Virus genome (UHGV): UHGV-1378817
Length of the DNA stretch: 64,000 nt
DNA from: a virus
Reading direction: 5' to 3' (one strand)
Shown here: piece after piece, positions 1 to 64,000 of the stretch
How the letters are laid out: every line of letters begins with the position of its first letter
How positions within the stretch are numbered: the stretch's first letter is position 1
Notes under the pieces: generated by a model
The model's input: the letters and a program-made list of their open reading frames with translations, nothing else
Databases searched by the model: none
What the model was told of the DNA's origin: nothing
Made by a program: the position numbers and the translations under genes

Positions 1-1202
1 AAGGTCCCTAAGAAACCTTCTCTGTGGATGCCTTGGAAATAAACACTTTCTGTCCAGCTAACTGGCAGGCGTTGCTCAACATATTTAGCTGTAGCAAGAG
101 CTTGATAGTGGATAAAATTTGCCCTAGGGCTATTGTTTGCAGATTGTGCACCAATATCATTACACAAGTTGCGAGAGAATCCACGATACTGCTTAGTGCC
201 ATTGTTGAAGAAAATGCCACTTGTGCCGTACCCACGAGCCATTATTACCTCATGGGTGTAGGTGATATTTAAGGAACGCCATGTGTCATCTCCCCAGACG
301 TCTTGCCCGTAGAATACGTTAACAAGCTGCTGGTCATTGGGTGTGTGCATCCTCTGTGTGGCAATTATTGCCCCGTTAGGACCGCACATAAACCCTTTCC
401 ACTCCTCATCTGCAGGAATGCCTCTCAAATCGTTACGAGTAATCTGCACAGGAGGCCAAACAAGGTCGTTTCTACTGTTATTTCTCAGAAAGTCGTATCC
501 AGCAATCCAGAAACCTCTAGGACCACCGAAAATAACAGAGTTGTCATGAACTTCACAATTAATTCTTGGATTTTTCCAAGGACCTGTCTCTGGACTTTCA
601 GATGTTTCACCGATCTTTACAGGGGTTGCATGCTGATTTTTATCTACATGCAAAGATCCGTAGGTGTTGTTACCAGATCCATACAGGTTCAGTATGCCAG
701 TGCCTTCTGCTTCTGCAATAACCCAGACCGTGTTGTTAATACCTCCCATCACCTCAATAAGGCGCTCTGGGTGGGTGTCAAGGTGCAACCCTTTAACGAT
801 CTGTTCAGGAAGAGGTGTCCACTCTCTTACACAAACATCATTACCGCCTGCAGCATCAGACCCAATAAGCCCTGCCGTGCAGCCGATGTAGAAAAACTGG
901 TTATCAAAAGTTCGGATCACAAACGCACGGTCTGCTCTCCACACATGATCAACGTTCCAGGCAGCCTCGTTGGGATAGTTTATCGTGTCAAGATCCCCAG
1001 TGCGGCACTCTCCGAACCTGTTATAGCCCGTGATATTAAGTTGACCATCATCAAAGAGTATAGCTAAGCTATTTACATAGGATACTGTGTTGCTTGTACC
1101 ATCACTGTTGTCTATTGGGTATGACAGAACAGCAAGTTCCTTAATTCCACCCCTCTTATCGAGGAAATGACGACCAAGTTTTAGCAAAGGGATTGGAAGC
1201 AT
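1..1202 (-). CDS. tail fibre/spike-like structural protein, partial (C-terminal part runs off the window edge)
   Basis: Minus-strand frame is open from ATG (plus 1200-1202) to position 1 with no stop, checked codon by codon; GGAGA 7 nt upstream of ATG; absent from ORF track because it has no in-window stop; lies at distal end of the fibre cluster. Confidence 0.4.
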   Translation of the reverse strand, partial: MLPIPLLKLGRHFLDKRGGIKELAVLSYPIDNSDGTSNTVSYVNSLAILFDDGQLNITGYNRFGECRTGDLDTINYPNEAAWNVDHVWRADRAFVIRTFDNQFFYIGCTAGLIGSDAAGGNDVCVREWTPLPEQIVKGLHLDTHPERLIEVMGGINNTVWVIAEAEGTGILNLYGSGNNTYGSLHVDKNQHATPVKIGETSESPETGPWKNPRINCEVHDNSVIFGGPRGFWIAGYDFLRNNSRNDLVWPPVQITRNDLRGIPADEEWKGFMCGPNGAIIATQRMHTPNDQQLVNVFYGQDVWGDDTWRSLNITYTHEVIMARGYGTSGIFFNNGTKQYRGFSRNLCNDIGAQSANNSPRANFIHYQALATAKYVEQRLPVSWTESVYFQGIHREGFLGT

Positions 1203-1220
1203 TGTGTTCTCCAGATAAGA

Positions 1221-1246
1221 AAACCGCCCCGTCAGGAGCGGTTAGA
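1221..1246 (-). terminator. candidate intrinsic terminator
   Basis: On minus transcript: stem AACCGCUCC / GGGGCGGUU with UGAC loop, followed by U-rich UUUUCUUAU; sits between stop of 1251..2996 and next start. Confidence 0.35.
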
Positions 1247-1250
1247 TATA

Positions 1251-2996
1251 TTAACGTTGTGCAATTACCACGTCTACGATATCACCAACACCGCAATACG
1301 TTAATTGCAGCAAGGTAACACTGTTAGCCTTGTTGTTAATAACAGGTGTTGCCGACAGGATAGCATACTTATCGTGCAAAGTCACGTTGTGACCTACAGC
1401 ATCCTGAATGACATAGATAACTGCAGTGAATGGATAAGGTTTATCTTCCGCTGATGTACCAGGCCATTGCCCTATTGTAAAATCCCCTTTCGCGTGAACA
1501 ACATACATGCTGGCCTGCCCGTTAGGTGTCCATGTCCCACTGGACGCGTCAACCTCCTCTAAATCAAAATCTACCTTTCCTGCGTGGAAAGTAGGGGCAG
1601 TAATGGTTTTACCCGCCTCAATTTCTTGAGAGGTGGTTATCTTACCACTGGAGTTAATGCCATTACAAACAAAGTTGACATTAGAGAAGTCTGGCAGCCA
1701 CCCAGTCACTGTGCCGGATATTTCAAGGTTGTGAAGGTAGGTGGTGCCCGTCCCTGCTGCGTTTAAACTAACATCTCCATTTACCTGCAAGTTTCTGGTA
1801 ACGTTGCAGTTTTCAGAGTTTGCAGTTGTTGCAGTTAAAGTAGTGGTTGTCAGCTCGGTAATTACACCTTTGTTGGCTGTAAGCCCTTCCCCTTCAAAAG
1901 TTGCACGCTCATTGACTCTTAGGGTATTCAGAGCTATGTTTTGGATAGAGGCTGTACCTCGAATAACTACAGATCCGCCAACTTCTAAATCACCATTTAT
2001 TAATGCGTCCCCCGTACTTTCAATATAGCTAGGGTAGATCATGGTGCCATCGACAGAGTAGGTTATCCCTGTAACAGTGCCTGTCACCTCAAGGTTCTTA
2101 ACCCTGGTGGTTCCATCTACCTGCAATGTCGGTTCGGTTGCTGCCTTCATGGCATTACCACGAATGTACACGTAGTCAAAAAAGTTATTACCTAGACCAT
2201 CAAAATGCACATCGTTATTATTAGCCACTGGTTTCCCAGAAGTTATAGTGTCAGCTATAACCCTGTGGGTGGACACTTCATGAGGTTGCAGCTCTGTGCT
2301 TCTCCAGTCTGCATGTTTAGGATCGCTCCACGCAAAAGTAAGTGTAGAAGTATTTGCCGTGAGGATTAGGTTCCTGAAGCGTGCAGTAGAATCTGCTCCA
2401 TTAACAGGCCCATGTAAGGTGAGTGTGCCCCCAACTATGGTGTTAGCAAGTTCTGTAAGACCTTTTACCACCAAAGACCCTACAGTAACTTTCATTCCCT
2501 CCATGGCTTCAAATATGCTATCCACATAGTCAACAACAAACTCTGTGTTTGCTATAGACTCAGACTTATCGTCCATTGGAGGCGTAGGTACTCGCGGGTC
2601 ACCTTCGAACCTCGGGCTGTTAAGTTTTGCGTAGTATTTTGCCATTACTGCAGAATCGGTATATAATCTCCAGTTTGGAGATTGTGAAGGATCTGCTGGC
2701 ATTCTAACAGGGTTAGATTTTGATGCTGCGGGAGCGTACCACCACTGAGGACCTGTGTCCCCTTTAAACTCGTACAGCTGGTTAAAAACTGTTGTGGATG
2801 CGCCATACGCCCAAGGGATCGGTGGCGTTTTAAAATAAAGGTTGTCAAGCATGGCTTTTCGTACCGTAGGGATGGTGGTCCCATCCTCTACGACAACTTC
2901 ATCCACAGCGTTACCGTTGACAACCAAGTGCAAACGTTCAGAATCAACAATTACTTGATCTACCGCCTGCTCAAAGCTTGTCATGTCTTGCGCCAT
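1251..2996 (-). CDS. tail fibre / tailspike protein (581 aa)
   Basis: Long ORF in fibre cluster; Gly/Thr/Asn-rich repetitive beta-type sequence (e.g. TGTVTGITYSVDG, GDLEVGGSVVIRG) typical of fibre/spike shafts. Confidence 0.55.
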   Translation of the reverse strand: MAQDMTSFEQAVDQVIVDSERLHLVVNGNAVDEVVVEDGTTIPTVRKAMLDNLYFKTPPIPWAYGASTTVFNQLYEFKGDTGPQWWYAPAASKSNPVRMPADPSQSPNWRLYTDSAVMAKYYAKLNSPRFEGDPRVPTPPMDDKSESIANTEFVVDYVDSIFEAMEGMKVTVGSLVVKGLTELANTIVGGTLTLHGPVNGADSTARFRNLILTANTSTLTFAWSDPKHADWRSTELQPHEVSTHRVIADTITSGKPVANNNDVHFDGLGNNFFDYVYIRGNAMKAATEPTLQVDGTTRVKNLEVTGTVTGITYSVDGTMIYPSYIESTGDALINGDLEVGGSVVIRGTASIQNIALNTLRVNERATFEGEGLTANKGVITELTTTTLTATTANSENCNVTRNLQVNGDVSLNAAGTGTTYLHNLEISGTVTGWLPDFSNVNFVCNGINSSGKITTSQEIEAGKTITAPTFHAGKVDFDLEEVDASSGTWTPNGQASMYVVHAKGDFTIGQWPGTSAEDKPYPFTAVIYVIQDAVGHNVTLHDKYAILSATPVINNKANSVTLLQLTYCGVGDIVDVVIAQR

Positions 2997-3005
2997 GATT
3001 TCTCC

Positions 3006-3272
3006 TTAAGCTTTTTGCTCTTCGTTTTTAACGTGGTCAGGGTGCTGGCAACCCCACCGGAGCGAGATGAATTTGCTAATAAGCTGGGGGCAAGCTACTG
3101 AAGGTGCATATATCCACGCATACCATTCGGGAAGCGTATCATTGTACCCCATATGAATAAACACCCCAGTCATCACCGCCATGCCTATGTTCGACCATAG
3201 CTTAGATTGGGACACTTTCGTAGGGTCATCAGATGCCGCAACCAGCCCCCATAAAAACTGAGTTAGTTTCAT
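3006..3272 (-). CDS. hypothetical small protein (88 aa) with one hydrophobic segment
   Basis: ORF tightly packed between two fibre genes; hydrophobic stretch WSNIGMAVMTGVFIHMGY; no recognisable motif. Confidence 0.35.
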   Translation of the reverse strand: MKLTQFLWGLVAASDDPTKVSQSKLWSNIGMAVMTGVFIHMGYNDTLPEWYAWIYAPSVACPQLISKFISLRWGCQHPDHVKNEEQKA

Positions 3273-3283
3273 TTACCCTCTTT

Positions 3284-4327
3284 TTAAGCATAAGATATAG
3301 TGATCCATTGACCATTTACAAGTTTTTGGATAGCACCTGTCCAGTAATCACCTTGATAAGGGTGTTTATAAGCGTAGTTACCAGAGCACATCACATGTCC
3401 AGGGTAGACTCTTGACTCTCTGTAGGTGGTTTTGAAACGATTTGCTATCCTTACATCATCAACCCCTCTACTGGGCATAGGGATAGTAAGGTTACCACTA
3501 CCGTCTGCGCTGTTACCATTTACCCTGCGGACCACGTTTCTTCCACCAACTGTTGCATATTGGCCCCTAACGGTTTCATCGTTACAATCAACTCTTTCAC
3601 CTATTTGAGCGCTTCCGCAGGATTGTTGTCCGTTGACAGTTGCTCTTGGTATCGTGACCGCATTGGCATTTGCAGAGGAACTTTTTGCATCATTGCATTC
3701 AAGATTTCCTTGGATAGCCAGTCTTGCACGGTTGGCAGTTATAGCATTGAGCTTCATAGCCGAAAACACAGGCTGCCCACCAGAAGGTTGAAATCTCCAA
3801 CGGAACCCGTCTATTTGGTGAGAAGGATCATCAAGATCTGTGCCGTCAGCACCACCGATGTTGTCCATAATCCAGAAATCCATTGTCGTCTTGTCTGGAG
3901 TTATGGTGGTATATATTGCCGCACTATCTGTTGACGCAGATGCAAACTCGATTCTTTGAAGACCTAAAGTTTGAGTCTGAGTCATTATGTCTCCAGACTT
4001 GTCAACATATAGATCGTCCATTTCTTCAGGCGAGTATACATTGAGAACTTGACGTGCAGCAGCTTTGTCTGGAACGTCTGCTAGATTATTAGTGACCCTT
4101 AAGAATCTATTATCCCATCCTGGGACAACATCTTCTGTTAGATGCTTTAACCACGCAGAAAGCATGTGAAGTTCAAAGTTAACAACTTCACATGCCATTC
4201 TTTGTGTCATATCCCAACCTTTCAATCTCTCTTCTTTTTTTGGTTGAGACTTATTCAACTCTCCCGTATTTTCAAGCACAACATCCTGATTGGCCCAAAT
4301 ATCAAGAGGGATAACTGGTTTAGTCAT
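3284..4327 (-). CDS. tail fibre protein, paralog A
   Basis: N-terminus (PLDIWA..QDVVL.NT....GWD) and C-terminus (QKLVNGQWITISYA) match 5342..6382; GDIMTQTQTLGLQRIEF resembles the GDTMTG motif of phage fibres; start taken at ATG 4327 (AGGAGA 5 nt upstream) rather than GTG 4330. Confidence 0.7.
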   Translation of the reverse strand: MTKPVIPLDIWANQDVVLENTGELNKSQPKKEERLKGWDMTQRMACEVVNFELHMLSAWLKHLTEDVVPGWDNRFLRVTNNLADVPDKAAARQVLNVYSPEEMDDLYVDKSGDIMTQTQTLGLQRIEFASASTDSAAIYTTITPDKTTMDFWIMDNIGGADGTDLDDPSHQIDGFRWRFQPSGGQPVFSAMKLNAITANRARLAIQGNLECNDAKSSSANANAVTIPRATVNGQQSCGSAQIGERVDCNDETVRGQYATVGGRNVVRRVNGNSADGSGNLTIPMPSRGVDDVRIANRFKTTYRESRVYPGHVMCSGNYAYKHPYQGDYWTGAIQKLVNGQWITISYA

Positions 4328-4357
4328 CACGTTCTCCTGAGAAAATTCCTTAGGACT

Positions 4358-4389
4358 ATTTTAACACTTTAGAGAACAAAATGCAAGAA
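4358..4389 (-). promoter_or_regulatory. candidate promoter (TTGCAT-17-TGt-TAAAAT, extended -10) for fibre paralog A
   Basis: Minus strand: -35 TTGCAT (plus 4381-4386), 17-nt spacer, TGT then TAAAAT (plus 4358-4363); about 30 nt upstream of the ATG. Confidence 0.35.
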
Positions 4390-4406
4390 CGGAGTCCTTT
4401 CCGTTC
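4371..4406 (-). terminator. candidate intrinsic terminator downstream of 4417..4731
   Basis: Minus transcript hairpin GAACGGA-AAGGACU-CCGUUC followed by UUGCAUUUUGUUCUCU. Confidence 0.4.
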
Positions 4407-4416
4407 TGACCTTTGT

Positions 4417-4731
4417 TTACCTTTTACTATGCTCTACGAGCATGTGCAAAATCTTTTGTACATCAGCTCGGATACCGGAAACATCTGTCCTGACATCCTG
4501 CTTAAGGTCGTTAATATCGGCCTCTAGCTTGCTTAACCGGGTCTCGATAACGGAATCAAGTCTATCTTTTGTAACCATACTGTTTTTCACTAAGATGAGG
4601 TCTTTCTCCAGCTCATCCAACCTCTTGGAAATGCCTTTCCATTTGGTGTGCCACTGGTTGAAAGCCCATACACAGATCGGGACAACGGTACCCATGCAGA
4701 TACCGTACAATGCCGCCAAATCCAACTCCAC
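4417..4731 (-). CDS. membrane-anchored coiled-coil protein (104 aa), function unknown
   Basis: N-terminal hydrophobic helix (LYGICMGTVVPICVWAF) followed by heptad-rich charged region (ELEKDLILVKNSMV..LSKLEADINDLKQDV). Confidence 0.5.
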   Translation of the reverse strand: MELDLAALYGICMGTVVPICVWAFNQWHTKWKGISKRLDELEKDLILVKNSMVTKDRLDSVIETRLSKLEADINDLKQDVRTDVSGIRADVQKILHMLVEHSKR

Positions 4732-4742
4732 AACACCTCCTC

Positions 4743-5327
4743 TTAGAGGGTAGGTCGCTCCGGGAAGAAAATGTCAGGGGCTTTAGATGTATCTATTTCA
4801 AGAAGTTTTACCCTGTACATTTTCAAATCTCTGATGTTACGTTTCTGGTCATCAGTAAGATCATATTCAAGGTCAATCATGTCTTGATAGGCACCAATTC
4901 TAGCAGTAGCCCAAGCAAGTTCTGTCTCTATGACACCCTCTGCCTGTTGAACAAAGAATTCATTGTCTGTGACAAATTCATCACCAACTAAACGCAAAGC
5001 GTCGTGGTGAAGCATAATGTTTTCTGGTACCTCTTCTTTTTTGGCGATAACCACACGAAGACCTGGAGCAGGCCATAAGGCATCAGGTTCTTCTGTAGAT
5101 GTCTTAAGAATTCCCTTTTCGTCAACAAGTAGGAAGATACAACCCGGATTTTCTTGTCGTAATGTTCGTGACTGCACATACCAATCGCCATCATCATTAC
5201 GTAAAAAATACCCAGTGTATGCGGTGTAATCCTCAACCTCTTGAGGGGTCAGCTCTTTGGTTTCCTTGTTGGCGTGGTATTCGCCAGATCCCGGTTGGTA
5301 AAGTTTAAACTCTTGAAGTATTTTCAT
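4743..5327 (-). CDS. tail fibre assembly protein (Tfa-type chaperone)
   Basis: C-terminal region MYRVKLLEIDTSKAPDIFFPERP matches the conserved C-terminal block I recall for Caudovirales tail-fibre assembly proteins; located immediately downstream of fibre gene 5342..6382. Confidence 0.6.
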   Translation of the reverse strand: MKILQEFKLYQPGSGEYHANKETKELTPQEVEDYTAYTGYFLRNDDGDWYVQSRTLRQENPGCIFLLVDEKGILKTSTEEPDALWPAPGLRVVIAKKEEVPENIMLHHDALRLVGDEFVTDNEFFVQQAEGVIETELAWATARIGAYQDMIDLEYDLTDDQKRNIRDLKMYRVKLLEIDTSKAPDIFFPERPTL

Positions 5328-5341
5328 GCTAGTCCTCCGAT

Positions 5342-6382
5342 CTATGCATAATTAACAGTGATCCATTGACCGTTTACAAGTTTTTGTAAAGGTCCTGCCC
5401 AGTAAGTTGAACCACGCATCTCTTTTTTGTCACCGAAATGCCAGCCTGTGACAACGTAGCCGTTGCGGATTGGAGATTCAGAAACGCCGTCCACAAGTCT
5501 TGCACCGATTCTGATGTCTTGCACACCTGTCTGTGGGATAGTGATCGTTACATCACCGTTACCGTTAGCCGTCACCCCGTTCACAGAGCGAACCACATTT
5601 CTGTTACCGACAACACAGTGCTGGCTTCTTACAACCATACTGTCACAACTTGCACCACCATTAACATATACTGACCCAGCCGTCAACTGACTAGCCACAT
5701 TACAGTTGGTGAATGTTGCGGTATTGCTGATAGTAAGGTTATTGCACCTCATGTTATCGACAACTTCAACATTGCCTACCACTTTCAACAGCGCACGGTT
5801 AGCCGTGATCGCGTTAAGGTACATCAAAGTGAACTCCGGATTAATATCCGGCTGAGTTGGCTGGAATCTCCAACGAAACGCATCTATTGTAGATGTGCCA
5901 CCATCATCAAACGCCCCAATATTATCACTTAACCCAAAGTCGAGAGTTGTCTTATCTGGGCCAATGGTTGTCTCTATCCAAGCCTTATCTGTCTCGGCAG
6001 CTTTAAAGTTGATACGTTGCAAACCCAATGGGCCTGTCATTGTATCACCTGTAACTTTTACATACCTGGCGTCTGCCTCTTCCTTAGTAATAATCCCAAG
6101 GTTTCTACGGGCAACAGGGATGTTCAAAAGATCACTCAAGTTATTATCACGTACCAGATAACGACCTTCTTGAGCGGGGATCTGCTCGTCAGCAATGTAT
6201 TTTGCCCAAGTCCCGAGCATATTGAAAATATAGTTAAGCTCTTCGCACGAGGGCTTTTGACCAAGATCCCAACCTTTTCTCCACAAATCATCAATCGGGC
6301 GTAGCCTGTTCTGTCTGTGGGTGTTAGGCAGAACCTGATCCTCCTCTGCCCAAATCTCTAATGGAAAACTAGGTTTTGACAT
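5342..6382 (-). CDS. tail fibre protein, paralog B
   Basis: Shares N- and C-terminal blocks with 3284..4327 (PLEIWA..QVLPNT....GWD ... LQKLVNGQWITVNYA); contains GDTMTGPLGLQRINF. Confidence 0.7.
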   Translation of the reverse strand: MSKPSFPLEIWAEEDQVLPNTHRQNRLRPIDDLWRKGWDLGQKPSCEELNYIFNMLGTWAKYIADEQIPAQEGRYLVRDNNLSDLLNIPVARRNLGIITKEEADARYVKVTGDTMTGPLGLQRINFKAAETDKAWIETTIGPDKTTLDFGLSDNIGAFDDGGTSTIDAFRWRFQPTQPDINPEFTLMYLNAITANRALLKVVGNVEVVDNMRCNNLTISNTATFTNCNVASQLTAGSVYVNGGASCDSMVVRSQHCVVGNRNVVRSVNGVTANGNGDVTITIPQTGVQDIRIGARLVDGVSESPIRNGYVVTGWHFGDKKEMRGSTYWAGPLQKLVNGQWITVNYA

Positions 6383-6394
6383 TTTATCTCCTGA

Positions 6395-8467
6395 TTATGA
6401 GAAGTCTGGCGGGACAACATCTTCTACATACCCTTTCAAAGCAACCTGCCCCATATGAAGCACGGTAGAATCTCTAGCGGTAACAGTGATGCTGTCGGAC
6501 ATTACTTGCGGGTATGCCCACACATACTGTTTTACCTCAGGGTATCTATACTCTATAGTTGCCATGTTTCCGCAAATACATCTCCATAAAAATTCTTGGT
6601 AATTCCTAGTTGGGTCGTAGCCATATACCGGAGCAAGCTCTTTACTAGGAACGAACCCTGCAAGGTATTGTATTTCGGACGGTTGCCAACCTAACTTAAC
6701 GATAGGTATGTTTACAGACTCTTTTGCCTTTTCAATACCTCCCTGCATCACCCAATCGTAGCACTCGGTGCAGAAGAAATCAAGAGCACCTGCTTCCTTT
6801 TTATATTGGTCAGCAAGGTTCAGCTTTTGTGTAAGCTCAGTTTCCATAATGGTTGGGAAAAACAGCAAAGCTGTCATCTGAGCTGATGCAGCGTGTGCCT
6901 TTATTGCCTTTGAAATAGCCGCAATACGAGCGCCAAGCTTACCACGACAAAATGCTACATACTTGTCGTAAACACCACCAGTTTTAGGATCGTCAATAGT
7001 CCCAATATCTAATGCATACTCACCTGTCTCATCATAAAACGCCTGCTTTGTAGGGTAATCATAAATACAAGGTCTACGAGTATCGGTATTGTACCACCAC
7101 CACGGTTCACCAACCTGCATAATCACTGGCAGGTTGTTTCTCATAGCGGCTGATGCAAAATTCTTAAATACTGCAGTAAGGAAATTCATACCCTCTTCAA
7201 TGGTTGGGGACAGGAGGTAGCTACAAGGTGTATACCCTGTTTTAGCGTAGTTATCGTTCCAGTCTCTTTGGGTCCATTCCAACGGGCAGGCATCGCTGAA
7301 AAGCTCAAAACTTACAGATTGCATAACGTCGAAGTTATGTCGTTTGGCATTGTACATAAAATCATCATGCCATTTATAAGCTGCAGCGTTTAGAGCCCCT
7401 GTTCTGTTTATAGACCATTGGGTTCCGGACCATGTGTAGTCATAATAATGACTCATACCAACATAATGGTTTATGGTTCCGGTATAGCCCAGACGCTTGA
7501 TATTGTTCAACACCCTTAAAGGAGACACGTTCCACATATCGTCATATGCGGTGCAGATCCCAACGTCGTGCTCTCTCACCTGGATATTGTTAAGTTGCAT
7601 CATTTTCCAGCCTGTGTCTGGCTGAAGCAGATCTAGGCGCAACTCACACTCTACATTTTCCGTTCTCGGGTCTGTGCTGTTACTTACCCAGTCTTTAGGC
7701 ATAAGTGGTATTAAAATCCTTCTCACCTGCCGAGGATCAACACCCATCATGCTGTTATTCTGGTCCATCCCGACGCAGTCCTCAAAATCAATATGAATTT
7801 CTGCAACATTCTTATCCTCTGAGATGCTGACAGCATATTGAGCTAAAGGAACATAGATGATTGTGCCATCAACAAGGTCTACAGTCATAATCATCTTTTC
7901 AGGAGTGGAGAAGTTGCTGGCGTTGGTTATTGACATTCTGAACCAAAGCTTGGTGTTTCTCATCTCATAGTGATCATCAAACCCAATACCGAAATGGTCA
8001 TACTTGTCAACTGTTTCCCAAATGCACCCAGCCATACCTCCATATGTTCTTGACACTAAACGGTTAATACAACAGTTGTTATCTGCAACAATACAGGTAC
8101 TTTCAGTCTGCTGAGTAGTTGTAACCCAATATCTTGGGTGAAACATTCTCTCCTCGACAGTATCCCAAGATATCCTGTCAAGATTCTCATCTGAAACTAT
8201 TGTACATTTCGCCCTTTGTGTCCCAATCATCACCCCTTGAGATTTTGATGAAAACTCCATAAAGAAGCTTCTTGGTAACCTGTTGGGTAATTTGTCAACA
8301 ATTTCCACTGGGATCTCAATACTGGTTGCCCCAATTGGGATAGTTACATCGCCCTCAACATGATTATAATCTCTACCAGGAACGGCAGTATCCTGAACTG
8401 TTCGGTAATGAAACTGTGCAGCCATTGTAGAGTAATCACGGTAAGGTTTAAAAACAGCTGTTGCCAT
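6395..8467 (-). CDS. tail fibre/spike protein (690 aa) with Calx-beta-like N-terminal segment
   Basis: TAVPGRDYNHVEGDVTIPIGATSIEIPVEIVD resembles the Calx-beta pattern; large Trp/Tyr-rich C-terminal region could be enzymatic; position in fibre cluster. Confidence 0.45.
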   Translation of the reverse strand: MATAVFKPYRDYSTMAAQFHYRTVQDTAVPGRDYNHVEGDVTIPIGATSIEIPVEIVDKLPNRLPRSFFMEFSSKSQGVMIGTQRAKCTIVSDENLDRISWDTVEERMFHPRYWVTTTQQTESTCIVADNNCCINRLVSRTYGGMAGCIWETVDKYDHFGIGFDDHYEMRNTKLWFRMSITNASNFSTPEKMIMTVDLVDGTIIYVPLAQYAVSISEDKNVAEIHIDFEDCVGMDQNNSMMGVDPRQVRRILIPLMPKDWVSNSTDPRTENVECELRLDLLQPDTGWKMMQLNNIQVREHDVGICTAYDDMWNVSPLRVLNNIKRLGYTGTINHYVGMSHYYDYTWSGTQWSINRTGALNAAAYKWHDDFMYNAKRHNFDVMQSVSFELFSDACPLEWTQRDWNDNYAKTGYTPCSYLLSPTIEEGMNFLTAVFKNFASAAMRNNLPVIMQVGEPWWWYNTDTRRPCIYDYPTKQAFYDETGEYALDIGTIDDPKTGGVYDKYVAFCRGKLGARIAAISKAIKAHAASAQMTALLFFPTIMETELTQKLNLADQYKKEAGALDFFCTECYDWVMQGGIEKAKESVNIPIVKLGWQPSEIQYLAGFVPSKELAPVYGYDPTRNYQEFLWRCICGNMATIEYRYPEVKQYVWAYPQVMSDSITVTARDSTVLHMGQVALKGYVEDVVPPDFS

Positions 8468-9153
8468 TAACCCTCCTGTCTAGTTGCGTTTACTGTAATA
8501 CTTTCACAATAAATGGTTGTGGTGTCCCAATCAGGTCTTACGTCAGGAACATATAGCAAAGTAGCCAGCCCACCAACTCCGAATTGGTTTTCTTCCCACA
8601 CTGATCCGAAGCCAAGAGCTGTAGAGTCCCCTTCAAAACCAAAAGCTTGCCCTTGCGATTCTGTAAGACGCAAATGACAAGGTAATGGTAGCATATCTAA
8701 GATCTGATCGATAGACTGCAATATGTCAAAGCAAGTTTTTCTAATATTTATGTCAAACCTGAAGTTGTCTCCTTTCCACGTATCGAAATTGTCTCTTCCG
8801 AACAATTGTCGCAAGGTGGAGATGACATCTTCGCGAGTCCCGCCCCTTGATGCTGCAGCCTGCTGAATAATTAGTGTGGCACGAAAATCAGCATCTGAAA
8901 GTCCATTCCTAAGAATACCAAGTTGATTACCAACTTCGTCAAGGTATCTTCCGCTGGCATTGTTAAGCAATCTTCCTTCAGCCAAACCTACCAGCATCTT
9001 ATCAACATCCTCCAACCTTTTAAGGTACACGGTTAAGAATGTGACTAAATTAACCTTCTCAGCCAGAAAATCTCCAGGCAGGTAGTCAAGACCTCCCTGA
9101 ACAAAATCTGGCAGAGTGTGGATGTGGTTAACATCCGACTTAATCTCTGCCAT
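8467..9153 (-). CDS. baseplate/tail structural protein (228 aa)
   Basis: ORF with 1-nt overlap to downstream gene (translational coupling); position between baseplate and fibre genes; no diagnostic motif. Confidence 0.45.
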   Translation of the reverse strand: MAEIKSDVNHIHTLPDFVQGGLDYLPGDFLAEKVNLVTFLTVYLKRLEDVDKMLVGLAEGRLLNNASGRYLDEVGNQLGILRNGLSDADFRATLIIQQAAASRGGTREDVISTLRQLFGRDNFDTWKGDNFRFDINIRKTCFDILQSIDQILDMLPLPCHLRLTESQGQAFGFEGDSTALGFGSVWEENQFGVGGLATLLYVPDVRPDWDTTTIYCESITVNATRQEG

Positions 9154-9164
9154 ATCTCGCCGCC

Positions 9165-10655
9165 TTAAATAGTTTGTTGGAAAGTTATATTACTTTCGTC
9201 GAGGTCAAACACCTCGGTCATGTTCGCAACAATATCGTTTGTAGTGTAAGCTTCATCAGAAGCTCCTACAGATTTAACTTGAATTACCAGTCTATTAAAT
9301 CTGCCTATTGACACAGCAGCAGATGCAGCACCGACCAATTGGATATTGTACAACGTATCTGCAACATCCAGCCCGTTAACAACCTGCAAAAGAGCCTCTA
9401 CAATGGCATCTTTTTCGGTTGTGGAAAGCGCAGCACCGGAGTAGGTAATTCTTACATCCAGGCGGTAGGTATTTGCCTTGGAGTAATAAATTCTTTCAGT
9501 TTGACCGTCAGATGTAGTGACATCGTAGAAAATATTACCATAAGTCCTGTTCGTACAGGCTATAGTTTGGTAAAGTGCTTGGCAAATGTCCTCCGTTGCA
9601 CCACCAAACACAACCACTTGGAACTTGTAAGGAGGTATACCTTTAGCATCAGTTTTATCAGTGTTGTTGGAGAACACTCTCACTTTCTCAACACCTTTCA
9701 CCTCGCTTACAGCGCTAAGGATTGCAGGACGGGTAGCCTTAGATGTTAACTGTTTTGTGCTGGAAGCTCTTAAGCGATACTCTGAGTCTTTCTCAACATC
9801 CCTGCCTTCATTGAACCTTTCTCGGTTGGTAAGCTTGATAAATCCACTGGGAGTAGGTGACATTGTTGTCACGGTTTCTGCCTCTCTTGACAGCTCACCA
9901 GCCTCGTTAGCGATAACATCCAGTGTGATAGTTCTTTCCCCTACAATCGGGGATACTCTGAAATCTACTCTACTATTAAGTCCAACTTGATCAAGATTCG
10001 AATTGTACCCTATCCACAACGTTCCTGTCAACATATCGATCTGAATCAAATCGTCGTTCAACAGGGTTGTATTATCGACAATGAATTGCTTAATCTCTCC
10101 GTAAAAGCTTGGCAAATCAGAAGAGTCCAGAGACTTATCTGTTAAAACCAGGCTTTTTGTTTTGATACTTCCATCTGTCTGGTTGGTAATTTGAAAGTTG
10201 TATTTACCAATCCTTAGGTCTGGAGCATTTATTCTGTGAGCAATAAGATTCCCTGCTACTTGCACATCGTTGCTAAGAACAAAGTTGCCACTGTCCAGCG
10301 TATAAGTTTTGGAATCATAAATCATATTGTACGGCACAGTTGTGTTGATTGTCAACTGGCAGGTACCTGATGATTTAGAACGGCCTCTTCGGTAAATACC
10401 CTGTCTTCCAAGAAGCTCATCCAGGTAAATACCTTCTGCCCCATACAGCGTCTGTGATGCGTATACAGATGCTGCCATAAGAATAAGTTGATACTCTCGC
10501 TCGTTGAAGATAGTGGTCAGCTTATCTGCAACGGAGTTACTCTGTACGTTGAAGTTTTCGCCAAAAGCACGGATCAGGCTTTGCTTAGTTTCAACGATTA
10601 GGTCATTTAGGGTTGGTATAACGAAACCAGCCTCTGTCAATCCATACTTAGCCAC
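9165..10655 (-). CDS. baseplate-associated structural protein (496 aa)
   Basis: GTG start with GGAGGA 7 nt upstream; large structural ORF directly after a terminator-promoter cassette; function by position only. Confidence 0.45.
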   Translation of the reverse strand: MAKYGLTEAGFVIPTLNDLIVETKQSLIRAFGENFNVQSNSVADKLTTIFNEREYQLILMAASVYASQTLYGAEGIYLDELLGRQGIYRRGRSKSSGTCQLTINTTVPYNMIYDSKTYTLDSGNFVLSNDVQVAGNLIAHRINAPDLRIGKYNFQITNQTDGSIKTKSLVLTDKSLDSSDLPSFYGEIKQFIVDNTTLLNDDLIQIDMLTGTLWIGYNSNLDQVGLNSRVDFRVSPIVGERTITLDVIANEAGELSREAETVTTMSPTPSGFIKLTNRERFNEGRDVEKDSEYRLRASSTKQLTSKATRPAILSAVSEVKGVEKVRVFSNNTDKTDAKGIPPYKFQVVVFGGATEDICQALYQTIACTNRTYGNIFYDVTTSDGQTERIYYSKANTYRLDVRITYSGAALSTTEKDAIVEALLQVVNGLDVADTLYNIQLVGAASAAVSIGRFNRLVIQVKSVGASDEAYTTNDIVANMTEVFDLDESNITFQQTI

Positions 10656-10688
10656 GTCACTCCTCCGGTATGAAAATCTCTACAAGGT

Positions 10689-10717
10689 ATTTTACCAAAT
10701 TTTGTAACAATAGTCAA
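10689..10717 (-). promoter_or_regulatory. candidate promoter TTGACT-17-TGG-TAAAAT
   Basis: Minus strand reads TTGACT ATTGTTACAAAATTTGG TAAAAT; -10 at plus 10689-10694, -35 at plus 10712-10717; TGn extended -10; about 30 nt upstream of the GTG start at 10655. Confidence 0.45.
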
Positions 10718-10723
10718 TCTGAG

Positions 10724-10752
10724 CATAAAAATAAACCCCGCCGAAGCGGGGC
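10724..10752 (-). terminator. intrinsic terminator (UUCG tetraloop hairpin + U tract)
   Basis: Plus CCCCGC-CGAA-GCGGGG (10736-10751); on minus transcript GCCCCGC-UUCG-GCGGGGU then UUUAUUUUUAU; immediately after stop of 10761..14600. Confidence 0.6.
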
Positions 10753-10760
10753 TTTAAAGG

Positions 10761-13700
10761 TTAGTCGTGAGACTCGTTCCAAGGTCCTTGGAAACTAGAG
10801 TTAGAACGGCTTACCACAACAGTAGGACAGGATATTGCGACCCCTGTTACAGAAGACGTTGACCATGGTGTGTAGATTTCAACAACAATATCTATGGTTT
10901 GTTCACCAAGACCCGTTATCCCTACCGCACACATGCCGTTGTTGTCGTTTCCGTACTTCTTACCTGCAAGGATTTGATGTCCGGCTATCCAAACGTTAAG
11001 CTGGGAGCTGGCAAGAGTACCATTCAGTTTAAAGAAGAATGTTACGTTCTTACCCTGACCTGAAACGTTATCTACGTATCTCCACCTCCAACGGCAAACC
11101 CTTTGCTGGGAGTTATATACTGGAGCACAATCTCCGTAAGTCCTGTGTGCAACAATTGCACCTTCGAACTGGTTAGCGCGGATAACAGAAGCTTCTACAC
11201 GACCACGGAAGGTACCTCCGGTTGCATCTATGGTGCCTCTAAAGCTACCATTATTGGCATAAACATCCCCACGGAAGGTACCACTAGTGGCGTTAACTGC
11301 TCCTGTGAAGTTACCAGAACTGGCGTTGATGTTGCCTTTCACCCACACATCCATAAATTGGGCGTGCCCGTTCTTGTTAATATACCAACCGTATTTATGG
11401 TACCCGTTGCCATCGTAGTTGTTTGACGAAATTTCTTGTGCAATCTTGGCAGAGGAGATCGTGCCATTCTCTATAAAAGCGTCTTTCAAGAACGCTTGGT
11501 TGTTCTTGATTGCGAAAGCAAGGGTTGCTGTTCCATTGCCAGGGTTGTATACCGCAAAATTGTTTGCGCTAACCATGAAGTAGGATTGAACTTGGCCTCC
11601 AGACCCTTCCATCCCCAACTGAATACCTGCAACATATTTATTCCCTGCGGAGTCTACCTGTATTTTTGTGCCCCATTGAGCATTTACTTTACCCTCTAAG
11701 TCGGTTACAGCCTTAGATGTTGTAGCTACTGCAGCCCTGATCTCAGACACATCCCCAACATCATCAATGATCTCCTGCTTAGCAACAGCAAGTTCTTGAC
11801 GAATAGCTGACGCTGTGCCGTTGATAAGGTCCACAGTGGCTTTATTGGTATCGGAAATTGTAGCATCCAGCGCTGTTTTTGTGGAGGTCAGTTTTCCATC
11901 CAAAGCATCAATCGCTTGCTTGTTGGTAGAAATCTCCCCACGTGCAGAAGTTATCTGCTCTGACAGTGCAGATGTTTTCTGATTCAACAAGTCAGTGGTG
12001 GCCTTGTTGGTATTGGCAATCAAGGTGTTGAGGTCAGTTTTTGCGGTAGTTATCTTGCCGTCAAGGGTGGTATAGTTTTTAGATACCGTCGCGTTTGTCT
12101 GACTAATCTTTTGATCCAGAGTTTCAGATGTCCTGTTCAAAAGATCCACAGTGGCCTGGTTAGTGCTCAAGATGCTTGCGTCAAGTTCTGTTCTCTGAGT
12201 ATTGATCTTACCATCCAGAGTTTTATCTCCGGCTAAATACCCGCTCTCAACTCCCTCTATCTGCTCTACCAGCTCACCTTTGGCGGCAACCAATTTCTCA
12301 TCTAAAGCCTCTGTCTTTTTGTTCAGAAGATCAGTAGTTGCTTTATTGGTTGTCTCGATTAGAGATGCCAGTCTGCCACTTTCAGTGTTCAGATCGTTGG
12401 TGAATTTGTTCTGTGCAGCAACAAGTTTCCTATCCAGCGCTGTGATATTGCCATTGACATCCTCAAACTTCTGAGTTGTCTCTGTAACTACCGCACCTAT
12501 TCTGTCTCCAAGTTGCTGGAATGCCTCATCTACCCTACCATCCATGTACCTGTTAAGTTCTGTGACACGATTTTCAACCTCTTCAATAGAGGAATCCAAA
12601 GTGCTCATCAACTCTTTATAAGTTTCTGTCTTTTTGAATTCAGCATCTATCTGAGGCATCAAATCCTCAATAGAGGTGTAGCAGCGTGCAGCGCATTCTA
12701 CAAACTGAGAACTACCAAAAGCGTTTGTGGTTCGAATATACCAATAATAAACCTTATCGTTCTGCAGACCTGAAGATGTCCAAGTTGAACCAACACCCAT
12801 ACGGGTGGCGTTCGAAGTAACGGTTGCATCACTGGTGTCGGGCAACCTTGTCATACCAGATGTCCAAAAGTCATACTGGGTGCTAACACTTGCTAAATCC
12901 CTACTATGCGGAATCAAGGTGATAGCAAAGTATCCTTGCTTAACCTCTACAGAAACCGGAGCTTCAGGTGCCTGAATGTTAAACTCACAATACGCTTCTG
13001 GAGATACACCACCTTTATAAGATGTTGCAACCACGGTTGCTGTGTATGACCCTTTTGTCAAACCTTCTACTCTGACAAACTGCTCAACTGTCTGTGCTGT
13101 CCAAACAATCTCTCCGTTCTTTCTTACCTGCACAATATTTTGAGCGTAAGTCCCAACGTTGTCCCAGGCCAAAACACCGTGAGTTACTTCCCCAGCTTGG
13201 AGAACGGAGTATCTGAAGTTTTGCGGCTGAGCTACACCGGACGGGGATATCGGAATATCTACATCGCCGGAATCCGGAAGTTGCCCTGTGGCATCATTCC
13301 ACTCTTTAGCATCTTGACGAAGTTTTACCTTGACACCGCCCTTTTTGGTGAACTCCCATTCAAGAACCCTCATTTCTTGGCCCACTATACCAATACTTGG
13401 GAGATTCATTGTAACGTAACGGCCAGGCTTAAATTTAAAACCTCGCATATTGCAGGTGACTTCAATAATCCTGCCAGCTCTAGCGCGTCTTAAGAAGATT
13501 GCAGAAACACGCTGAGCTTGATAAGGGCTGGTAACAAAGCGATAGTCTATATCGATTATCTTTCTTTCTCCATCCTTCTCTATCCACTCTGGGACAAACA
13601 CTGATGGAAAATCTGTTTCAGAATACCCTTTGGTCGGACTAGTGAATCTGCCAGTTATTGTGTTGGATCTTTTGTCAAATGAGGCTTCAGGATAGATCTT

Positions 13701-14600
13701 AACCTCACCACAGACACAGTCCTCACTCAGTGTCATTGTTGCAGGGCCATAGTATGCACCAACCAGCAAACCATACTTACCAGCAACATAACTAAGATCT
13801 GCACCGCAAGCTTTCAGCATTTCTGCCATAATACTTGCTGGGGCCTCATCCATATCGAACTCACCATTAATGGTGTAACGGCGCTCACTGGTTCCGTCCG
13901 CGTTTCTTACCGCCTCATCGCATATGTTAGCAGCCTCCTTGAAGGACTCCCAGTTGATGGTTTCGTCAGGACATTTAAGGTACGTTCTTAAATAGTCTAG
14001 AATCACCAAGGCCGCGTTATTGGTATACACCTCTTTACTGATACGGGGATCATAGCATTTTTTACCAACCTTGACGAGTGTAACGTTTGGCAACCCAAAA
14101 GGGAACTTGTTAGGGTCAAACCTGAAGCTGGCACGTAGCCAACTGATCCCTCTACCTATCATGTCTGGTGACCACGATGGACAGTGTGTACCCATGAAAG
14201 GATCAGCTGTTTTTCTGTCGTTATGTAGCTCCCACGATACCAAATCCCCATACGAGGAAATAGGATTACCGTCGATGAGTATATCTTCTATACCTTCCAG
14301 AGGGTGATTGGCAAGAACAATAGCACAGTGGAGAGTTCTGTCTCTATCCTGCTCCAAAAACGCAAGCAATCCGGATGTGCGTGTCTTCCCATACACTACA
14401 GAGCAAGGTGCAGCAGAAGATCTGAGAAGCTTTTGTCTATCTTGCTGACTTCTGTAAGATTTGTTGCCCTCAAAAATCTTATCCAAAGTTCTGGTGGTCA
14501 CAGTGTTCAGGCTGTCAGCCAGAGCTGCCTTGGATGCGTTCCAGTCATAACTTGAAGATCTTGCAGAAGCAACGATGTTATCAATCATTGCAATTGGCAT
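10761..14600 (-). CDS. large tail tip / host-specificity-like fibre protein (1279 aa)
   Basis: 1279-aa ORF; N-terminal globular part, central coiled-coil repeats, C-terminal Gly-rich repeats (SGNFTGAVNATSGTFRGDVYANNGSFRGTIDATGGTFRG). Confidence 0.55.
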   Translation of the reverse strand: MPIAMIDNIVASARSSSYDWNASKAALADSLNTVTTRTLDKIFEGNKSYRSQQDRQKLLRSSAAPCSVVYGKTRTSGLLAFLEQDRDRTLHCAIVLANHPLEGIEDILIDGNPISSYGDLVSWELHNDRKTADPFMGTHCPSWSPDMIGRGISWLRASFRFDPNKFPFGLPNVTLVKVGKKCYDPRISKEVYTNNAALVILDYLRTYLKCPDETINWESFKEAANICDEAVRNADGTSERRYTINGEFDMDEAPASIMAEMLKACGADLSYVAGKYGLLVGAYYGPATMTLSEDCVCGEVKIYPEASFDKRSNTITGRFTSPTKGYSETDFPSVFVPEWIEKDGERKIIDIDYRFVTSPYQAQRVSAIFLRRARAGRIIEVTCNMRGFKFKPGRYVTMNLPSIGIVGQEMRVLEWEFTKKGGVKVKLRQDAKEWNDATGQLPDSGDVDIPISPSGVAQPQNFRYSVLQAGEVTHGVLAWDNVGTYAQNIVQVRKNGEIVWTAQTVEQFVRVEGLTKGSYTATVVATSYKGGVSPEAYCEFNIQAPEAPVSVEVKQGYFAITLIPHSRDLASVSTQYDFWTSGMTRLPDTSDATVTSNATRMGVGSTWTSSGLQNDKVYYWYIRTTNAFGSSQFVECAARCYTSIEDLMPQIDAEFKKTETYKELMSTLDSSIEEVENRVTELNRYMDGRVDEAFQQLGDRIGAVVTETTQKFEDVNGNITALDRKLVAAQNKFTNDLNTESGRLASLIETTNKATTDLLNKKTEALDEKLVAAKGELVEQIEGVESGYLAGDKTLDGKINTQRTELDASILSTNQATVDLLNRTSETLDQKISQTNATVSKNYTTLDGKITTAKTDLNTLIANTNKATTDLLNQKTSALSEQITSARGEISTNKQAIDALDGKLTSTKTALDATISDTNKATVDLINGTASAIRQELAVAKQEIIDDVGDVSEIRAAVATTSKAVTDLEGKVNAQWGTKIQVDSAGNKYVAGIQLGMEGSGGQVQSYFMVSANNFAVYNPGNGTATLAFAIKNNQAFLKDAFIENGTISSAKIAQEISSNNYDGNGYHKYGWYINKNGHAQFMDVWVKGNINASSGNFTGAVNATSGTFRGDVYANNGSFRGTIDATGGTFRGRVEASVIRANQFEGAIVAHRTYGDCAPVYNSQQRVCRWRWRYVDNVSGQGKNVTFFFKLNGTLASSQLNVWIAGHQILAGKKYGNDNNGMCAVGITGLGEQTIDIVVEIYTPWSTSSVTGVAISCPTVVVSRSNSSFQGPWNESHD
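11760..12520 (-). repeat. in-frame tandem coiled-coil repeats inside 10761..14600
   Basis: Roughly 50-aa units repeat about 3-4 times (..TNKATTDLLNxKTxALxExI....LDGKxTxxKTxL..); coordinates approximate, placed from the protein sequence. Confidence 0.4.
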
Positions 14601-15037
14601 TAATACCTCCAGACATCAACAACGATAGAATCTTTCATGTCGAACATAAAGACCCCTTTATCACCTTTAGCCAAAATCTGGTTGTTCCAGAACACACCAG
14701 CGGTGAGCCCGTTCAGACCTTCGAAAATGACAATATCTCCACGCTGAACCTGTTTAGGAGTATCCAGCCGAGTCATAAAGAGATCAAAAATAGTAGGCAG
14801 GTGTGTGGTCTTGAAGCGAAGCATGCACCATCTTTTGCTTTCCAACTCTGTTTTATACGTTCCTTCAAAGCTAGAAAGAAAATCTGTTCCGTATTGGGCA
14901 TCAACACACTTAGCTGCAAATGTGCAACAATCGTGGAATCCCCATTCAAAAGGTATGGTGGCCTCTTCGTCAAACACTTTCCACAATCTTTCTTGCCAAT
15001 CCACTAAACGAGGGTGTGTGCTCATTAAACCTCCCAA
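14600..15037 (-). CDS. minor tail protein (145 aa)
   Basis: ORF overlapping neighbours by 1 and 13 nt (coupled); one of three small genes just upstream of the large tip protein. Confidence 0.4.
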   Translation of the reverse strand: MGGLMSTHPRLVDWQERLWKVFDEEATIPFEWGFHDCCTFAAKCVDAQYGTDFLSSFEGTYKTELESKRWCMLRFKTTHLPTIFDLFMTRLDTPKQVQRGDIVIFEGLNGLTAGVFWNNQILAKGDKGVFMFDMKDSIVVDVWRY

Positions 15038-15591
15038 ATGATCGGGCGGCTCGCCACCTGATCCACATATTTAAAAAATCTGTCGTTATCGTTTCTTGAG
15101 CTGTGGCTTTCCTCCGTGTACCGATAAGGAAAACCTCTTAACCAGCTGTTGAAGATGGAAGAGATGGATATGGACAAAGCACTATTCTCCCCTGTCTGAA
15201 TAGCCATATCTGTTATAAGGCCGTCAAACAAGCCATTAGTTGTAACAGGTAGACCATTCTCCATGGCGGTAATGTACAACGTGGCACGACAACCAGAATA
15301 CTCCGTCTTCAGCAGATCACCTACATACTTAGGATCAAACCCGTTCAATGTTGCTACCACAGATCCGAAGTTGGTGGCATCTTTCTCAGACACAGCGGTC
15401 AATGTTGCTGATCCACCTATCCCTATAAAATGTTGCCCCTCAATTACTACAACACCAGTGCCTGAGCACACCCTGACAGTTCCTGTCGGTAGCTCCAGCT
15501 TTGCAGCAATTAAGATCTCAACACCATCAAGCTCCAGCTTTTCAAGAAATAAATTATCTAATGGCGCTCTGATCATCTTAGAAATCCTCAA
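15025..15591 (-). CDS. minor tail protein (188 aa)
   Basis: ORF in coupled array upstream of the tip protein; no diagnostic motif. Confidence 0.4.
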   Translation of the reverse strand: MRISKMIRAPLDNLFLEKLELDGVEILIAAKLELPTGTVRVCSGTGVVVIEGQHFIGIGGSATLTAVSEKDATNFGSVVATLNGFDPKYVGDLLKTEYSGCRATLYITAMENGLPVTTNGLFDGLITDMAIQTGENSALSISISSIFNSWLRGFPYRYTEESHSSRNDNDRFFKYVDQVASRPIIWEV

Positions 15592-16168
15592 AGAAGTTGA
15601 TAACTATATTATCACCTTTTTGCATAGCATCGACTTTTTGCTTAATTTTATAAATATCTCTGATATGAAACCTACCCTTCGGGGATTGAGTTATTATCTT
15701 CATAGTGTCCCCTGCTGCAATAGGTTTTCTAAGTCTTGGAGATATGCTTATAACAGCAGACCCAACACCATCGCTACGCACTGGAGCTGTTACCACTTTC
15801 AATTCATCATTGACAGATATTTTATCCCCAGCTCTGGCTATGTCTCTGTTTGGCTCCCATCCGACCGTCTTCAAAAAATCGTCGTTACCAGTAGGCCCAA
15901 GGGCGATTGGCTCATTAGCTGTTACTGAGTGACCGTAAGTTTTAATGAGAAAAATGTTCCCATCTTTATACACCTGATCAACAAAGCTCTTAAGCTCTAG
16001 CAACTGTGACTCGCTGATATTGGAGACCGTCAAAGTGCCTTTCCAGTTAGGTGTGGCATAGGTTACTTTTTGCGTCTTACCTGTAAACGGACTTTTAAAC
16101 GTAACAATATCTGCCAGCAGCTCCAATCTGATATCTGGAAGGTATCTAGGCCTTTCCCATAAAAACAT
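15578..16168 (-). CDS. minor tail protein (196 aa)
   Basis: ATG with CCTCC-complement SD (GGAGG) upstream; first gene after a terminator-promoter cassette. Confidence 0.4.
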   Translation of the reverse strand: MFLWERPRYLPDIRLELLADIVTFKSPFTGKTQKVTYATPNWKGTLTVSNISESQLLELKSFVDQVYKDGNIFLIKTYGHSVTANEPIALGPTGNDDFLKTVGWEPNRDIARAGDKISVNDELKVVTAPVRSDGVGSAVISISPRLRKPIAAGDTMKIITQSPKGRFHIRDIYKIKQKVDAMQKGDNIVINFFEDF

Positions 16169-16199
16169 TGTGCCTCCAGGTTAAACAATCATGATAGTT

Positions 16200-16228
16200 A
16201 TTTTACCAGATTTTGAGTTAATACGCAA
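16200..16228 (-). promoter_or_regulatory. candidate promoter TTGCGT-17-TGG-TAAAAT
   Basis: Minus strand: -35 TTGCGT (plus 16223-16228), 17-nt spacer, TGG + TAAAAT (plus 16200-16205); shares TGGTAAAATA with three other late-region sites. Confidence 0.4.
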
Positions 16229-16230
16229 TA

Positions 16231-16260
16231 CAAACAAAAAGCCCCCGCCGAAGCGAGGGC
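16231..16260 (-). terminator. intrinsic terminator (UUCG loop)
   Basis: Plus GCCCCCGC-CGAA-GCGAGGGC (one mismatch); minus transcript hairpin followed by UUUUUGUUUG; directly after stop of 16268..20068. Confidence 0.5.
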
Positions 16261-16267
16261 AAAACAG

Positions 16268-19200
16268 TTACTTCAATTTCTCTTGCAATCCAGTAACAAC
16301 CTCTGTCAATTTTTTAACCTGCTCCTCAAGGGCGGTTATTTTATCGTCCTGTTCCCTGCAAACCTGGACAAGCAAGCCTGTTACAGCTGCGTAGTCAACG
16401 TTATAGAACCTTTCCTCAGTCATTAAAGGAATGCCGTCTTGAGTAGGACCTTCTATTTCCTTCCTTTTCACGAAAGATCCTACTGCCTCTGGCAATGCTT
16501 CCATAACCTCTTGAGCAATCACGCCTGCATAAGGCATACCATTCTCTTTCAAGGTGTAGGTATAGCCTTTCATCTTTCTAATTGCTTCCAGAGCGTTAGG
16601 TATGACCTCTATGTTATCCTTCAGGTCCCTATCGGAACTTTGGCTAACAGTAGTACATTCTACCGTGCCGTTGACAGCAAAATATCTTGATTTAGCCTCA
16701 TCTGCCTTAGCGCCACAGTGGAATACCCAGCTGGCGACTGTTGAGTTATCACTTATCTGAAACTCCAGCACATTCTTCCTATCTGCGCCATTACCCCAAT
16801 AGTACAACCTGCCTGTATTAGAAGGCATGTTGGAAGTGTTGGTAACATCCGTCCCACCACCTGTGTGTATTGTGAACTCCGGCTCAAGATTGGATCCTTG
16901 AGTTTTTAAAGTGATACCTTTACCACCAAGCTGCTGCCAATGGCCCCATGTGAAAACACCACCTATCGTTGTTCCGTAACGCAGGAATTTTTCTCCAAGA
17001 TATGTCGTATATTCCTGTACGCAACTCTCTGGAACGTTGGCATAGTTTCTGTAGACAACTAGAGTACCTGCCTGGGAGCATGGGTAGTTTTTATCAAGTG
17101 CGGCTTGAGCATTAGCCTCTTGATGATAAAAACCCTCTCTATCCCCTTTGTAGTCATTAAGGTCATTAGTCCCCAGCCCTTGACCACGGTGCTGAATAAC
17201 CTTGTTCCATGCCCTATGGTTACCACCCTCGATAGACCTGGTGTATAACTGATCAAGGCGACCAGCCATTTGGAAGGCATAGTTTCCAGAAAACGCCACA
17301 GACAGTCCGCCAACAACCATCGAACCTTCAGGTCCGTTGACGTTGCCAGCCATTATTTTGGACGGATTATTATTCCCGAACTGGTTGTTCCAGTCTGCAC
17401 CTGTGTGGCATACAAAACCACCCGGTGCTGAGAAAGTACCATCTTTGTTGAAATTGTAAAATCTGTGAGCAGAACCTACAATATCGCGAACAATAACTTG
17501 ACCAGCCTCTGGAGTAGATCTGAACTCTGCCTGACCTTTGAGACCAGCACCATTACCGCATTTAGAGGTAAACGTACCGTTAGTCAGATCCTCTGTCCCA
17601 TCGGATGCGCACTGGAATCCTGCATTAGAGAATAACGCCTTTCTAGGACTGCCGTAGCACAAATAGTCAAGACCGTCTGCCCATAGCTCGACTTTTGGCA
17701 TATTCATTTTGCTCATCACAGCATAGCGTTCAGCAGTGCCTATATAGTGCCACTGTGTGCCGCCGCCAGTGTAGAACCCTGAAGTACCTTTGAAGTCAAC
17801 AATAGGTCTGGTATTGGTGTTGTTATCTCCAAGAATAGCAAGATTCAAATCTGCTGACTGAAGAGGTGCAACGAACTTAACCCCATCCTGATTGTCTGTT
17901 ACAGCCCCGACCTGGTAATCTTGCTCTCTGGTAAACACTTCGACAACATTTCTACTTGCGTATATGCTGACAGGGAAAGCACGAGCTTCTACATAGAAAG
18001 CAACATACTCTTGTTTACCCCTTGTTGGAGCAACCATCCCAAGAAGTGCTTTTTCATTCTGGTAGAAATTTACTACCCCGTAGAAAGAGTCTCCTCTGTC
18101 TGTCCAGCCACCAGTTCTATAGTGACACTGCAGAGTGGCACAGTTCATAGGATCATTTCCAGATGAAGACCTGGTGACTATAGTAATATCTGTACCTGTC
18201 GAAGGGGCGTAATACGGATCTGTTCTAACGATGATTGGGTAGTATTTCCCATCTTCCATCCCTGCGGTTCTTGGCAGTGTTAAGAAGTCTTTTACACCTG
18301 CTGCTATAGGAACTTTGAACAGATTCTGAGCATCTGCTAAAGTTGTAGCCCCGGTGCCACCTGCGGCTTGAGGTAGAGGTTCCCACTTGGCCTTCCGGTT
18401 GTTATAAACACCCCATTCCAGAGTGCCGTTACCGGATTCGTCCATCCCGCCATCCCAGACAACCATCTTGGCGGCTTTCTTGGACCCCCAGAAGCCTCTT
18501 TCTGCCCCTGAACTACGGATCCACTCTCCAAGTCCCCAGTTTGTCAGCTGACCAGTAAGATCCCCAACCTGCATATATTTAGGACAGTCTAATACACCGT
18601 CTTCGCGGAAACCTAAATATCTATGAGTTTCAGATCCTTTTGCACCTTTGTGCAGGTGGATTGTCAACCAAGCCTTATTGTCGTTTCTTACCTCAGAGTA
18701 GATCCTATATCCATGCTCAAGGACACCGTCAGCGCTGTATTTGTCCCCGTTAACAATACCTGATGCTGACTTAACATCAGCAGAGCTTTGAGACAGGTAA
18801 AGGTGCCCGAAGGTAGGGGTATTTCTAGGCCCAAGACCGATGTGCGATCTAAAGGTATCATCGTTACGAGGTCTGACCATCGGCTGCCATGCAGTCCACT
18901 GGTTTGTGTTGGCCTGATAGGTTCTCAAATACCAAACATCTACGTTAGAGAATGGATAGTATTCCTGACGACAACCTGTACCGCCGTTAGCATTGTTCTG
19001 CCAAACAATCAAGTGACCAGCACCAGAACCTGCAGGGTAACCATTTGCCTCAGTTGCATTAGCAGTCATCGGCTGGTAGTACACACCATCCTGATTACCA
19101 GTCAAGTTATTGATATTGAAATTTGCCTCAAGGGCTGCACGTTGCTTATAGAAAGCCCCTAAGTTAATGCGTGCACCTGCGGCATCTCTGGCACCTGTAC

Positions 19201-20068
19201 CGCCTTGCTCTATAGCAAGAGGTTGCCACGAGGCTGTTTGTTGGTTCCACATACCCCAACGACCTGTTGCGTCAAGCTGCAAGTACCCTGCCGTGTTTAA
19301 ATCATCTCCAGCACGAATAACTGTTCTTGTTGGGTTATTTGCCTCTAGGCGTTTAAATTCATCACGAAGTGCTATTCTTTTTGTTGTTGCTACACCGTTG
19401 GTTACTGCAATGGTATACATTGCTCCGGAGGTAGCGCCACGGAAAATACCATCAACAGTTGTAGTATCACGACGAGATACCACACCGTTCAGAAATTTTT
19501 CACCAGCTGCTACAGAAGGGTAGTTGGTAGTTCTTCCCTCTTCAATAACTGCAGCGCCAACAAAGTTATCAAGGTGAATAACATCGCCTACAGTATGCAC
19601 TGTACCAAAATCTACACGCTGTGCAAGGGCTTTAGCATCGTTAGCTGTCTGAACAGTAACATCCATTACATCCTGCACAGACTGCCCTTCAGCTGTCATG
19701 ATCATAGATGCGCCAATGGTGGATTCCAGCTCCTCCCTTAGGGACGGGTCAGTATATACCATCCATGCAGCGTCAGTAATCCCACCATCGGAGTACGGTG
19801 AAGATAGTGCAGGAACAGTGTGTGGAAATTCGCCTTTCCAACGCAGGTAGAGGTCTTCCTCTTCGAAGTAGGCAAAATCCATTGGGCCGTTTAACTTACC
19901 ACCTTCCTTAAAGGAGATTACATGAGAAACAGTCCCATCCACATGGACAACATCGCCAATTTTTACACGACGAGTCAGGTCTGGTTGTTGAACAACCAGG
20001 TAATCATCCTCTGTCACTGCGGTAGTGGCAGGAAGAGATTCAATTCTGACAACTTTAATATCAGCCAT
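16268..20068 (-). CDS. long tail fibre with C-terminal intramolecular chaperone (S74-type autoproteolytic) domain
   Basis: 1266 aa; C-terminus has SDRDLKDNIEVI..GYTY..AQEV motif and a terminal coiled coil, matching the self-cleaving chaperone domain of endosialidase/L-shaped fibres; N-terminus has LVV..TRR.KIGDVV anchor-like motif. Confidence 0.65.
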   Translation of the reverse strand: MADIKVVRIESLPATTAVTEDDYLVVQQPDLTRRVKIGDVVHVDGTVSHVISFKEGGKLNGPMDFAYFEEEDLYLRWKGEFPHTVPALSSPYSDGGITDAAWMVYTDPSLREELESTIGASMIMTAEGQSVQDVMDVTVQTANDAKALAQRVDFGTVHTVGDVIHLDNFVGAAVIEEGRTTNYPSVAAGEKFLNGVVSRRDTTTVDGIFRGATSGAMYTIAVTNGVATTKRIALRDEFKRLEANNPTRTVIRAGDDLNTAGYLQLDATGRWGMWNQQTASWQPLAIEQGGTGARDAAGARINLGAFYKQRAALEANFNINNLTGNQDGVYYQPMTANATEANGYPAGSGAGHLIVWQNNANGGTGCRQEYYPFSNVDVWYLRTYQANTNQWTAWQPMVRPRNDDTFRSHIGLGPRNTPTFGHLYLSQSSADVKSASGIVNGDKYSADGVLEHGYRIYSEVRNDNKAWLTIHLHKGAKGSETHRYLGFREDGVLDCPKYMQVGDLTGQLTNWGLGEWIRSSGAERGFWGSKKAAKMVVWDGGMDESGNGTLEWGVYNNRKAKWEPLPQAAGGTGATTLADAQNLFKVPIAAGVKDFLTLPRTAGMEDGKYYPIIVRTDPYYAPSTGTDITIVTRSSSGNDPMNCATLQCHYRTGGWTDRGDSFYGVVNFYQNEKALLGMVAPTRGKQEYVAFYVEARAFPVSIYASRNVVEVFTREQDYQVGAVTDNQDGVKFVAPLQSADLNLAILGDNNTNTRPIVDFKGTSGFYTGGGTQWHYIGTAERYAVMSKMNMPKVELWADGLDYLCYGSPRKALFSNAGFQCASDGTEDLTNGTFTSKCGNGAGLKGQAEFRSTPEAGQVIVRDIVGSAHRFYNFNKDGTFSAPGGFVCHTGADWNNQFGNNNPSKIMAGNVNGPEGSMVVGGLSVAFSGNYAFQMAGRLDQLYTRSIEGGNHRAWNKVIQHRGQGLGTNDLNDYKGDREGFYHQEANAQAALDKNYPCSQAGTLVVYRNYANVPESCVQEYTTYLGEKFLRYGTTIGGVFTWGHWQQLGGKGITLKTQGSNLEPEFTIHTGGGTDVTNTSNMPSNTGRLYYWGNGADRKNVLEFQISDNSTVASWVFHCGAKADEAKSRYFAVNGTVECTTVSQSSDRDLKDNIEVIPNALEAIRKMKGYTYTLKENGMPYAGVIAQEVMEALPEAVGSFVKRKEIEGPTQDGIPLMTEERFYNVDYAAVTGLLVQVCREQDDKITALEEQVKKLTEVVTGLQEKLK

Positions 20069-20104
20069 TCTTTCTCCTGAAAGGGGGCAAACAGCCCCCC
20101 TATG

Positions 20105-22702
20105 TTAAAGGTACAATCCACGGTATTGAGCATAAAGGCCCAGACCGCGAAGGATTTCGCCAGAGTGATAGCCAACCGGATCAGAAACTGCCCAGCAGCC
20201 GTTTAAAATATTATCCCCATTAATGAAGTGGTGCTTTTGCAGTAGCTTCACACAGGCTTCCACAACAATATCTATTTGAGGTATTGTCTCTGAATACCCG
20301 CACAGACCTAGCCAGCAGCAACCTGCAAGCCATTCACCTACCACCCACATCCTGTCTCCTCTGTCCTGATAAGAATATCCCCCAGAGGTGTTAAAGTCTG
20401 TAGGCAGATTTCCTGAATGAGATGACTGGAATCTGTTGAGGAACCATGCCCATTTCTGGCAGAACAGGAATAGTCTTTCATCAACAGGTTCTTTATGTTT
20501 CTTGAGCTCATATATTGTGCGGCACGCAGCAACAAAAGATCTTGACTGGAGCTTAGAGTTATCTACCATCTCCCACCAACCAGTCAACCCTTCATTACCT
20601 CTTTGCCATACATAACGTGAGGCAACTGGACCCTCTGTCTTAAATGTATTATTATACCAGACTTGAGCGTCATACAGAAAGCCTATTGTATTTGACAATC
20701 TATGGCGATCTATGTTTTCTGCACCCATGCAGTAGACTGCTGGGTATTGCATACCAGGGTAGGGCCAATTTGGCCTTTCCTCTAAGAGATAGTTTTCCTT
20801 ATCTATCACCTTTCCGGCAGGGAACACACCCGGTGTGTGCCTGTATGCACCTTGCTTGTAGTTTCTGACATAGCAATCGCCAACCTTAGCGGTTGATTCT
20901 GTCTTGCTTGCCATCCATACGCTAAACCAGATTAGATAAGCATCCCTATCTGCAATATAAAATTGCGGCAGTGTGTTGACGCAATACAGATCAAACAAGC
21001 CATTACCTATCTGCCTGTCGCTTAGACTGAAATCTACAGAGGTTAGCCCCTTAGGATTAGCAAAGAAAGGTTTAATCTCTTCTTCGGTGTGATGAGGTTG
21101 TGTCGGATCTAGTTTGAAATCTCCTAGGGTAAGAGTTTCTGTTATCCATTGTCCATTGGTGGCATATAGATCAGCATACCATAACCACCTGTCTTTGTCA
21201 AGAAATTTGACCCTTACCATCTCATCATCTGATCGATAAGTTACTGAGTTTAAAGAAATCTCTCTTCCAAAATTGAAAGTTACTTTGCCTCTTGCTATAT
21301 TACAACGGGTGAAGTTGTCAGAGTGGTTGTAAATGTCGGTATCATACTGCATACTGACACTAGCACCACCGCTTACGGCAATGTTTTCCTCTTTAGGTAA
21401 GAGATACGGATTACCGTCTTTACCAACTACCTCTACGAAATCGGTAACCTTGGCAACTATTTCTGTTACCTCTGCCCCTCCAAAAGGAACCCCTATCCTG
21501 TACTGTTTTTTGTTATTGTTGCCATCATTAAGGATGAAATGTGGCTGGAATAGAACCCCTTCTCCTCCGAAATTCATAACAATTTCAGCATCTCTGCCTA
21601 TTTTGTATGTAGTCCCTTTTTGAATTATTTCGCAAGGCTGGCGTGCGTTCATTCTAAAATTGATATACCCGTCACTGTCCCTGCTCATGACAGGAACTGT
21701 TCCTGCAACAAGACAAGTACCATCTGTGAACGGTGCCTTAATCAGCGTGGTCTTTCTAAACAGCTTGTCGTAGGCGTTTATATCACTGAAATTAAGCAAC
21801 TTGTTGTAAGACTGTTTAAACGCGGTGTAATACTTTTCCTCACCTGTCAAGGTGTAGAGTTGATAACAAGCGTCACACCACATTTCTTCCCCGTCCAACT
21901 CTGGGGCCTGATTATCTGCAACCACGTTTATAGGATTTACAATTACAGGGGATCCTGCAGGTATCACCGATCCACCCTGCTCTTGAGGTAATCTTACACA
22001 ATAGGTCACCTTGTGGCTGCCTGTAACACCCTTATCTTGTAGTTGGATTGTGCCGAACTCTACAGACGTATGACCACTGTCGGCTATGCTACCGTTAGCC
22101 CAATAGCGGTTACCATCCCATGCTATATACCACTCAACCCACCAACTTAATCCGGATGTTGTCCAATCTGGGTTAGCATCTGTGCCACCGTAAACATCAG
22201 AGTCTACAGTGTTTCTTCCTAACACACCGTTATATGCTTGAAATGCCTTGTCTAGGTATTCCCCCCATGTCGGAGATCCAGCTGGGATTTTTCCTCTACC
22301 ATTGGTAAAAGACACCACCACATCTTTAAACCCACCATGTGATGGAACCCCATCTGTGGATAGAGGGTAGTGGGACAATCTTTGCATTTTACTTTCTACT
22401 GCATATGCACCCAGAAGATGGCTATTGTAAGCTTCCCAAGCATCTTTTGCCCTATCCAAGTAGAAATCGCTTTTCGATGCCCTGTATGCTTCAATGTACC
22501 CCAGAATCAACACAGCTTGGGACTCGTGCATTGCCCAATCATTATTTATCTTATTACCTGCCCACCCTGCAGCTATAAGACCATCAGGGTTTACTAGCTT
22601 ATTTTGTGTAGGGGTGTTGGTAATACCTGTGTTGTTATCGAGGCACTTCCTGTGCCCCTCAATCATCTGAAATACGTTATCAATGTTATGTTGAATACGC
22701 AT
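20105..22702 (-). CDS. large tail-associated protein (865 aa), possible enzymatic spike
   Basis: 865-aa ORF between fibre genes; Trp/Tyr-rich globular sequence without fibre-like repeats; function not assignable by eye. Confidence 0.4.
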   Translation of the reverse strand: MRIQHNIDNVFQMIEGHRKCLDNNTGITNTPTQNKLVNPDGLIAAGWAGNKINNDWAMHESQAVLILGYIEAYRASKSDFYLDRAKDAWEAYNSHLLGAYAVESKMQRLSHYPLSTDGVPSHGGFKDVVVSFTNGRGKIPAGSPTWGEYLDKAFQAYNGVLGRNTVDSDVYGGTDANPDWTTSGLSWWVEWYIAWDGNRYWANGSIADSGHTSVEFGTIQLQDKGVTGSHKVTYCVRLPQEQGGSVIPAGSPVIVNPINVVADNQAPELDGEEMWCDACYQLYTLTGEEKYYTAFKQSYNKLLNFSDINAYDKLFRKTTLIKAPFTDGTCLVAGTVPVMSRDSDGYINFRMNARQPCEIIQKGTTYKIGRDAEIVMNFGGEGVLFQPHFILNDGNNNKKQYRIGVPFGGAEVTEIVAKVTDFVEVVGKDGNPYLLPKEENIAVSGGASVSMQYDTDIYNHSDNFTRCNIARGKVTFNFGREISLNSVTYRSDDEMVRVKFLDKDRWLWYADLYATNGQWITETLTLGDFKLDPTQPHHTEEEIKPFFANPKGLTSVDFSLSDRQIGNGLFDLYCVNTLPQFYIADRDAYLIWFSVWMASKTESTAKVGDCYVRNYKQGAYRHTPGVFPAGKVIDKENYLLEERPNWPYPGMQYPAVYCMGAENIDRHRLSNTIGFLYDAQVWYNNTFKTEGPVASRYVWQRGNEGLTGWWEMVDNSKLQSRSFVAACRTIYELKKHKEPVDERLFLFCQKWAWFLNRFQSSHSGNLPTDFNTSGGYSYQDRGDRMWVVGEWLAGCCWLGLCGYSETIPQIDIVVEACVKLLQKHHFINGDNILNGCWAVSDPVGYHSGEILRGLGLYAQYRGLYL

Positions 22703-22703
22703 C

Positions 22704-23372
22704 TTAGATAGCTCCTGCGATAATCAGTGCCCCGTACCAAGTTAACCCGTTGTCGTAGGTTTCCAACTTGAAAATATCTGTTGCACCAGCTGTAAATGTT
22801 AGGATAGGATCTCTTCCGTAGGACCATTTAACATTACCAGGCCAATAGACTTTGTTGCCGCCAGAGGTCTGAGTAATGCATACGGTTATAGTTCTCGCCA
22901 CCCCTTCAAGACCTTCTGTTTGATTTTCAAAAGAGATTGTGGTATTTGAAGTTAGTCGAACCTTAAAGGTATCCGCAACTTCAAGATCCATATCAAGCTG
23001 ACCACCGATAGATCCGTAATCAACTATTCTGCCAGAAGAAGTTGCAGCAAGCTCACCAAAAACAGACCAGGCATTTGCAGACACGCCCCCAGCACCCTCT
23101 ACAGTGGAGTCTGGTAGGATTATTTTAGGATAATCCCCGTTCCACGTGTAGTAGCGCTTAGTCTCTGGGTCATAAGCAAAGTCCTTCTTGCTCTTAAGAT
23201 AACCACCCTCTGTGAAATAGACTATCTTAGTAATACTAAGATCGTTGACAACATCGTCAATCTTAGCCTTTCTTGTCCCATCAGTCTGGTTGACAACCAA
23301 GAAGTCATCACTCAGGACTGTTTCTGCATCTTCAAGATCTGGAATTGGTATTGTAGGATAAGCTACAGCCAT
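22704..23372 (-). CDS. short tail fibre-like protein (222 aa)
   Basis: N-terminus PIPDLEDAETVLSDDFLVVNQTDGTRKAKIDDVV parallels the N-terminus of 16268..20068 (ESLPATTAVTEDDYLVVQQPDLTRRVKIGDVV). Confidence 0.45.
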   Translation of the reverse strand: MAVAYPTIPIPDLEDAETVLSDDFLVVNQTDGTRKAKIDDVVNDLSITKIVYFTEGGYLKSKKDFAYDPETKRYYTWNGDYPKIILPDSTVEGAGGVSANAWSVFGELAATSSGRIVDYGSIGGQLDMDLEVADTFKVRLTSNTTISFENQTEGLEGVARTITVCITQTSGGNKVYWPGNVKWSYGRDPILTFTAGATDIFKLETYDNGLTWYGALIIAGAI

Positions 23373-23381
23373 GATTTCTCC

Positions 23382-24098
23382 TTAGTTAACATCAACAGCA
23401 CGACCAGACTGGTTGGCAATAGCCTCATCATTGGAGGTAGCAATAACACCAGAGTATTCGCGCTCATCTGGAGCAAGCGTCCAGGTATTGCGGTTAATGG
23501 TTTGTTCTGCCTCAGTCATCAGCAGATCTTTATCCTGAGTCAACAGAGAGCCTACAGGGATCGGGTTTTCCATCTCAGGACCAGCATACTGGTTCCACCA
23601 TGTGGCATCTCCGGTTCTAGGTAATCTGAAGTTGATCAGGTAGTACAGTTTATTAGCCCACTTAATCCAACCCTCATCATCACAGAGAGAGGTTGTCCCA
23701 GAATCAGGTTGTGGGTAGGTGAACTGATCAAGACCTACGAAAGCCAGCCTTACAATCTCGTTCTCTTTGGTAACAACCTCAAAGAACGCTTGGTATGTTC
23801 TCGATCTTCGATCCATGGTAGACTGGAAGTTTATGATGTTTAGCACATCCGGCTCTTGTCTTGCCACTTCCATGATCTTGTTATCAAGAACAGTCTTCAT
23901 GACCTTCTTACTGAGAAAGTCCATATAAGGGAAGCCAAACAACTCGTCAAAGTACCAGCTCCCCTTCCACGTATTAAACCTCATCCACAAGCGCTGGCGC
24001 AGACTTACTTGGTTTGAATCTATCAACTCAAGACCTTTGTCTATCGCCAAATCGCCTGTCTGTGGGTCCATTAATATATCACTATAAAGCGTAGCCAT
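23382..24098 (-). CDS. baseplate protein (238 aa)
   Basis: ORF in coupled baseplate array; position only. Confidence 0.4.
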   Translation of the reverse strand: MATLYSDILMDPQTGDLAIDKGLELIDSNQVSLRQRLWMRFNTWKGSWYFDELFGFPYMDFLSKKVMKTVLDNKIMEVARQEPDVLNIINFQSTMDRRSRTYQAFFEVVTKENEIVRLAFVGLDQFTYPQPDSGTTSLCDDEGWIKWANKLYYLINFRLPRTGDATWWNQYAGPEMENPIPVGSLLTQDKDLLMTEAEQTINRNTWTLAPDEREYSGVIATSNDEAIANQSGRAVDVN

Positions 24099-24110
24099 GA
24101 AAGCCCTCTA

Positions 24111-24788
24111 TTAGTGCGGTCCACTTGTCTCGCCATCAGGGCAAGAGTGGGTATGACCTTTATATTCTGCATAGAATGAATCCAAATCCACACCCGCAGC
24201 AGTTATAATTCTACCAGATGGGTCTATTGTGGCACCATTCATTCTGATATTTCCATCCACAGTAGCTCGCAAATTGGCAGCTCCGTTAGTGAAAGAAAAC
24301 TCCCCGCTACTGTCACACCGTAATGTCCCACCAGGTGTTTGAAGCTCAAAATCACCAGAAGGTGTCAGTTTAAAATAAACCCTATCATTCCATAACTCTA
24401 CGTTATCAGGATCAATCTGTAAAGCGTTTGAGTCTGAATGGACAGAGGTGATTGCCCACCCTGGAAACAGGCCGTGAGTTTGTTGATCGTCGTTATTGTT
24501 TTCATTTCTCTCTGAAAACTGCAATCCTACAACATCCCCAGCCTTAATAGGAAGTGTTAACCTTGCCTTTCCGCTGTTTGCAGACATCACCTGAATTGGA
24601 ACGTCATAGATAAGAGGGTATCTCTCCACATCTCCGTCATCAAACGTGGTTTCAGCTATTGGCTGCACGGCTGCAGAAGGTATACTGTAGTCAACACTGA
24701 CAACTCTGGCCCTGATACTGGTGTGGTAGTCCCTCATTATTTTTTCTATAAAGGATCTTACAGCAGCATCTTTCCTATTTATTGCCAT
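24111..24788 (-). CDS. baseplate central spike protein (gpV/gp5-like)
   Basis: 225 aa; C-terminal GHTHSCPDGETSGPH resembles the His-rich apex motif of phage/T6SS spike tips; position between hub and baseplate genes. Confidence 0.5.
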   Translation of the reverse strand: MAINRKDAAVRSFIEKIMRDYHTSIRARVVSVDYSIPSAAVQPIAETTFDDGDVERYPLIYDVPIQVMSANSGKARLTLPIKAGDVVGLQFSERNENNNDDQQTHGLFPGWAITSVHSDSNALQIDPDNVELWNDRVYFKLTPSGDFELQTPGGTLRCDSSGEFSFTNGAANLRATVDGNIRMNGATIDPSGRIITAAGVDLDSFYAEYKGHTHSCPDGETSGPH

Positions 24789-25792
24789 TATACCTCCTCA
24801 GTTTTGTCAACAACTCCACCCACTGTTTCCCCAAGGCCGAGCTCTGTAGTGTAATCACCACCTTCTATGGTGCCCTTATGATGCACCGTGATCACCTTGT
24901 AGAAGCCTGTATATTGCTTGCTTTTAAGATAAATAGTGGACTCTGGGAGGATAGCTCCGTTAAGGCATGTGGTTACAGTAAGGCCAACATCCTCTCTCGG
25001 GTTTTTCTTTTTCTTTTTAGATGTCGAACCACCTTTGGCAGCAGCTTTAGCTTTTCGTTTTTTAGCAGGTTCTGGGTTTTTAGGGGTGGGAGATCCGTGC
25101 ATCCCAGACTCTGCACTTATTTCAAACACAGAGTCTTTGAACCTTTTTCCAACCTTGGTCCAATACAAAGCCCCATCCTGAACGCTAAATGTGGAGTTGG
25201 TCAGCCTTGCAAACCTGCGGAGGTTCTCTGCAGTGTTTCCAGAGAAAGCCATAGAGTATTGCAAAGTCTGGTTTCCAAAACCAACAACCCTACCTTTTGG
25301 CAAGTTCATATCCTTCAGCAGGTCATTAAGCACAGAGTTCAGAGGTGTGCCTTTCTGATAAGATCTTGTGCTTTGGCACTTAATAATGTTCTCAGTGCCA
25401 TCCCCGAAGATGAACTTAGTTTTTCTGGTCGGACCTTCCCATCTGTCTTCAACAAACTCCACAGTTCCGGAGAATATTAACTGGTTCTCATTATCATAGC
25501 CAGCTTCAAACATAACTGCAAGGGCATCAGCCTGATGCATATCCAGATAGCTAACTGTATCGTCAGACAGGTTGTAAACTGTCACATAACCTTTGTTTGG
25601 CTCTTTGGTATTGTCCTTTTGTATGTCAAACTCTATATTGGCAGCACCAGTGTCCGAGCTAACTTCATAAACTCCGGAATCACTCTCCCCTTTCTTTTCA
25701 ACAGATTTTGGGATATTGGTTTTTGATTTACCGCCATGTTCTACAGGACGACCAAACAATAATCGCCATGTTCTACGTCTGTACTCTGCCAT
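24788..25792 (-). CDS. baseplate hub / tail protein (334 aa)
   Basis: ORF with Lys-rich low-complexity insert (AKKRKAKAAAKGGSTSKKKKK); coupled to neighbours. Confidence 0.4.
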   Translation of the reverse strand: MAEYRRRTWRLLFGRPVEHGGKSKTNIPKSVEKKGESDSGVYEVSSDTGAANIEFDIQKDNTKEPNKGYVTVYNLSDDTVSYLDMHQADALAVMFEAGYDNENQLIFSGTVEFVEDRWEGPTRKTKFIFGDGTENIIKCQSTRSYQKGTPLNSVLNDLLKDMNLPKGRVVGFGNQTLQYSMAFSGNTAENLRRFARLTNSTFSVQDGALYWTKVGKRFKDSVFEISAESGMHGSPTPKNPEPAKKRKAKAAAKGGSTSKKKKKNPREDVGLTVTTCLNGAILPESTIYLKSKQYTGFYKVITVHHKGTIEGGDYTTELGLGETVGGVVDKTEEV

Positions 25793-26172
25793 TATTCTAA
25801 CCCTTGCTGTTCCTTGTAAAGATCAACCGGGGTGCCGTATACAAGTTGTAGCTCAGATCTCGCCCCAAGGTTATATCTTCCAACCCTGCCCCAATATTGA
25901 TCGTCTTTAAACGACAGCGCCATCAGTCTACCTTTCGGTAAATCATCTCGGTAATGCAGTCCGTCTAAAATATCTTGACAAGCTGTTACTTTTCTGGTTA
26001 CTAAAGGGCTGTCACCTACTGGACCAAGAGATAACCACCAGGACTCATCCCTCTCATTCCATTGCATACGCATTTCATACGTTTCATTGTCTAAAACAAC
26101 ACGCATGGTTTGATCAGGAAAGCCGTCAATGTCCCACACAAAGGTGATTATGCACCAATCTTTAAGCTCCAT
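25792..26172 (-). CDS. tail protein (126 aa)
   Basis: ORF coupled to downstream gene by 1-nt overlap; position only. Confidence 0.4.
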   Translation of the reverse strand: MELKDWCIITFVWDIDGFPDQTMRVVLDNETYEMRMQWNERDESWWLSLGPVGDSPLVTRKVTACQDILDGLHYRDDLPKGRLMALSFKDDQYWGRVGRYNLGARSELQLVYGTPVDLYKEQQGLE

Positions 26173-26184
26173 TATACGCTCTCC

Positions 26185-27069
26185 TTATTTCCCGTTAACT
26201 TTGTTGTAGTTTCCCTGCTCAGAGGGGACTATGGTAGAAGGTCTTCCATATTCCTGATAATACCAATCCGCAGCCGATTGGGTAACACCGTTTTCATCTG
26301 TCCACATCATAGATTTGTATGGCTGCCACTCCTCTGCAGCGTTTGTGGATGCAGTGTCTGCGAATGCTCCTGTGTCCCTCTTGTTACCCACGTTACTGCC
26401 ATTCTTACAGTCGTTGACAGCACCTTTTTGCTGGGTTTTGCCTACTTTCTTAGGATTGCTGTATACAGTTGCATTAACAACCTTATTCAAGTAGAATGTG
26501 CGGAACTCTGTAAGCTCTACATCAAACACCATTGCAGCACCTTCACCAACAGACTTGTTGGCAGAAAGACTGGTTATGATGTAGTTCTCAAGAAGTCTCT
26601 CCTCGGTAACCAAAGAAACCAACTGTCGCTTATTGATAATCTCAGTCAAAGCCTCCAATGCAGCGCCTGGTCGCATAGATGCTGCAGGGTTTTTAGAGTC
26701 AGTATTCCTATCAATGTAGTTTTGCTCATAAATTATGTGTGGGGATGTATTTACCCTACCAGTAAAAGAAAATACACCATCTTTAATTACAGCGTGGTCT
26801 GACAGGGTAGATTTATCTTCCACCGCAAACCCAGTCTTATCAACAGAATGTTTGAAAGAGTAATTCTCAACCTGATCGAAGATAATGGCAAGATCGTTAG
26901 TAAAGTTTTTACCCTTCATCTCCGTATTGCGACCGCCATAGTTAAGACCGCTGACAAACATAGTGTACTTTACATCGCTTTCAGTTTGCTGCTCTGCCTT
27001 TTCAGCCTTTGGAGATTTAACCTCTTGAGGCTTGTACAGGTCTTTTTCATCAACTATATTGCTTGGCAT
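26185..27069 (-). CDS. tail protein downstream of tape measure (start revised to internal ATG)
   Basis: Track ORF 26185..27096; the upstream promoter -10 would put the transcript start at about 27096, so ATG at 27069 with GGAGAGG upstream is preferred. Confidence 0.4.
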   Translation of the reverse strand: MPSNIVDEKDLYKPQEVKSPKAEKAEQQTESDVKYTMFVSGLNYGGRNTEMKGKNFTNDLAIIFDQVENYSFKHSVDKTGFAVEDKSTLSDHAVIKDGVFSFTGRVNTSPHIIYEQNYIDRNTDSKNPAASMRPGAALEALTEIINKRQLVSLVTEERLLENYIITSLSANKSVGEGAAMVFDVELTEFRTFYLNKVVNATVYSNPKKVGKTQQKGAVNDCKNGSNVGNKRDTGAFADTASTNAAEEWQPYKSMMWTDENGVTQSAADWYYQEYGRPSTIVPSEQGNYNKVNGK

Positions 27070-27102
27070 AACCTCTCCAGGACACTCCGATACCATCTAG
27101 AT

Positions 27103-27131
27103 ATTGTATCATAAAATAGCCGTTTTTACAA
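27103..27131 (-). promoter_or_regulatory. candidate promoter TTGTAA-17-TGa-TACAAT
   Basis: Minus strand: -35 TTGTAA (plus 27126-27131), 17-nt spacer, TGA + TACAAT (plus 27103-27108). Confidence 0.35.
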
Positions 27132-27135
27132 CACC

Positions 27136-27163
27136 GATAAAATAAAGGGGGCCGGAGCCCCCT
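27136..27163 (-). terminator. intrinsic terminator after tape measure gene
   Basis: Plus AGGGGGC-CGGA-GCCCCCT (27146-27163); minus transcript hairpin followed by UUAUUUUAUC. Confidence 0.55.
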
Positions 27164-27173
27164 GCACAGTTTA

Positions 27174-29510
27174 TTACCAAAGGTCGGTAGACATGAAGTT
27201 GATATCTTTATTGTTCTCCCACTCAAGTTTTGCATCAAATATTTTGTTAAACTCACCCTCATCTATTGAAATCGTGATTTTCCCATCACTGATCTCTAAA
27301 GGTAGCATTTCCATAGTTCTTAATTGAGAAGCAAAACCAGGGCCACCCGGCAACGGAAGAGTCCCGCCCGGTAAGGTGTCCAAAGGATTAACAAACCCGT
27401 TACCTCCCGATATGATATCTTTGCGAATCATATCGCTGATAGTATCCAGCTGCTGATTTCTTTCACTTAGTGGGTTGTAACGGTCATTAAATAATTCCCC
27501 GGCGCTTAGTATTGTACCGATAATGCCCAGCTTACCGAGCAGACCAACTTTGCCACCAGGTGTCTTGAGACCACCTCCACCTTTTCCTGCCGGAGCTCCA
27601 CCACCAGATCCTTCTGTAGTAGCGGCACCCGCTGCTCCAGCTGCACCTCTTAGAGAGTTAAGGAATTTAAAGGTTTTTACAAGCATGGATGCCATGACAA
27701 AACCTTTTGTTAGGGCGTTGACTACCAGCATGATGGCAGCAGCAAACCCTGCCCATTTAGCATAGCTAAAGGTGTCATGAAGCTCTTCAGAATATTCCTT
27801 CGTCTTAGCTGTTATGAATCCCCATTTAATCCCCCATTCAAGGAAAAACATGCGGATCTTGACTATAGTGTTGTTTAGTTCACCAACTACCCAGTTAAGG
27901 CCTCTCACAAACCCGCTAACAAAATCACCAGAGGCATCCCACACAAATTGCAGAGTCTCACCCGTGCGGATTAGTGTATAATAGAACTCTGTTAGTTCGT
28001 CAGACCAACGGGTGAACAGTTTCTGACGAGTCAGTTCGATGAAGGTTTTCAGTCTGTTTTCTGCCAGCACGTTAGACTTCTGCATTCTTTCATAACCAGC
28101 TGCAGATGCCTCGTTCATGTACTTAGCCACATACTTCATGATCTTGGCTGTTTTAACCTCACCTTTCTTCATCATGTCCATGAACTGATCCATGGAGAGT
28201 TCAGAAAGACCAAAAGCCTCTTTGGTGGCCTTGATAAAAGGTTCGTATGCACCAGGCAAGGCTTCAGCAAGTTGTTGCTTCAGTTCTTCGGACATTACTT
28301 GTCCCTTGCCAAGCATCTGTTGGATTGCCATAATACCGCGCTGGTATTTTACCTCATCAGCACCATAAGCAGCAGCGTACTGGGAGTATGCAGAAAACAG
28401 CTCATGCACTTCCTGATTTGTCATCTGGTTTTTGGCGTTTACCGACATCTGGGCGTAACCTTGAAGACCAGATTTGAGATCAAAACCAAGACGCATAGCC
28501 TCTTGCTGGACAAACGCAACCTCACTGTTGGCTTTGTTTGGATCTCCAGTAACAGCAGTAAGAGCAGCACTTGCCCCCTCCATCATGTGACCGGATCTAT
28601 TAACCGCAGCAAATCCAGAAAAAGCTGTATACGCAGCTGTTGCATTAATAACAGATCTACGTAAGTCTCTCATGGCATCGCCTAGTGTAAGCGTTTGGCT
28701 GGTGGCGCTTTTAAACCCAGACTGCAGCGCTGACAGGTGGGCGTTAAAGGTTGACTTTTTCATCTCCCCGCGAGCAAACCTGGACTCTAACTCTGAGTAT
28801 CCTGGCAAGCTTCCACGGAATCCGGCCCCATACTTGGCAGAAAGTCTTATCGCGGAGTTGTAGAGGTGGGTTCTTCTTGCCTCACGATCCGACATAAGCC
28901 TATTATCCATACCAGCTTTACCATCCCTTCTTAGCTGTCTATGATAACGATTCATAGCAGCTGTCTGAGCTTTTACAAGATTAGGGTCGGAAGCCACACC
29001 ACCCATATTAGGGTTACCGGGGATATATTTGAAAGCTTTGGCATTAGCCAGAACTCTTGCCTTAGGTGCCTTATAACCGCCGTAAGACACTGGTGCAGAT
29101 TTGGCAGCCTTTTTGGCCTCTTTAGCTTGCTGCTGGTAGAACTTACGCATCCTAGCCATTTCTGGATTTTTAGCGGTAAGATTACCTACAGCTTGTTTAC
29201 GTCTCGCATTCTCCCTACGTTCTATTGCAGCCCTTACTGCAGCCTCTTTCTTGGCCTGTGCTACGCTCTCCCTGTGAAGTTTAGCATTTGCCTGAGATTG
29301 CTGTCTGGCAACCCTCTGCATTGTCTGCTGGGTTTTAACAGCTACCGCCTGCCATCTACTCATGGGGTTGGCTGAGTTAAAATCCTCACCTAGTTTCCTG
29401 AACTCCCTCCCAATACTGCGAATTTTCTCTACAGCTTTTTTGTAGGAGGAGTTCTCTATCTCAAAGCCAATCTTGTTGACTGTTGTGGCAACTATTTTGT
29501 TTGTAGCCAT
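27174..29510 (-). CDS. tail tape measure protein (778 aa)
   Basis: Long alpha-helical Ala/Gln/Lys-rich N-terminal half, central hydrophobic segments, Gly-rich tract (GAAGAAGAATTEGSGGGAPAGKGGGG), directly downstream of G/GT chaperone pair. Confidence 0.7.
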   Translation of the reverse strand: MATNKIVATTVNKIGFEIENSSYKKAVEKIRSIGREFRKLGEDFNSANPMSRWQAVAVKTQQTMQRVARQQSQANAKLHRESVAQAKKEAAVRAAIERRENARRKQAVGNLTAKNPEMARMRKFYQQQAKEAKKAAKSAPVSYGGYKAPKARVLANAKAFKYIPGNPNMGGVASDPNLVKAQTAAMNRYHRQLRRDGKAGMDNRLMSDREARRTHLYNSAIRLSAKYGAGFRGSLPGYSELESRFARGEMKKSTFNAHLSALQSGFKSATSQTLTLGDAMRDLRRSVINATAAYTAFSGFAAVNRSGHMMEGASAALTAVTGDPNKANSEVAFVQQEAMRLGFDLKSGLQGYAQMSVNAKNQMTNQEVHELFSAYSQYAAAYGADEVKYQRGIMAIQQMLGKGQVMSEELKQQLAEALPGAYEPFIKATKEAFGLSELSMDQFMDMMKKGEVKTAKIMKYVAKYMNEASAAGYERMQKSNVLAENRLKTFIELTRQKLFTRWSDELTEFYYTLIRTGETLQFVWDASGDFVSGFVRGLNWVVGELNNTIVKIRMFFLEWGIKWGFITAKTKEYSEELHDTFSYAKWAGFAAAIMLVVNALTKGFVMASMLVKTFKFLNSLRGAAGAAGAATTEGSGGGAPAGKGGGGLKTPGGKVGLLGKLGIIGTILSAGELFNDRYNPLSERNQQLDTISDMIRKDIISGGNGFVNPLDTLPGGTLPLPGGPGFASQLRTMEMLPLEISDGKITISIDEGEFNKIFDAKLEWENNKDINFMSTDLW

Positions 29511-29517
29511 GGTTTCC

Positions 29518-29561
29518 TCATAATAAAAAGGGCCAGATCCCAGAAAAGGAATCCGGCCCTT
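29518..29561 (-). terminator. candidate terminator/hairpin between chaperone and tape measure genes
   Basis: 7-bp stem AAGGGCC/GGCCCUU with large internal loop, then UUUUUAUUAU on minus transcript, then GAGGAAAC SD and the tape measure ATG. Confidence 0.35.
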
Positions 29562-29564
29562 AGA

Positions 29565-29813
29565 TTATCCTCTCCTGCGCTTAGCTTTCGCAGCAGCTGC
29601 GGCAGCCTTCTGCTCCCGCTCCATTTCCCTGTTTTGGACGGTATCTAGGAATTCTTCGATATCAAGATACTCACAGAGCTTCAGGAAATACGCCATATCT
29701 GCAAGATTTAGCGATTCAAAATTTTCCCCTTTGAAATTCTTGAGCACCCTGCACCAAAGAAAGTCGAACCAGTTAAGTGAACTGTTCTTGGCTGCCCACT
29801 CACTGGCCCTCAC
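29565..29813 (-). CDS. tail assembly chaperone -1 frame extension (gpT-like), probably expressed as a fusion with 29825..30298
   Basis: This frame is -1 relative to the upstream chaperone ORF and stays open from the slippery site (plus 29924-29930) to the stop at 29565; C-terminus Ala/Lys/Arg-rich. Confidence 0.5.
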   Translation of the reverse strand: MRASEWAAKNSSLNWFDFLWCRVLKNFKGENFESLNLADMAYFLKLCEYLDIEEFLDTVQNREMEREQKAAAAAAKAKRRRG

Positions 29814-29824
29814 AACAACCTTGC

Positions 29825-30298
29825 TTATTCCTGCTCTTCCGGAGTCTGATCCAGGTTGTTCACCTGCTGAATCATACCCATCTGCTGTAACATCTCCAGA
29901 AGGCTTCCTAAACCGTCTTGTGTGAAAAAACAGCCGTAGTTAACCTCCAGAACCTTACCTGCCAGCTTAATCATCTCCAGCAGATGCCCTGCAAACACAA
30001 CATCCGGGTTAAGCTTATCCACACCATCTACGGTAATATCTTCGAACAAAATTTTAAATAACTCTTCAATAGAGTTATCATCAAGTTCTTGGAACAGGTA
30101 AGCCAGAGCAGTAGGAAGGACTTCTGCCATGTTCTGACCGCCTGAGATAATAGATCCGCCGATAGCACCTAGCGGGACAGCCACAATCTTACCGATTTTA
30201 GGCATGTTTTTCATTGCTTTCATCGGTCCCCAGTGGGTGATCACAAAGTTGTGCCCTGCTAAATCAATCTCTGTTGTAGGTCTAAAGTTTATAGCCAT
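29825..30298 (-). CDS. tail assembly chaperone (gpG-like, 157 aa)
   Basis: First gene after promoter at 30342-30370; acidic C-terminus; immediately upstream of tape measure gene; contains slippery heptamer. Confidence 0.55.
   Translation of the reverse strand: MAINFRPTTEIDLAGHNFVITHWGPMKAMKNMPKIGKIVAVPLGAIGGSIISGGQNMAEVLPTALAYLFQELDDNSIEELFKILFEDITVDGVDKLNPDVVFAGHLLEMIKLAGKVLEVNYGCFFTQDGLGSLLEMLQQMGMIQQVNNLDQTPEEQE
29924..29930 (-). promoter_or_regulatory. candidate -1 ribosomal frameshift slippery heptamer U_UUU_UUC
   Basis: In the zero frame of 29825..30298 the sequence reads tgT TTT TTC (C-F-F); the heptamer fits X_XXY_YYZ and the -1 frame is open downstream. Confidence 0.5.
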
Positions 30299-30341
30299 TT
30301 TATAGCATCCTTATTAGTCATGTTGTGCACCATATTTGTGT

Positions 30342-30370
30342 ATTTTACCATGATTATGGTGCATTGTCAA
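30342..30370 (-). promoter_or_regulatory. near-consensus promoter TTGACA-17-TGG-TAAAAT
   Basis: Minus strand reads TTGACA ATGCACCATAATCATGG TAAAAT; sits between tube-gene terminator and chaperone gene start (30298). Confidence 0.5.
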
Positions 30371-30410
30371 TTTAACCTTTCAAGCAATTCAAGAACGTGT
30401 GTCAAAACCA

Positions 30411-30442
30411 TAAAAGCAAAAAGCCCCACCCGAAGGTGAGGC
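30411..30442 (-). terminator. intrinsic terminator after tail tube gene (UUCG loop)
   Basis: Plus GCCCCACC-CGAA-GGTGAGGC; minus transcript hairpin followed by UUUUUGCUUUUA. Confidence 0.6.
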
Positions 30443-30460
30443 TTATGCTAAAGTGTGCCC

Positions 30461-30934
30461 TTAGATAATACCTGCAAGACCTGCGAGGCCAGTAAGAGCA
30501 CCAGTGATGTTATCACGGTTGAGCCATGCATCCAGAATACCGATATCCCAGTCCAGTTGACCTACTTCGGTTCCGTAAGTCAGGTCAGGCTGTTTCTGGA
30601 TCCAACCGATTGTGGAAATACCAGGACCCTGGCTACCTTCCAGCAGAACCGGGAAGAATACCAGGCCAGTAATCGATGCCTGTTTCTGCCAGTCAGAAAG
30701 GTAAGCGTTCCATACAGAAGTGTTCTGCAAAGACACGGTCATAACACCGGATTGGTTACGGGACAGAGCCGCAGACATTTCACCATCCACACCGACGTGA
30801 GGATAAATGTTGTCTTCGTTTCTTGAAACAACAATCTTGGTGTCAGCAGCGAAGCCAGTGACACGCTGCTGCATCAGATACAGTTTGACCTTTTTAGGGT
30901 CATACGCATAAGGAGTTAAAATTTGAGTTTCCAT
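30461..30934 (-). CDS. tail tube protein (157 aa)
   Basis: Size and position (between sheath and chaperones); strong terminator downstream as expected for an abundant structural gene. Confidence 0.6.
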   Translation of the reverse strand: METQILTPYAYDPKKVKLYLMQQRVTGFAADTKIVVSRNEDNIYPHVGVDGEMSAALSRNQSGVMTVSLQNTSVWNAYLSDWQKQASITGLVFFPVLLEGSQGPGISTIGWIQKQPDLTYGTEVGQLDWDIGILDAWLNRDNITGALTGLAGLAGII

Positions 30935-30944
30935 CTAGGCTTCC

Positions 30945-32321
30945 TTATTCAGTCATTGCAACAGCATTGGTGGATTTAGAACCAACTTTGTCCAGAAGGA
31001 CGTTGATCCGGATACGAACGAAGTGCAGGGCGTTATTATACACCAGTTCTACTTTCACACCTTCCAGAACACGAGCAGCCAACTGATTGGTTGGGATTTC
31101 TGCACGTTTAGGAACTGTGATGATCGGGTCGTAGAATACATTATTGTCTTCGTCGAAACCTGTCAGGATCGCACCATTCTTAATGCCAGTGTTGATTGGG
31201 TTGTTCATCAGGACAGACTTGATAACCGGAAGATCATCATCAGACATCTTCATGCTTAAACCCATATTAGAGCGACGATGCATGTACCCAAACATAGATT
31301 CTTCAGATCTGAACTTGATCCAGTGTGCAAAACGAATAGCGTCTGCATACTGGCCTGAAGCACACTTGCCTTCCCAGAAAGCACCAACACCGTTAATCAT
31401 TCTGTAGAAGTTAACGTGGTTTTCCCAAATCGCCATACGCTGAGTTAAAGTCATAGATGGTGCAATCACACCCGGCATCTGTTTTAAATGCAAGCTGTCA
31501 CCGTAAGACGGATCGTTGGATGCCATAGCGCCTACGATACCACCCTCTGGAAAATCTTTATCAGCACGAGGGTCGTACATGCCAACACTGTCATATTGTG
31601 CAGCCATCAGTTTGGTGGCGATGTTATTATCTTTACCAGTCACATCTTCTGCAGTAGAGTAGACATGCAGTTTGTAGTTAGCCTGAGCCCACTTAGCACA
31701 TGCTTCAATGTCGGTGTGGTCTTCATGGCACAGGAAGTACCAATTGTCACGCTCAGCATTGATCTTATCAACCACTGTAGAAGGTTTTTCAGCATTGGCG
31801 ATATTTTTGATTGTATAGTTACCGGTATGGTAACCAACAGTACAGTCACCAGTGATAGTGATAACACCATCATCAGCCTCTACGGTGATATCGTTCAAGC
31901 TATCATCTGCTTCAATTTTAGTCTTCATTGACTCTGCAATCTGAGTTGCACCTGTTCCACCAGAGATAGGTACTATCAAAGAAGTATTGTAGCTACCTTT
32001 TGCAATAGTCATTACGACATCGGTATCAGCTGCGGCAGCAATACCTTTAAAATCTACAGTGGTCTTTTCTTTGGCCTGTCTGCCGATCATAACGTATTGT
32101 GGAGGGAATACACCACCAAAAGCTTTTGCTGCAAACTCATACGCTGCAGAGCCTTGTGCGAAACCATCTTCCACCATCTGATCCAGCTCTGCATATACGC
32201 GAGCTCGCTCAGTAAAGTTGTTGTGGATAGCGATGAACAGGGGAGTTTCGAAACCTACAGTGTCTATAGGCTGGGTTCCGAGGTTAACTGTAACATCTAC
32301 CACTTTATCTAAATATGGCAT
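30945..32321 (-). CDS. tail sheath protein (458 aa)
   Basis: 458-aa ORF immediately upstream of tube gene; AAGAGGAAAC SD; order sheath-tube-chaperones-tape measure typical of contractile tails. Confidence 0.6.
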   Translation of the reverse strand: MPYLDKVVDVTVNLGTQPIDTVGFETPLFIAIHNNFTERARVYAELDQMVEDGFAQGSAAYEFAAKAFGGVFPPQYVMIGRQAKEKTTVDFKGIAAAADTDVVMTIAKGSYNTSLIVPISGGTGATQIAESMKTKIEADDSLNDITVEADDGVITITGDCTVGYHTGNYTIKNIANAEKPSTVVDKINAERDNWYFLCHEDHTDIEACAKWAQANYKLHVYSTAEDVTGKDNNIATKLMAAQYDSVGMYDPRADKDFPEGGIVGAMASNDPSYGDSLHLKQMPGVIAPSMTLTQRMAIWENHVNFYRMINGVGAFWEGKCASGQYADAIRFAHWIKFRSEESMFGYMHRRSNMGLSMKMSDDDLPVIKSVLMNNPINTGIKNGAILTGFDEDNNVFYDPIITVPKRAEIPTNQLAARVLEGVKVELVYNNALHFVRIRINVLLDKVGSKSTNAVAMTE

Positions 32322-32362
32322 TTGTTTCCTCTTAATATCTGTGCACGGATATCAAACACGCA

Positions 32363-32389
32363 GTGTAATCATTACACTACACAATTATA
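32363..32389 (-). promoter_or_regulatory. candidate -10 element (TATAAT) followed by palindromic 5' leader element upstream of sheath gene
   Basis: Minus strand TATAAT (plus 32384-32389) then palindrome GTGTAAT-G-ATTACAC (plus 32363-32377); -35 region is weak. Confidence 0.3.
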
Positions 32390-32393
32390 ACGA

Positions 32394-32945
32394 TTACTGA
32401 CCACTGTCTGTAACCGCTTTACCAGAATTGGGTGAAGGGAAGTGTGTGGTTATTTCAGCCTTAATTCCCTGAAGATCCTCAAAAGCCCCAATGTCTGTTT
32501 CAACAAACCTTACGTTAAATGTCAGCATCACAGTGGCTCTATTTTCATACATCTGCTTATTCAACGGCACTCTTTGAGGTGAGATTGTTGAATTGTTAGA
32601 GTAGGCAAAGCACGATCCCAGAGGGAAATACTTGTCATAAAACATTGGAAGGTTTATTGCTTGCAATACTCTGCTAAGTGCAGCATATGCCCTGCCACGA
32701 TAAGCTGTTAACAGATAAGTAACAGTATAGCTGTGGGTGACGTAAGCATTACCCTCCGCGTCTTGAAACTCATTATCTTCCCAAGTGGTTGGATTGATCG
32801 CCAAGGTTTGTAAAAGTACAAACTCACCTTCCGGCTTAGGTATGGTAGAGCTTTCTGCCAGAACTACAGTTCTTCCTGTGGCAACCTTGACGAGCTTGGC
32901 AATGGTTGTTTCAAGATCAGAAAAAACTTTTTCGAAAGCTTCCAT
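32394..32945 (-). CDS. neck / tail completion protein (183 aa)
   Basis: ORF between head-tail joining genes and sheath; position only. Confidence 0.4.
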   Translation of the reverse strand: MEAFEKVFSDLETTIAKLVKVATGRTVVLAESSTIPKPEGEFVLLQTLAINPTTWEDNEFQDAEGNAYVTHSYTVTYLLTAYRGRAYAALSRVLQAINLPMFYDKYFPLGSCFAYSNNSTISPQRVPLNKQMYENRATVMLTFNVRFVETDIGAFEDLQGIKAEITTHFPSPNSGKAVTDSGQ

Positions 32946-33370
32946 CAGTTTTCTCCTTCAGGCTCTTCTACCACAAAAAATCTATATCTCCCACCACCAG
33001 AGGTAACATATGCATCGCATTTTAAAACAGTAAACCATTTCAAGTCACCACGGATGTCGGGCAGCTGAATTTGGTCAGCCATTGCATATGTTCCTTCATC
33101 CGGACTGTACAACTTGGTTGAGGAGTAAACTGTAAAAGCCTCGTACTGTCTGTCACCTTCAGGGTTTATTTGAGAGGAGTAATCTTTGGCTGCCCTTCCT
33201 GTCAACGGCTGCACAACACACTCTAAGACATCAAACTCTTCATACTCAAGTTCTAACCCCTCGTTGGCAAAAGGGCCACCAACTGTTTTGTTATACACTC
33301 TGTGGCGACCTTTGAATGTTTTACGAGGTATTAGTCTGTTCTTTCCTATCAGCTTATAACCTGCTGCCAC
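32945..33370 (-). CDS. head-tail joining protein (141 aa)
   Basis: ORF coupled by 1-nt overlap to downstream gene; position only. Confidence 0.4.
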   Translation of the reverse strand: MAAGYKLIGKNRLIPRKTFKGRHRVYNKTVGGPFANEGLELEYEEFDVLECVVQPLTGRAAKDYSSQINPEGDRQYEAFTVYSSTKLYSPDEGTYAMADQIQLPDIRGDLKWFTVLKCDAYVTSGGGRYRFFVVEEPEGEN

Positions 33371-33385
33371 TCAACCCCCTTATTT

Positions 33386-33844
33386 TCACTGTCCGATTTT
33401 AAAGGTTGCAGATTCAAGCAGCACATCGTAATGCCGCATAGCCTCGTTGAAGCCCTTTTCTTGTGCCCACTGCTCACTAACAGTAGGATTACTAAACTGC
33501 CCAGCCTCAATAACAAACTGAATAGCTTTGGCCCCTGTGTCCCCCATCTGCTTAAGAATATCCTCTGCACTTGATCCTCTAGCCATAGCTCTCAACAATT
33601 TTTCTGTCAAGGTCTGTAGTTGAGTACTATGAAATGCAAAGGCTGTCTCCATGAAATTGCGAACAGGCAGCCCGTTCCAACCGAAGTTGTGAATGGCTGC
33701 CAATGTTGCCATATTTAAGCCTGACGGGTGAGGTTCGTCATAAAAGCCGTAGGTTATTGTTTTACTTTCAAGTCTCACAAGGTCTTTGTAGAAGCGATCT
33801 AAACGCTTTAGGTTGAACCTTGTTTGACATTTAACCTTTAGCAT
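33386..33844 (-). CDS. head-tail connector region protein (start revised to ATG 33844)
   Basis: Track ORF starts at GTG 33856; ATG at 33844 has GAGGGA SD upstream and lies just downstream of a TGGTAAAATA promoter-like site. Confidence 0.4.
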   Translation of the reverse strand: MLKVKCQTRFNLKRLDRFYKDLVRLESKTITYGFYDEPHPSGLNMATLAAIHNFGWNGLPVRNFMETAFAFHSTQLQTLTEKLLRAMARGSSAEDILKQMGDTGAKAIQFVIEAGQFSNPTVSEQWAQEKGFNEAMRHYDVLLESATFKIGQ

Positions 33845-33862
33845 TATATCCCTCACTAATGT

Positions 33863-33891
33863 ATTTTACCACAAAGATACATCAAAAGCAA
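33863..33891 (-). promoter_or_regulatory. candidate promoter (weak -35 TTGCTT, TGG-TAAAAT extended -10)
   Basis: Minus strand TGTGG TAAAAT ACATTAG; shares TGGTAAAATAC with the promoters at 10689 and 30342. Confidence 0.3.
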
Positions 33892-33897
33892 CAATTT

Positions 33898-34518
33898 TTA
33901 AAAACTGCGTTTGCGTCTTGGGTGGCGAGGAGGTTGGTTATTTAGACCACTGATAGGTGTAATCCCCTGGACATCAAACGGTCCGTTGCTGTTTTCATTA
34001 AATTTAACCCGAATTCCTTCGTCTACACGAACACCACCAATGATAATCATTCTGCTGTAAGCATCCAGTTCAGAATCTACATAGTCAGGGTGTGCCAGCA
34101 GCCAATCAAGGAAATCTTTCCATTGGGCGTAGGAAGATCCACCACGAATCTCTATGGTCTCATCACCTATTTTTTCCAGACGGGAAGTTATACTTGCATT
34201 ACCGCTGGACACTTCCTGCATCATCAGCCACCTCACAAGCTGCACAAGCACATTGTACTTAAGCAGAGGTAGCTTATCAGGATCTGCCGGATAATTTAGT
34301 TTCAGCTTCTCCATGTCAAGGAATGTTTTAATTACCTCGTCAGGGAGGGTTTCCTCATCAACATTGCCAAGCAACAACCTCATAATATTAATAAGAGGTT
34401 GATCTGGATCAGGTTCCGGAGGTACAGGATCTTCTTTTGGTGGTTCTTCTGGGGTATCAACTACACCATCATGGTTAGGCGGGGACGGGATAATCTCTTC
34501 ATCTTCATACCATGCCAT
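33898..34518 (-). CDS. structural protein with Pro/Glu-rich N-terminal linker (start revised)
   Basis: Track ORF extends through an upstream terminator to 34575; ATG at 34518 (MAWYEDEE) follows the terminator and a GAGG SD. Confidence 0.4.
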   Translation of the reverse strand: MAWYEDEEIIPSPPNHDGVVDTPEEPPKEDPVPPEPDPDQPLINIMRLLLGNVDEETLPDEVIKTFLDMEKLKLNYPADPDKLPLLKYNVLVQLVRWLMMQEVSSGNASITSRLEKIGDETIEIRGGSSYAQWKDFLDWLLAHPDYVDSELDAYSRMIIIGGVRVDEGIRVKFNENSNGPFDVQGITPISGLNNQPPRHPRRKRSF

Positions 34519-34530
34519 TTGAAAATACCT

Positions 34531-34568
34531 CGTAAAAATAAAGCCCCATTCCTGATTTGGAAGGGGCC
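34531..34568 (-). terminator. intrinsic terminator
   Basis: Minus transcript GGCCCCUUCC-AAAUCA-GGAAUGGGGCU then UUUAUUUUUACG; downstream of stop of 34578..35426. Confidence 0.5.
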
Positions 34569-34577
34569 TTAACAAAA

Positions 34578-35426
34578 TTATGCCAGTGCAGCCTCAAAAT
34601 CTTTCATCATATTTTGGAAAGTTTTTGCCTTACTTAAGGTAACACCGTACTCTTTGGCGAAGGCTTGAAGTGCATCTTTTGAACCACTTTTGTCATCTTC
34701 GTTGTTAAGAGCTGCTGCCTGCTGTAGCAGGGCATCAACATCACTGCGAGAAGATCTTGATTCTTGTGCCTGTTCAGGATCCTGCTCAGTGCCTTCCTCC
34801 GGTACAGTCGGGCCTTGGGATTCTTCACCACCACCACCAGGTTCAGTAGGACCTACAGGCGGCTCCGGCTCTGGTTCAGGCGGTGGAGCTATCGTAGAGA
34901 CCAGTCCAAGATTTACAACCTGAGAACGTTTCTTAGGCCACTCAATGGTGAAAGTTTGGGTATCTTCTTCATAAACAATGCTGCATTGCTCATCGTTTAT
35001 GGTCACTTTTTTAGGCATCCCTACAGGGTCCCATAGATGGCCCTCTGCCACGGAAACTTGGAAAGCCGCATCTACCTCTTTAAACACTGACGGGGTGAGT
35101 GTGATATTGACATCCCCGCTTTGCAGTGTTAAAGTGCTTTCATCAAGGTTCTCTGTGAAGAACAGAAGAATAACACCCATACGGATAGTTGAAATACCAG
35201 TATCAATTGGCAGTCCTGTATGTTTTGCAATCTTCTCGAAGAAGTCTACAATCGTTCTGCACGGATAGTGAACACTGCCGATAACGAATTCTGTTGGTGG
35301 CAGCAGGGCTGATAAACCAACATTGATTTCTGGATTATATTGTGCTAAAAATTGATAAAAACTTAACTGATTGTTGAAAACTCTTAATAGAGGATCATAC
35401 TCAACTGGGTAGACGGTTCGCTTCAC
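34578..35426 (-). CDS. head-associated protein with acidic Pro-rich linker (282 aa)
   Basis: GTG start with AGGAG SD; PPPEPEPEPPVGPTEPGGGGEE low-complexity linker; first gene after capsid-gene terminator. Confidence 0.4.
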   Translation of the reverse strand: MKRTVYPVEYDPLLRVFNNQLSFYQFLAQYNPEINVGLSALLPPTEFVIGSVHYPCRTIVDFFEKIAKHTGLPIDTGISTIRMGVILLFFTENLDESTLTLQSGDVNITLTPSVFKEVDAAFQVSVAEGHLWDPVGMPKKVTINDEQCSIVYEEDTQTFTIEWPKKRSQVVNLGLVSTIAPPPEPEPEPPVGPTEPGGGGEESQGPTVPEEGTEQDPEQAQESRSSRSDVDALLQQAAALNNEDDKSGSKDALQAFAKEYGVTLSKAKTFQNMMKDFEAALA

Positions 35427-35447
35427 GGGACACTCCTGTTAAACCCT

Positions 35448-35483
35448 AATAAATAAAAAGGGGAGGGGGAGAACCCCCTCCCC
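35448..35483 (-). terminator. strong intrinsic terminator after major capsid gene
   Basis: Perfect 10-bp GC stem GGGGAGGGGG-AGAA-CCCCCUCCCC (plus 35460-35483); minus transcript followed by UUUUUAUUUAUU. Confidence 0.65.
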
Positions 35484-35507
35484 ATATGGGATGAATCACA
35501 TCAGTGA

Positions 35508-36518
35508 TTATTCACCACCTTTCAGAGTTGCTTTAACAACCAGCTCTGGACGGGTGTTAACTGCCAGCATGGAAGTTTCAGATTCAATCTTCTCTTCACG
35601 CAGGTATGCAGAGTGTTTATACCACATGTACAGTTCCTGTGCTGGAGTGTTTGCTTCGTTAACATCGTCTGCCGGAGCAAAGTGCAGCTGGAACATCTGA
35701 TCAATACCCATCGGCAGAATGCGAGCTTCTTTCTTAGGAATATTGCCAGAGATATCTTCAATAAAGGTGATACCTTTATGCTCAAACACACGGTATACGC
35801 TGTCTTGACCGCCAGCACCCAGACGGCGACGCAGAGGTTCCTGAGCAGAGCCGTAATAGGTGTATGCCAGTTCTACCAGCGGGTGATGAGTAACAGCACT
35901 GAAGAACTCCGGTGAGCACAGAGCTACAATGCGATAGCCAGCTGCGTTATCACCAGCTTGCAGTGCGATGTGCAGACGAGCTTCTTCCAGAACCTCCATA
36001 GGATCCTGATCTGCTTTTGCAGGGTCGATCTCAACAGACTTCTGAGACACACCCCACAGAGTGTAGTAATCATACTGGCAGGTAGCGTCACCAGGTGCAT
36101 AGGATTTACCAAGAATAGCCTGGAACAGCGCTTTCTCACGCAGTGCTTCATGGGAAACACGGATACGGCGAACAACGCGGGTTACTACGTCCTGAACAGT
36201 TTTCGGAGCATCAGGAGTGAAGTAACGACGGAAGTTCTGGACATCTGCAGCAGTGATACCTTTATCCAGAGGGAAGAACGGGATGTTCAGGTTTTTAACC
36301 TGAGCACGTTCATTACCAACGTAGTTACGCTCACCACCACGACGGCGTGCCGGAATGTCGGTTACAACTTCATCAACACGCTCAATCTGAGCAATTGTTG
36401 AGGTGCCAAGACGAGTTTCGAACAGATCCATGCCGGTAATCAGGCGAAATTGACGCGGAACAAGGTCCAGAGTAGCACCTAAATCGACAATGCCAAATTC
36501 ATCTTTACGAGTAATCAT
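35508..36518 (-). CDS. major capsid protein (336 aa)
   Basis: Size, position after scaffold/decoration genes, GGAGAAATAA SD, and a very strong terminator immediately downstream. Confidence 0.65.
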   Translation of the reverse strand: MITRKDEFGIVDLGATLDLVPRQFRLITGMDLFETRLGTSTIAQIERVDEVVTDIPARRRGGERNYVGNERAQVKNLNIPFFPLDKGITAADVQNFRRYFTPDAPKTVQDVVTRVVRRIRVSHEALREKALFQAILGKSYAPGDATCQYDYYTLWGVSQKSVEIDPAKADQDPMEVLEEARLHIALQAGDNAAGYRIVALCSPEFFSAVTHHPLVELAYTYYGSAQEPLRRRLGAGGQDSVYRVFEHKGITFIEDISGNIPKKEARILPMGIDQMFQLHFAPADDVNEANTPAQELYMWYKHSAYLREEKIESETSMLAVNTRPELVVKATLKGGE

Positions 36519-36569
36519 TTATTTCTCCAAAGTAAAACTTAAATATTTTCCCGAACAATTTAGGGCTTA

Positions 36570-36956
36570 TTATTCACCAAGAGTCTGGACGTGAACTTTG
36601 TTACCTAAAGCTTCCAACTTATCCAGAATTCTTTGGTCTGCTTTAGCTCCATCTGCACCTAACAGCATGTCTTTTGCAAAGGTAACACCATGGACGGCAA
36701 CAACCAGGTTATAGGATTGGCCTACTTCTAACGGTTTTGCAAGATGGACCGTACCAGCATCTTTGACAAGAGCACGGTCAACAAGAACGCCGTACACATC
36801 AGAACCGTCTGCGTTAGCGATGGTACCAGTTTTTGTTACAACAGTGCCAGCGTGGTGATGCTCTGTCAGTGTTACCTTAATCTCTTTAAAATTGTAGCCA
36901 GCATCGCTAGAATCAACTTTGCCGAGCACGATATCAGAATATTGAGCGGTAATCAT
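36570..36956 (-). CDS. head decoration-like protein (128 aa)
   Basis: Small Gly/Val/Ala-rich ORF between scaffold and capsid genes. Confidence 0.4.
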   Translation of the reverse strand: MITAQYSDIVLGKVDSSDAGYNFKEIKVTLTEHHHAGTVVTKTGTIANADGSDVYGVLVDRALVKDAGTVHLAKPLEVGQSYNLVVAVHGVTFAKDMLLGADGAKADQRILDKLEALGNKVHVQTLGE

Positions 36957-36976
36957 TTATTTCCCCCGTTAATGTC

Positions 36977-37954
36977 TTATTTGGTAGATTCTGCACGTGC
37001 ACGAGCAAGTGCTTTTGCAACGTTTTCAGCAAGAATTTCTTCTGCGGATTTCGCAATATCATCCACAACAGGTTCGCCATCATTACCATGTTCAGTGGTG
37101 GCAAACTCTTCTTTGGTTTTATGCACCTCTGCTTCCAGCTCTTCAATTTTTGCTTGAGCTTTCTCCAGCATAGCTACGATAGGTTCGTTAGCTTTTTCCA
37201 GCATGAAGTCAACCAGGGTTGCATGATCTTCTTCACCAACAAAGCTTAAAGCTTGAGCCTTAGTCAGCATTTTAGCTTTTTCAACTTCAACCTGGGCCTT
37301 GATGATTTCTTCAGCTTTACTCTGGGTTGCTTTCAGCTCTTCTACTTGCTTCAGCAGATCCAGATACTCTTTAGTTTTGGTTACGTCCACCGGATTCTCC
37401 TCGGTATTTGCGGATTTTGCAACATCATCCACCTCGGCAGTTTTATCCACCTCAGCAGGTTCCTGTACCGCCTTGATCAGGTTCCCTTCTTTATCGAAGA
37501 GATCAGCGGTTACTTGTTCAAAAATCTGTTGTGTTTTTAACAGGCTGTACTGATCTACCACGCTAAGCTGCTTACCTTCTTTTGCAGCTTTATGAATGGT
37601 CACGTTATCACAACGCTCTTCCAGCCATGCAATACAAGACTCTGCGTCAGCTTGCGCCCATTCCCAATCAGGATGCTCTTTAGCCCAAGCCTCCTCTTCA
37701 ATCTCAAAACCAAGCATGTGTGCAAGTGCTTTAGCATCATCATACCACATATCAAAGAAACGACGCAGGTATTCTTCAAAACTAAGCTCCACAGTAACTT
37801 GGCGAAGTGCCTTAACAATATCGTCTGTTAACTGCTCAGGCTTAAGATCACTCTTCATCAAAAGAGATACAGGTCTGTTGTTAGCGCTATAGCCTTGCGC
37901 CTTATGGCACAGGGCAATCCCCTTCTCTTTAATAGTAATCGTTTTTTCAGACAT
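36977..37954 (-). CDS. scaffolding protein (325 aa)
   Basis: Highly acidic, alpha-helical, Glu/Lys/Ala-rich sequence with coiled-coil segments; position between portal-side genes and capsid gene. Confidence 0.55.
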   Translation of the reverse strand: MSEKTITIKEKGIALCHKAQGYSANNRPVSLLMKSDLKPEQLTDDIVKALRQVTVELSFEEYLRRFFDMWYDDAKALAHMLGFEIEEEAWAKEHPDWEWAQADAESCIAWLEERCDNVTIHKAAKEGKQLSVVDQYSLLKTQQIFEQVTADLFDKEGNLIKAVQEPAEVDKTAEVDDVAKSANTEENPVDVTKTKEYLDLLKQVEELKATQSKAEEIIKAQVEVEKAKMLTKAQALSFVGEEDHATLVDFMLEKANEPIVAMLEKAQAKIEELEAEVHKTKEEFATTEHGNDGEPVVDDIAKSAEEILAENVAKALARARAESTK

Positions 37955-38385
37955 TATTCATTGCCCTCTTCTACAACACTGATCCCGAAGTTTACGTTGG
38001 TAATTTCACCAGTTTCTTCATCAACATTACCTGTTGCCTGAATGCTTAGGCCACCAACAATGCCAGCCTTCTTAGCTTCCCATAATTCAGGATTATTGTA
38101 TTTAACTTTAGCAACCCAAGAGCCAGCCTTGATGACCTGCTCAGTGCCAATTACTACAACATCAAACTCTTCTTGAATCCACGTCTTTTCAATAGTGAAA
38201 GAATCTGTAGAGGTCAAGTGAAAAAGGTTTTCAGAAACTAGGCCTGCGGCGTATGCTGCGTCCCAGTTATCTTTAGCCTTTTTGATGGTGTCTTTACTCA
38301 TCCACTCACCGTGAGCATCTTTAGTGTCAGGTTCGTAGATGATTTCGTAGGAAATCATTTCTTCCTGTGGCATCTTATTCCCCAT
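37954..38385 (-). CDS. head morphogenesis protein (possible prohead protease/assembly factor), start uncertain
   Basis: Track ORF 37954..38529 overlaps the portal gene by 89 nt; first ATG downstream of the portal stop is at 38385. Confidence 0.35.
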   Translation of the reverse strand: MGNKMPQEEMISYEIIYEPDTKDAHGEWMSKDTIKKAKDNWDAAYAAGLVSENLFHLTSTDSFTIEKTWIQEEFDVVVIGTEQVIKAGSWVAKVKYNNPELWEAKKAGIVGGLSIQATGNVDEETGEITNVNFGISVVEEGNE

Positions 38386-38440
38386 GTGGATTATTTTATC
38401 ACGCCAAAGGAGGTTTTGCAACCCCCTGTGTTGATAATTT

Positions 38441-39997
38441 TTAATTTTCCATGTTGGATATGGAATTATCTCTGGTTGATGACATCTTAGAAGTGCCGTT
38501 GCCAGTGGATCCTGCAGCCATTCCATCACCAGCCCTACTAATGTCCTGGCCCAAGAGCTTCATCAGCTCTTCCTGATCCATGTCCTCGTCAAATCTTTCA
38601 TCAAACCCGCCTACTTCAAGAATCTTATTAATTACTGCAGGAGTTTTTGGCAAGTAACCTACAGCACCGATCCTCTGGACAAACTTGGAGAAGCTCTCCA
38701 TATCCACTTCTTCAATCAGACCAGGTTTCAGTTTAGGCATATCATCATCTTCAAGGATGATACCATTCAATGCCAGAAGCTGTGGAATAAGATCTTTATT
38801 GAAGGCCTCAGTGATAATATCTATATCACGCTGAACAAAATGACCATGGATAGACTGTTTTGACTCAGACAGAGAGAAGGACCCAACGTTATCGTTACCG
38901 AGGTTAATAAAGCCAGCACCGAAACGGTCAAGAATCGCCTTCTTACGGGCATCAATCAAATCTTTAGTGGAATACTGCTTACCCATACCGTCAACCCCCT
39001 TCAGGGTCATGGAGTAAAGCTCTTTACCAGACTTATCTCTATCAGACGGAAGTATAAAGAAACTTTGCTCACCACTATGGGCGTTTGCTGCGTCAAGCAT
39101 AAGGTCTGCAACCATTCTCCCTTCCATTGAATTCGGGTCAATGCTGGCCTTGTTCAAAATATTGGAAGGAATTTTCAGCTCAAGCACACCACCAAGGTCT
39201 TTGGAACAGCCAACAACCTCAAGGTTTTCAATCAGAACTTTCTCACGGAAAGATCTGTAGCAACCTATCATCGGTGACACACCTGCAGGGTTAGATTCTG
39301 TTCCTGACAGGGTCATGAGCATAAGCTTTTTAGCAGGGATGAAAATTTCAGGCTCATTAAAGCCTTTTGAAGGCATTGCAGCAAGAGGTCCAGCCCAGCG
39401 TGCATTCTGAGTGTTTAGAAATGCATTAGGTGATTGATAAATACCTGTCAGTGTTCTACTATTCTTGTCAAAGACAAACGGCTCTGATCTGGACAAACTG
39501 GCCTGAGGTCGGAATGCAATTTTATCAATAAGAAGCATCCCGGTATATTTACCTTCTTTCTCTCTGCGGTATACTTTCTCAAACAGTGAAAAACCATACT
39601 CGTTAAAGGTAGCTGCGCTTCTTGCAATATCTCGAAGAGTTTGTTGGTTTGCCAAATTACGCAAAGAATACTCTATAAGCTCTGCAGCTTTCTTAGAGTC
39701 TTCACTTTTAACATTATAAAGGATCTTAAAATCATTGAATGCTTTCGTGATGAAAACATATTTTGTATCTAAGGCAGTAGCAACTGTGGAATCACATTTC
39801 ATAGTCTCCACTGTGGCAATCAGCTGAGGCCAACGCAATTCCTCAACCATCATAGATTGCGATTCTGCCATAATTTGGGAAAGTGCGCCAGAACCGATCT
39901 CACTCATACGAACATTATGAGTTGGTGCGCCTGCGTTCCCAGATTTATTCACAGTTTTGGCTGTGGCGTTGTGTTTCCTGCGGTTCTTTTTGGACAC
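38441..39997 (-). CDS. portal protein (518 aa)
   Basis: Approx 500-aa ORF immediately downstream of large terminase; basic N-terminus, acidic C-terminus. Confidence 0.65.
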   Translation of the reverse strand: MSKKNRRKHNATAKTVNKSGNAGAPTHNVRMSEIGSGALSQIMAESQSMMVEELRWPQLIATVETMKCDSTVATALDTKYVFITKAFNDFKILYNVKSEDSKKAAELIEYSLRNLANQQTLRDIARSAATFNEYGFSLFEKVYRREKEGKYTGMLLIDKIAFRPQASLSRSEPFVFDKNSRTLTGIYQSPNAFLNTQNARWAGPLAAMPSKGFNEPEIFIPAKKLMLMTLSGTESNPAGVSPMIGCYRSFREKVLIENLEVVGCSKDLGGVLELKIPSNILNKASIDPNSMEGRMVADLMLDAANAHSGEQSFFILPSDRDKSGKELYSMTLKGVDGMGKQYSTKDLIDARKKAILDRFGAGFINLGNDNVGSFSLSESKQSIHGHFVQRDIDIITEAFNKDLIPQLLALNGIILEDDDMPKLKPGLIEEVDMESFSKFVQRIGAVGYLPKTPAVINKILEVGGFDERFDEDMDQEELMKLLGQDISRAGDGMAAGSTGNGTSKMSSTRDNSISNMEN

Positions 39998-40099
39998 AAG
40001 CTTTACCCCTCAAAACAGTATAACAAAATAGCCCTCGTGTTAGAGGGCTAGTATCTCCGATTACTCTATTCTACCACATCTAATTAAGATTGGCAACAC

Positions 40100-41647
40100 T
40101 TAGATAAAACGCTTGAACATAGAAGGTGATGAGATTGATGGAATCACACAAGGAAGTGCTACCTCCTCTTTCTCCAGGAAATTAATCGCAGAAGCTACAC
40201 AGTCGGCCCAGTCGTCTTTTCTATTAAATGTTGATCTTTCCCCGTTGAATTTTTCAAGTTCAGTCAGAAATGCTTCCAGAGTATCAGGATGGAAACTGGA
40301 TTTTACAATCCTCACCATTCCTTGTTGGGCAAGATTGGCAAAAGGTGAGAACCTTGTCAGTTTAGATTTGTTGGAAGGCATTGGGTCTTCTTCAACCCTA
40401 AACCCTTCGGCGAGCAAGGATCTAGAGGAGGTTAAGAACTCACTCTTACCTGCCTGACCTGGGTCCACAGAGAAGACGATTATGCAATCATCACCATCAA
40501 ACTGCGCCTGTTTCCTGATGATCACATCTCGTTCACCAGCCTTTTTACAGAACTTGCCTTCCAGACCTGTGGAATACCTCCCGTCATCCACGTTCTCAGG
40601 ACAATAATCACCGGACAGGTAATAAAAGCCGTCGCTATCTTTACTTACCTTAACACTGGCGGTAAAGTCAGGAAACTTATTACCAGAAGTTCTCTCGGTT
40701 CCTGCCTTATCCCATGCCCTACAAGATACTGATCCAAGGGGCACTCTGTCGGCATCACGAAGGAAAGATCTTTGAAAATAGTTTGCACCCTCAGGCTTTG
40801 CAAACCAGTTACCATGGAGAAGCTGAGCTTTTTCAAGCTCGGGCAGACCTTCAAGGAAAGCAAGGTATTCTGGGTTGTCTCTTAAGCAGACAGGATTATC
40901 GAATATTGTTGCGCCTATAAACGAGAATGACAACGGTCTTGGCTTGATCTCCACACCCAGTCCGTTAACCGTGGTGTATTTCTCTATCAACTCTTCTTTA
41001 GAGTCTCCCCAGATAAATTCACCGTCGCGTCGGATAAAATATCTTTTCTTACCACATTTCTCCGGATCTGGATACCCTTCATCGTCCAACCACCATCTAA
41101 CCAGTTTGGCAAGCATGTGTTCTGAATCGGGGTTACAGCTGATAACCATTCTTGATGGATACTTTGACTGAGATCGCAGACGAGACATCAGATAGTCTAT
41201 CTGCTCCCATTCGAACTGCGTGCCCTCATCGAAGCAAACCATGGTATACTCAAGCCCTTGATGGTTAAGCTTATCTTGTACATACTCCATGTGGCAGTAT
41301 TTTACAACAGCTCCCTTTTTGCTTCTATCCCACTTGCCAGTGTTCGGATCAAACCGTGGAAAAATGAACTTATGATCCTTCTCTCTGAACTTTGGCTTAA
41401 TGTTTTCAGGCAGATCACTATAAATAGCTACTGCTTTAGGCCATAGTCCACCCTCACCTTCCAACTGTGGGGTTGTTCTTCGGAACATAACCACAGAGCT
41501 GTGGGGGTCATCAATAATTTTAAGTGGCATCAATTGCAAGAGGAACGACTTGCCAGACCCTGCGGCACCGCCGATTACCAAAATATCTGCATCGTTTTCG
41601 AGGATCATCTTCTGCTTTTCAGAACACGGTCCGTAAATCTTAGACAT
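40100..41647 (-). CDS. terL: terminase large subunit
   Basis: Walker A GGAAGSGKS near N-terminus (ILVIGGAAGSGKSFLLQ); 515 aa; followed by portal gene. Confidence 0.75.
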   Translation of the reverse strand: MSKIYGPCSEKQKMILENDADILVIGGAAGSGKSFLLQLMPLKIIDDPHSSVVMFRRTTPQLEGEGGLWPKAVAIYSDLPENIKPKFREKDHKFIFPRFDPNTGKWDRSKKGAVVKYCHMEYVQDKLNHQGLEYTMVCFDEGTQFEWEQIDYLMSRLRSQSKYPSRMVISCNPDSEHMLAKLVRWWLDDEGYPDPEKCGKKRYFIRRDGEFIWGDSKEELIEKYTTVNGLGVEIKPRPLSFSFIGATIFDNPVCLRDNPEYLAFLEGLPELEKAQLLHGNWFAKPEGANYFQRSFLRDADRVPLGSVSCRAWDKAGTERTSGNKFPDFTASVKVSKDSDGFYYLSGDYCPENVDDGRYSTGLEGKFCKKAGERDVIIRKQAQFDGDDCIIVFSVDPGQAGKSEFLTSSRSLLAEGFRVEEDPMPSNKSKLTRFSPFANLAQQGMVRIVKSSFHPDTLEAFLTELEKFNGERSTFNRKDDWADCVASAINFLEKEEVALPCVIPSISSPSMFKRFI

Positions 41648-41934
41648 TAACCTCTCTCCTTTGGAAACAGTGTTCTAATATAGTCTTGCAAAATGATCAA
41701 TTTAGCTCTATCATTGCTACAAGACAGATTATTATCCCTCATAATGCCAGAATTCACTGCATCTGGAGCACCTTTCTTCAAAGGCATAGCTTTAGCAGGT
41801 GGTTTCATGGCACCTTCCGGGGGTTTAACAATCAACCTTCCTACATCCGGAGGGTCAATCTTGTATTCTCTCTCAACGCTGGTTGCACACCCACATAATA
41901 ACAAGCACACAATAAACAGTGTAGCAACTCTCAT
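41647..41934 (-). CDS. outer-membrane spanin (Rz1-like lipoprotein)
   Basis: Signal peptide with Cys-containing lipobox-like LLLCGC; Pro-rich mature part; 4-nt overlap with upstream i-spanin-like gene. Confidence 0.55.
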   Translation of the reverse strand: MRVATLFIVCLLLCGCATSVEREYKIDPPDVGRLIVKPPEGAMKPPAKAMPLKKGAPDAVNSGIMRDNNLSCSNDRAKLIILQDYIRTLFPKERG

Positions 41935-42329
41935 CGATCCTCCTGATTGATACTCTCATTATAAATATCTATAAGCTGATCAGGGAGTGTTGACTTCTTG
42001 CCTTCAGGTGATTGGAGGTAGATAATCTGCTTTTCTTTACCTGCCCTCTCAGCCATATTTAATTTATCCTGCAGATCAGAAAGAGATTTTTCAAGGTTTT
42101 TAACCTCCTCTGCGTGGCCCATTTTAATTTTGTCGGCCTGCTTTTGTTGCTGATCAAGGATCCGTTCCCACTTTAACTCTGTTGCTGACACACCCTCTTG
42201 GTAGGCATCATTAAGCTTGGAGTTAAACCAATACACGGCCCCAAGATAAGCTGTACCTATCGCAGCTGCAAAAACTAAACCTTTTATGATCCCTCTATAC
42301 CTACTCAGCCATGTTAAAACTGAAATCAT
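41931..42329 (-). CDS. inner-membrane spanin (Rz-like)
   Basis: N-terminal TM helix (GLVFAAAIGTAYLGAVYWF) followed by coiled-coil periplasmic domain; paired with overlapping lipoprotein gene. Confidence 0.5.
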   Translation of the reverse strand: MISVLTWLSRYRGIIKGLVFAAAIGTAYLGAVYWFNSKLNDAYQEGVSATELKWERILDQQQKQADKIKMGHAEEVKNLEKSLSDLQDKLNMAERAGKEKQIIYLQSPEGKKSTLPDQLIDIYNESINQEDR

Positions 42330-42345
42330 TTTAAGGCTCCAGAAA

Positions 42346-42380
42346 CGAAAAAACCCCGCAGCTATACAGCTAACGGGGCG
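42346..42380 (-). terminator. candidate intrinsic terminator
   Basis: Minus transcript stem CCCCG/CGGGG with 15-nt loop followed by UUUUUUUCGUUUCUGG. Confidence 0.4.
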
Positions 42381-42434
42381 GGTTAAAATTGAGTAACCTA
42401 AATAGATCGAAACTAACTAAAAGGAGACTAATAC

Positions 42435-42704
42435 TTATCGAGGCACTCGGTGGATGATTCTAACAGTAACTGCATTTTCATTCATCAAGTATGCATCTAC
42501 ATCTCTGTAAATATAAAACTTCTGCTCACTATCAACAACACAAGCTACCGCCCCTTCAGAGTTGTCTTCAAAAAAGACCACCACTGCATCGCAGCTGAGT
42601 TCATGATATGACTCTCGAAGATTTACAGCCAGAGGATTGAAATCGTCACGAAAATCTACGGTATGGGTTGGATTTACACGCTCTACAATTTTAAGTGTAT
42701 ACAT
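42435..42704 (-). CDS. hypothetical protein (90 aa), start revised
   Basis: Track ORF 42435..42794 would overlap tRNA-Pro; internal ATG at 42704 has AAGGAA SD 8 nt upstream. Confidence 0.4.
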   Translation of the reverse strand: MYTLKIVERVNPTHTVDFRDDFNPLAVNLRESYHELSCDAVVVFFEDNSEGAVACVVDSEQKFYIYRDVDAYLMNENAVTVRIIHRVPR

Positions 42705-42750
42705 TTTAAAGGTTCCTTTTGTTTGTATATGTTTAAAGTATAACTGAAAG

Positions 42751-42827
42751 TGGTCTCCACGGAGTGATTCGAACACTCGACCTCCTGATCCCAAATCAGG
42801 CGCTCTACCAAGCTGAGCTACGCGGAG
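42751..42827 (-). tRNA. tRNA-Pro (anticodon UGG)
   Basis: Hand-folded cloverleaf: acceptor CUCCGCG/CGUGGAG (one G-U), D-arm GCUC..GAGC, anticodon loop UUUGGGA, T-arm GAGUG-UUCGAAU-CACUC, encoded CCA. Confidence 0.8.
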
Positions 42828-42838
42828 TATTTATTATT

Positions 42839-42913
42839 TGGTGGCCCTGGGTGGAATTGAACCACCGTCTGGCGATTATGAGTCGCTTGCTTGAACCTTC
42901 CAGCTACAGGGCC
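42839..42913 (-). tRNA. tRNA-Met (anticodon CAU; elongator Met or Ile2, G1-C72 paired)
   Basis: Acceptor GGCCCUG/CAGGGCC perfect, anticodon loop CUCAUAA, T-arm GGUGG-UUCAAUU-CCACC, encoded CCA. Confidence 0.75.
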
Positions 42914-42914
42914 A

Positions 42915-42990
42915 TGGTGCTGATAGCAGGACTCGAACCTGCAACCTATTGATTACAAATCAATTGCACTACCAATTGTGCTACATCAGC
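42915..42990 (-). tRNA. tRNA-Thr (anticodon UGU)
   Basis: Acceptor GCUGAUG/UAUCAGC (one G-U), D-arm GCAC..GUGC, anticodon loop UUUGUAA, T-arm GCAGG-UUCGAGU-CCUGC, encoded CCA. Confidence 0.8.
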
Positions 42991-42995
42991 AAAAA

Positions 42996-43094
42996 GGTGC
43001 TAGGTGATGGAATCGAACCACCTATGTATTCAACGACTACCTCGTCTATTTTCAGGATTAAAAATCCTCGCCCTTGCCAAAGGGCTTACCTAGC
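42996..43094 (-). ncRNA. atypical tRNA-like gene (98 nt), possible pseudo/variant tRNA with UUU anticodon-like loop
   Basis: Perfect 7-bp acceptor GCUAGGU/ACCUAGC, D-arm GCCC-UUUGGCAA-GGGC, T-arm GGUGG-UUCGAUU-CCAUC, but 3' end is CC not CCA and there is a 30-nt extra region between anticodon and T arms. Confidence 0.35.
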
Positions 43095-43100
43095 TCAGTA

Positions 43101-43189
43101 TGTTGACCATGTTGCTAGTCGGCGATGACGACTGTAACATTTGATAATCCGGTTCTGCTTCCGGCTTTCGCTTAATTACAAGGTCAACA
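43101..43189. ncRNA. candidate structured RNA element inside tRNA cluster
   Basis: 8-bp terminal helix UGUUGACC...GGUCAACA encloses about 72 nt with two internal hairpins (AGUCG/CGACU and CCGG/CCGG); does not fold as a canonical tRNA by hand. Confidence 0.2.
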
Positions 43190-43192
43190 ATA

Positions 43193-43283
43193 TGGCTGAG
43201 GGTAATGGAATCGAACCATCATCGAGTCATCCTCAACGGGACGGTTTTCAAGACCGCTTGAGCACCATTGCTCCCTACCCTCA
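43193..43283 (-). tRNA. tRNA-Ser (anticodon UGA), type II
   Basis: 91 nt; acceptor UGAGGGU/ACCCUCA, anticodon stem GCGGU/ACCGU with loop CUUGAAA, long variable arm, T-arm GAUGG-UUCGAUU-CCAUU, discriminator G, encoded CCA. Confidence 0.7.
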
Positions 43284-43397
43284 TTTATAAACAATACTGA
43301 TAATGACACTGATTTTCGAGCAGTTAGTGACTAGTATAAACGACGATAAATATCAATGCCATTATCTGTATGATTTATGCATTTAAAACTATAAATT

Positions 43398-43484
43398 TGG
43401 TGGGGAGTGGTGGAGTCGAACCACCCGAGTCGCAATGACAATAGATTTACAGTCTACACCGCTACCTCTACGGGATAACTCCCC
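43398..43484 (-). tRNA. tRNA-Tyr (anticodon GUA), type II
   Basis: 87 nt; acceptor GGGGAGU/ACUCCCC, anticodon arm GUAGA-CUGUAAA-UCUAU, long variable arm, T-arm GGUGG-UUCGACU-CCACC, encoded CCA. Confidence 0.8.
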
Positions 43485-43488
43485 AATT

Positions 43489-43563
43489 TGGCACCCCGTA
43501 CTGGACTCGAACCAGTGTCAACGGCTTAGAAGGCCGCTGCTTTATCCACTAAGCTAACAGGGC
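43489..43563 (-). tRNA. tRNA-Arg (anticodon UCU)
   Basis: Acceptor GCCCUGU/ACGGGGU (two G-U), D-arm GCUU..AAGC, anticodon arm GCGGC-CUUCUAA-GCCGU, T-arm CUGG-UUCGAGU-CCAG, encoded CCA. Confidence 0.75.
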
Positions 43564-43621
43564 ACTGGGTGGCTTTCTTTTACACCTTAGCCGCCAGAAA
43601 AGGTGGGAGACCATGTTTACA

Positions 43622-43650
43622 ATATTACACTGTTAAGCAAAGTTTGTCAA
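43622..43650 (-). promoter_or_regulatory. near-consensus sigma70-type promoter for the tRNA cluster (TTGACA-17-TAATAT)
   Basis: Minus strand reads TTGACA AACTTTGCTTAACAGTG TAATAT; predicted start about 50 nt upstream of tRNA-Arg 5' end. Confidence 0.5.
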
Positions 43651-43659
43651 GAAAATATT

Positions 43660-43998
43660 TTAGCTATTGCCAACAGGTTGTATTTCTGTGGTAAATGGCA
43701 TAAAAGGTGCTGGTTTTTCAGCCTCTTCTACTACCACCTCTTCCTCTTCACCAAACATCTCATCATATTCTTCCTGCATTCGGTCTGCCTTATCAAGAAC
43801 ATACTCTGCAATGCTTTGACGAATATTTTGTTTGGTTTTCGGGTCCAACATCAGCTCTCTTAAAACTTTGTGAGCTTCTGGAACCATCGCTATAAAAGAT
43901 TCCTTCATATCAAGGATGTTCTTCTCTAGCTGAATGGCGTTGGACTCCTCTTTCAGAGGTCTGCCTCTACGGCGACGCTTTTTAGTTGTATCCGCCAT
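43660..43998 (-). CDS. small AT-hook-type DNA-binding protein (112 aa), start revised
   Basis: ATG at 43998 with GGAGGA SD; N-terminal KKRRRRGRPLK (AT-hook-like GRP core); acidic C-terminus; track ORF extends upstream without SD. Confidence 0.45.
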   Translation of the reverse strand: MADTTKKRRRRGRPLKEESNAIQLEKNILDMKESFIAMVPEAHKVLRELMLDPKTKQNIRQSIAEYVLDKADRMQEEYDEMFGEEEEVVVEEAEKPAPFMPFTTEIQPVGNS

Positions 43999-44039
43999 GT
44001 TTCCTCCATTATCACGTGATAGGTGGATTTTATCATAGC

Positions 44040-44300
44040 AAATACTGATTGTCAAGTTCGCCGCAGGGTGGTATTCCCTGCGACTTGCCCAGCGTCCTGG
44101 ACCAGCAAGACCCAACAAGTGGGTTTTCCAGCTATACCCATTACCGCACACAGGCTCGACCTTATTACAGGTTGGCTGGGGTCACATCGTCATGTGCTGG
44201 CTGCCCCTACCATTTTAAGTGTGGTGCACTATCAAGCCCTCTAAGGGGAACTCAGCCTTCTCCGAACCCTGTTTCAAAGCATCCGGAGATAAAGCCATCA
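44040..44300. other. GC-rich non-coding island (candidate structured RNA or acquired fragment)
   Basis: Visibly GC-richer than flanking AT-rich phage DNA; local hairpin GCAGGG-UGGUAUU-CCCUGC; overlapping plus-strand ORFs lack SD/start context. Confidence 0.2.
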
Positions 44301-44346
44301 AATTCATCTTTAAATTGGATATTCATCATAATACACGAAAACAACC

Positions 44347-44589
44347 TCATTGTAAAGCACAAATAAATAAAACATACTTAATTTGTTTGTTATCAGGCTC
44401 AGGGTAGAAGTAGAAGATCTTGCTATCACCGATCTGAACACCACCATCCCAACAGCATAGCCCATAACCCGTATTCATACAAGCTAAGTCGTTGGCAAAA
44501 TCTATTGCATCATCCAGTGCACGAAATTCACCTTCATCTTCTAAATAATCCTCATTCATGGAACGAAAAACGAGCTTAACCTTAAACAT
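44347..44589 (-). CDS. hypothetical protein (80 aa)
   Basis: ORF from track; acidic, Cys-containing; no motif recognised. Confidence 0.35.
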   Translation of the reverse strand: MFKVKLVFRSMNEDYLEDEGEFRALDDAIDFANDLACMNTGYGLCCWDGGVQIGDSKIFYFYPEPDNKQIKYVLFICALQ

Positions 44590-44665
44590 AGCATTACCTG
44601 TAGACCTCGTAAGTTAAAATTGTATCACATCATATTGCAGATCTTATCAGGTAACATTATTTTTG

Positions 44666-44875
44666 TCAACAGATTCCGGCCTTATCTCGCCTGTCTGCGT
44701 ATTCTTTAATCGCAACCTCCTCGGCATGGGTGACTAAATCTTCAAAGTAACTCTCAAGCTCCTCGTCAATGTCAGGAAACCAACTCTTTTTCCTGTCAGT
44801 GTGAATCGCAGACTTGTTGAATTTATTACAGTTCTTTGCTACCGGATTGTTCATTAATCGCCCCTCAGCGTTCAT
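44666..44875 (-). CDS. hypothetical protein (69 aa)
   Basis: ORF from track, overlaps upstream gene end by 11 nt. Confidence 0.3.
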   Translation of the reverse strand: MNAEGRLMNNPVAKNCNKFNKSAIHTDRKKSWFPDIDEELESYFEDLVTHAEEVAIKEYADRRDKAGIC

Positions 44876-45443
44876 AGTAAATCTTATTTAACATTACCTC
44901 ATCCTTTGCAGAGAGAATACCGAGATATGCATCACCGAACCTACCTGCAACAACCTCTACATGATACATAACTTCGTTAATATCGTCAAGAGTGATAACT
45001 GGATGACCGTATCTCTCTGAGTATTGTCTCAGAGTGCGATGTAGGGAATCATCATCGTAGGCAGACTTTTTAATATCACAAACACGACGAATAGCCTTGA
45101 TGTCGAAAAACCCTGTGCGATACCAACCAAGAAAAAGGTTTCGTACAGTGTCAACACCTACATCAACACCGTCAAGAACCTTATCTACAAGATAGCTGTC
45201 ATCCTTTGGACCTGCTTCCTTAGTTCGAATGTAGTTGCCATCTTTTCCAGGTGACAGCTCCTTCTCATCACCAACCTGAATGCCATCATTTGGCGGTGTT
45301 AACCACTTATCCGGATGCTTACGATCACGAGCGTTAGAATGATTACGCTGGAAACCTGGCTTCCACTTGAAAGTTTTCTCCATCTGTTCTTCATTCTGAT
45401 AACGTTTTGCAATCTTTTCACGGTCATCTTTGCGTGGACTCAT
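44865..45443 (-). CDS. hypothetical protein (192 aa)
   Basis: ATG with GAGGAGG SD; basic N-terminus; first gene downstream of the long non-coding region. Confidence 0.45.
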   Translation of the reverse strand: MSPRKDDREKIAKRYQNEEQMEKTFKWKPGFQRNHSNARDRKHPDKWLTPPNDGIQVGDEKELSPGKDGNYIRTKEAGPKDDSYLVDKVLDGVDVGVDTVRNLFLGWYRTGFFDIKAIRRVCDIKKSAYDDDSLHRTLRQYSERYGHPVITLDDINEVMYHVEVVAGRFGDAYLGILSAKDEVMLNKIYYER

Positions 45444-45539
45444 AACTACCTCCTCTTCAAGTTATAGAAAAACTCACTGTATCGCTTTGTAACGAGCTTT
45501 TCTATCAAACTGGTGCGATTGCCTTACCTGGTATAGTTT

Positions 45540-45820
45540 ATATAGCTGTGGAGCGATTTAGGTGCCTTCTTGTCCGTTTCCACACATAAACTTCATCCAA
45601 GCTCGCGCGGGAGACTCTCAACCGACTCCTTACGGCGCTGGCAAGCTTTCGTCGGTGGTCCACATCAGTGCTCGGCCTTTGGCCTGCGCTATCGCTTCGC
45701 TCCCACACATGTTAACAGACCTGCATGTATGCACTTCTGTTATTGTGTGCACCAGGGAGGCCCGGCATCTCGCCCCTCGTAGGCGAGTGCCAATGAAGGG
45801 CCGACACTACCCATAGTAAG
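45540..45820. other. GC-rich non-coding island (candidate structured RNA)
   Basis: GC-rich block within an AT-rich intergenic region; plus-strand ORFs 45562..45816 and 45570..45782 lack SD and look like composition artefacts. Confidence 0.25.
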
Positions 45821-45846
45821 TAATAAATTTAAAACATGGTACTTAG

Positions 45847-45904
45847 GATCTAGTATATTCTACATAAGTTAAGTATATGTACTTAGTACCATAAGTACTA
45901 GATC
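45847..45904. repeat. 9-bp inverted repeat (GATCTAGTA ... TACTAGATC) spanning an AT-rich tract
   Basis: Arms at 45847-45855 and 45896-45904 separated by 40 nt of AT-rich sequence containing repeated GTACTTAG. Confidence 0.4.
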
Positions 45905-45946
45905 TTTTATTTTTTATTATTTAGTTATTTTAGTTATATTCTTTAT

Positions 45947-46029
45947 GTGTCCGTATCACGGACAGTTAGTGTCCGTATTACGGGCAGATGTGTCCGCGTG
46001 ACGGACAGTAGTGTCCGTATCACGGACAG
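45947..46029. repeat. four phased dyad-symmetric iterons (candidate operator array or origin iterons)
   Basis: GTGTCCGTATCACGGACAG at 45947, variants at 45969 and 45990, exact repeat at 46011; each has arms TGTCCGT/ACGGACA; spacing 22, 21, 21 bp. Confidence 0.6.
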
Positions 46030-46103
46030 TTACTAACCTCTGTTCCATAGCGAACATAAAACATACGAATCCTTATAGTACAGATATTTAAGTTTTTACT
46101 GGT

Positions 46104-46454
46104 CTAACCAGTTGTTGACATTCGAATAACCTCTTCTGGTGGCAAAACTTTGGAAAATGTGCATCTTTTACCTCTCCCTTGTGTGGATATTTCAACCACT
46201 CCTGCACATTCTAAAGTTTTAACGCACGCTGCTGCTTTTGTTTTCTTTATCCCAACATCTGCTGCAATTTTCCTTGTGCTGGGTGTGAAGCGTGAACTTC
46301 CTCCAAGCTTATACCAGTTGTGCAGGTAGCAGTATACGATCTTGTCATACAAGTCAAGAACAACAACCTCCCCAGTTGTGTCATTCAAAACTTTTGACAT
46401 AGACAGTATTTCAAGGGGGACTTTAAGATATAGCAGCTTATCCCCATCTTTCAT
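46104..46454 (-). CDS. putative helix-turn-helix DNA-binding protein (116 aa)
   Basis: Segment SSRFTPSTRKIAADVGIKKTKAAACVKTLECAGVVEI resembles an HTH/winged-helix recognition unit; iteron array lies 75 nt downstream of its stop. Confidence 0.45.
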   Translation of the reverse strand: MKDGDKLLYLKVPLEILSMSKVLNDTTGEVVVLDLYDKIVYCYLHNWYKLGGSSRFTPSTRKIAADVGIKKTKAAACVKTLECAGVVEISTQGRGKRCTFSKVLPPEEVIRMSTTG

Positions 46455-46501
46455 ATCTCCTGATTCTCCTTGTGTGGCAATTTTCTTTAAAATAGCAGGG
46501 A

Positions 46502-47056
46502 TTACTCCCCGCTGTCAATAGCAAGACTCATTGCAATACTGTATGCCTCTTCTAATGGTAAGAGTCTACCCCACACATCCCAACCGACATCAAACTGCCT
46601 GCCAAACAACTGTTGTGTGGTTCCGTGAGCATGACCGAACAGTTGTACTGATCCGTGAGGCTTTCTGTTCCACTTTGCAAACTGGTAATGGCTCATACAG
46701 ATCAAATTCTTGTTGTGGCGAAGCTCGTAATAATCTACAACCTCATGATAGAACTCTTTCATAATTCTGACAGTCGTCCTTGTGTCATGGTTGCCACGAA
46801 CAAGAATAATATGTCCGTTCAACATATTTAGAATATCTGGAAGTAAGTTGTTGATATTTTTATCAGTAGTGCACGCAATATCTCCCAAGTGGAACACAGT
46901 GTCTGCAGGTGACACAACAGAGTTCCACTCGGCGATGATTCCCGCATTCATACTGTCAAGATTGTGATCATACTGAGATCTGTGTTTTTGACATGAATCA
47001 AACTCCATGACCCGCTGGTGGAGAAAGTGTGTGTCGCTTGTTACAAAGTATTTCAT
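46502..47056 (-). CDS. calcineurin-like metallophosphoesterase (candidate RNA-repair phosphatase), start revised
   Basis: Motifs SDTHF, HLGDIA, VRGNHD, FGHAHG; ATG at 47056 (MKYFVTSDTHF) lies just past the stop of the kinase gene; track ORF extends to 47161. Confidence 0.65.
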   Translation of the reverse strand: MKYFVTSDTHFLHQRVMEFDSCQKHRSQYDHNLDSMNAGIIAEWNSVVSPADTVFHLGDIACTTDKNINNLLPDILNMLNGHIILVRGNHDTRTTVRIMKEFYHEVVDYYELRHNKNLICMSHYQFAKWNRKPHGSVQLFGHAHGTTQQLFGRQFDVGWDVWGRLLPLEEAYSIAMSLAIDSGE

Positions 47057-47063
47057 ACATTCC

Positions 47064-47474
47064 TCATTTAAGTTTAATGCAGTTTTTAAGCTGGCGTTCC
47101 ATACGATCCACAACCCTGTCTGGAACATCATGAATGCTTTTATTACCGTGTCGGTTTTCAACCACGATTACGGTATAATTATACCCATGGCTGATTGCCA
47201 TGTCAACATATTCTTGCACATGTTTTTCTTTTGTAAACGTATTACTTACCACGATACGGTCGTATCCCATACGCATCATATCTTCTACGTTATCTTTGCA
47301 CCATTTTGCTGCAAGTGTTACTTTACTTGCATCCCAGTTGTAATTGCCGTCATCGTCGTACCAGAACATGTCGTTCTCAAAATGTGGATACAGACCTTCT
47401 AAAGATAGCGCATTTGCCAGTGTTGATTTGCCAGACCCTGGTAGACCACGCACGATATATAGCATTTTAGACAT
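47064..47474 (-). CDS. P-loop kinase, polynucleotide kinase-like, start revised
   Basis: Walker A GLPGSGKST (as in T4 Pnk kinase domain); ATG at 47474 with GGAGG SD; track ORF extends to 47531. Confidence 0.6.
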   Translation of the reverse strand: MSKMLYIVRGLPGSGKSTLANALSLEGLYPHFENDMFWYDDDGNYNWDASKVTLAAKWCKDNVEDMMRMGYDRIVVSNTFTKEKHVQEYVDMAISHGYNYTVIVVENRHGNKSIHDVPDRVVDRMERQLKNCIKLK

Positions 47475-47502
47475 AGTAATCCTCCGTTTTAATTTCAAAG
47501 AT

Positions 47503-47531
47503 AGTATACCTAACTGTTTTGTTAATTTCAA
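47503..47531 (-). promoter_or_regulatory. candidate promoter TTGAAA-17-TATACT for kinase/phosphatase operon
   Basis: Minus strand reads TTGAAA TTAACAAAACAGTTAGG TATACT in the 100-nt divergent intergenic region. Confidence 0.4.
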
Positions 47532-47592
47532 GTGTTGACACTAGGTTATTTGTGTGGCAGGATAGACTGACAAAATGACAAATGAGGAACGT

Positions 47593-48510
47593 ATGATGAA
47601 GTATTTTAATGCAGACGACCTAGTTGACAAAGGTCTTGTAACCAGTAGATATTACCCAGATCTTGGGTTAAAGATCTATAAATACGCCAGAAAAGTATTT
47701 TACAACAATTTATGGCATTTGTCCCCTCGTTTACTGGAGTGCCGAGGCATTGTTGTCGGTAATGAAGGAAATGTTGTGGCATGGCCCTTCACAAAAGTGT
47801 TTAACTTGGGAGAAAACTCCACCAACCTGCCTGACAATAAGCTTGTGACGGCGGTAGAGAAAAAGAACGGATTCCTTGGTGTGGTATCATCTCATAAAGG
47901 TGAACTATTGTTCTCAACAACCGGATCTCTTGATTCTCCATATTGTAACCTTGCAAAGGAAACCATCCAGGAGCAATGCGGTAATTTAGATCTTATCAAG
48001 AAGGTTATGGGCAATGAAAACATGACATTCATGTTTGAAATTTGTCACCCTTCAGATCCGCATATTGTTCAGGAAGATCATGGCGCATATTTGATAGGTT
48101 GCAGGTATAATGATTCTGGAATAATGCTACCAGAGGCAGCTTTAGATGGGATTGCCAAATACCTTGGTGCAAAACGTCCTCACACTGTGCGTGAAATTCC
48201 GTTCAGCTATGCAAAAGAATTGGCTGCAGAAACAAGAGGTGAAGGGTATATGATTCGTAAGCCTTACTATCCTTATGATCTGCAGCTGAAGATCAAGTCT
48301 CCATACTATCTGGCACGGAAGGCCGTAATGAGGGGTAAAGCTTGGAAGATTTGGGATGATGATATCTTTAAACGTGTTGACGAAGAGTTTTACGGCATGG
48401 TAAACTTCATTCGCAACAACTACACAGAGGATGTATGGAACTGCCTCCTGGAGCAGGAACGCCGTGAGATACTTGACTACTATTTCCACAACGAGGACTA
48501 TATGCAATGA
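47593..48510 (+). CDS. nucleotidyltransferase-superfamily ligase, RNA-ligase-like
   Basis: Motif I KKNGF (KxNG), motif IV-like EGYMIRK, motif V-like LKIKSP; start taken at ATG 47593 after GAGGA (track 47575); a TTGACA -35-like hexamer lies upstream at 47535. Confidence 0.5.
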   Translation: MMKYFNADDLVDKGLVTSRYYPDLGLKIYKYARKVFYNNLWHLSPRLLECRGIVVGNEGNVVAWPFTKVFNLGENSTNLPDNKLVTAVEKKNGFLGVVSSHKGELLFSTTGSLDSPYCNLAKETIQEQCGNLDLIKKVMGNENMTFMFEICHPSDPHIVQEDHGAYLIGCRYNDSGIMLPEAALDGIAKYLGAKRPHTVREIPFSYAKELAAETRGEGYMIRKPYYPYDLQLKIKSPYYLARKAVMRGKAWKIWDDDIFKRVDEEFYGMVNFIRNNYTEDVWNCLLEQERREILDYYFHNEDYMQ

Positions 48511-48857
48511 AGAAGTTGATTGTGTGGCTGGATGACTTGAGAGACCCGTCAAATTATGGGCTCCCAGACGCTATTTGGCTAAAGAATTCCTCCGAGTTTA
48601 TGGATTTTATTAACGATAATAGAAAGCTCTACAGACGCGTTTCTGAGTGGCATATGGACAACGACCTTGGAGAGGTATTAGAAGGGTACGATTGTCTATC
48701 TATGTTGGAGGAAAAATTTGTATTTGGTAAGCCTCCTGTAGTTGACAACGTGAAGATTTTCGTGCATACTTCTAACCCATCAGCTGCTCGTAAATTCATG
48801 CTTGCAGCTGACTCGTTTAAAAAGTTTGGAATAGAGATTAAACAAAACATCTACTGA
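48507..48857 (+). CDS. hypothetical protein (116 aa), receiver-like fold suspected
   Basis: ATGA overlap with upstream gene; pattern IVWLDDLRD...WHMDNDLG...VKIFVHTSNP loosely resembles a CheY-like receiver topology (weak). Confidence 0.4.
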   Translation: MKKLIVWLDDLRDPSNYGLPDAIWLKNSSEFMDFINDNRKLYRRVSEWHMDNDLGEVLEGYDCLSMLEEKFVFGKPPVVDNVKIFVHTSNPSAARKFMLAADSFKKFGIEIKQNIY

Positions 48858-48865
48858 GGACACTT

Positions 48866-49627
48866 ATGCGACGACTTATTATTATCTCCGGTGCTGGTTT
48901 GAGCGCTGAATCTGGTATTCCCACTTTCCGATCTGGTAGCACTGCAATGTGGGAGAATTTCAGCATCGATGAGGTGTGCAACATCCACACCTTTGCCAAG
49001 AACTACTATAAGGTGCATGACTTTTACAATGCACGTCGTGTAGCTCTAGGCAGTGTTGAGCCTAACCTTGCACATCTTCGGATCGCTGAGTGGTATTCCC
49101 GCTGGTCTGGTCGTGTGATCAACCTTACCACCAATGTAGATGATTTGCTGGAGCGTGCTGGTGTAAAACATGAAGATATTTTACATGTCCACGGGTATTT
49201 GCCAGAAATAGTCTATGAGGACGATGAAGGAAGTGACGTCATTAAGGACATTGGATACTCTGAGGTAGACGCAGGAAAGTATACCTGGGTTAAGCCTAAT
49301 GTGGTGTTCTTCGGAGAAGTAGCTCCGAAGTATACAGACATGTATGACCTGTTGACTTCTCTTACGAGCAATGATATGGTTATCCTTGTAGGGTGCTCCA
49401 ACACAGTTATCAATTTTAACTGGGAGCTATTCCCTGCCTGCAATAAGGGAACAAAACTGCTGATCGTTAACAAATACGACTCACAGCAGCTAGGGGAGAA
49501 TGGCATTTCACGTAGTGATATTTACCAATATGAGGATCGCGGCATCCCAGTTTGGTTTAACGGGGCGGTTGATGCTTTCTCTGATAAAACATTCATTGAG
49601 ACCGTAGAAAACTTTATGGAACTTTAA
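48866..49627 (+). CDS. Sir2-family NAD-dependent protein (sirtuin-like)
   Basis: GAGLSAESGIPTFR matches the sirtuin GAGIS..SGIP.FR motif; later TTNVDDLLERAG and HG..P blocks; GAGGA SD. Confidence 0.7.
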   Translation: MRRLIIISGAGLSAESGIPTFRSGSTAMWENFSIDEVCNIHTFAKNYYKVHDFYNARRVALGSVEPNLAHLRIAEWYSRWSGRVINLTTNVDDLLERAGVKHEDILHVHGYLPEIVYEDDEGSDVIKDIGYSEVDAGKYTWVKPNVVFFGEVAPKYTDMYDLLTSLTSNDMVILVGCSNTVINFNWELFPACNKGTKLLIVNKYDSQQLGENGISRSDIYQYEDRGIPVWFNGAVDAFSDKTFIETVENFMEL

Positions 49628-49640
49628 AAGGAGACCTTTA

Positions 49641-50354
49641 ATGCTGAATACCAAATTAATTGACAACCTGGAAAAACTGTCCCAACCTGAAAACTACCTT
49701 TGGTCTGCCAACTGGGTGGAAAACTGGAACCGTGTGGCAGCTAAAGTGAAAAAATCATACACACCATTCGAATTACAGCTTAGCTTCATTGAGGAAGAGT
49801 TCAATGAAGTTTTGGAAGAGCTGGAGAAAGGTGATGGCGGAGATCACCTGCTAAAAGAGGCCTGCGATCTTCACGTTGTCACAAGTTATGCCGCTTATCT
49901 TGTTAATGATAATCACGAAAAGTGGTCAAACCTGTTTGATAATCCACAGGGTCTTAAGTTCAAGATCGGTGAGTTCTATGATACACTGATCGCTGCGAAA
50001 AACACCTCTAAGCAAAAAGCGTCCGCTTACCGCTTAGCAGAGTTGTCAACAGCTTTGCTGTTCCAGCTTCGCGGCGATGTGTGCGGGATGATGCGTAAGG
50101 TTCTCAAATCGAATGACAGCAAGTTTGCACGGGTCAACCATCTACGGTATTCACACGGTGCCAGTGCAGATATGCCTGCTGAACAACTCATCGAGTTGGA
50201 GATTAAAGATCTTGAGCGACGCTTTGATGGTCGATATGAAGGTTTTGTTGCTAAGGAAGAATTCTACAACGGTAATAAAGTTATCATATTCCTTGACAGC
50301 AAAGGTAAGATCATGAAGCCTTCGAGCTTCAAGGATGTAACAGAGTATATTTAA
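49641..50354 (+). CDS. MazG-like all-alpha NTP pyrophosphohydrolase domain protein
   Basis: EEEFNEVLEELEKGD ... EACDLH fits the ExxE...ExxD metal-binding pattern; AAGGAG SD. Confidence 0.4.
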   Translation: MLNTKLIDNLEKLSQPENYLWSANWVENWNRVAAKVKKSYTPFELQLSFIEEEFNEVLEELEKGDGGDHLLKEACDLHVVTSYAAYLVNDNHEKWSNLFDNPQGLKFKIGEFYDTLIAAKNTSKQKASAYRLAELSTALLFQLRGDVCGMMRKVLKSNDSKFARVNHLRYSHGASADMPAEQLIELEIKDLERRFDGRYEGFVAKEEFYNGNKVIIFLDSKGKIMKPSSFKDVTEYI

Positions 50355-50360
50355 CAACAT

Positions 50361-50386
50361 AGCCGGGATTACCCGGCTTTACTTGT
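50361..50386 (+). terminator. intrinsic terminator
   Basis: AGCCGGG-AUUA-CCCGGCU followed by UUUACUUGUUG immediately after stop of 49641..50354. Confidence 0.5.
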
Positions 50387-50417
50387 TGTGGAAAGTATGC
50401 AAGTGAGGAAGATAGTT

Positions 50418-50726
50418 ATGTACAAGCACTCTAGAGATCTTGAAAACGATGCTGTGTTTGGGGATCAGATGAAAGAGTTGGTTAAACTCATAGGCAGGAT
50501 AGAGGATAAGTTTGACACTAAGATCTACATCGACAGCAAAGTATTCAACCACAAAATATGGACAAATCTGTGTGTTGGACTACATGGAGATAAAGATGTG
50601 GTAAATTTAGTTGTAATTAAGTTCATAGTGTGGCAGAATAAAACTATAAATTATTACGATCCACACCTGCTTGTTTACCCGATAAAAGACCTATTAGATA
50701 AGGAGGACTGCAGTGCCGTTATTTAA
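50418..50726 (+). CDS. hypothetical protein (102 aa), start revised
   Basis: Track start GTG 50388 lies inside terminator tail; ATG 50418 has GAGGAAG SD. Confidence 0.4.
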   Translation: MYKHSRDLENDAVFGDQMKELVKLIGRIEDKFDTKIYIDSKVFNHKIWTNLCVGLHGDKDVVNLVVIKFIVWQNKTINYYDPHLLVYPIKDLLDKEDCSAVI

Positions 50727-50982
50727 TCTTGCTAAACCTGTAGAAGCACACCAGTTTGACGGAAGCTCTTCATCAGTATCTGATCTGCAACGGTGGATTG
50801 ATACAGGTGTGTTTACATCGTCACCTGTTCGTACCAGAGATCTTCGTCGCATGTGTGAGCTTGTCGAGCCGTTTGGTAACCTGGTCTTGTACCAGGGAGA
50901 TTGGTTAGTTGACTTTATGGGAGACTGGTTGGTAATGAGTAAAGAAGAGATGTTTAACATTTTTAAGGAAGAGGCCGAGTAA
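50713..50982 (+). CDS. hypothetical protein (89 aa)
   Basis: GTG start with AAGGAGGA SD 6 nt upstream. Confidence 0.4.
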   Translation: MPLFNLAKPVEAHQFDGSSSSVSDLQRWIDTGVFTSSPVRTRDLRRMCELVEPFGNLVLYQGDWLVDFMGDWLVMSKEEMFNIFKEEAE

Positions 50983-52265
50983 TGCATCAGATCAAAACAA
51001 CACTGTACGCACTGAACAAAGATGGCAGCTACCAACAGTGGAAAGTATTCACGGATGGTGATAAGGTTATCGTAGAGTTTGGCAAGCTTGATGGTAAACT
51101 GCAATACAAAGAGACGGTATGCACGCCTAAGAACGTAGGTCGTGCCAACGAGACTACCGCTGAGCAACAGGCCGAGCTTGAGGCTATTAGCAAGTGGGAA
51201 AAACAAGTCCGTCTTGGGTATGTTGAGAATATGGAAGATTGCGAGCAGGGTGTTGACCTTTTACCCATGCTGGTGCATGACTACCTGAAGCGTGGCAAGG
51301 CTCTTAAATTACCTTGCTGGATCTTGCGTAAGTTAGATGGCCTTCGTCTACTTGTTGTTTTCCAGAATGGTGAGCCCAAATTTATTTCCCGTGGTAATAA
51401 GTCCTACCCTATTCAAGGAAAGCTTCTGGAGCAACTTCGCTCTTTCCACCTCACCACTGGGATTAAACAGCTCGACGGAGAGCTCTATATTCATGGTCTG
51501 CCTCTGCAGAAAATAGTTTCTCTTGCTAAACGATGGCGCACACAGGAAGAAATTCAGGCCGAGATCGATAAAGACTACAAGGCAGATAAAAAACGCCGTC
51601 AGGCTGCTATTAAGGCAGGTTTAGCAACATACAAAAACTTCAATAAGATGGACATTCCTGTTGATGTTGAGCCTGTTCGTGATGATTTGCGTTACGGAGG
51701 GTATTGCAGCTACGACTTAGAGTATCATATTTTCGATATCCCTAGCGATAAGGTGTGGTGGGATCCTGAAACAGAGTCTGGGCGCTGTAAGGATCTTATG
51801 GAGGCAAATGGTGCCATTTCTTCTTTGATGCTTGATCATATTAAGGTTGTTGATGCAGAGCTTGCATATACAGTTGATCGGTGCGAAGAGTCTGTTGGTA
51901 TATTTATGTCTGAGGGATATGAAGGTACCATTATGCGTAACTTCTGTGGTAAGTATGAGTATGGTCAGCGAACATCTGAAGCATTGAAATGGAAAAAGTT
52001 CAACGACGCAGAGGTGAAAGTTATTGACGTTGAGAAAGATAAGAATGATGAAGGTGTTCTTATCTGTGTTGACAAGGAGGGTGTTGTTGTTAAAATGAAG
52101 ATGAAAGGCACGCACGAGGAGCGTAGCTATGACAGGATGCAGGAAATGATCGGCAAGTTTGTCACCTTCAAATATCAAGCAAGGACAGAAGACAACAATT
52201 ACCAATTCCCTGTCGGTATCTGCGTCCGAAATGTTAACCCGGACACTTGGGAGGTGCTGGAATGA
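50982..52265 (+). CDS. ATP-dependent DNA ligase
   Basis: Motif I KLDGLR (KxDGxR adenylation lysine) at about aa 115; 427 aa. Confidence 0.7.
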   Translation: MHQIKTTLYALNKDGSYQQWKVFTDGDKVIVEFGKLDGKLQYKETVCTPKNVGRANETTAEQQAELEAISKWEKQVRLGYVENMEDCEQGVDLLPMLVHDYLKRGKALKLPCWILRKLDGLRLLVVFQNGEPKFISRGNKSYPIQGKLLEQLRSFHLTTGIKQLDGELYIHGLPLQKIVSLAKRWRTQEEIQAEIDKDYKADKKRRQAAIKAGLATYKNFNKMDIPVDVEPVRDDLRYGGYCSYDLEYHIFDIPSDKVWWDPETESGRCKDLMEANGAISSLMLDHIKVVDAELAYTVDRCEESVGIFMSEGYEGTIMRNFCGKYEYGQRTSEALKWKKFNDAEVKVIDVEKDKNDEGVLICVDKEGVVVKMKMKGTHEERSYDRMQEMIGKFVTFKYQARTEDNNYQFPVGICVRNVNPDTWEVLE

Positions 52266-52279
52266 TGTAGTGAGGTTCA

Positions 52280-52327
52280 GTAGGTAACGGTAGCCAATTG
52301 AATGATGGTTTTTCAATTGGCACCTAC
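52280..52327 (+). other. long imperfect hairpin downstream of DNA ligase gene
   Basis: Inner 10-bp stem GCCAATTGAA/TTCAATTGGC with 9-nt loop plus outer 6-bp GTAGGT/ACCTAC and a 7-nt bulge; no U tract follows. Confidence 0.3.
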
Positions 52328-52389
52328 ATAACCACACTATGTAGTGTTGTTGATCGGGTTAGTTATGAGTAAACTGGAGAGTATGAAAG

Positions 52390-52860
52390 ATGAAACTTGA
52401 TAAAAATGTTCAACGAAAAGCTTTCTTGGATATGATCGCATATTCGGAAGGCACAGATAATGGTAGACAACCTACCAAGGATCGGGGGTACGATGTCATA
52501 GTCGGAGGCAAGCTGTTCAGCGATTACAGCAAGCATCCCGGTGTTTACGTTAAGCTAAATGCTAAGCTTACCTCCTCCGCTGCTGGGCGTTACCAGGTTT
52601 TGGAGAAGTTTGCTAAACACTACATGAAACAGTTAGGATTACCAGATTTTGGCCCTGCCAGTCAGGACAAGATTGCGTTGCAACTGATCCGTGAGTGCAA
52701 GGCTCTCGCCGACATTGACGAAGGGCGTATCCACGAAGCTATCCGCAAATGCCGTTCCCGCTGGGCTTCGTTACCCGGTGCCGGATATGGTCAGCATGAA
52801 CAGAAGATCGAGAAGTTGATCGAGGTGTTTAAAAAGGCAGGCGGCATTGTTCTGGATTGA
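52390..52860 (+). CDS. endolysin, lambda R-type lytic transglycosylase
   Basis: Near-colinear match to lambda R as I recall it: QRKAFLDM..SEGTDNGRQ..GYDVIVGG..AGRYQ..KQLGL.DF..WASLPGAGYGQ. Confidence 0.85.
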   Translation: MKLDKNVQRKAFLDMIAYSEGTDNGRQPTKDRGYDVIVGGKLFSDYSKHPGVYVKLNAKLTSSAAGRYQVLEKFAKHYMKQLGLPDFGPASQDKIALQLIRECKALADIDEGRIHEAIRKCRSRWASLPGAGYGQHEQKIEKLIEVFKKAGGIVLD

Positions 52861-52863
52861 TCA

Positions 52864-52892
52864 TTGACATAACCACACGGACGTGGTATTGT
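52864..52892 (+). promoter_or_regulatory. candidate promoter TTGACA-17-TATTGT
   Basis: TTGACA at 52864-52869, 17-nt spacer, TATTGT at 52887-52892, then AGGAGGG SD and ATG 52924. Confidence 0.4.
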
Positions 52893-52923
52893 TACCTCAT
52901 AAGATGTTCAGGAGGGTTTAACC

Positions 52924-53130
52924 ATGAAAGATTTTCTGTTGGCAATTTTGTTCATGGCAGCATGTCTGTCCTGTGGTGTCGTGTTTGCAGGTGAAACAGC
53001 GTATCTTGTCGATGTGTATCGGGACAATGGTAAACGTATTTGCCTTTATGAGACAAGCCAAGGTGAGCTCTACGAGCTTGTGAAACAAGGCGAGGCAGGT
53101 TCCTGCCCTCGCACCCATTTCTTTGAATAA
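52924..53130 (+). CDS. small secreted/lipoprotein-like protein (68 aa)
   Basis: N-terminal signal peptide LLAILFMAACLSCG with Cys near cleavage region; strong SD; own promoter; directly downstream of endolysin. Confidence 0.5.
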   Translation: MKDFLLAILFMAACLSCGVVFAGETAYLVDVYRDNGKRICLYETSQGELYELVKQGEAGSCPRTHFFE

Positions 53131-53139
53131 GGGGGATAC

Positions 53140-53604
53140 GTGGAAGACGGACGTTTAATGAAGTCTGAACGCAGGCTTATTGTGCAACTGATCCCAGAAA
53201 CAGCTTGGTATAATAACCTCCGAAACGCTGTGAAGAAGAGTGAGTGGGATAAGATCCGTAAGAAGTGCTACAGAGAAGCCAACTACACTTGTGAGGTGTG
53301 CGGCGGTAAAGGCAGCAAACATCCAGTGGAATGTCATGAACTTTACACTTTCGAAGAGGGAGTGATCCGGCTTGTCGGACTGATAGCGTTGTGCCCAGAT
53401 TGTCACACATCTGTGCATCCTGGGTTAGCAAATATCCGTGGAAAGTATGCTCAGGCAGTTAGTCAGTTGGCTAAGGTGAATAAGATCACTAAGGGTATGG
53501 CAGAGGCGTATTACCGAGACTGCTTTGCAGAGTGGCGTGAGCTTAGTAAAGTTCCGGAATGGAAGACTGACTTTTCTTGGATACATCAGTATTTGGAGAG
53601 TTAA
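53140..53604 (+). CDS. HNH endonuclease-like zinc-finger protein
   Basis: CEVCGG...HPVECH...LIALCPDCHTSVH fits the CxxC...H...N/L..C..CH HNH pattern; GTG start after AAGGGGGAT. Confidence 0.45.
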   Translation: MEDGRLMKSERRLIVQLIPETAWYNNLRNAVKKSEWDKIRKKCYREANYTCEVCGGKGSKHPVECHELYTFEEGVIRLVGLIALCPDCHTSVHPGLANIRGKYAQAVSQLAKVNKITKGMAEAYYRDCFAEWRELSKVPEWKTDFSWIHQYLES

Positions 53605-53606
53605 GT

Positions 53607-54461
53607 GTGGTATACTACAATGACAATGATAAAGATGCAGTTGCTTGGTTGAAGAATCTAATATCTTTAGGACTACTTCCTCAAGGCGAGGTGGATGATC
53701 GTTCTATTACAGAGGTTACTGTAGAAGATCTTAGAGGTTTCACTCAGTGGCACTTCTTCGCTGGCATAGGTGGATGGCCTTTGGCCTTGAAACTTGCTGG
53801 CATTCCAGAAACTTGGTCGGTATGCACAGGATCTCCGTGCTGCCAACCTTTCTCTCAGGCAGGTAAGCAACGTGGAAAATTTGACCCAAGACATCTTGCA
53901 CCAACATACCTCCGGCTCGTTAAACAGCTTAAACCTGAGTTCATGTTTGGAGAGCAGGTTGCAAAAGCGGTTGAATCTGGATGGCTCGACGATATGCAGA
54001 ATGAAATGGAAAACTCTGGTTACAGCTTCGGGGCTTCCATACTTAATGCTGCAATCCTCAACGCCCCGCACCGCCGCGAACGACTTTACTTCGGGGCAGT
54101 TAGCAACGTGGTTAACCCCTACGGTAACTCAGGTAGGGTGCAGATCTCAGGAAGCGATGGAAAGGCGCAAGCAACAACGCTTAGCAACTGGCAGGAAGTC
54201 ATTAAGTCCTGGGAATCTGTGGGAGCAGGTGAGGATGTATTACGGGTGTGGGAGCATACAAGACAGTATCTATGCCGAGACGGAAAATGGCGTAAACTTC
54301 CTGAACCCGGCATTCCCTTGTTGGTTGATGGGCTATCCACCCCAATGGGATTGTCTCGCCACAAAGGCTTCGGTAACGCTATAGTTCCGCAAATAGGGGC
54401 ACTTTGGGTGCAAGAGTTTATGAAGTCAGTGGATGATTGTGTAAGAGGTGAGTATGGCTAA
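53607..54461 (+). CDS. DNA (cytosine-5)-methyltransferase
   Basis: Motif I FFAGIGGW, motif IV GSPCCQPFSQAG (PCQ), motif VI-like FGEQV; start ambiguous between ATG 53577 (overlaps HNH gene) and GTG 53607. Confidence 0.75.
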   Translation: MVYYNDNDKDAVAWLKNLISLGLLPQGEVDDRSITEVTVEDLRGFTQWHFFAGIGGWPLALKLAGIPETWSVCTGSPCCQPFSQAGKQRGKFDPRHLAPTYLRLVKQLKPEFMFGEQVAKAVESGWLDDMQNEMENSGYSFGASILNAAILNAPHRRERLYFGAVSNVVNPYGNSGRVQISGSDGKAQATTLSNWQEVIKSWESVGAGEDVLRVWEHTRQYLCRDGKWRKLPEPGIPLLVDGLSTPMGLSRHKGFGNAIVPQIGALWVQEFMKSVDDCVRGEYG

Positions 54462-54744
54462 GAAACCTGTAAAAGAGAAATTTGATAAGACAGCTTTTGT
54501 ATTCGATACACCTCTGGACGACATCATCAGAGGTATGCAATCCTTGTATCGGAAGGCTGAATCTGAGCAGTTGTCTGAATCAGAACTTTACTGGCTTGGT
54601 TGGTGGGAGTTAAACCTGCCTAAAGCTGAAAGTTCTTGTCTGAGAACTGTTAAAACGTGCGCCCAAGAAAACGCTGCACTTGGAATCTACCACAAAAGGA
54701 AAAGATCAACAAAAAGCTCTCCAAGAAAGACCAAAAAGTCTTGA
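54454..54744 (+). CDS. hypothetical basic protein (96 aa)
   Basis: ATG 54454 with AAGAGGTGAG SD, overlapping methyltransferase stop; Lys/Arg-rich C-terminus. Confidence 0.4.
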   Translation: MAKKPVKEKFDKTAFVFDTPLDDIIRGMQSLYRKAESEQLSESELYWLGWWELNLPKAESSCLRTVKTCAQENAALGIYHKRKRSTKSSPRKTKKS

Positions 54745-54770
54745 CAAAAGTGTTATTAATCTGATATTAT
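54741..54770 (+). promoter_or_regulatory. candidate promoter TTGACA-18-TATTAT
   Basis: TTGACA at 54741-54746, TATTAT at 54765-54770, then AGGAGA SD and ATG 54804. Confidence 0.45.
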
Positions 54771-54803
54771 CGGTCAGATATCTATAAACTAGGAGAACTA
54801 GAT

Positions 54804-55112
54804 ATGCTTAAAATTTTTATTGTTGAAGATAAAGATATTGTCCAGTTGTATGCAAACGAGAATCATAAAGGTATGATTCTGAAGAAGGCAAGCAACCTTC
54901 ATGAAAACACAATTCAACCTGGCGATGTAATTAAGATCTGTGGTTATATGATATCAGACTCCTTGATGAAAATAACCCACCACTGGGGGTCTAATCCGTT
55001 CCTTTTTGAAAAGTATTGGGATGTTGAGTCACTTATTGCAGAGAGTGATGATGCATTCCATTACAGCATCCAACCATCTTGCAGAATAACTAACAGGAGG
55101 GTCTTTGAGTAG
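54804..55112 (+). CDS. hypothetical protein (102 aa)
   Basis: ATG with AGGAGA SD downstream of promoter; no motif recognised. Confidence 0.45.
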   Translation: MLKIFIVEDKDIVQLYANENHKGMILKKASNLHENTIQPGDVIKICGYMISDSLMKITHHWGSNPFLFEKYWDVESLIAESDDAFHYSIQPSCRITNRRVFE

Positions 55113-56244
55113 AGAATATCCACTTATTGAGTCCATAGATTGTCTGGCTGATCTTCTTGAACCTGACGCTATAGTTTATTATGACTTCGATCAAGTTGCA
55201 TATCAAGCTGCAGCAAGTTGTGAAAAAAGGACAATTGAGGTAACACACAAAGCCTCCGGACGTAAGAAGATGTTTAAAACACGAACAGAGTTCTGGGGGC
55301 GGCAGAAGAACACCGTTGGTGGTTGGTTAAAAGCTGAGAATACCAACCGTGAAGCTGCATGTAAAAAGGCTGGCAAGGAGTTTATTCCGTGGACACGAGA
55401 AGATTTCGATGTCTTGGATATCCAAACCCCTGATCCTGTAGAGAACTGCTTGCACACAATTAAGTGTAAAGCTAATGCAGTCCTTAATTATCTCGGTATT
55501 CCGGAAGATCGGTGCGTGGGGGTACTTGGAGGCACAGGTAATTTCAGACTAGATCTTCCCATGCCGGAAAGATATAAAGCCAACCGTAACAATACTCTTC
55601 GACCACTGCTGCTTGGAGATGCAAGACAGTATCTCCAAAAGCAGTATAATGCTCAAGTGATCAACGGTATCGAGGCTGACGACTGGTTAGCTATCCAGCA
55701 ATTTGAAGGTTGGAACCACTACCAAAAAACAGGTAAGTTCAACAAGTTTATTATCTCTATTGATAAGGACCAAAGAACACTACCGGGGCTTGTGTTCGAT
55801 CCCATGCGAAACGATAAGGGAGATTTTGTAAGAGAAACCCCTATGCTGATCGATAACGGTATGGGAAACATCTTCATGAAGCCTAATGGAGAGGTTGGTG
55901 GTTACGGAATGCTGTTCTTCGGATACCAAATGCTGTGTGGTGATTCTGCTGACAACATCAAGCCGTATCAGGGACTTATCGGTAAGGGTAAGTTCGGAGA
56001 TGCCTCAGCATTCTACCTACTGTCTCAGTGCAGCACTCCAAAGGAGATGTGGATGGCTATTATTGATCAGTACAAGAAGTGGTTCCCGAAAGGTGTTGTT
56101 AAGTATACTGACTTCAATGGTATTGATCGTAGAATTTCCGTAGGTCAATGGATGAGTATAATTTTTGACTGTTTGTATATGAAGCGAACATTCAATGATC
56201 AAACAAAACTTGTTAACGTTCTTAGAAATGTTGGAGCAATTTGA
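55105..56244 (+). CDS. 5'-3' exonuclease / flap endonuclease (RNase H-like)
   Basis: GIEADDWLA matches the conserved acidic EADD block of FEN/T5-D15-type nucleases; TTG start with AGGAGGG SD. Confidence 0.6.
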   Translation: MSREYPLIESIDCLADLLEPDAIVYYDFDQVAYQAAASCEKRTIEVTHKASGRKKMFKTRTEFWGRQKNTVGGWLKAENTNREAACKKAGKEFIPWTREDFDVLDIQTPDPVENCLHTIKCKANAVLNYLGIPEDRCVGVLGGTGNFRLDLPMPERYKANRNNTLRPLLLGDARQYLQKQYNAQVINGIEADDWLAIQQFEGWNHYQKTGKFNKFIISIDKDQRTLPGLVFDPMRNDKGDFVRETPMLIDNGMGNIFMKPNGEVGGYGMLFFGYQMLCGDSADNIKPYQGLIGKGKFGDASAFYLLSQCSTPKEMWMAIIDQYKKWFPKGVVKYTDFNGIDRRISVGQWMSIIFDCLYMKRTFNDQTKLVNVLRNVGAI

Positions 56245-56576
56245 TGACTAAAAATTCTGTAGATAACGCAATTATGGAAGCTGTTTTTGAGGATGATCAC
56301 ACAACAGGGACACTTAAAACAAAAAATACATTCGTTGTTGCCACAGGTATGTGGCGGTTGTATGAAGATGACACCATTTCATACATCCTGTACACGGATG
56401 ATTACGCAGATGACCGTGTATGGTCTGCTGTTTTAAAAGAGGATTGTGAGCTGATTGAGGGCGAGCGGTTATGCATGTTCACCAGTGTGGAAACAGATGT
56501 TAAGCTTTGCTCTCTCGTATTGTTCAAAGATAAGGCTTATGCTCCTGATGAAGGAGAGGAGGATGAGGAAGCATGA
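56241..56576 (+). CDS. hypothetical acidic protein (111 aa)
   Basis: ATGA overlap coupling with upstream gene; acidic C-terminus. Confidence 0.4.
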   Translation: MMTKNSVDNAIMEAVFEDDHTTGTLKTKNTFVVATGMWRLYEDDTISYILYTDDYADDRVWSAVLKEDCELIEGERLCMFTSVETDVKLCSLVLFKDKAYAPDEGEEDEEA

Positions 56577-57202
56577 GAGAGCGTCTATTATCCATAGACC
56601 AGTCGTTGACACACACAGCTTGCGTTGTATGGGACGATGGAAAGCCTGTTCATAAGGTTGTGTTACGAACTCAAAGCTCATCTGCAAAAGAGAAGAAACC
56701 AGGGACGGTTTCTTTTGCAACAGCTGCTGAGCGTATTGACTGGATCTGCAAACAGGTCAGATATTATATCCACACGCACGGCGTTGACACCGTAGTTATG
56801 GAAGGGCTTTCCTTTGGATCACGCGGGGATGCCACACGTGAACTGGCTGGGTTGTTTTACGGTCTTGAAGTTATGCTTTGGGATGCCTTAGCTGATTGTG
56901 AAAATGACGGCCTGTTTAAGGTCCACACAGTGACACCAACAACTGCCAAAAAGTTTGCTCGTAGTCATCTTCCTGAGGAACTGGCTTTCGAGGAGAAGAA
57001 AAAGCTTGACAAAAAGACAGGTAAAGAGCATACTGTGAAGAAACCTGTTACAATGGATAAAAAGTTGATGGTTAAGGCCTGCGAAGTATCTGAACCTGGG
57101 TTCCTAGATGGGATCAATTTGGTACAAGGTAAGGCCGATCTCGCAGATGCTTATTGGATAGGCAGGGCGCATCTGGAGGGATTATCGCAAAGCGTAAAAT
57201 AA
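56573..57202 (+). CDS. RuvC-like Holliday junction resolvase (tentative)
   Basis: N-terminal LSIDQSLTHTACVVW resembles the RuvC beta-1 Asp motif; later VVMEGL acidic residue; overlap coupling. Confidence 0.4.
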   Translation: MRERLLSIDQSLTHTACVVWDDGKPVHKVVLRTQSSSAKEKKPGTVSFATAAERIDWICKQVRYYIHTHGVDTVVMEGLSFGSRGDATRELAGLFYGLEVMLWDALADCENDGLFKVHTVTPTTAKKFARSHLPEELAFEEKKKLDKKTGKEHTVKKPVTMDKKLMVKACEVSEPGFLDGINLVQGKADLADAYWIGRAHLEGLSQSVK

Positions 57203-57759
57203 GAAAGAAAGCTGTCAAAGCCCCCGTTCATAACGGGTGGTTAAAAGATTCTAAGGACATAGCCAACTTTCGAAAAGAATTGTCAGAGGAGCAGGATGGT
57301 CTTGATCCGATCTTGTGCGAGCCACTTCGTAAGCCTTGTTTGGATCATGACCATCTGACTGGTCGTTGCAGGGGTGTTTTGTCACAATGCACTAATACCT
57401 TTGAGGGGTATGTGCTTAAATACTGGATGAAATACTGTAACGAGTATACAGATTGCAGTTTATCAGAGGCGTTGCGCCGGATGGCTGACTATTTGGAGAA
57501 AGACTACAGCGACTTCCCGCTCCACAAAAACTACAGAGATGATATGACAAAGTTCTTGAGGAGATGCTCTAAAGCTACGATCATTGCACGAGCAGAATCA
57601 GATCTCAATCTTGTCATTAATCCAGAGTGCACCAAGCATGAGGCTATTGAGTTCTACATGCAGGAGTTTATAAAGAAAACTGAGGAGAGAGATTTCTATG
57701 GGGATGAAAAAGGTATTCAATCCTTGCGACTCAGTCCTGATCAGGATGAAATACCGTAA
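57154..57759 (+). CDS. endonuclease VII-like recombination endonuclease
   Basis: ILCEPL...CLDHDHLTGRCRGVLSQCTNTFEG parallels T4 endo VII CLICQREL...HLDHDHELNG..RGLLCNLCN; start uncertain (TTG 57154 overlaps upstream gene). Confidence 0.55.
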   Translation: MDRQGASGGIIAKRKIRKKAVKAPVHNGWLKDSKDIANFRKELSEEQDGLDPILCEPLRKPCLDHDHLTGRCRGVLSQCTNTFEGYVLKYWMKYCNEYTDCSLSEALRRMADYLEKDYSDFPLHKNYRDDMTKFLRRCSKATIIARAESDLNLVINPECTKHEAIEFYMQEFIKKTEERDFYGDEKGIQSLRLSPDQDEIP

Positions 57760-57919
57760 CTGGAAAGGTGTTGTTGCAGATCGCTGCGTTACTGAGCCTA
57801 ATTTATGGTTTGGCTCTACAGAGTATCATAAAGAAGAGCAGTGGTTGATGCGTGCCTTCGATGTAGACAAGGGCGAATATCGTGACTTCGCTTTAAAAGA
57901 CATTCTTCAGTTTTACTAA
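57746..57919 (+). CDS. hypothetical small protein (57 aa), start uncertain
   Basis: Track ORF 57698..57919 overlaps upstream gene by 62 nt; internal ATG 57746 chosen; weak SD. Confidence 0.3.
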   Translation: MKYRNWKGVVADRCVTEPNLWFGSTEYHKEEQWLMRAFDVDKGEYRDFALKDILQFY

Positions 57920-57931
57920 GGAATCTTAACG

Positions 57932-58915
57932 ATGATGACAAAGTTAACTCTTGAGCAAATTTTAACACTAAAGCAACAGGGATACACTAATAGACAAATT
58001 GCTCGTGAATTTTTAGGCCGTGAGTCACGTGAGAGCTGGATCCGACTACAGCTTAAACGTGCACAAGAGAATATGTCAGAGATTGTAGGAGAAGCAACGG
58101 AGCGCTTCCTTGAAGAGCACAAAGGTGCTAAAGTTTGGGTGTATGATACAGAGACATCTCCAACAAACGGCTGGTTCTTTGGGCACTATAAGACCAACAT
58201 TCAAACCTGCGGTATTGAAATTATGCCCTACATGCTAACTTTCGCAGGTAAGTGGTTAGACAGTCCTAGTGTGGTTGACTGCGCTCTTCCTGATTACAAA
58301 ATGTGGGATGAGGATATTCACAATGATCTCGAATTGATTCAGGATTTGTGGTATTATCTGGATACATGTGATGTCGCAGTAGCCCACAATTCAGGTTTTG
58401 ACTGTGGGTGGGCCAACCAACGATTTGCATTTCACGGATTGCCTCCAACAAGCCCCTACAAAGAGGTTGACACCCTTAAAATGATCAAGAAGGCATTCCG
58501 TTTGAATGCAAACACTTTGGAGTATGCATGCAAATACTTCCAACTTGCCCGACAGAAACTGATTGACCACACATTTGAAATGTGGATCAAGTGTGTTCAC
58601 GGTGATCTTGAGGCGTTTAAACAGATGCGGGAGTACAATGTTGGCGATATCCTATCTCTGGAAGGCCTGTATTTGCTGGCTCGCCCGTTTGCTAAGCAGC
58701 ACCCCAACATGTCATTGTACTACCAGGATGAGGAGCCAAAAGTTCGTTGCCCACGCTGTGGTGGAGAACACCTTCACGAGGAAGAAGCTTTGGCGTATAC
58801 TCAACTGAGTGCATTTAAAACATACCGCTGCGAAGGTTGTGGATCTGTTGTTCGTGACCGTAACAACATCCGCACCAGAGAAGAAATGAAAAATACCCTG
58901 ATTCAGATAATCTAA
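57932..58915 (+). CDS. DEDD-family 3'-5' exonuclease with N-terminal HTH
   Basis: Exo I VYDTETS, Exo II AVAHNSGFD, Exo III region HGDLEAF..Y..D; N-terminal LKQQGYTNRQIAREF HTH-like. Confidence 0.6.
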   Translation: MMTKLTLEQILTLKQQGYTNRQIAREFLGRESRESWIRLQLKRAQENMSEIVGEATERFLEEHKGAKVWVYDTETSPTNGWFFGHYKTNIQTCGIEIMPYMLTFAGKWLDSPSVVDCALPDYKMWDEDIHNDLELIQDLWYYLDTCDVAVAHNSGFDCGWANQRFAFHGLPPTSPYKEVDTLKMIKKAFRLNANTLEYACKYFQLARQKLIDHTFEMWIKCVHGDLEAFKQMREYNVGDILSLEGLYLLARPFAKQHPNMSLYYQDEEPKVRCPRCGGEHLHEEEALAYTQLSAFKTYRCEGCGSVVRDRNNIRTREEMKNTLIQII

Positions 58916-58923
58916 CAATTATA

Positions 58924-58951
58924 GGGAGGCTTGCGCCTCCCTTTTCCTTTT
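58924..58951 (+). terminator. intrinsic terminator
   Basis: GGGAGGC-UUGC-GCCUCCC perfect 7-bp stem followed by UUUUCCUUUU, directly after exonuclease stop. Confidence 0.6.
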
Positions 58952-58960
58952 GGAGGCACT

Positions 58961-59779
58961 TTGAGCAAGAAAGAGTCCAACGACAAATACTACACAAACC
59001 CTGAGTATGCAGAATATCTTGTTGGTAAAGTAAAAGATAAGTATGGGAATTGTGCATACGTTGAGCCTTCTGCTGGAAGGGGTTCTTTTTCAAAACTATT
59101 TTCAGAGATACTGTCGTACGATTTAGTACCAGATCCTGAATTTGAAGGACCAACACCGTGCATTCAGGCAAACTTCTTGGAGGTGCATCCCAAGGCAGAT
59201 GTCTTCATAGGTAACCCACCATTTGGCAAGAATTCATCCTTAGCTTGCAAATTCTTTAACCATTGTGCATCATTGCTAGAGCTTGGAGGGGCTATAGCCT
59301 TCATCTTGCCACGGACATTTGAAAAAATATTTTTTGCAAACAAACTGGACATGTCGATGCACCTTGTCTACAGCGAAAGGTGCCCTAAGAATTCGTTTTT
59401 ACTTAATGGCAAACCTTATGACGTGCCATGTGTTTTCCAAATTTGGGAGAAAAAGGCGTGCAATAGGGATCCTGTAGAGATTGGAGAGAATAAGTTATTT
59501 TCTTTTAGCACACCAGATGACTACGACTTCTGTGTAAGACGTGTTGGGTATAATGCTGGAAAAGTATTGGGGGATGATGACCCAAAATCTGAAGAATCAA
59601 CATATTTCATAAAATCTTTAGTTAACGGTGTTGACAGAGTGTTTGCTGAATGCTATTCTTCTTTTCAAGAAGAAGCAGGTAAGACTGCTGGAATGAAGAG
59701 TATAGGTAAGAAAGAACTACAATACATTTTGGAGACCAGGTATGATCAAAAGCATAGACTTGACCAAAGAACTTACTGA
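58961..59779 (+). CDS. DNA amino-methyltransferase (N6-adenine or N4-cytosine class)
   Basis: Motif I YVEPSAGRGSF then motif IV FIGNPPFGK (NPPF); start moved from track 58931 (inside terminator hairpin) to in-frame TTG 58961 after GGAGG. Confidence 0.6.
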   Translation: MSKKESNDKYYTNPEYAEYLVGKVKDKYGNCAYVEPSAGRGSFSKLFSEILSYDLVPDPEFEGPTPCIQANFLEVHPKADVFIGNPPFGKNSSLACKFFNHCASLLELGGAIAFILPRTFEKIFFANKLDMSMHLVYSERCPKNSFLLNGKPYDVPCVFQIWEKKACNRDPVEIGENKLFSFSTPDDYDFCVRRVGYNAGKVLGDDDPKSEESTYFIKSLVNGVDRVFAECYSSFQEEAGKTAGMKSIGKKELQYILETRYDQKHRLDQRTY

Positions 59780-60200
59780 TGCAAAAGCTTTTGGTGAGAC
59801 AGCGGTACAAAGAGGACAGGCGATGGGACTGGCACTACCTTTCGTCTTAAAAGAGCACTTTACAGATTTTCAACTTATCAAAGGTGATAAGGGAATGCTT
59901 ATCCTGGAGCATAAGTTGAGTAAGAAACGCTATAAAGTCGTTTTTAATTCTAAAGCTCCAACAAAACTGGGATTCAGAACTTACAATCTTAACCCTTCCT
60001 ACACTAAGGGTGTTGGAAGGGTAGAACAACAGCATTTCAGTGCCAGAGCTTCTTTAGCCCCTTTGATGCTAAATTTCTCAGGGGTGGCTTTAGGATACCT
60101 TGATAAGAAAAGGGTTCTTCATGTTCGTTTCACAGACTTTGTAACGCTTTTAGCTAACAACGAGGTTGATGAGAAGGGACGTGTAAAAACAAACTTCTAA
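59742..60200 (+). CDS. hypothetical protein (152 aa)
   Basis: ORF from track overlapping methyltransferase end; no motif recognised. Confidence 0.4.
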   Translation: MIKSIDLTKELTDAKAFGETAVQRGQAMGLALPFVLKEHFTDFQLIKGDKGMLILEHKLSKKRYKVVFNSKAPTKLGFRTYNLNPSYTKGVGRVEQQHFSARASLAPLMLNFSGVALGYLDKKRVLHVRFTDFVTLLANNEVDEKGRVKTNF

Positions 60201-60215
60201 TAACGCATAGTATGA

Positions 60216-60419
60216 TTGGAGACCGAAATGACACTAGAGTTAACAATTCCAGACAGCTTTTCAGAAAACTTTATCCCAGAAATGATGAGTAAGATGCGAT
60301 CATTGCTTGATCAGATTGAGGAGGCTGTTTGGGAAGACGATGCTGTAGTGGCTAACGAGCTGGTAGATAAGTGTAAAAGTATTATTGATGCAGTTGAAGA
60401 ATACCACGGAGGTTTTTAA
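60216..60419 (+). CDS. hypothetical small acidic protein (67 aa)
   Basis: ORF from track with GGAGA SD; coupled to downstream gene. Confidence 0.4.
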   Translation: METEMTLELTIPDSFSENFIPEMMSKMRSLLDQIEEAVWEDDAVVANELVDKCKSIIDAVEEYHGGF

Positions 60420-61033
60420 TGGATATTATTGTTCTTAACGCCCCACCCAGCAGTGGTAAGGATCACATTGCAGATCTCTTGTTGGAAGCTATTCCTAACT
60501 CACACCACCGTGAGGTTAAGGAAATGCTCTTCAGTGTGGCAATTAAGGCAGCTGGTGTAACTCCTCAACTCTGGAATGCACTTTATGACCGCCACTACAA
60601 AGAAGAGCCTTGCCCTTTCTTAATGATAGACGGCAAGCATGTTTCTCCGCGAGAATGGATGATCCATTGTAGTGAAAATCTGATTAAACCTATCTTTGGT
60701 GAAGATGCTTTCGGTAAAGCCGCAGTCGCATCTTTGAAGAAAGATTTCCCTGAAGGTAAAGGGGTTATTGTTTACTCCGATGGGGGATTCAAAGAGGAGC
60801 TGGCATGCCTTAGCGAGTACGCATACAGCACAGGTGGAGATCTGTTGTTGTTCCGTATTCACCGTGTAGGATATGACTGGGGAAATGATTCCAGAACCTA
60901 TCTAAGTCTGGAAAAGAACGGAATAAAAGGGGTTGAGTTTGATGTTGTAAACCCTGAAGGTGCACCTTGGGAGTGTGCATCGGAGATTGTGTGCAAGTAT
61001 ATTGATGCTAAAGAGGCCCAAGAAGAATGTTAA
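60419..61033 (+). CDS. deoxynucleoside monophosphate kinase-like
   Basis: N-terminus MDIIVLNAPPSSGKDHIADLL parallels T4 gp1 MKLIFLSGVKRSGKDTTADF as I recall it. Confidence 0.55.
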   Translation: MDIIVLNAPPSSGKDHIADLLLEAIPNSHHREVKEMLFSVAIKAAGVTPQLWNALYDRHYKEEPCPFLMIDGKHVSPREWMIHCSENLIKPIFGEDAFGKAAVASLKKDFPEGKGVIVYSDGGFKEELACLSEYAYSTGGDLLLFRIHRVGYDWGNDSRTYLSLEKNGIKGVEFDVVNPEGAPWECASEIVCKYIDAKEAQEEC

Positions 61034-61620
61034 TCGGAATTGATGTAGATCTGACACTGGTAGATTCAGGAACAGCATGGTGGGAGTGGTTGGAGCGTTT
61101 GTATGGTCCAGCCAGTAAGACAGTAGCTAAACCTTCTAATGGGCTAATGTATTACGATTTGTCAAAGTATTGGCCTGATCGTCCCAAAGAAAACATCATA
61201 GGACCTTTTGATTTCTGGAGTGATCCGTTCCTCTACGACTTCCTTAAGCCTGAAGAGGGGGCTATTGAGGTTATGAAAGATTTGGTGGCTCGTGGTCACA
61301 AGCTTGCATTTATCTCGGTATGCAAGAAAGGTCACCTTGCATCTAAATCAAGGTTCTTAAAGCGTTGGACCAGTGATTTTATGGACCTGGACGATCACAC
61401 CCAGGGCCACGGCTTCTACGCCACACATTTCAAAGGGAATGTGGCTGTAGATGTTATAATTGACGACAGGCATGAATACCTGAACCAATTCGCTTCACGA
61501 CCTGAAGTTATTAAAATCCTAAAAGATACGCCTTATGAGCAATTCGAGGAGTTAAAGGTCAGTGTTGACTATACCGCTAATAGCTGGTATAAAATAGGAA
61601 AATTTTTAGAAGGTATTTGA
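61027..61620 (+). CDS. HAD-family phosphatase, 5'(3')-deoxyribonucleotidase-like
   Basis: N-terminal IGIDVDLTLVDS fits HAD motif I DxDx(T/V). Confidence 0.5.
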   Translation: MLIGIDVDLTLVDSGTAWWEWLERLYGPASKTVAKPSNGLMYYDLSKYWPDRPKENIIGPFDFWSDPFLYDFLKPEEGAIEVMKDLVARGHKLAFISVCKKGHLASKSRFLKRWTSDFMDLDDHTQGHGFYATHFKGNVAVDVIIDDRHEYLNQFASRPEVIKILKDTPYEQFEELKVSVDYTANSWYKIGKFLEGI

Positions 61621-61621
61621 A

Positions 61622-61822
61622 ATGGGCAGATGTTCTAAAGGTGGCGATCCTGTAGTCAGATACGGTGACTGGCTAGAGGTGTATGATCTAGGAGGTAAGC
61701 TAGTGTATGCCTCTAGGATCACCCAAGATATGTGCTCTGACATGTTCAACAGATACCTTGCATTTAAGGCCAACATAAACCCAGACGAAATTTCCAAAAT
61801 TAAAACAAGGAGAGCTAAATAA
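61622..61822 (+). CDS. hypothetical small protein (66 aa)
   Basis: ORF from track, coupled to ThyX-like gene start. Confidence 0.4.
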   Translation: MGRCSKGGDPVVRYGDWLEVYDLGGKLVYASRITQDMCSDMFNRYLAFKANINPDEISKIKTRRAK

Positions 61823-62805
61823 TGCTAAAACTGTGCACTGCAAAGATTATTGCTGACAGCATTTCCGAGAAAGGTAAGCGTATCACCACTTTTGAACTAG
61901 AGTATCCTCGAATTATTCACTCAGAGCTTATGACGCACCGAGTGTTCAGCCGAAACGCCATGTCTTCCCGTGCAGTACCTGTCGGCAAGATGCTGCAACA
62001 GATTGTGGAGAATCCGGCAATGCCAGTTCGCTTCGGTGTAAATAAGCGAGGAATGGAAGATGGTGGGGAACACGATCAAAAGATCCGTGTAGAGTACACT
62101 GACATGGAGCTAACTCCTGAAGAGTTTTGGAAAGAAGCTGCAAAAAACGCCGCTTGGCATGCAGAGAAGTTCGCCCTTGCTGGTTACCATAAGCAAGTAT
62201 GTAACCGCTTAGTGGAGCCGTTCCAGCGCATGAAAACAGTTGTAACAAGCACCGAGTGGAATAATTTTTTCCACCTCCGTTGCTGGCACGATGCGGATCC
62301 TACGATTCAGATGTTAGCTAATTGTATGTGGGAGGCTCTTGAGAATAGCACTCCTGAAATCCTTAAACCGGGTCAATGGCACACCCCATATGTAGAGCAC
62401 GTTTATTTGGACGGAGAGTTTAACTACGCTGTACGTGACACAGAAGGAAAGCTCTGCATTCTCGATACTAAAGAAGCTCTGTCTATCAGTGCTAGTTGCT
62501 GTGCACAAGTATCTTATCGAAATATTGACAGCACGTTTGAAAAGGCAGATAGTGTGGCTAAAAAATTGATTGGTGGGGATCGTATTCATGCAAGCCCTTA
62601 CGAGCACCAGGCAACACCTATGGATCACGATAACGCAATGGAACGTTTAAACTACTACCTGTCTTCATGTGAAATCACACAAGACATCAGTACTTGGCAG
62701 GAAGGTGTAACCCATCAAGACCGTGATGGTAAATTCTGGTCTGCCAACTTTTGTGGGTGGGTTCAGCACAGACAACTGCTTAATAACCACTTCGTGAAAG
62801 GTTAA
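61822..62805 (+). CDS. thyX: flavin-dependent thymidylate synthase (ThyX-like)
   Basis: SELMTHRVFSRNAMSSRA aligns with the ThyX RHR..S.N..S.R signature; GGAG SD. Confidence 0.7.
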   Translation: MLKLCTAKIIADSISEKGKRITTFELEYPRIIHSELMTHRVFSRNAMSSRAVPVGKMLQQIVENPAMPVRFGVNKRGMEDGGEHDQKIRVEYTDMELTPEEFWKEAAKNAAWHAEKFALAGYHKQVCNRLVEPFQRMKTVVTSTEWNNFFHLRCWHDADPTIQMLANCMWEALENSTPEILKPGQWHTPYVEHVYLDGEFNYAVRDTEGKLCILDTKEALSISASCCAQVSYRNIDSTFEKADSVAKKLIGGDRIHASPYEHQATPMDHDNAMERLNYYLSSCEITQDISTWQEGVTHQDRDGKFWSANFCGWVQHRQLLNNHFVKG

Positions 62806-62806
62806 T

Positions 62807-62823
62807 CCTATCACAGTGATAGG
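62807..62823 (+). terminator. perfect palindrome CCTATCAC-A-GTGATAGG (terminator hairpin or operator)
   Basis: 8-1-8 dyad immediately after ThyX-like stop, followed by TAACTTTTGTG; overlaps region upstream of a consensus promoter. Confidence 0.4.
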
Positions 62824-62834
62824 TAACTTTTGTG

Positions 62835-62863
62835 TTGACTAATAGTATTAGATAATCTATAAT
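62835..62863 (+). promoter_or_regulatory. consensus-like promoter TTGACT-17-TATAAT
   Basis: TTGACT at 62835-62840, 17-nt spacer, TATAAT at 62858-62863; the track ATG at 62865 lies only 2 nt after the -10. Confidence 0.45.
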
Positions 62864-62903
62864 AATGGCTCACTTTGTTGGTGAGCCAGAAATGGAGACA
62901 GAT

Positions 62904-63365
62904 ATGAGTAATGTTATGATTCCTAAAAAGACATTTATTTCAGTTACTTTAGATTTTCTATCTACCGTCCCCGGGTTTAACGTTCGCACACGAAACGGTC
63001 TCCGAGCTGCACTCTTTGCCGTAGGGTTTGATTTAAAAAGTATTGATGTTCTTCGTGGAAAAAACGTTCGATGCAAAAATAAGCCAACACATTATCGAAA
63101 GGCAGATGTATTTGCTGGTGTCATGCGTGCAGACTTTAGATACCCACAAATGTATAACGGTGTAGATATTTTAGATGTAGATAAAGCACCTGGTGAGGCA
63201 ATGCTTGTTCAAGATCTCCCGTATGATATCCCCGTAGAGGATCGTGTTAATGTAAGAAAGTATACAAAACAATCTGAAAAGGCTGAAGATATTCATATTG
63301 TTGATGAACCTTTCAATTTTGAAGATCTGCATCGCCTGGAAAAATTATTCGGTATTGAAAGCTAA
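62904..63365 (+). CDS. hypothetical protein, start revised to internal ATG
   Basis: Track ORF 62865..63365 would begin upstream of the predicted transcript start; ATG 62904 (MSNVMIPKK) is preceded by GGAGA. Confidence 0.35.
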   Translation: MSNVMIPKKTFISVTLDFLSTVPGFNVRTRNGLRAALFAVGFDLKSIDVLRGKNVRCKNKPTHYRKADVFAGVMRADFRYPQMYNGVDILDVDKAPGEAMLVQDLPYDIPVEDRVNVRKYTKQSEKAEDIHIVDEPFNFEDLHRLEKLFGIES

Positions 63366-63375
63366 GGTGGTGAAG

Positions 63376-63606
63376 ATGAATCATAACTCCAAGTGGAAGG
63401 ATCTTGGTTTTGCAAGTCGGGCAGAATATGTTGGTTGGCTTTGGTTCAACGGCCTGACAAACGATATTAAAATGTATGATGATGTTTATTATGACGAGTA
63501 TACAGGTAAAATTATAAATATCTCTGTAGAAGAGGATACCTTTATCCAGCAAGATACTGATACCTGCCTTGATAAATACGTTAATGAAGTGGAGGAAGCA
63601 AATTGA
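63376..63606 (+). CDS. hypothetical small protein (76 aa)
   Basis: ATG 63376 with GGTGGTGAAG upstream; in frame with track ORF 63298..63606. Confidence 0.4.
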   Translation: MNHNSKWKDLGFASRAEYVGWLWFNGLTNDIKMYDDVYYDEYTGKIINISVEEDTFIQQDTDTCLDKYVNEVEEAN

Positions 63607-64000
63607 TCACCAAGGTAATTAAAAGCAACGGATGTGAAGTGGCATTCGATCCAGAACGTTTAAATAAGGCAGCTATTTTCGGTGACGACGGTAACGGCAA
63701 TTGGTCACACATTGCACTGGATGCATACAAACGACTGTATGATGGATGTACAACCAAAGAAGTTAACCAAGCTATCATAGACTCCTGTGTTAGCCGTAAA
63801 GACGAAGCACATTCCCGTATGGCTGGTCGTGTTCTTATTGGTCAGATTTATAAAGAGGCTTTTGGAGGGTTTACAAAGATCCCTTCCTTACCATCATTTT
63901 ACAATGACATGGTTGAGAAAGGTTATTGGGAGGATATGGGTTATAGCTTTACCGAGCTAAACACTTTAGACGCTGTTATTGACCACAGTAAAGATCTCGG
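63603..64000 (+). CDS. nrdA: ribonucleotide reductase large subunit, N-terminal ATP-cone region (partial, continues beyond window)
   Basis: TTG start with GGAGGA SD 6 nt upstream; ITKVIKSNGCEVAFDPERLNKA ... resembles the ATP-cone N-terminus of NrdA-type reductases; no stop before window end. Confidence 0.55.
   Translation, partial: MITKVIKSNGCEVAFDPERLNKAAIFGDDGNGNWSHIALDAYKRLYDGCTTKEVNQAIIDSCVSRKDEAHSRMAGRVLIGQIYKEAFGGFTKIPSLPSFYNDMVEKGYWEDMGYSFTELNTLDAVIDHSKDL

What the first reader, a model, noticed from the sequence alone, without database searches (positions are those of the whole stretch)
41647..53130. Lysis genes are split: spanins in the late module, endolysin about 10 kb away on the other strand, no obvious holin beside either
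An Rz/Rz1-like overlapping pair sits just upstream of the terminase gene on the minus strand, while the lambda-R-type endolysin is in the plus-strand block. No class I/II holin-like small membrane protein is adjacent to the endolysin; instead a 68-aa signal-peptide or lipoprotein-like gene with its own promoter follows it. That small protein could be a lysis regulator or a superinfection-exclusion lipoprotein.
Basis: partly seen in the sequence, partly recalled or inferred. Interest (0 to 1): 0.45.

Follow-up and report, generated by a model that had tools for sequence, protein, structure and literature searches.

The report
Scattered lysis genes of rV5-like phage
The window is part of an rV5-like E. 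coli phage whose cell-bursting genes lie far apart on the genome with no recognisable holin beside them, a layout published for this phage group in 2013, so the finding is real but ordinary.

Summary
The window is about 98% identical to Vequintavirus (rV5-like) coliphages. A two-gene spanin pair (41931-42329 and 41647-41934, minus strand) sits directly upstream of the large terminase gene and is translationally coupled to it. A lambda-R-type endolysin with no export signal (52390-52860, plus strand) lies 10.5 kb away. No holin-like ORF lies beside either locus in any of the six frames.

All of this is already published. The rV5 genome paper (2013) names gp89 as the lysin, notes that no holin homologue exists, and proposes the unlinked 78-aa two-TMD protein gp129 as holin "as in phage T4". 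It also lists the same promoter (P090) in front of the 68-aa gene. Later papers annotate the spanins next to the terminase gene and repeat that the holin is unidentified. The gp129 position falls about 11 kb beyond the window end.

What I add concerns the 68-aa protein (rV5 gp90). It is neither a lipoprotein nor a holin. It is a Sec-secreted mini-protein of about 46 aa, beta-rich, with two invariant cysteines. It is core to the whole subfamily Vequintavirinae. In other genera it occupies the same ligase-to-exonuclease block with no endolysin next to it, so the adjacency is genus-specific. Two other conserved small membrane proteins lie in the late tail-fibre operon and are alternative holin candidates. 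Interest is low.

The parts
40100..41647 (-). Large terminase subunit, 515 aa. It is uninterrupted here, with no intron or HNH insertion.
   Evidence: ORF. Annotated as terminase in relatives. Its ATG overlaps the o-spanin stop codon (TAATG).
41647..41934 (-). o-spanin (rV5 gp66 equivalent), 95 aa. Signal with lipobox L-C-G-C16, Ala at +2, Pro-rich mature region, single periplasmic Cys72.
   Evidence: phrog_1267 'Rz-like spanin' E=1.3e-22. Annotated o-spanin in phage inoa. Sequence features. The rv5 o-spanin family is listed by Kongari et al..
41931..42329 (-). i-spanin (rV5 gp67 equivalent), 132 aa. N-terminal TMD at about residues 13-35, charged helical periplasmic domain, no Cys.
   Evidence: phrog_4297 'Rz-like spanin' E=1.6e-49. 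Annotated i-spanin in inoa. Its stop overlaps the o-spanin start as ATGA, with an AGGAGG ribosome-binding site inside its 3' end.
42347..42379 (-). Intrinsic-terminator-like hairpin plus U6, about 18 nt upstream of the i-spanin start.
   Evidence: Sequence. RNA fold -16.9 kcal/mol, z = -3.4, 0 of 200 shuffles fold as well.
42435..42704 (-). 89-aa hypothetical protein (rV5 gp68 equivalent) with no TMD. Not a holin.
   Evidence: phrog_8729, unknown function. No hydrophobic peak.
42751..43563 (-). Cluster of 7 tRNA genes between the spanin-terminase unit and the upstream small genes.
   Evidence: ARAGORN and Rfam.
50982..52265 (+). ATP-dependent DNA ligase, the gene immediately upstream of the endolysin.
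   Evidence: ORF. Annotated as ligase in relatives.
52390..52860 (+). Endolysin (rV5 gp89 equivalent), 156 aa. Lambda-R-type lytic transglycosylase, soluble, with no signal or SAR segment.
   Evidence: PDB 1AM7 and 3D3D (lambda lysozyme), E about 1e-56 over residues 4-154. phrog_90 endolysin E=4.7e-56. No hydrophobic peak.
52864..52892 (+). Sigma-70-type promoter with an extended -10 (TTGACA-17-TATTGT preceded by TG) in front of the 68-aa gene. This is rV5 P090.
   Evidence: Consensus scan. The same sequence is listed as P090 in rV5 Table S4.
52924..53130 (+). 68-aa secreted mini-protein (rV5 gp90 equivalent). Cleavable Sec signal peptide, predicted cut at about A22|G23. The mature part is 46 aa, has four beta strands and two invariant Cys (C40, C61).
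   Evidence: phrog_4641, unknown function. Alignments A1 and A2. Distant homologues. AlphaFold2 pLDDT 82. No fold match.
53140..53604 (+). HNH endonuclease downstream of the 68-aa gene.
   Evidence: phrog_5200 E=2.6e-71.
52326..52337 (+). First copy of the exact 12-mer ACATAACCACAC. The second copy is at 52867-52878, inside the P090 promoter spacer. The two copies bracket the endolysin gene.
   Evidence: These are the only two exact copies in the window. Similarity extends over about 27 nt.
4417..4731 (-). 104-aa membrane protein (rV5 gp31 equivalent). One N-terminal TMD plus a coiled-coil tail. It lies in the late operon, directly after the tail-fibre assembly gene. In-window alternative holin or lysis-accessory candidate.
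   Evidence: phrog_5345. Conserved across Vequintavirinae. rV5 Table S3 lists it as 'membrane protein, 1 TMD'.
3006..3272 (-). 88-aa membrane protein (rV5 gp29 equivalent). Two weakly hydrophobic helices followed by a variable charged C-terminal tail. It lies in the late operon. In-window alternative holin candidate.
   Evidence: phrog_1322 'membrane protein'. Alignment A4. Hydropathy. Low-confidence helical model. Always found in tail-fibre or baseplate modules.

Best explanation
This is the standard, already described lysis-gene layout of rV5-like (Vequintavirus) myophages. It is a T4-style dispersed system, not a lambda-style cassette.

Shown:
- The i-spanin and o-spanin genes sit at the head of a translationally coupled i-spanin/o-spanin/terminase unit on the late (minus) strand.
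- The endolysin is a soluble lambda-R-type lytic transglycosylase. It is encoded in the plus-strand DNA-metabolism block, between the ligase gene and an HNH endonuclease gene.
- The endolysin has no export signal.

Inferred:
- The endolysin accumulates in the cytoplasm and needs a hole-forming holin to reach the cell wall. After that the spanin complex disrupts the outer membrane.
- The holin gene is unlinked to both loci. The published candidate is rV5 gp129 (78 aa, 2 TMDs, charged C-terminus). It lies about 22 kb downstream of the endolysin, roughly 11 kb beyond this window. I give it about 35%.
- The conserved late-operon membrane proteins at 3006-3272 and 4417-4731 get about 30% between them. 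Some other protein gets the rest.

The 68-aa gene after the endolysin is neither a holin nor a lipoprotein. It encodes a Sec-secreted 46-aa periplasmic beta mini-protein, probably disulfide-bonded, expressed from its own sigma-70 extended -10 promoter. It is an ancestral resident of the ligase-to-exonuclease block throughout Vequintavirinae. The lambda-R-type lysin gene lies next to it only in the genus Vequintavirus.

My best guess (about 50%) is that it is a periplasmic accessory factor made independently of lysis, for superinfection exclusion or envelope or host modulation, and not a dedicated endolysin partner.
For: Identity of the window:
- About 98% identical over 12.6 kb to Vequintavirus genomes. 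The gene-for-gene annotation in inoa, HdK5 and LL12 is the same.

Spanins:
- PHROG hits, sequence features and the ATGA and TAATG junctions.
- rv5 is listed in the 'separated' architecture class.
- The CB7 paper states that the rV5, PVP-SE1 and CB7 spanins lie next to the terminase gene, outside any lysis cassette.

Endolysin:
- Lambda lysozyme 1AM7, E=1.5e-56. No hydrophobic segment.

No neighbouring holin:
-.

Literature:
- P090 promoter.
- LL12 and Gotham papers: holin not identified.
- I found the gp129 equivalent independently in LL12. It is restricted to the genus.

68-aa protein:
- Variable h-region against an invariant mature domain; the N-terminal Cys residues are not conserved.
- AXA cleavage sites in distant homologues. 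A sig_peptide feature in PBES 02.
- Two invariant Cys residues. AlphaFold2 beta-meander model, pLDDT 82.
- Family present across the subfamily. Same genomic block with no lysin adjacent in SSBI34, ChuuTotoro, PBES 02 and KE22.
Against: - No holin has been shown experimentally for any rV5-like phage, so the 'needs a holin' step and every candidate are inference.
- The positively charged loop of gp129 (SRRRVK) between its two TMDs fits a class II holin topology poorly (sequence, my reading). Its gene also lies among small, probably early genes.
- The 68-aa gene is next to the endolysin in about 120 Vequintavirus genomes, so a genus-specific functional link cannot be excluded.
- SignalP, LipoP and DeepTMHMM could not be run. 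The signal-peptide call rests on alignment logic.
- Temporal classes (early or late) are inferred from gene context, not from transcript data.
Confidence: 0.8

Rival explanations
1. The 68-aa secreted protein is a lysis regulator functionally coupled to the endolysin. It would act either as a T4 RI-like periplasmic antiholin or as a periplasmic inhibitor ('immunity' protein) of the lambda-R-type transglycosylase.
For: - It lies immediately downstream of the endolysin in about 120 Vequintavirus genomes.
- It is exported to the periplasm, as T4 RI and Spackle are.
- The phage carries rIIA and rIIB homologues.
- A shared 12-mer brackets the endolysin gene and lies inside the 68-aa gene's promoter.
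Against: - The family is conserved across Vequintavirinae genera that, according to the literature, use other endolysin types. There it has no lysin next to it.
- No sequence or fold similarity to RI, Spackle or known lysozyme inhibitors.
- No T-like holin with a periplasmic domain was found for it to bind.
Confidence: 0.12
2. The real holin is one or both of the conserved late-operon membrane proteins in the tail-fibre module (88 aa at 3006-3272, 104 aa at 4417-4731), not gp129. This would parallel T4, where the holin gene t follows tail-fibre gene 38.
For: - Both lie in the late structural operon, which fits late timing.
- The 88-aa family has two helices plus a variable, highly charged C-terminal tail, a classic holin trait.
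- Both are conserved across Vequintavirinae. The 88-aa family also occurs in phi92-like, phAPEC8-like and Aeromonas phages.
- In PVP-SE1 and KB57 a third protein (157 aa; annotated as a 4-TMD membrane protein in PVP-SE1) sits between them.
- Neither is flagged as virion-associated in the rV5 gene table.
- The T4 gene order comes from established knowledge, not from a tool result.
Against: - Neither matches any annotated holin family.
- The helices of the 88-aa protein are only weakly hydrophobic (Kyte-Doolittle (KD) hydropathy 0.95-1.27) and the model is low confidence (pLDDT 57).
- Strong sequence conservation and constant linkage to tail-fibre and baseplate genes also fit a role in morphogenesis or receptor masking.
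- The 104-aa protein is predicted N-out/C-in with a cytoplasmic coiled coil, which is unlike known holin classes.
Confidence: 0.3
3. The 68-aa protein is itself the holin: a single-TMD holin encoded next to its endolysin.
For: It is adjacent to the endolysin, it is small, and it has a strongly hydrophobic N-terminal segment (KD 2.64). rV5 and BASEL records annotate it as 'putative membrane protein'.
Against: - The hydrophobic segment is the least conserved part of the protein and ends in an AXA-type cleavage site in all homologues.
- The conserved part is a beta domain with two Cys residues, typical of a periplasmic protein.
- There is no charged cytoplasmic tail.
- It is present, and unlinked to lysins, in other genera.
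Confidence: 0.03
4. Lysis in these phages does not depend on a canonical holin. A Sec-exported SleB-like cell-wall hydrolase (LL12 gp2, outside the window) or another route would start wall degradation, with the lambda-R-type enzyme released secondarily.
For: LL12 gp2 has a signal peptide plus Pfam Hydrolase_2 (E=2e-19) and PHROG endolysin hits. Two muralytic enzymes are also reported for the relatives BME3 and PVP-SE1.
Against: Soluble lambda-R-type endolysins are holin-dependent wherever they have been studied (established knowledge). The SleB-like gene lies next to rIIA in an apparently early region. There is no experimental support.
Confidence: 0.05

Closest known systems
Escherichia phage rV5 (Vequintavirus) lysis genes: gp66/gp67 spanins, gp89 lysin, gp90 membrane protein with promoter P090, gp129 putative holin (Kropinski et al. 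2013, PMC3606486)
   Same: Same genes in the same order at about 97-98% identity. Same promoter sequence before the 68-aa gene. Same absence of a holin next to the lysin.
   Different: The terminase gene is uninterrupted in this window, whereas rV5, LL12, inoa and HdK5 carry introns or homing-endonuclease insertions. The -10 hexamer is TATTGT here and TATTTT in rV5. The gp129 region is outside the window.
Phage T4 dispersed lysis genes (e, t, pseT.3/pseT.2 spanins, rI, rIII)
   Same: Endolysin, spanins and the presumed holin are unlinked. The spanin genes have the 'separated' architecture, and Cys is present only in the o-spanin. rIIA and rIIB homologues are present.
   Different: No homologue of T4 T, RI or RIII was detected. 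The endolysin is a lambda-R-type transglycosylase, not a T4 E muramidase. The spanins are fused into the terminase operon.
Phage lambda S-R-Rz/Rz1 lysis cassette
   Same: The endolysin is a close homologue of lambda R (E about 1e-56, catalytic-Glu motif conserved). The spanin pair is a two-component type with the same logic.
   Different: There is no S-type holin upstream, the genes are not clustered, and the o-spanin gene is not embedded in the i-spanin gene.
T4 RI antiholin and T4 Spackle (small exported periplasmic phage proteins)
   Same: The 68-aa protein is likewise a small phage protein exported to the periplasm, with conserved Cys residues.
   Different: No sequence or fold similarity was found. 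It is predicted to be all-beta. It has no demonstrated partner.

Membership tests
Two-component spanin (Rz/Rz1-type i-spanin + o-spanin) | The i-spanin has an N-terminal TMD followed by a helical, charged periplasmic domain. | tested here: met
   Hydrophobic peak at residues 13-30 (KD 1.66) followed by a charged helical-type sequence. phrog_4297 'Rz-like spanin' E=1.6e-49.
Two-component spanin (Rz/Rz1-type i-spanin + o-spanin) | The o-spanin has a lipoprotein signal with a lipobox Cys and no inner-membrane retention residue at +2. | tested here: met
   MRVATLFIVCLLLCGC|ATS: lipobox L-C-G-C16 with Ala at +2. phrog_1267 E=1.3e-22. LipoP was not run.
Two-component spanin (Rz/Rz1-type i-spanin + o-spanin) | The two genes are adjacent, in an embedded, overlapped or separated architecture. 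| tested here: met
   ATGA stop/start overlap. rv5 is listed among the 'separated' families.
Two-component spanin (Rz/Rz1-type i-spanin + o-spanin) | At least one periplasmic Cys is available for a homotypic intermolecular disulfide. | tested here: met
   The o-spanin has Cys72 in its mature part. The i-spanin has none, as in the T4 family.
Two-component spanin (Rz/Rz1-type i-spanin + o-spanin) | Required for outer-membrane disruption; complements an Rz/Rz1 defect. | not testable with these tools
   This needs genetics.
Lambda R-type endolysin (lytic transglycosylase, GH104) | Full-length homology to lambda lysozyme with a conserved catalytic Glu. | tested here: met
   1AM7 E=1.5e-56 over residues 4-154. 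The 'SEGTDNGRQ' motif is aligned and conserved.
Lambda R-type endolysin (lytic transglycosylase, GH104) | Soluble cytoplasmic enzyme with no signal or SAR domain, and therefore holin-dependent. | tested here: met
   No 17-residue window reaches KD 0.9. Holin dependence is inferred from the family.
Holin (class I, II or III), tested on the 68-aa protein | At least one stable TMD retained in the inner membrane. | tested here: not met
   The single hydrophobic segment is variable among homologues and ends in an AXA-type signal-peptidase site. A sig_peptide is annotated in PBES 02. This rests on an alignment argument; no predictor was run.
Holin (class I, II or III), tested on the 68-aa protein | Hydrophilic, highly charged cytoplasmic C-terminal tail. 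| tested here: not met
   The C-terminal 46 aa form a conserved beta domain with two Cys residues.
Bacterial lipoprotein, tested on the 68-aa protein | Conserved lipobox [LVI][ASTVI][GAS]C at the end of the signal peptide. | tested here: not met
   Cys14 and Cys17 are absent in P0005-P0010 and in all distant homologues, while the mature domain is conserved.
T4 RI-type antiholin, tested on the 68-aa protein | Homology to RI, and a cognate holin with a periplasmic domain. | tested here: not met
   No RI-like family hit. No T-like protein appeared among the genome-wide TMD proteins.
Class II holin, tested on rV5 gp129 (outside the window) | Small protein with two TMDs and a charged C-terminus. 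| tested here: met
   LL12 94058-94294: 78 aa, two peaks (KD 2.94 and 2.58), last 15 residues +6/-4. Proposed as holin.
Class II holin, tested on rV5 gp129 (outside the window) | Hole-forming activity that releases the endolysin; late expression. | not testable with these tools
   I found no experimental data.

The most novel reading that the evidence does not exclude
Vequintavirinae, and perhaps the related phi92-like and phAPEC8-like phages, might use an undescribed holin type. It would be encoded by the conserved small membrane proteins in the tail-fibre module (window 3006-3272 and/or 4417-4731). The subfamily-wide secreted 46-aa mini-protein with two conserved Cys (52924-53130) would then be its periplasmic regulator, a new antiholin or exclusion factor.
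Probability: 0.07. Interest if true: 0.55.

Novelty: already known. Interest (0 to 1): 0.14.

Why it matters
As stated, the finding adds nothing. The split arrangement, the missing holin, the promoter in front of the small gene and the T4 comparison are all in the 2013 rV5 paper and in later genome announcements.

One small question remains open. No holin has been shown experimentally for rV5-like phages, which are widely used in phage-therapy and biocontrol cocktails. The short list assembled here can be tested with a standard lambda S-complementation assay. It comprises gp129 outside the window and the 88-aa and 104-aa late-operon membrane proteins inside it.

Re-describing the 68-aa 'membrane protein' as a conserved secreted mini-protein with two conserved Cys is a modest correction to public annotation.

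Tried and rejected
- Pfam and NCBIfam scans of the endolysin, spanins, 68-aa, 88-aa, 104-aa and 78-aa proteins gave nothing above threshold. Even the endolysin was missed by Pfam, so I confirmed it against the PDB instead.
- Foldseek of the 68-aa model against the PDB found only generic small beta-barrel matches, best E=0.05. This was uninformative.
- An exhaustive profile search with the 68-aa alignment returned only 10 representatives. A few long multi-repeat proteins matched short stretches, and I treated those as spurious.
- Context look-ups for two distant homologues landed on contigs too short to help.
- The weak XhlA hit of the 104-aa protein (E=0.012, 16 bits against a cutoff of 34.7) was rejected as coiled-coil noise.
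- The lipoprotein reading of the 68-aa protein was rejected on conservation grounds.
- The 12-mer that brackets the endolysin gene hints at a duplicated promoter element or a cassette insertion. Another exact 12-mer pair occurs by chance-like repetition in the same 1.8 kb, so I did not build on it.
- The AlphaFold2 model of the 88-aa protein was low confidence (pLDDT 57). I used it only for secondary structure.

Full report
**What the window is.** A megablast of 41000-53700 gives 99% coverage at about 98% identity to many Escherichia phages of the genus Vequintavirus (rV5-like myophages, about 136-139 kb), such as bov10K2, slur12/16, LL12 and inoa. Annotated relatives show the same gene order over the whole region. 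GC skew flips at about 47.5 kb, where transcription diverges. The minus-strand genes to the left are the structural and terminase block. The plus-strand genes to the right are DNA-metabolism genes.

**Checking the observation.**
- The large terminase gene is at 40100-41647 (-).
- Directly upstream are a 95-aa o-spanin (41647-41934) and a 132-aa i-spanin (41931-42329). They match PHROG 'Rz-like spanin' families at E=1.3e-22 and 1.6e-49.
- The o-spanin has a lipobox L-C-G-C16, Ala at +2, a Pro-rich mature part and one periplasmic Cys. The i-spanin has one N-terminal TMD and no Cys.
- The junctions are ATGA (i-spanin stop / o-spanin start) and TAATG (o-spanin stop / terminase start), so the three genes are translationally coupled. 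A 4-nt overlap is the 'separated' T4-like architecture, and Kongari et al. list rv5 there. It is not a lambda-style embedded pair.
- A strong terminator-like hairpin plus U6 lies just upstream of the i-spanin.
- The endolysin (52390-52860, +) matches lambda lysozyme 1AM7 at E=1.5e-56, with the catalytic-Glu motif conserved. It has no hydrophobic segment at all.
- The 68-aa ORF (52924-53130) follows after 63 nt that contain TTGACA-17-TATTGT with an extended -10 TG.
- Six-frame hydropathy scans around both loci found no other TMD-bearing gene.

**It is already published.**
- The rV5 genome paper (PMC3606486) says that gp89 is 'an obvious lysin' and that no holin homologue was found. It reports that TMHMM and Phobius agreed on two TMDs only for gp129 (78 aa, Lys/Arg-rich C-terminus). 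[quoted passage not shown]
Its Table S3 lists gp67 and gp31 as 1-TMD membrane proteins and gp129 as putative holin.
[quoted passage not shown] The Gotham announcement says the same.
- The CB7 paper states that in CB7, rV5 and PVP-SE1 the spanin pair is not part of a lysis cassette but lies next to the large terminase gene.
- The gp129 equivalent (LL12 94058-94294) would fall at about window coordinate 74.9 kb, roughly 11 kb past the window end.

**The 68-aa protein.** This is the part where I add something.
- Close homologues at 61-97% identity keep the mature part almost invariant from T25 onward. The N-terminal hydrophobic stretch drifts freely, and Cys14 and Cys17 are lost.
- More distant homologues were found by tblastn and by an exhaustive profile search. 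They have the same plan: a typical signal peptide ending in AHA|G, ASA|S, AQA|S, AEA|A or ARA|T, then T-x-x-L-x-D-x-Y...C-x-Y...GSCP with two invariant Cys. PBES 02 even carries a sig_peptide feature.
- The AlphaFold2 model (pLDDT 82) shows a signal helix followed by a four-stranded beta unit. Foldseek finds nothing significant, and no Pfam, PHROG-function or NCBIfam assignment exists.
- The protein is therefore a Sec-secreted mini-protein of about 46 aa with two conserved Cys. It is not a lipoprotein and not a holin.
- The family is found across Vequintavirinae (229 phage records: Escherichia, Klebsiella, Cronobacter, Salmonella, Pectobacterium, Erwinia and others).
- In SSBI34, ChuuTotoro, PBES 02 and KE22 it occupies the same ligase/MazG-to-HNH/exonuclease block with no endolysin beside it. 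Other genera use different endolysin types according to the literature.
- The adjacency to the lambda-R-type lysin is therefore specific to the genus Vequintavirus. This argues against an obligate functional pair.
- An exact 12-mer (ACATAACCACAC) occurs only twice in the window, once on each side of the endolysin gene. That would fit the lysin gene having been placed next to an existing promoter. The evidence is thin.

**Where the holin might be.** A genome-wide hydropathy scan of LL12 plus the window recovered the membrane-protein set of the rV5 paper.
- gp129 is confined to the genus and is fairly variable (53-100% identity), as holins often are. Its inter-TMD loop is strongly positive, and it lies among small, probably early genes.
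- Inside the window there are two further candidates in the late tail-fibre operon.
- The 104-aa protein at 4417-4731 has one TMD plus a coiled coil and lies directly after the tail-fibre assembly gene.
- The 88-aa protein at 3006-3272 has two weakly hydrophobic helices and a variable, highly charged C-terminal tail.
- Both are conserved across the subfamily. The 88-aa family extends to phi92-like, phAPEC8-like and Aeromonas phages and is always found in tail-fibre or baseplate modules.
- In PVP-SE1 and KB57 a 157-aa protein, annotated as a 4-TMD membrane protein in PVP-SE1, lies between them.
- Their position recalls T4 t next to gene 38 (my knowledge). Constant linkage to fibre genes fits a morphogenetic or receptor-masking role equally well.
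- None matches any known holin family.

**Mechanism.**
- Shown: the identities of the spanins, the endolysin and the exported small protein, their arrangement, and the lack of an adjacent holin.
- Inferred: the soluble transglycosylase accumulates in the cytoplasm until an unlinked holin permeabilises the inner membrane, and the spanin complex then breaks the outer membrane. The holin is gp129 at about 35%, a late-operon membrane protein at about 30%, and another protein otherwise.
- Inferred: the 68-aa protein is made from its own sigma-70 promoter and acts in the periplasm. It is more likely an exclusion or envelope-modulating factor (about 50%) than a lysis regulator (about 12%).

**Verdict.** Novelty: already known. 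Interest: about 0.14. The residual value lies in a testable short list for the still-unproven holin and a corrected description of gp90.

Noticed in passing
window 40100-41647 (-): The large terminase gene is a single uninterrupted 515-aa ORF here. In rV5, LL12, inoa and HdK5 it is split by introns or a homing-endonuclease insertion, which is why many relatives align in two pieces.
   Followed up: partly
window 42347-42379 (-): A strong intrinsic-terminator-like hairpin plus U6 (-16.9 kcal/mol, z = -3.4) lies about 18 nt before the i-spanin start, leaving no room for a promoter after it. The spanin-terminase unit would therefore be transcribed by read-through or antitermination. This terminator is not in the rV5 paper's list.
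   Followed up: partly
window 52326-52337 and 52867-52878 (+): The exact 12-mer ACATAACCACAC occurs only twice in the 64 kb. One copy is upstream of the endolysin and the other is inside the P090 promoter spacer, and similarity extends over about 27 nt. It could be a duplicated regulatory element or a trace of insertion of the lysin gene.
   Followed up: partly
window 52069-52096 (+): A near-consensus sigma-70 promoter-like site (TTGACA-16-TAAAAT with TG, 11 of 12 matches) lies inside the 3' end of the ligase gene, about 300 nt upstream of the endolysin. It is not listed in the rV5 paper and could drive the endolysin.
   Followed up: no
window 42996-43094 (-): A 99-nt tRNA-like gene that ARAGORN reports with a four-base anticodon 'atcc' (tRNA-???). 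It scores 35.5 bits on the Rfam tRNA model and is annotated tRNA-OTHER in relatives.
   Followed up: partly
L003 1980-2480 (LL12 gp2, outside the window): A second muralytic enzyme: a SleB-like cell-wall hydrolase (Pfam Hydrolase_2, E=2e-19) with an N-terminal signal peptide, encoded next to rIIA.
   Followed up: partly
L008 2312-2785 (PVP-SE1 gp43) and L009 2312-2785 (KB57_043): In Seunavirus and Mydovirus a 157-aa protein (phrog_7451; annotated as a 4-TMD membrane protein in PVP-SE1) sits between the homologues of the 104-aa and 88-aa membrane proteins. In rV5-like phages a tail-fibre gene occupies that position instead.
   Followed up: partly
phage collection records MG0656xx ('Campylobacter phage A116, A12a, C15 ...'): About 16-21 records labelled as Campylobacter jejuni phages carry rV5-like genes at roughly 87-99% protein identity to this coliphage. 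This suggests mislabelled or contaminated entries.
   Followed up: no
window 45450-46100: A stretch of about 650 nt with no convincing ORF lies between the 192-aa gene and the putative transcriptional regulator. Repeat regions are annotated at the equivalent place in phage inoa.
   Followed up: no

What the first reader, a model, noticed from the sequence alone, without database searches (positions are those of the whole stretch)
42751..43650. Compact tRNA operon with two type II tRNAs and a consensus promoter
Six canonical tRNAs could be folded by hand (Pro-UGG, Met-CAU, Thr-UGU, Ser-UGA, Tyr-GUA, Arg-UCU), separated by only 1-11 nt in places, all with encoded CCA. They sit downstream of a TTGACA-17-TAATAT promoter on the minus strand. 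Tyr, Arg and Ser isoacceptors are among the targets reported for tRNA-directed host defences, so the set may be a depletion-compensation kit rather than only codon-usage tuning.
Basis: partly seen in the sequence, partly recalled or inferred. Interest (0 to 1): 0.5.

Follow-up and report, generated by a model that had tools for sequence, protein, structure and literature searches.

The report
Phage tRNA operon plus tRNA mimic
This is the already-published tRNA gene cluster of an rV5-like E. coli phage, which mainly supplies tRNAs for codons the phage uses far more than its host does, but it also contains a seventh, strongly conserved tRNA-shaped RNA of unknown function that annotators have missed or mislabelled.

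Summary
Six canonical tRNAs with encoded CCA (Arg-UCU, Tyr-GUA, Ser-UGA, Thr-UGU, CAU, Pro-UGG) lie on the minus strand behind TTGACA-17-TAATAT. The window is an rV5-like Vequintavirus, and these six tRNAs were published in 2013 with a codon-usage rationale.

The 'Met-CAU' is really an Ile2-type tRNA that reads AUA. The set matches the codons most over-used by the phage relative to E. coli (AGA 12.7x, AGG 10.2x, ACA 4.8x, AUA 4.6x; rank test p about 6e-4). Five of six anticodon loops are identical to the host's.

The 'depletion-compensation kit' idea is therefore not the main explanation. It is plausible for tRNA-Tyr, which shows no codon bias and is 95% identical to the T-even tRNA-Tyr family. 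T6's member of that family has been shown to counter Septu. A heal-and-seal RNA-repair cassette lies about 3-4 kb away.

The new result is a seventh element (42996-43094). It is a tRNA-shaped RNA conserved across Vequintavirinae, with 100% base-pairing and 11 of 20 pairs covarying, including the tertiary 19:56 pair. Its variable region has invariant flanks and its 'anticodon' loop is not conserved. Its function is unknown.

The parts
43622..43650 (-). sigma-70-type promoter: TTGACA (43650-43645), 17-nt spacer, TAATAT (43627-43622)
   Evidence: Consensus scan, 10 of 12 positions. Hexamers invariant in seven Vequintavirus variants. Lies 58 nt upstream of tRNA-Arg.
43489..43563 (-). tRNA-Arg(UCU), CCA encoded; reads AGA and AGG
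   Evidence: ARAGORN. Rfam 67.8 bits. 74% identical to argU with an identical anticodon loop. AGA is 12.7x and AGG 10.2x enriched in the phage.
43398..43484 (-). tRNA-Tyr(GUA), type II, CCA encoded
   Evidence: ARAGORN. Rfam 29.9 bits. 95.4% identical to T2 tRNA-Tyr including the variable arm, and 67% identical to tyrU.
43284..43397 (-). 114-nt AT-rich spacer that folds into a long imperfect hairpin; possible processing site or internal promoter
   Evidence: MFE -26.4 kcal/mol, z = -4.2, 0 of 200 shuffles as stable. Promoter-like ATGGCA-18-TATACT at 43362..43333.
43193..43283 (-). tRNA-Ser(UGA), type II, CCA encoded
   Evidence: ARAGORN. 61% identical to serT with an identical anticodon loop. 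The blastn match to phage D6 (80.4%) spans tRNA-Ser and the adjacent module.
43110..43177 (-). about 67-nt two-hairpin sequence module inside the 98-nt Ser-to-element-7 spacer (43095-43192), shared with lambda and P1-like phages
   Evidence: 83-87% identical to lambda 44866-44952, to P7 and to D6; found in 426 of 5426 E. coli genomes. No covariation support.
42996..43094 (-). element 7: conserved non-canonical type-II-like tRNA-shaped RNA. It has a 7-bp acceptor stem, D arm, 15-nt 'anticodon' hairpin (loop UUUUUAA or UUUUA), a 31-nt variable region with invariant flanks, a T arm, and A73 followed by CC.
   Evidence: ARAGORN tRNA-???(atcc). Rfam tRNA 35.5 bits. Fold z = -3.7. Covariation on 18 and 23 homologues.
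42915..42990 (-). tRNA-Thr(UGU), CCA encoded
   Evidence: ARAGORN. Rfam 76.2 bits. 75% identical to thrU, with the loop differing only at C32U. ACA is 4.8x enriched.
42839..42913 (-). tRNA-Ile2 type (anticodon CAU, presumably lysidine-modified to read AUA), CCA encoded; not Met
   Evidence: 76% identical to ileX against 63% to metT. Anticodon stem-loop GCGACUCAUAAUCGC is identical to ileX. C4:G69 and C5:G68 are present. 98.7% identical to the T2 'Met' tRNA. BASEL annotates it as Ile/ATA. AUA is 4.6x enriched.
42751..42827 (-). tRNA-Pro(UGG), CCA encoded
   Evidence: ARAGORN. Rfam 66.4 bits. 76% identical to proM with an identical loop. 83% identical to T2 Pro.
43660..43998 (-). upstream ORF (112 aa, phrog_3330): small charged protein that travels with the tRNA clusters of Vequintavirinae
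   Evidence: PHROG hit E = 3e-46. No Pfam domain. Found only in Vequintavirinae. Invariant RRGRPLKEESNAIQLEKN and PFTTEI motifs. The same PHROG lies just before tRNA-Tyr in FENT2.
46502..47474 (-). end-healing pair: P-loop kinase (47064-47474) followed by a metallophosphoesterase (46502-47056)
   Evidence: Pfam AAA_33 and Metallophos. Motifs GLPGSGKST and DTH, GDIA, GNHD, GHAH.
47575..48510 (+). Rnl1-family (T4 gp63-type) RNA ligase, divergently transcribed from the healing pair
   Evidence: PF09511 at 56 bits against a cut-off of 28.3. phrog_562, E = 1e-66. KKNG lysine motif.

Best explanation
The locus is the polycistronic tRNA operon of an rV5-like Vequintavirus. Host RNA polymerase probably transcribes it from a sigma-70-type promoter, and probably also by read-through from stronger upstream promoters. 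Host RNase P and 3' exonucleases would then cut out the individual RNAs; these steps are inferred. The main job of the six tRNAs is supply. Arg-UCU, Ile2-CAU, Thr-UGU, Pro-UGG and Ser-UGA read A-ending or rare codons (AGA/AGG, AUA, ACA, CCA/CCU, UCA/UCU). The 44%-GC phage uses these 1.5-13 times more than its 52%-GC host, which serves them only with minor tRNAs. tRNA-Tyr does not fit this logic. It most likely buffers tRNA-Tyr supply against variable-arm-cutting nucleases of the Septu and retron-Eco7 type, acting through dosage. The operon also carries a seventh product: a tRNA-shaped RNA under strong structural selection. It is probably not an ordinary decoder and its function is unknown. The rival explanations cover the options for it.
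For: Shown:
- Six tRNAs are found by two methods, and the promoter motif is present.
- Codon enrichment ranks are AGA 1, AGG 2, ACA 3, AUA 4, CCT 6, ACT 10, TCT 11, TCA 14, TAC 19 and CCA 20 of 61. The permutation p for the six cognate codons is 6e-4.
- The original rV5 paper reached the same view for Arg and Pro (PMC3606486).
- The CAU tRNA is ileX-like.
- Anticodon loops are identical to the host's in five of six tRNAs.
- Tyr and Ile2 are 95-99% identical to the T2 tRNAs, and 738 phage records share parts of the cluster.
- T6 tRNA-Tyr counters Septu by dosage, and T5 tRNA-Tyr counters retron-Eco7.
- An RNA-repair cassette lies nearby.
- Element 7: 460 of 460 cells are paired, 11 of 20 pairs covary, and slid controls give 35-47% pairing.
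Against: - There are no expression, processing or charging data.
- The host codon sample is only 48 K-12 genes, and the phage sample is 55 mechanically chosen ORFs from a 64-kb window.
- Codon matching is correlative and would also arise if tRNAs were simply acquired from AT-rich donors.
- Natural variants lacking Tyr, Ser and element 7 are viable (V18; O157 typing phage 4), so these parts are accessory.
- The tRNA bodies are 24-39% diverged from the host's, which leaves room for resistance to nucleases that recognise stems or elbows.
- The promoter match is 10 of 12, and such matches are not rare in this AT-rich region.
Confidence: 0.72

Rival explanations
1. The whole set is primarily an anti-defence kit. 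On this view each tRNA replaces a host tRNA destroyed by a tRNA-directed nuclease, and the codon match is secondary.
For: Tyr, Lys and other tRNAs are proven targets, and phage tRNAs rescue infection. The van den Berg hypothesis proposes this generally. The phage carries RNA-repair genes. The tRNA bodies are 24-39% diverged from the host's. A near-consensus promoter resembles the strong-promoter, dosage-based strategy reported for T5.
Against: Five of six anticodon loops are identical to the host's. The set coincides with the most over-used codons. In the papers I read, only tRNA-Tyr (Septu, retron-Eco7) and tRNA-Lys (PrrC, PARIS) had E. coli phage-defence nucleases shown to act on them; I found none for Arg-UCU, Ile2, Thr-UGU, Pro-UGG or Ser-UGA. 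T6 tRNA-Tyr is itself cleaved by Septu.
Confidence: 0.2
2. Element 7 is a tRNA mimic that acts as a decoy or competitive inhibitor for a host factor that recognises the tRNA L-shape. One example is a nuclease directed at the variable arm or acceptor stem, such as PtuAB/Septu, retron Eco2, or toxins that modify the CCA end. Its fast-changing 'anticodon' loop and variable hairpin would then reflect an arms race.
For: The L-shape determinants are strictly kept, including the 19:56 swap, while the loop and variable hairpin change between clades. It has a prominent type II arm, which is the part of tRNA-Tyr that Septu and Eco7 cut. It is restricted to virulent phages and absent from 185,579 bacterial and archaeal genomes. 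In this genus the hairpin GGAUUUUUAAUCC nearly copies the E. coli tRNA-Lys stem-loop UGACUUUUAAUCA, which PrrC and PARIS target. Chihara et al. themselves raise a decoy role for phage tRNA-Tyr.
Against: There is no experimental link. The invariant single-stranded flanks (GAAAA... and ...AUACAUA) are not explained by this idea. Henunavirus clusters have element 7 but no tRNA-Tyr within 3 kb. Decoys normally need high abundance, which is untested.
Confidence: 0.18
3. In this phage genus, element 7 is a working, unusual type-II-shaped tRNA-Lys(UUU). It would be charged by LysRS and would supply or protect lysine decoding.
For: If the invariant G.G counts as the 27:43 pair, the loop is UUUUUAA with U33, U34-U36 and A37, and the discriminator is A73. 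From general knowledge, anticodon plus A73 make up the E. coli LysRS identity set. Rfam tRNA scores it 35.5 bits. tRNAscan-based annotations call it tRNA-Lys. Lys codons make up 6.3% of phage codons and AAG is 3.2x enriched.
Against: Homologues in the sister group have UAU with C73 or U73. Most clades have 6-nt loops and fail the tRNA model. Position 26 is missing from the Rfam alignment. A 31-nt variable region is unprecedented for tRNA-Lys. The 3' end is ACC followed by U5 rather than CCA. Other pipelines label it pseudo or OTHER.
Confidence: 0.12
4. Element 7 is a decaying tRNA pseudogene with no function.
For: It has a non-canonical loop, is labelled 'tRNA-Pseudo/OTHER' in some records, and is dispensable in V18.
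Against: All 460 cells form standard pairs. Compensatory changes occur in 11 of 20 pairs across at least six genera, together with a tertiary-pair swap. U73-CCA is kept in all clades outside the E. coli phages. The flanks stay invariant even under 5'-anchored retrieval.
Confidence: 0.03

Closest known systems
T-even phage tRNA clusters (the T4 tRNA operon; the T2/T6 'tRNA-rich region')
   Same: Tightly packed tRNAs for Arg-UCU, Ile2-CAU, Thr-UGU, Ser-UGA and Pro-UGG, plus Tyr in T2/T6. Tyr and Ile2 are 95-99% identical to T2's. Codon-supplement logic applies. T6 tRNA-Tyr has a demonstrated anti-Septu role.
   Different: No segB homing endonuclease is present. The gene order differs, and Gln, Leu and Gly are absent. 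Ser and Arg are only 61-67% identical to T2's. Element 7 and the lambda-like module are present here.
T5-like tRNA-rich region with anti-defence tRNAs (tRNA-Tyr against retron-Eco7; tRNA-Lys against PARIS and PrrC)
   Same: A phage tRNA is expressed from a strong promoter to replace a host tRNA cut by a defence nuclease.
   Different: The resistance-conferring changes shown for T5 (a stem swap in tRNA-Lys; a distinctive Tyr variable loop) are not demonstrated here. Five of six loops equal the host's.
T4 stable RNAs 'species 1 and 2' (RNA C and D) in the T4 tRNA cluster (from my own knowledge, not tested here)
   Same: Small stable non-decoding RNAs that are co-transcribed and co-processed with phage tRNAs, have tRNA-like 3' domains, and have no known function.
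   Different: I could not test for sequence or architectural similarity. Element 7 is a complete cloverleaf with a type II arm.
tRNA-Sec (Rfam RF01852) and allo-tRNAs (Mukai et al., PMC5389517)
   Same: A long variable arm, a possible 6-bp D stem with a 4-nt loop, no free position 26, diverse or UCA 'anticodons', and occurrence in phages.
   Different: The acceptor/T architecture is 7/5, not 8/5, 8/4 or 9/3. The discriminator is U73 or A73, not G73. Scores of 23-39 bits fall below the gathering score of 47. The 'anticodon' hairpin is 15-16 nt long.
T4 Pnkp plus Rnl1 tRNA repair pathway (the neighbouring cassette)
   Same: P-loop kinase, phosphoesterase and Rnl1-family ligase, all with intact motifs.
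   Different: The healing phosphatase is a metallophosphoesterase on a separate polypeptide, as in bacterial Pnkp, rather than the DxD phosphatase of T4 Pnkp. Activity and substrate are untested.

Membership tests
Canonical bacterial-type tRNA genes (the six) | Cloverleaf recognised by independent tRNA finders | tested here: met
   ARAGORN calls all six. Rfam RF00005 scores 60-76 bits for four and 29.9 bits for Tyr. For Ser, the listed clan hit is tRNA-Sec at 40.2 bits, below that family's cut-off.
Canonical bacterial-type tRNA genes (the six) | 7-nt anticodon loop with U33 and a purine at 37; discriminator followed by 3' CCA | tested here: met
   Read. The loops are UUUGGGA, CUCAUAA, UUUGUAA, CUUGAAA, CUGUAAA and CUUCUAA. 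All six end in N73-CCA.
Canonical bacterial-type tRNA genes (the six) | Expression, processing and aminoacylation | not testable with these tools
   Indirect only: T6 tRNA-Tyr, from the same T-even tRNA-Tyr family as the T2 copy (95.4% identical to this one), is detected by northern blot in infected cells (PMC13096335).
tRNA-Ile2 (CAU, lysidine-dependent, reads AUA) | ileX-type anticodon stem-loop and acceptor pairs C4:G69 and C5:G68; not an initiator (1:72 is paired) | tested here: met
   GCGACUCAUAAUCGC is identical to ileX. The acceptor stem is GGCCCUG/CAGGGCC. Identity is 76% to ileX against 63% to metT.
tRNA-Ile2 (CAU, lysidine-dependent, reads AUA) | C34 modified to lysidine by TilS | not testable with these tools
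   Needs mass spectrometry or tRNA-seq.
sigma-70 promoter | -35 and -10 hexamers with 16-18 nt spacing, suitably placed | tested here: met
   TTGACA-17-TAATAT lies 58 nt upstream of the first tRNA. The hexamers are invariant in seven variants.
sigma-70 promoter | Mapped transcription start | not testable with these tools
   Needs 5' RACE or cappable-seq.
Anti-defence ('depletion-compensating') phage tRNA | The isoacceptor is a demonstrated target of a phage-defence nuclease | tested here: inconclusive
   From the literature, this holds for Tyr (Septu, retron-Eco7). I found nothing equivalent in E. coli phage defence for Arg-UCU, Ile2, Thr-UGU, Pro-UGG or Ser-UGA.
Anti-defence ('depletion-compensating') phage tRNA | The phage copy differs from the host copy at the recognition or cleavage site | tested here: not met
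   Anticodon loops are identical in five of six tRNAs, and Thr differs only at C32U. The Tyr variable loop differs from the host's (AUUGC against ACA), but the T6 tRNA-Tyr, from the same T-even family, is still cleaved.
Anti-defence ('depletion-compensating') phage tRNA | Rescue of infection on a defence-carrying host | not testable with these tools
   This has been shown for T6 tRNA-Tyr, not for this phage.
Element 7 as a standard decoding tRNA (RF00005) | Reaches the curated tRNA score | tested here: inconclusive
   The window copy scores 35.5 bits and TH18 33.1 bits, both above the cut-off of 29. In KE22, SSE121, GAP31, Mydo, FENT2, Hena1 and Av-05 no RF00005 hit is listed. The only listed hit in the tRNA clan is tRNA-Sec at 23-39 bits, below its cut-off of 47. 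ARAGORN does not call element 7 in any of the other genera.
Element 7 as a standard decoding tRNA (RF00005) | 17-nt anticodon arm with a 7-nt loop, and an anticodon conserved among orthologues | tested here: not met
   The arm is 15-16 nt long. The loops seen are UUUUA, UUAUA, CAUCCA, CCACCA, CCGCCA, CUUCCA, CAGCCA, CCUCCA, CAUCAAA, UAUCAAA, GUGAUA and AAUCAAG.
Element 7 as a standard decoding tRNA (RF00005) | L-shape core: acceptor, D and T helices and the G19:C56 elbow pair | tested here: met
   100% of cells are paired and 11 of 20 pairs covary. The 19:56 pair is GC in 14 sequences and UA in 9.
Element 7 as tRNA-Sec (RF01852) | Gathering score, 8/5 acceptor/T architecture, G73 and a UCA anticodon | tested here: not met
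   The best score is 39.0 bits against 47. The architecture is 7/5. The discriminator is U73 or A73. UCA occurs only in the Henunavirus-type clade.
T4-type heal-and-seal RNA repair (neighbouring genes) | Kinase P-loop, phosphoesterase motifs and an Rnl1 ligase domain with the catalytic lysine motif | tested here: met
   Pfam AAA_33, Metallophos and RNA_lig_T4_1, with the motifs visible.
T4-type heal-and-seal RNA repair (neighbouring genes) | Repairs cleaved tRNA in vivo | not testable with these tools
   Needs biochemistry or genetics.

The most novel reading that the evidence does not exclude
Element 7 may define a previously undescribed family of phage tRNA mimics, conserved across Vequintavirinae. 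The family keeps the tRNA L-shape, the acceptor end and a type II arm, but has given up decoding. It could work as a decoy or inhibitor of host tRNA-directed immunity, or as a non-ribosomal aminoacyl carrier or regulator. Its 'anticodon' hairpin would be retuned in each host range: tRNA-Lys-like in E. coli phages and Gly-like NCC loops elsewhere. A neighbouring tRNA slot in sister genera also shows 6-, 7- and 8-nt loops, which suggests this is a recurring strategy.
Probability: 0.2. Interest if true: 0.75.

Novelty: new variant of a known kind. Interest (0 to 1): 0.42.

Why it matters
The six tRNAs and the promoter are already known for rV5 (2013) and are ordinary. Three things go beyond that.

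1. The analysis gives a clean test case separating the codon-supply and anti-defence explanations for phage tRNAs. Supply explains five tRNAs. Defence plausibly explains Tyr.

2. It corrects the 'unwarranted tRNA-Met' of the rV5 literature to an AUA-reading Ile2-type tRNA.

3. It identifies a tRNA-shaped RNA under strong purifying and compensatory selection in a whole phage subfamily. Standard tRNA finders miss it in most genera, and databases label it inconsistently (Lys, OTHER, Pseudo, TERM, hypothetical protein). If it turns out to be a decoy for tRNA-directed immunity, it would be a new class of RNA-based anti-defence factor. That could be tested directly with existing BASEL phages and defence panels.

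Tried and rejected
- **Pseudogene reading of element 7:** rejected by covariation.
- **tRNA-Sec or allo-tRNA membership:** sub-threshold scores, 7/5 architecture and U73.
- **YrlA, tmRNA and other Rfam families:** only weak chance-level hits overlapping ordinary tRNAs.
- **Hammerhead-like reading of CUGA...GAAA around the variable hairpin:** by inspection, the core G8 and the GAAA are not conserved across clades.
- **Pairing between the two invariant flanks:** seen only in the Henunavirus and L048 clades (and inspection), so it is not general.
- **Bacterial origin of element 7:** 0 matches in 185,579 genomes.
- **Retrieval bias as the cause of the 3'-flank invariance:** a 5'-anchored scan still recovers AUACAUAGG in every true homologue. 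L062, L063 and L066 were chance matches.
- **Spacer-1 module as a structured RNA:** no covariation in three divergent copies, and its function is left open.
- **phrog_3330 protein as a homologue of the T5/SP15 anti-retron factor:** tblastn finds it only in Vequintavirinae, and it has no Pfam domain. I did not attempt structure prediction.
- **PDB sequence search for the ligase:** no hit.
Full report
**Observation**

ARAGORN on the whole window finds seven genes, all on the minus strand between 42751 and 43563:
- Pro(tgg) 42751-42827
- 'Met'(cat) 42839-42913
- Thr(tgt) 42915-42990
- an odd 'tRNA-???(atcc)' 42996-43094
- Ser(tga) 43193-43283
- Tyr(gta) 43398-43484
- Arg(tct) 43489-43563

Rfam's tRNA model independently scores Thr, Arg, Pro and CAU at 60-76 bits, Tyr at 29.9 and the odd one at 35.5, against a gathering score of 29. 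For Ser the listed clan hit is the tRNA-Sec model, below its threshold, as often happens with type II tRNAs. Reading the sequence confirms that the six canonical genes end in discriminator plus CCA. The gaps are 4, 114, 98, 5, 1 and 11 nt.

TTGACA-17-TAATAT lies at 43650..43622 on the minus strand, 58 nt upstream of tRNA-Arg.

**What the window is, and what was already known**

The region is 99.7% identical to rV5-like Vequintavirus genomes. The 2013 description of rV5 already reported six tRNAs (Arg, Tyr, Thr, Met, Pro, Ser) and argued from codon usage that Arg and Pro would speed translation. It called the 'Met' tRNA 'seemingly unwarranted' and did not mention a seventh element (PMC3606486).

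Public records label the seventh element inconsistently as tRNA-Lys, tRNA-OTHER, tRNA-Pseudo, tRNA-???(atcc) or tRNA-TERM, or leave it unannotated. In some sister-genus records, small 'hypothetical protein' CDSs are drawn over it.

**Context**

The operon follows a 112-aa ORF of PHROG 3330. It precedes a small ORF, two Rz-like spanin genes and the large terminase subunit on the same strand, so it sits at the junction of an early-looking region and the lysis/packaging genes. Stronger promoter-like sites lie further upstream, for example TTGACA-17-TAAAAT with a TG extension at 44055..44027, so read-through is likely. No terminator-like site follows tRNA-Pro before the next ORF.

**Testing the 'depletion-compensation kit' idea**

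(i) Codon usage. I counted 17,747 codons from 55 long window ORFs and 14,426 codons from 48 annotated E. coli K-12 genes. The four most phage-enriched codons are AGA (12.7x), AGG (10.2x), ACA (4.8x) and AUA (4.6x). These are exactly the codons read by Arg-UCU, Thr-UGU and the CAU tRNA. CCU, ACU, UCU, UCA and CCA are 1.5-2.4x enriched. The six cognate codons rank 1, 3, 4, 14, 19 and 20 of 61, with permutation p = 6e-4. Tyr shows no synonymous shift (TAC fraction 0.48 against 0.47); tyrosine is simply 1.5x more frequent overall.

(ii) Host comparison. The phage tRNAs are 61-76% identical to proM, ileX, thrU, serT, tyrU and argU. The anticodon loops are nevertheless identical in five of six, and Thr differs only at C32U. 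The CAU tRNA shares ileX's entire anticodon stem-loop and the C4:G69 and C5:G68 pairs, and is 76% identical to ileX against 63% to metT. It is therefore an Ile2-type tRNA reading AUA, as BASEL annotates it.

(iii) Relatives. Tyr and Ile2 are 95.4% and 98.7% identical to the phage T2 genes, Pro is 83%, and Ser and Arg are only 61-67%. Hundreds of T-even genomes share pieces of the cluster, so these genes belong to a pool of phage tRNAs that moves between families.

(iv) Literature.
- Septu and retron-Eco7 (PtuAB) cleave the variable arm of tRNA-Tyr. T6 escapes Septu by raising the dosage of its own tRNA-Tyr, which is itself cleavable, and T4, which lacks tRNA-Tyr, cannot escape (PMC13096335).
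- T5 tRNA-Tyr counters retron-Eco7, and tRNA-Lys counters PrrC170 (PMC11555353).
- T5 tRNA-Lys evades PARIS through a swap in its anticodon stem (PMC11464382).
- The general hypothesis of anticodon-loop escape mutations comes from van den Berg et al. (PMC10264068).

(v) Repair genes. About 3-4 kb upstream, the phage encodes a P-loop kinase (47064-47474, minus strand), a metallophosphoesterase (46502-47056, minus strand) and a divergently transcribed Rnl1/gp63-family RNA ligase (47575-48510, plus strand). All three have intact catalytic motifs. This is the enzyme set that heals and seals nuclease-cut tRNA in T4.

Taken together, codon supply is the best explanation for five tRNAs. A defence-buffering role is plausible, and supported by homology to a tested gene, only for Tyr. 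The loop-mutation signature of nuclease evasion is absent.

**Element 7 (42996-43094)**

It folds as a cloverleaf (MFE -34.2 kcal/mol, z = -3.7). Its parts are:
- a 7-bp acceptor stem;
- a D arm, GCCC-UUUGGCAA-GGGC, which could also form a 6-bp stem with a 4-nt loop;
- a single G;
- a 15-nt hairpin, AGGAU-UUUUA-AUCCU;
- a 31-nt variable region made of GAAAAUA, a 5-bp hairpin and GAAUACAUA;
- a T arm, GGUGG-UUCGAUU-CCAUC;
- A73 followed by CC and then U5.

Distant-mode BLAST, pattern scans and metagenome scans recovered about 30 distinct homologues. They come from Vequintavirus, Avunavirus, Seunavirus, Mydovirus, Henunavirus and unclassified relatives, including viral and metagenome contigs. 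None was found in 185,579 bacterial and archaeal genomes.

On 23 distinct sequences, all 460 base-pair cells form standard pairs. Eleven of 20 pairs show changes on both sides, and slid controls give 35-47% pairing with at most 2 such pairs (an 18-sequence version is). The tertiary elbow pair covaries: D-loop UUUGGCAA goes with T-loop UUCGAUU (14 sequences), and UUUGUCAA goes with UUAGAUU (9 sequences). Every clade outside the E. coli phages encodes U73-CCA.

By contrast, the 'anticodon' arm is only 15-16 nt long and its loop is not conserved. Loops seen are UUUUA, UUAUA, CAUCCA, CCACCA, CCGCCA, CUUCCA, CAGCCA, CCUCCA, C/UAUCAAA, GUGAUA and AAUCAAG. The variable hairpin differs in sequence and length between clades while remaining a hairpin.

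The flanks G-AAAA... and ...AUACAUA-GG are invariant. The 3' flank stays invariant even when homologues are retrieved with a pattern that specifies only the D-arm region.

ARAGORN does not call the element in any genus other than Vequintavirus. In those genera the only listed hit in Rfam's tRNA clan is tRNA-Sec at 23-39 bits, below its cut-off of 47. A natural deletion in phage V18 fuses the 5' half of tRNA-Tyr to the 3' part of element 7, so the element is dispensable in culture.

The element is always adjacent to tRNA-Thr(UGU). In Vequintavirus it lies 5 nt before Thr. In the other genera it follows Thr directly or with one tRNA between them.

**How element 7 may work**

Shown: it is an L-shaped, tRNA-like RNA gene under structural selection, sitting inside a tRNA operon. 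Inferred: RNase P and 3' trimming process it, and it carries or can acquire a CCA end.

The non-conserved, undersized anticodon arm argues against ordinary decoding across the family. Three possibilities remain open:
- a decoy or inhibitor of host factors that recognise the tRNA body;
- a non-decoding aminoacyl carrier or regulatory RNA;
- in this genus only, an odd tRNA-Lys. The loop UUUUUAA plus A73 equals the LysRS identity set (from general knowledge), and the hairpin GGAUUUUUAAUCC nearly copies the E. coli tRNA-Lys hairpin UGACUUUUAAUCA.

Nothing computed here decides between these.

**Other features**

The 98-nt spacer between Ser and element 7 contains a sharply bounded module of about 67 nt (43110-43177). 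It is 83-87% identical to lambda 44866-44952 (between orf-64 and S), to P7 and to D6. In D6 it also follows a tRNA-Ser(UGA); the blastn match there, 80.4% identical, spans tRNA-Ser and the module. The module occurs in 426 of 5,426 complete E. coli genomes. Three divergent copies give no covariation, so I cannot say whether it is an RNA element or a recombination scar.

The 114-nt Tyr-Ser spacer folds into a long imperfect hairpin (z = -4.2), which would suit an RNase III-type processing site, and it carries a weak promoter-like match.

**Comparison with known systems, and verdict**

As a tRNA operon, this is a member of the well-known class of myovirus tRNA clusters. It is closest to the T-even clusters, with which it shares near-identical genes, and it is already published for rV5. 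Element 7 belongs to no curated RNA family. It resembles tRNA-Sec and allo-tRNAs in having a long arm and a compact D arm, and (from memory) the T4 'species 1/2' RNAs in being a non-decoding product of a phage tRNA operon. It fails the defining features of both tRNA-Sec and standard tRNA. I rate it a new variant of a known kind, the tRNA-like RNAs.

Its functional speculation is partly right, for Tyr only. The overlooked seventh element is the part worth an experiment.

Noticed in passing
window 43110-43177 (-), within spacer 43095-43192: A module of about 67 nt with two hairpins (AAUUAAGCGAA..CCGGAAGCAGAACCGG..CAGNCGUCAUCGCCGNC..AGCAACA) is shared at 83-87% identity with lambda 44866-44952, P7 and D6, and with 426 of 5426 E. 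coli genomes. In D6 it follows a tRNA-Ser(UGA), as it does here. Its function is unknown, and three divergent copies show no covariation.
   Followed up: partly
window 43284-43397 (-): The AT-rich 114-nt Tyr-Ser spacer forms a roughly 20-bp imperfect hairpin (z = -4.2). It also contains a promoter-like ATGGCA-18-TATACT. It could be an RNase III-type processing site or an internal promoter.
   Followed up: partly
window 46502-47474 (-) and 47575-48510 (+): A complete heal-and-seal RNA-repair cassette lies about 3-4 kb from the tRNA operon. It comprises a P-loop kinase (AAA_33), a metallophosphoesterase and an Rnl1/gp63-family RNA ligase, all with intact motifs.
   Followed up: partly
window 48866-49627 (+) and 49641-50354 (+): A phage-encoded Sir2-family protein (Pfam SIR2, 96 bits) sits immediately after the RNA ligase, followed by a MazG-like nucleotide pyrophosphohydrolase (PHROG hit only). 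Both could relate to NAD or nucleotide-based host defences.
   Followed up: no
window 43660-43998 (-): A 112-aa protein (phrog_3330) is found only in Vequintavirinae. It has an invariant AT-hook-like RRGRPLKEESNAIQLEKN, an acidic tail and a C-terminal PFTTEI. It is syntenic with the tRNA clusters and lies just before tRNA-Tyr in other genera.
   Followed up: partly
L003:1419-1494, L010:1429-1505, L011:1432-1505, L013:1431-1505, L014:1432-1505: In sister genera, the tRNA slot between Thr and element 7 holds orthologous tRNA-like genes (U1:A72, G73). Their 'anticodon' loops are 7 nt (Ile-GAU; Arg-GCG), 8 nt (agat) or 6 nt (ga). This is a second case of a conserved tRNA body with a shifting loop.
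   Followed up: partly
L022 (phage V18) about 1446-1542: A natural deletion joins the 5' half of tRNA-Tyr (through its anticodon arm) to the 3' part of element 7, removing Ser and both spacers. O157 typing phage 4 likewise keeps only Arg, Thr, CAU and Pro.
   Followed up: partly
GenBank records MG065635, MG065653, MG065654 and others: About 18 records named 'Campylobacter phage' with host C. jejuni are 98-99.5% identical to this E. coli Vequintavirus locus. The host labels are probably wrong, or the samples contaminated.
   Followed up: no
window codon usage: AAG (Lys) is 3.2x enriched and makes up 43% of Lys codons, against 21% in the host. No tRNA-Lys(CUU) is encoded. The only Lys-like element is the non-canonical element 7 with a UUU loop.
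   Followed up: no
window 44027-44055 (-) and 44328-44356 (-): Two further promoter-like sites lie upstream on the same strand. The tRNA operon may therefore also be transcribed by read-through.
   Followed up: no
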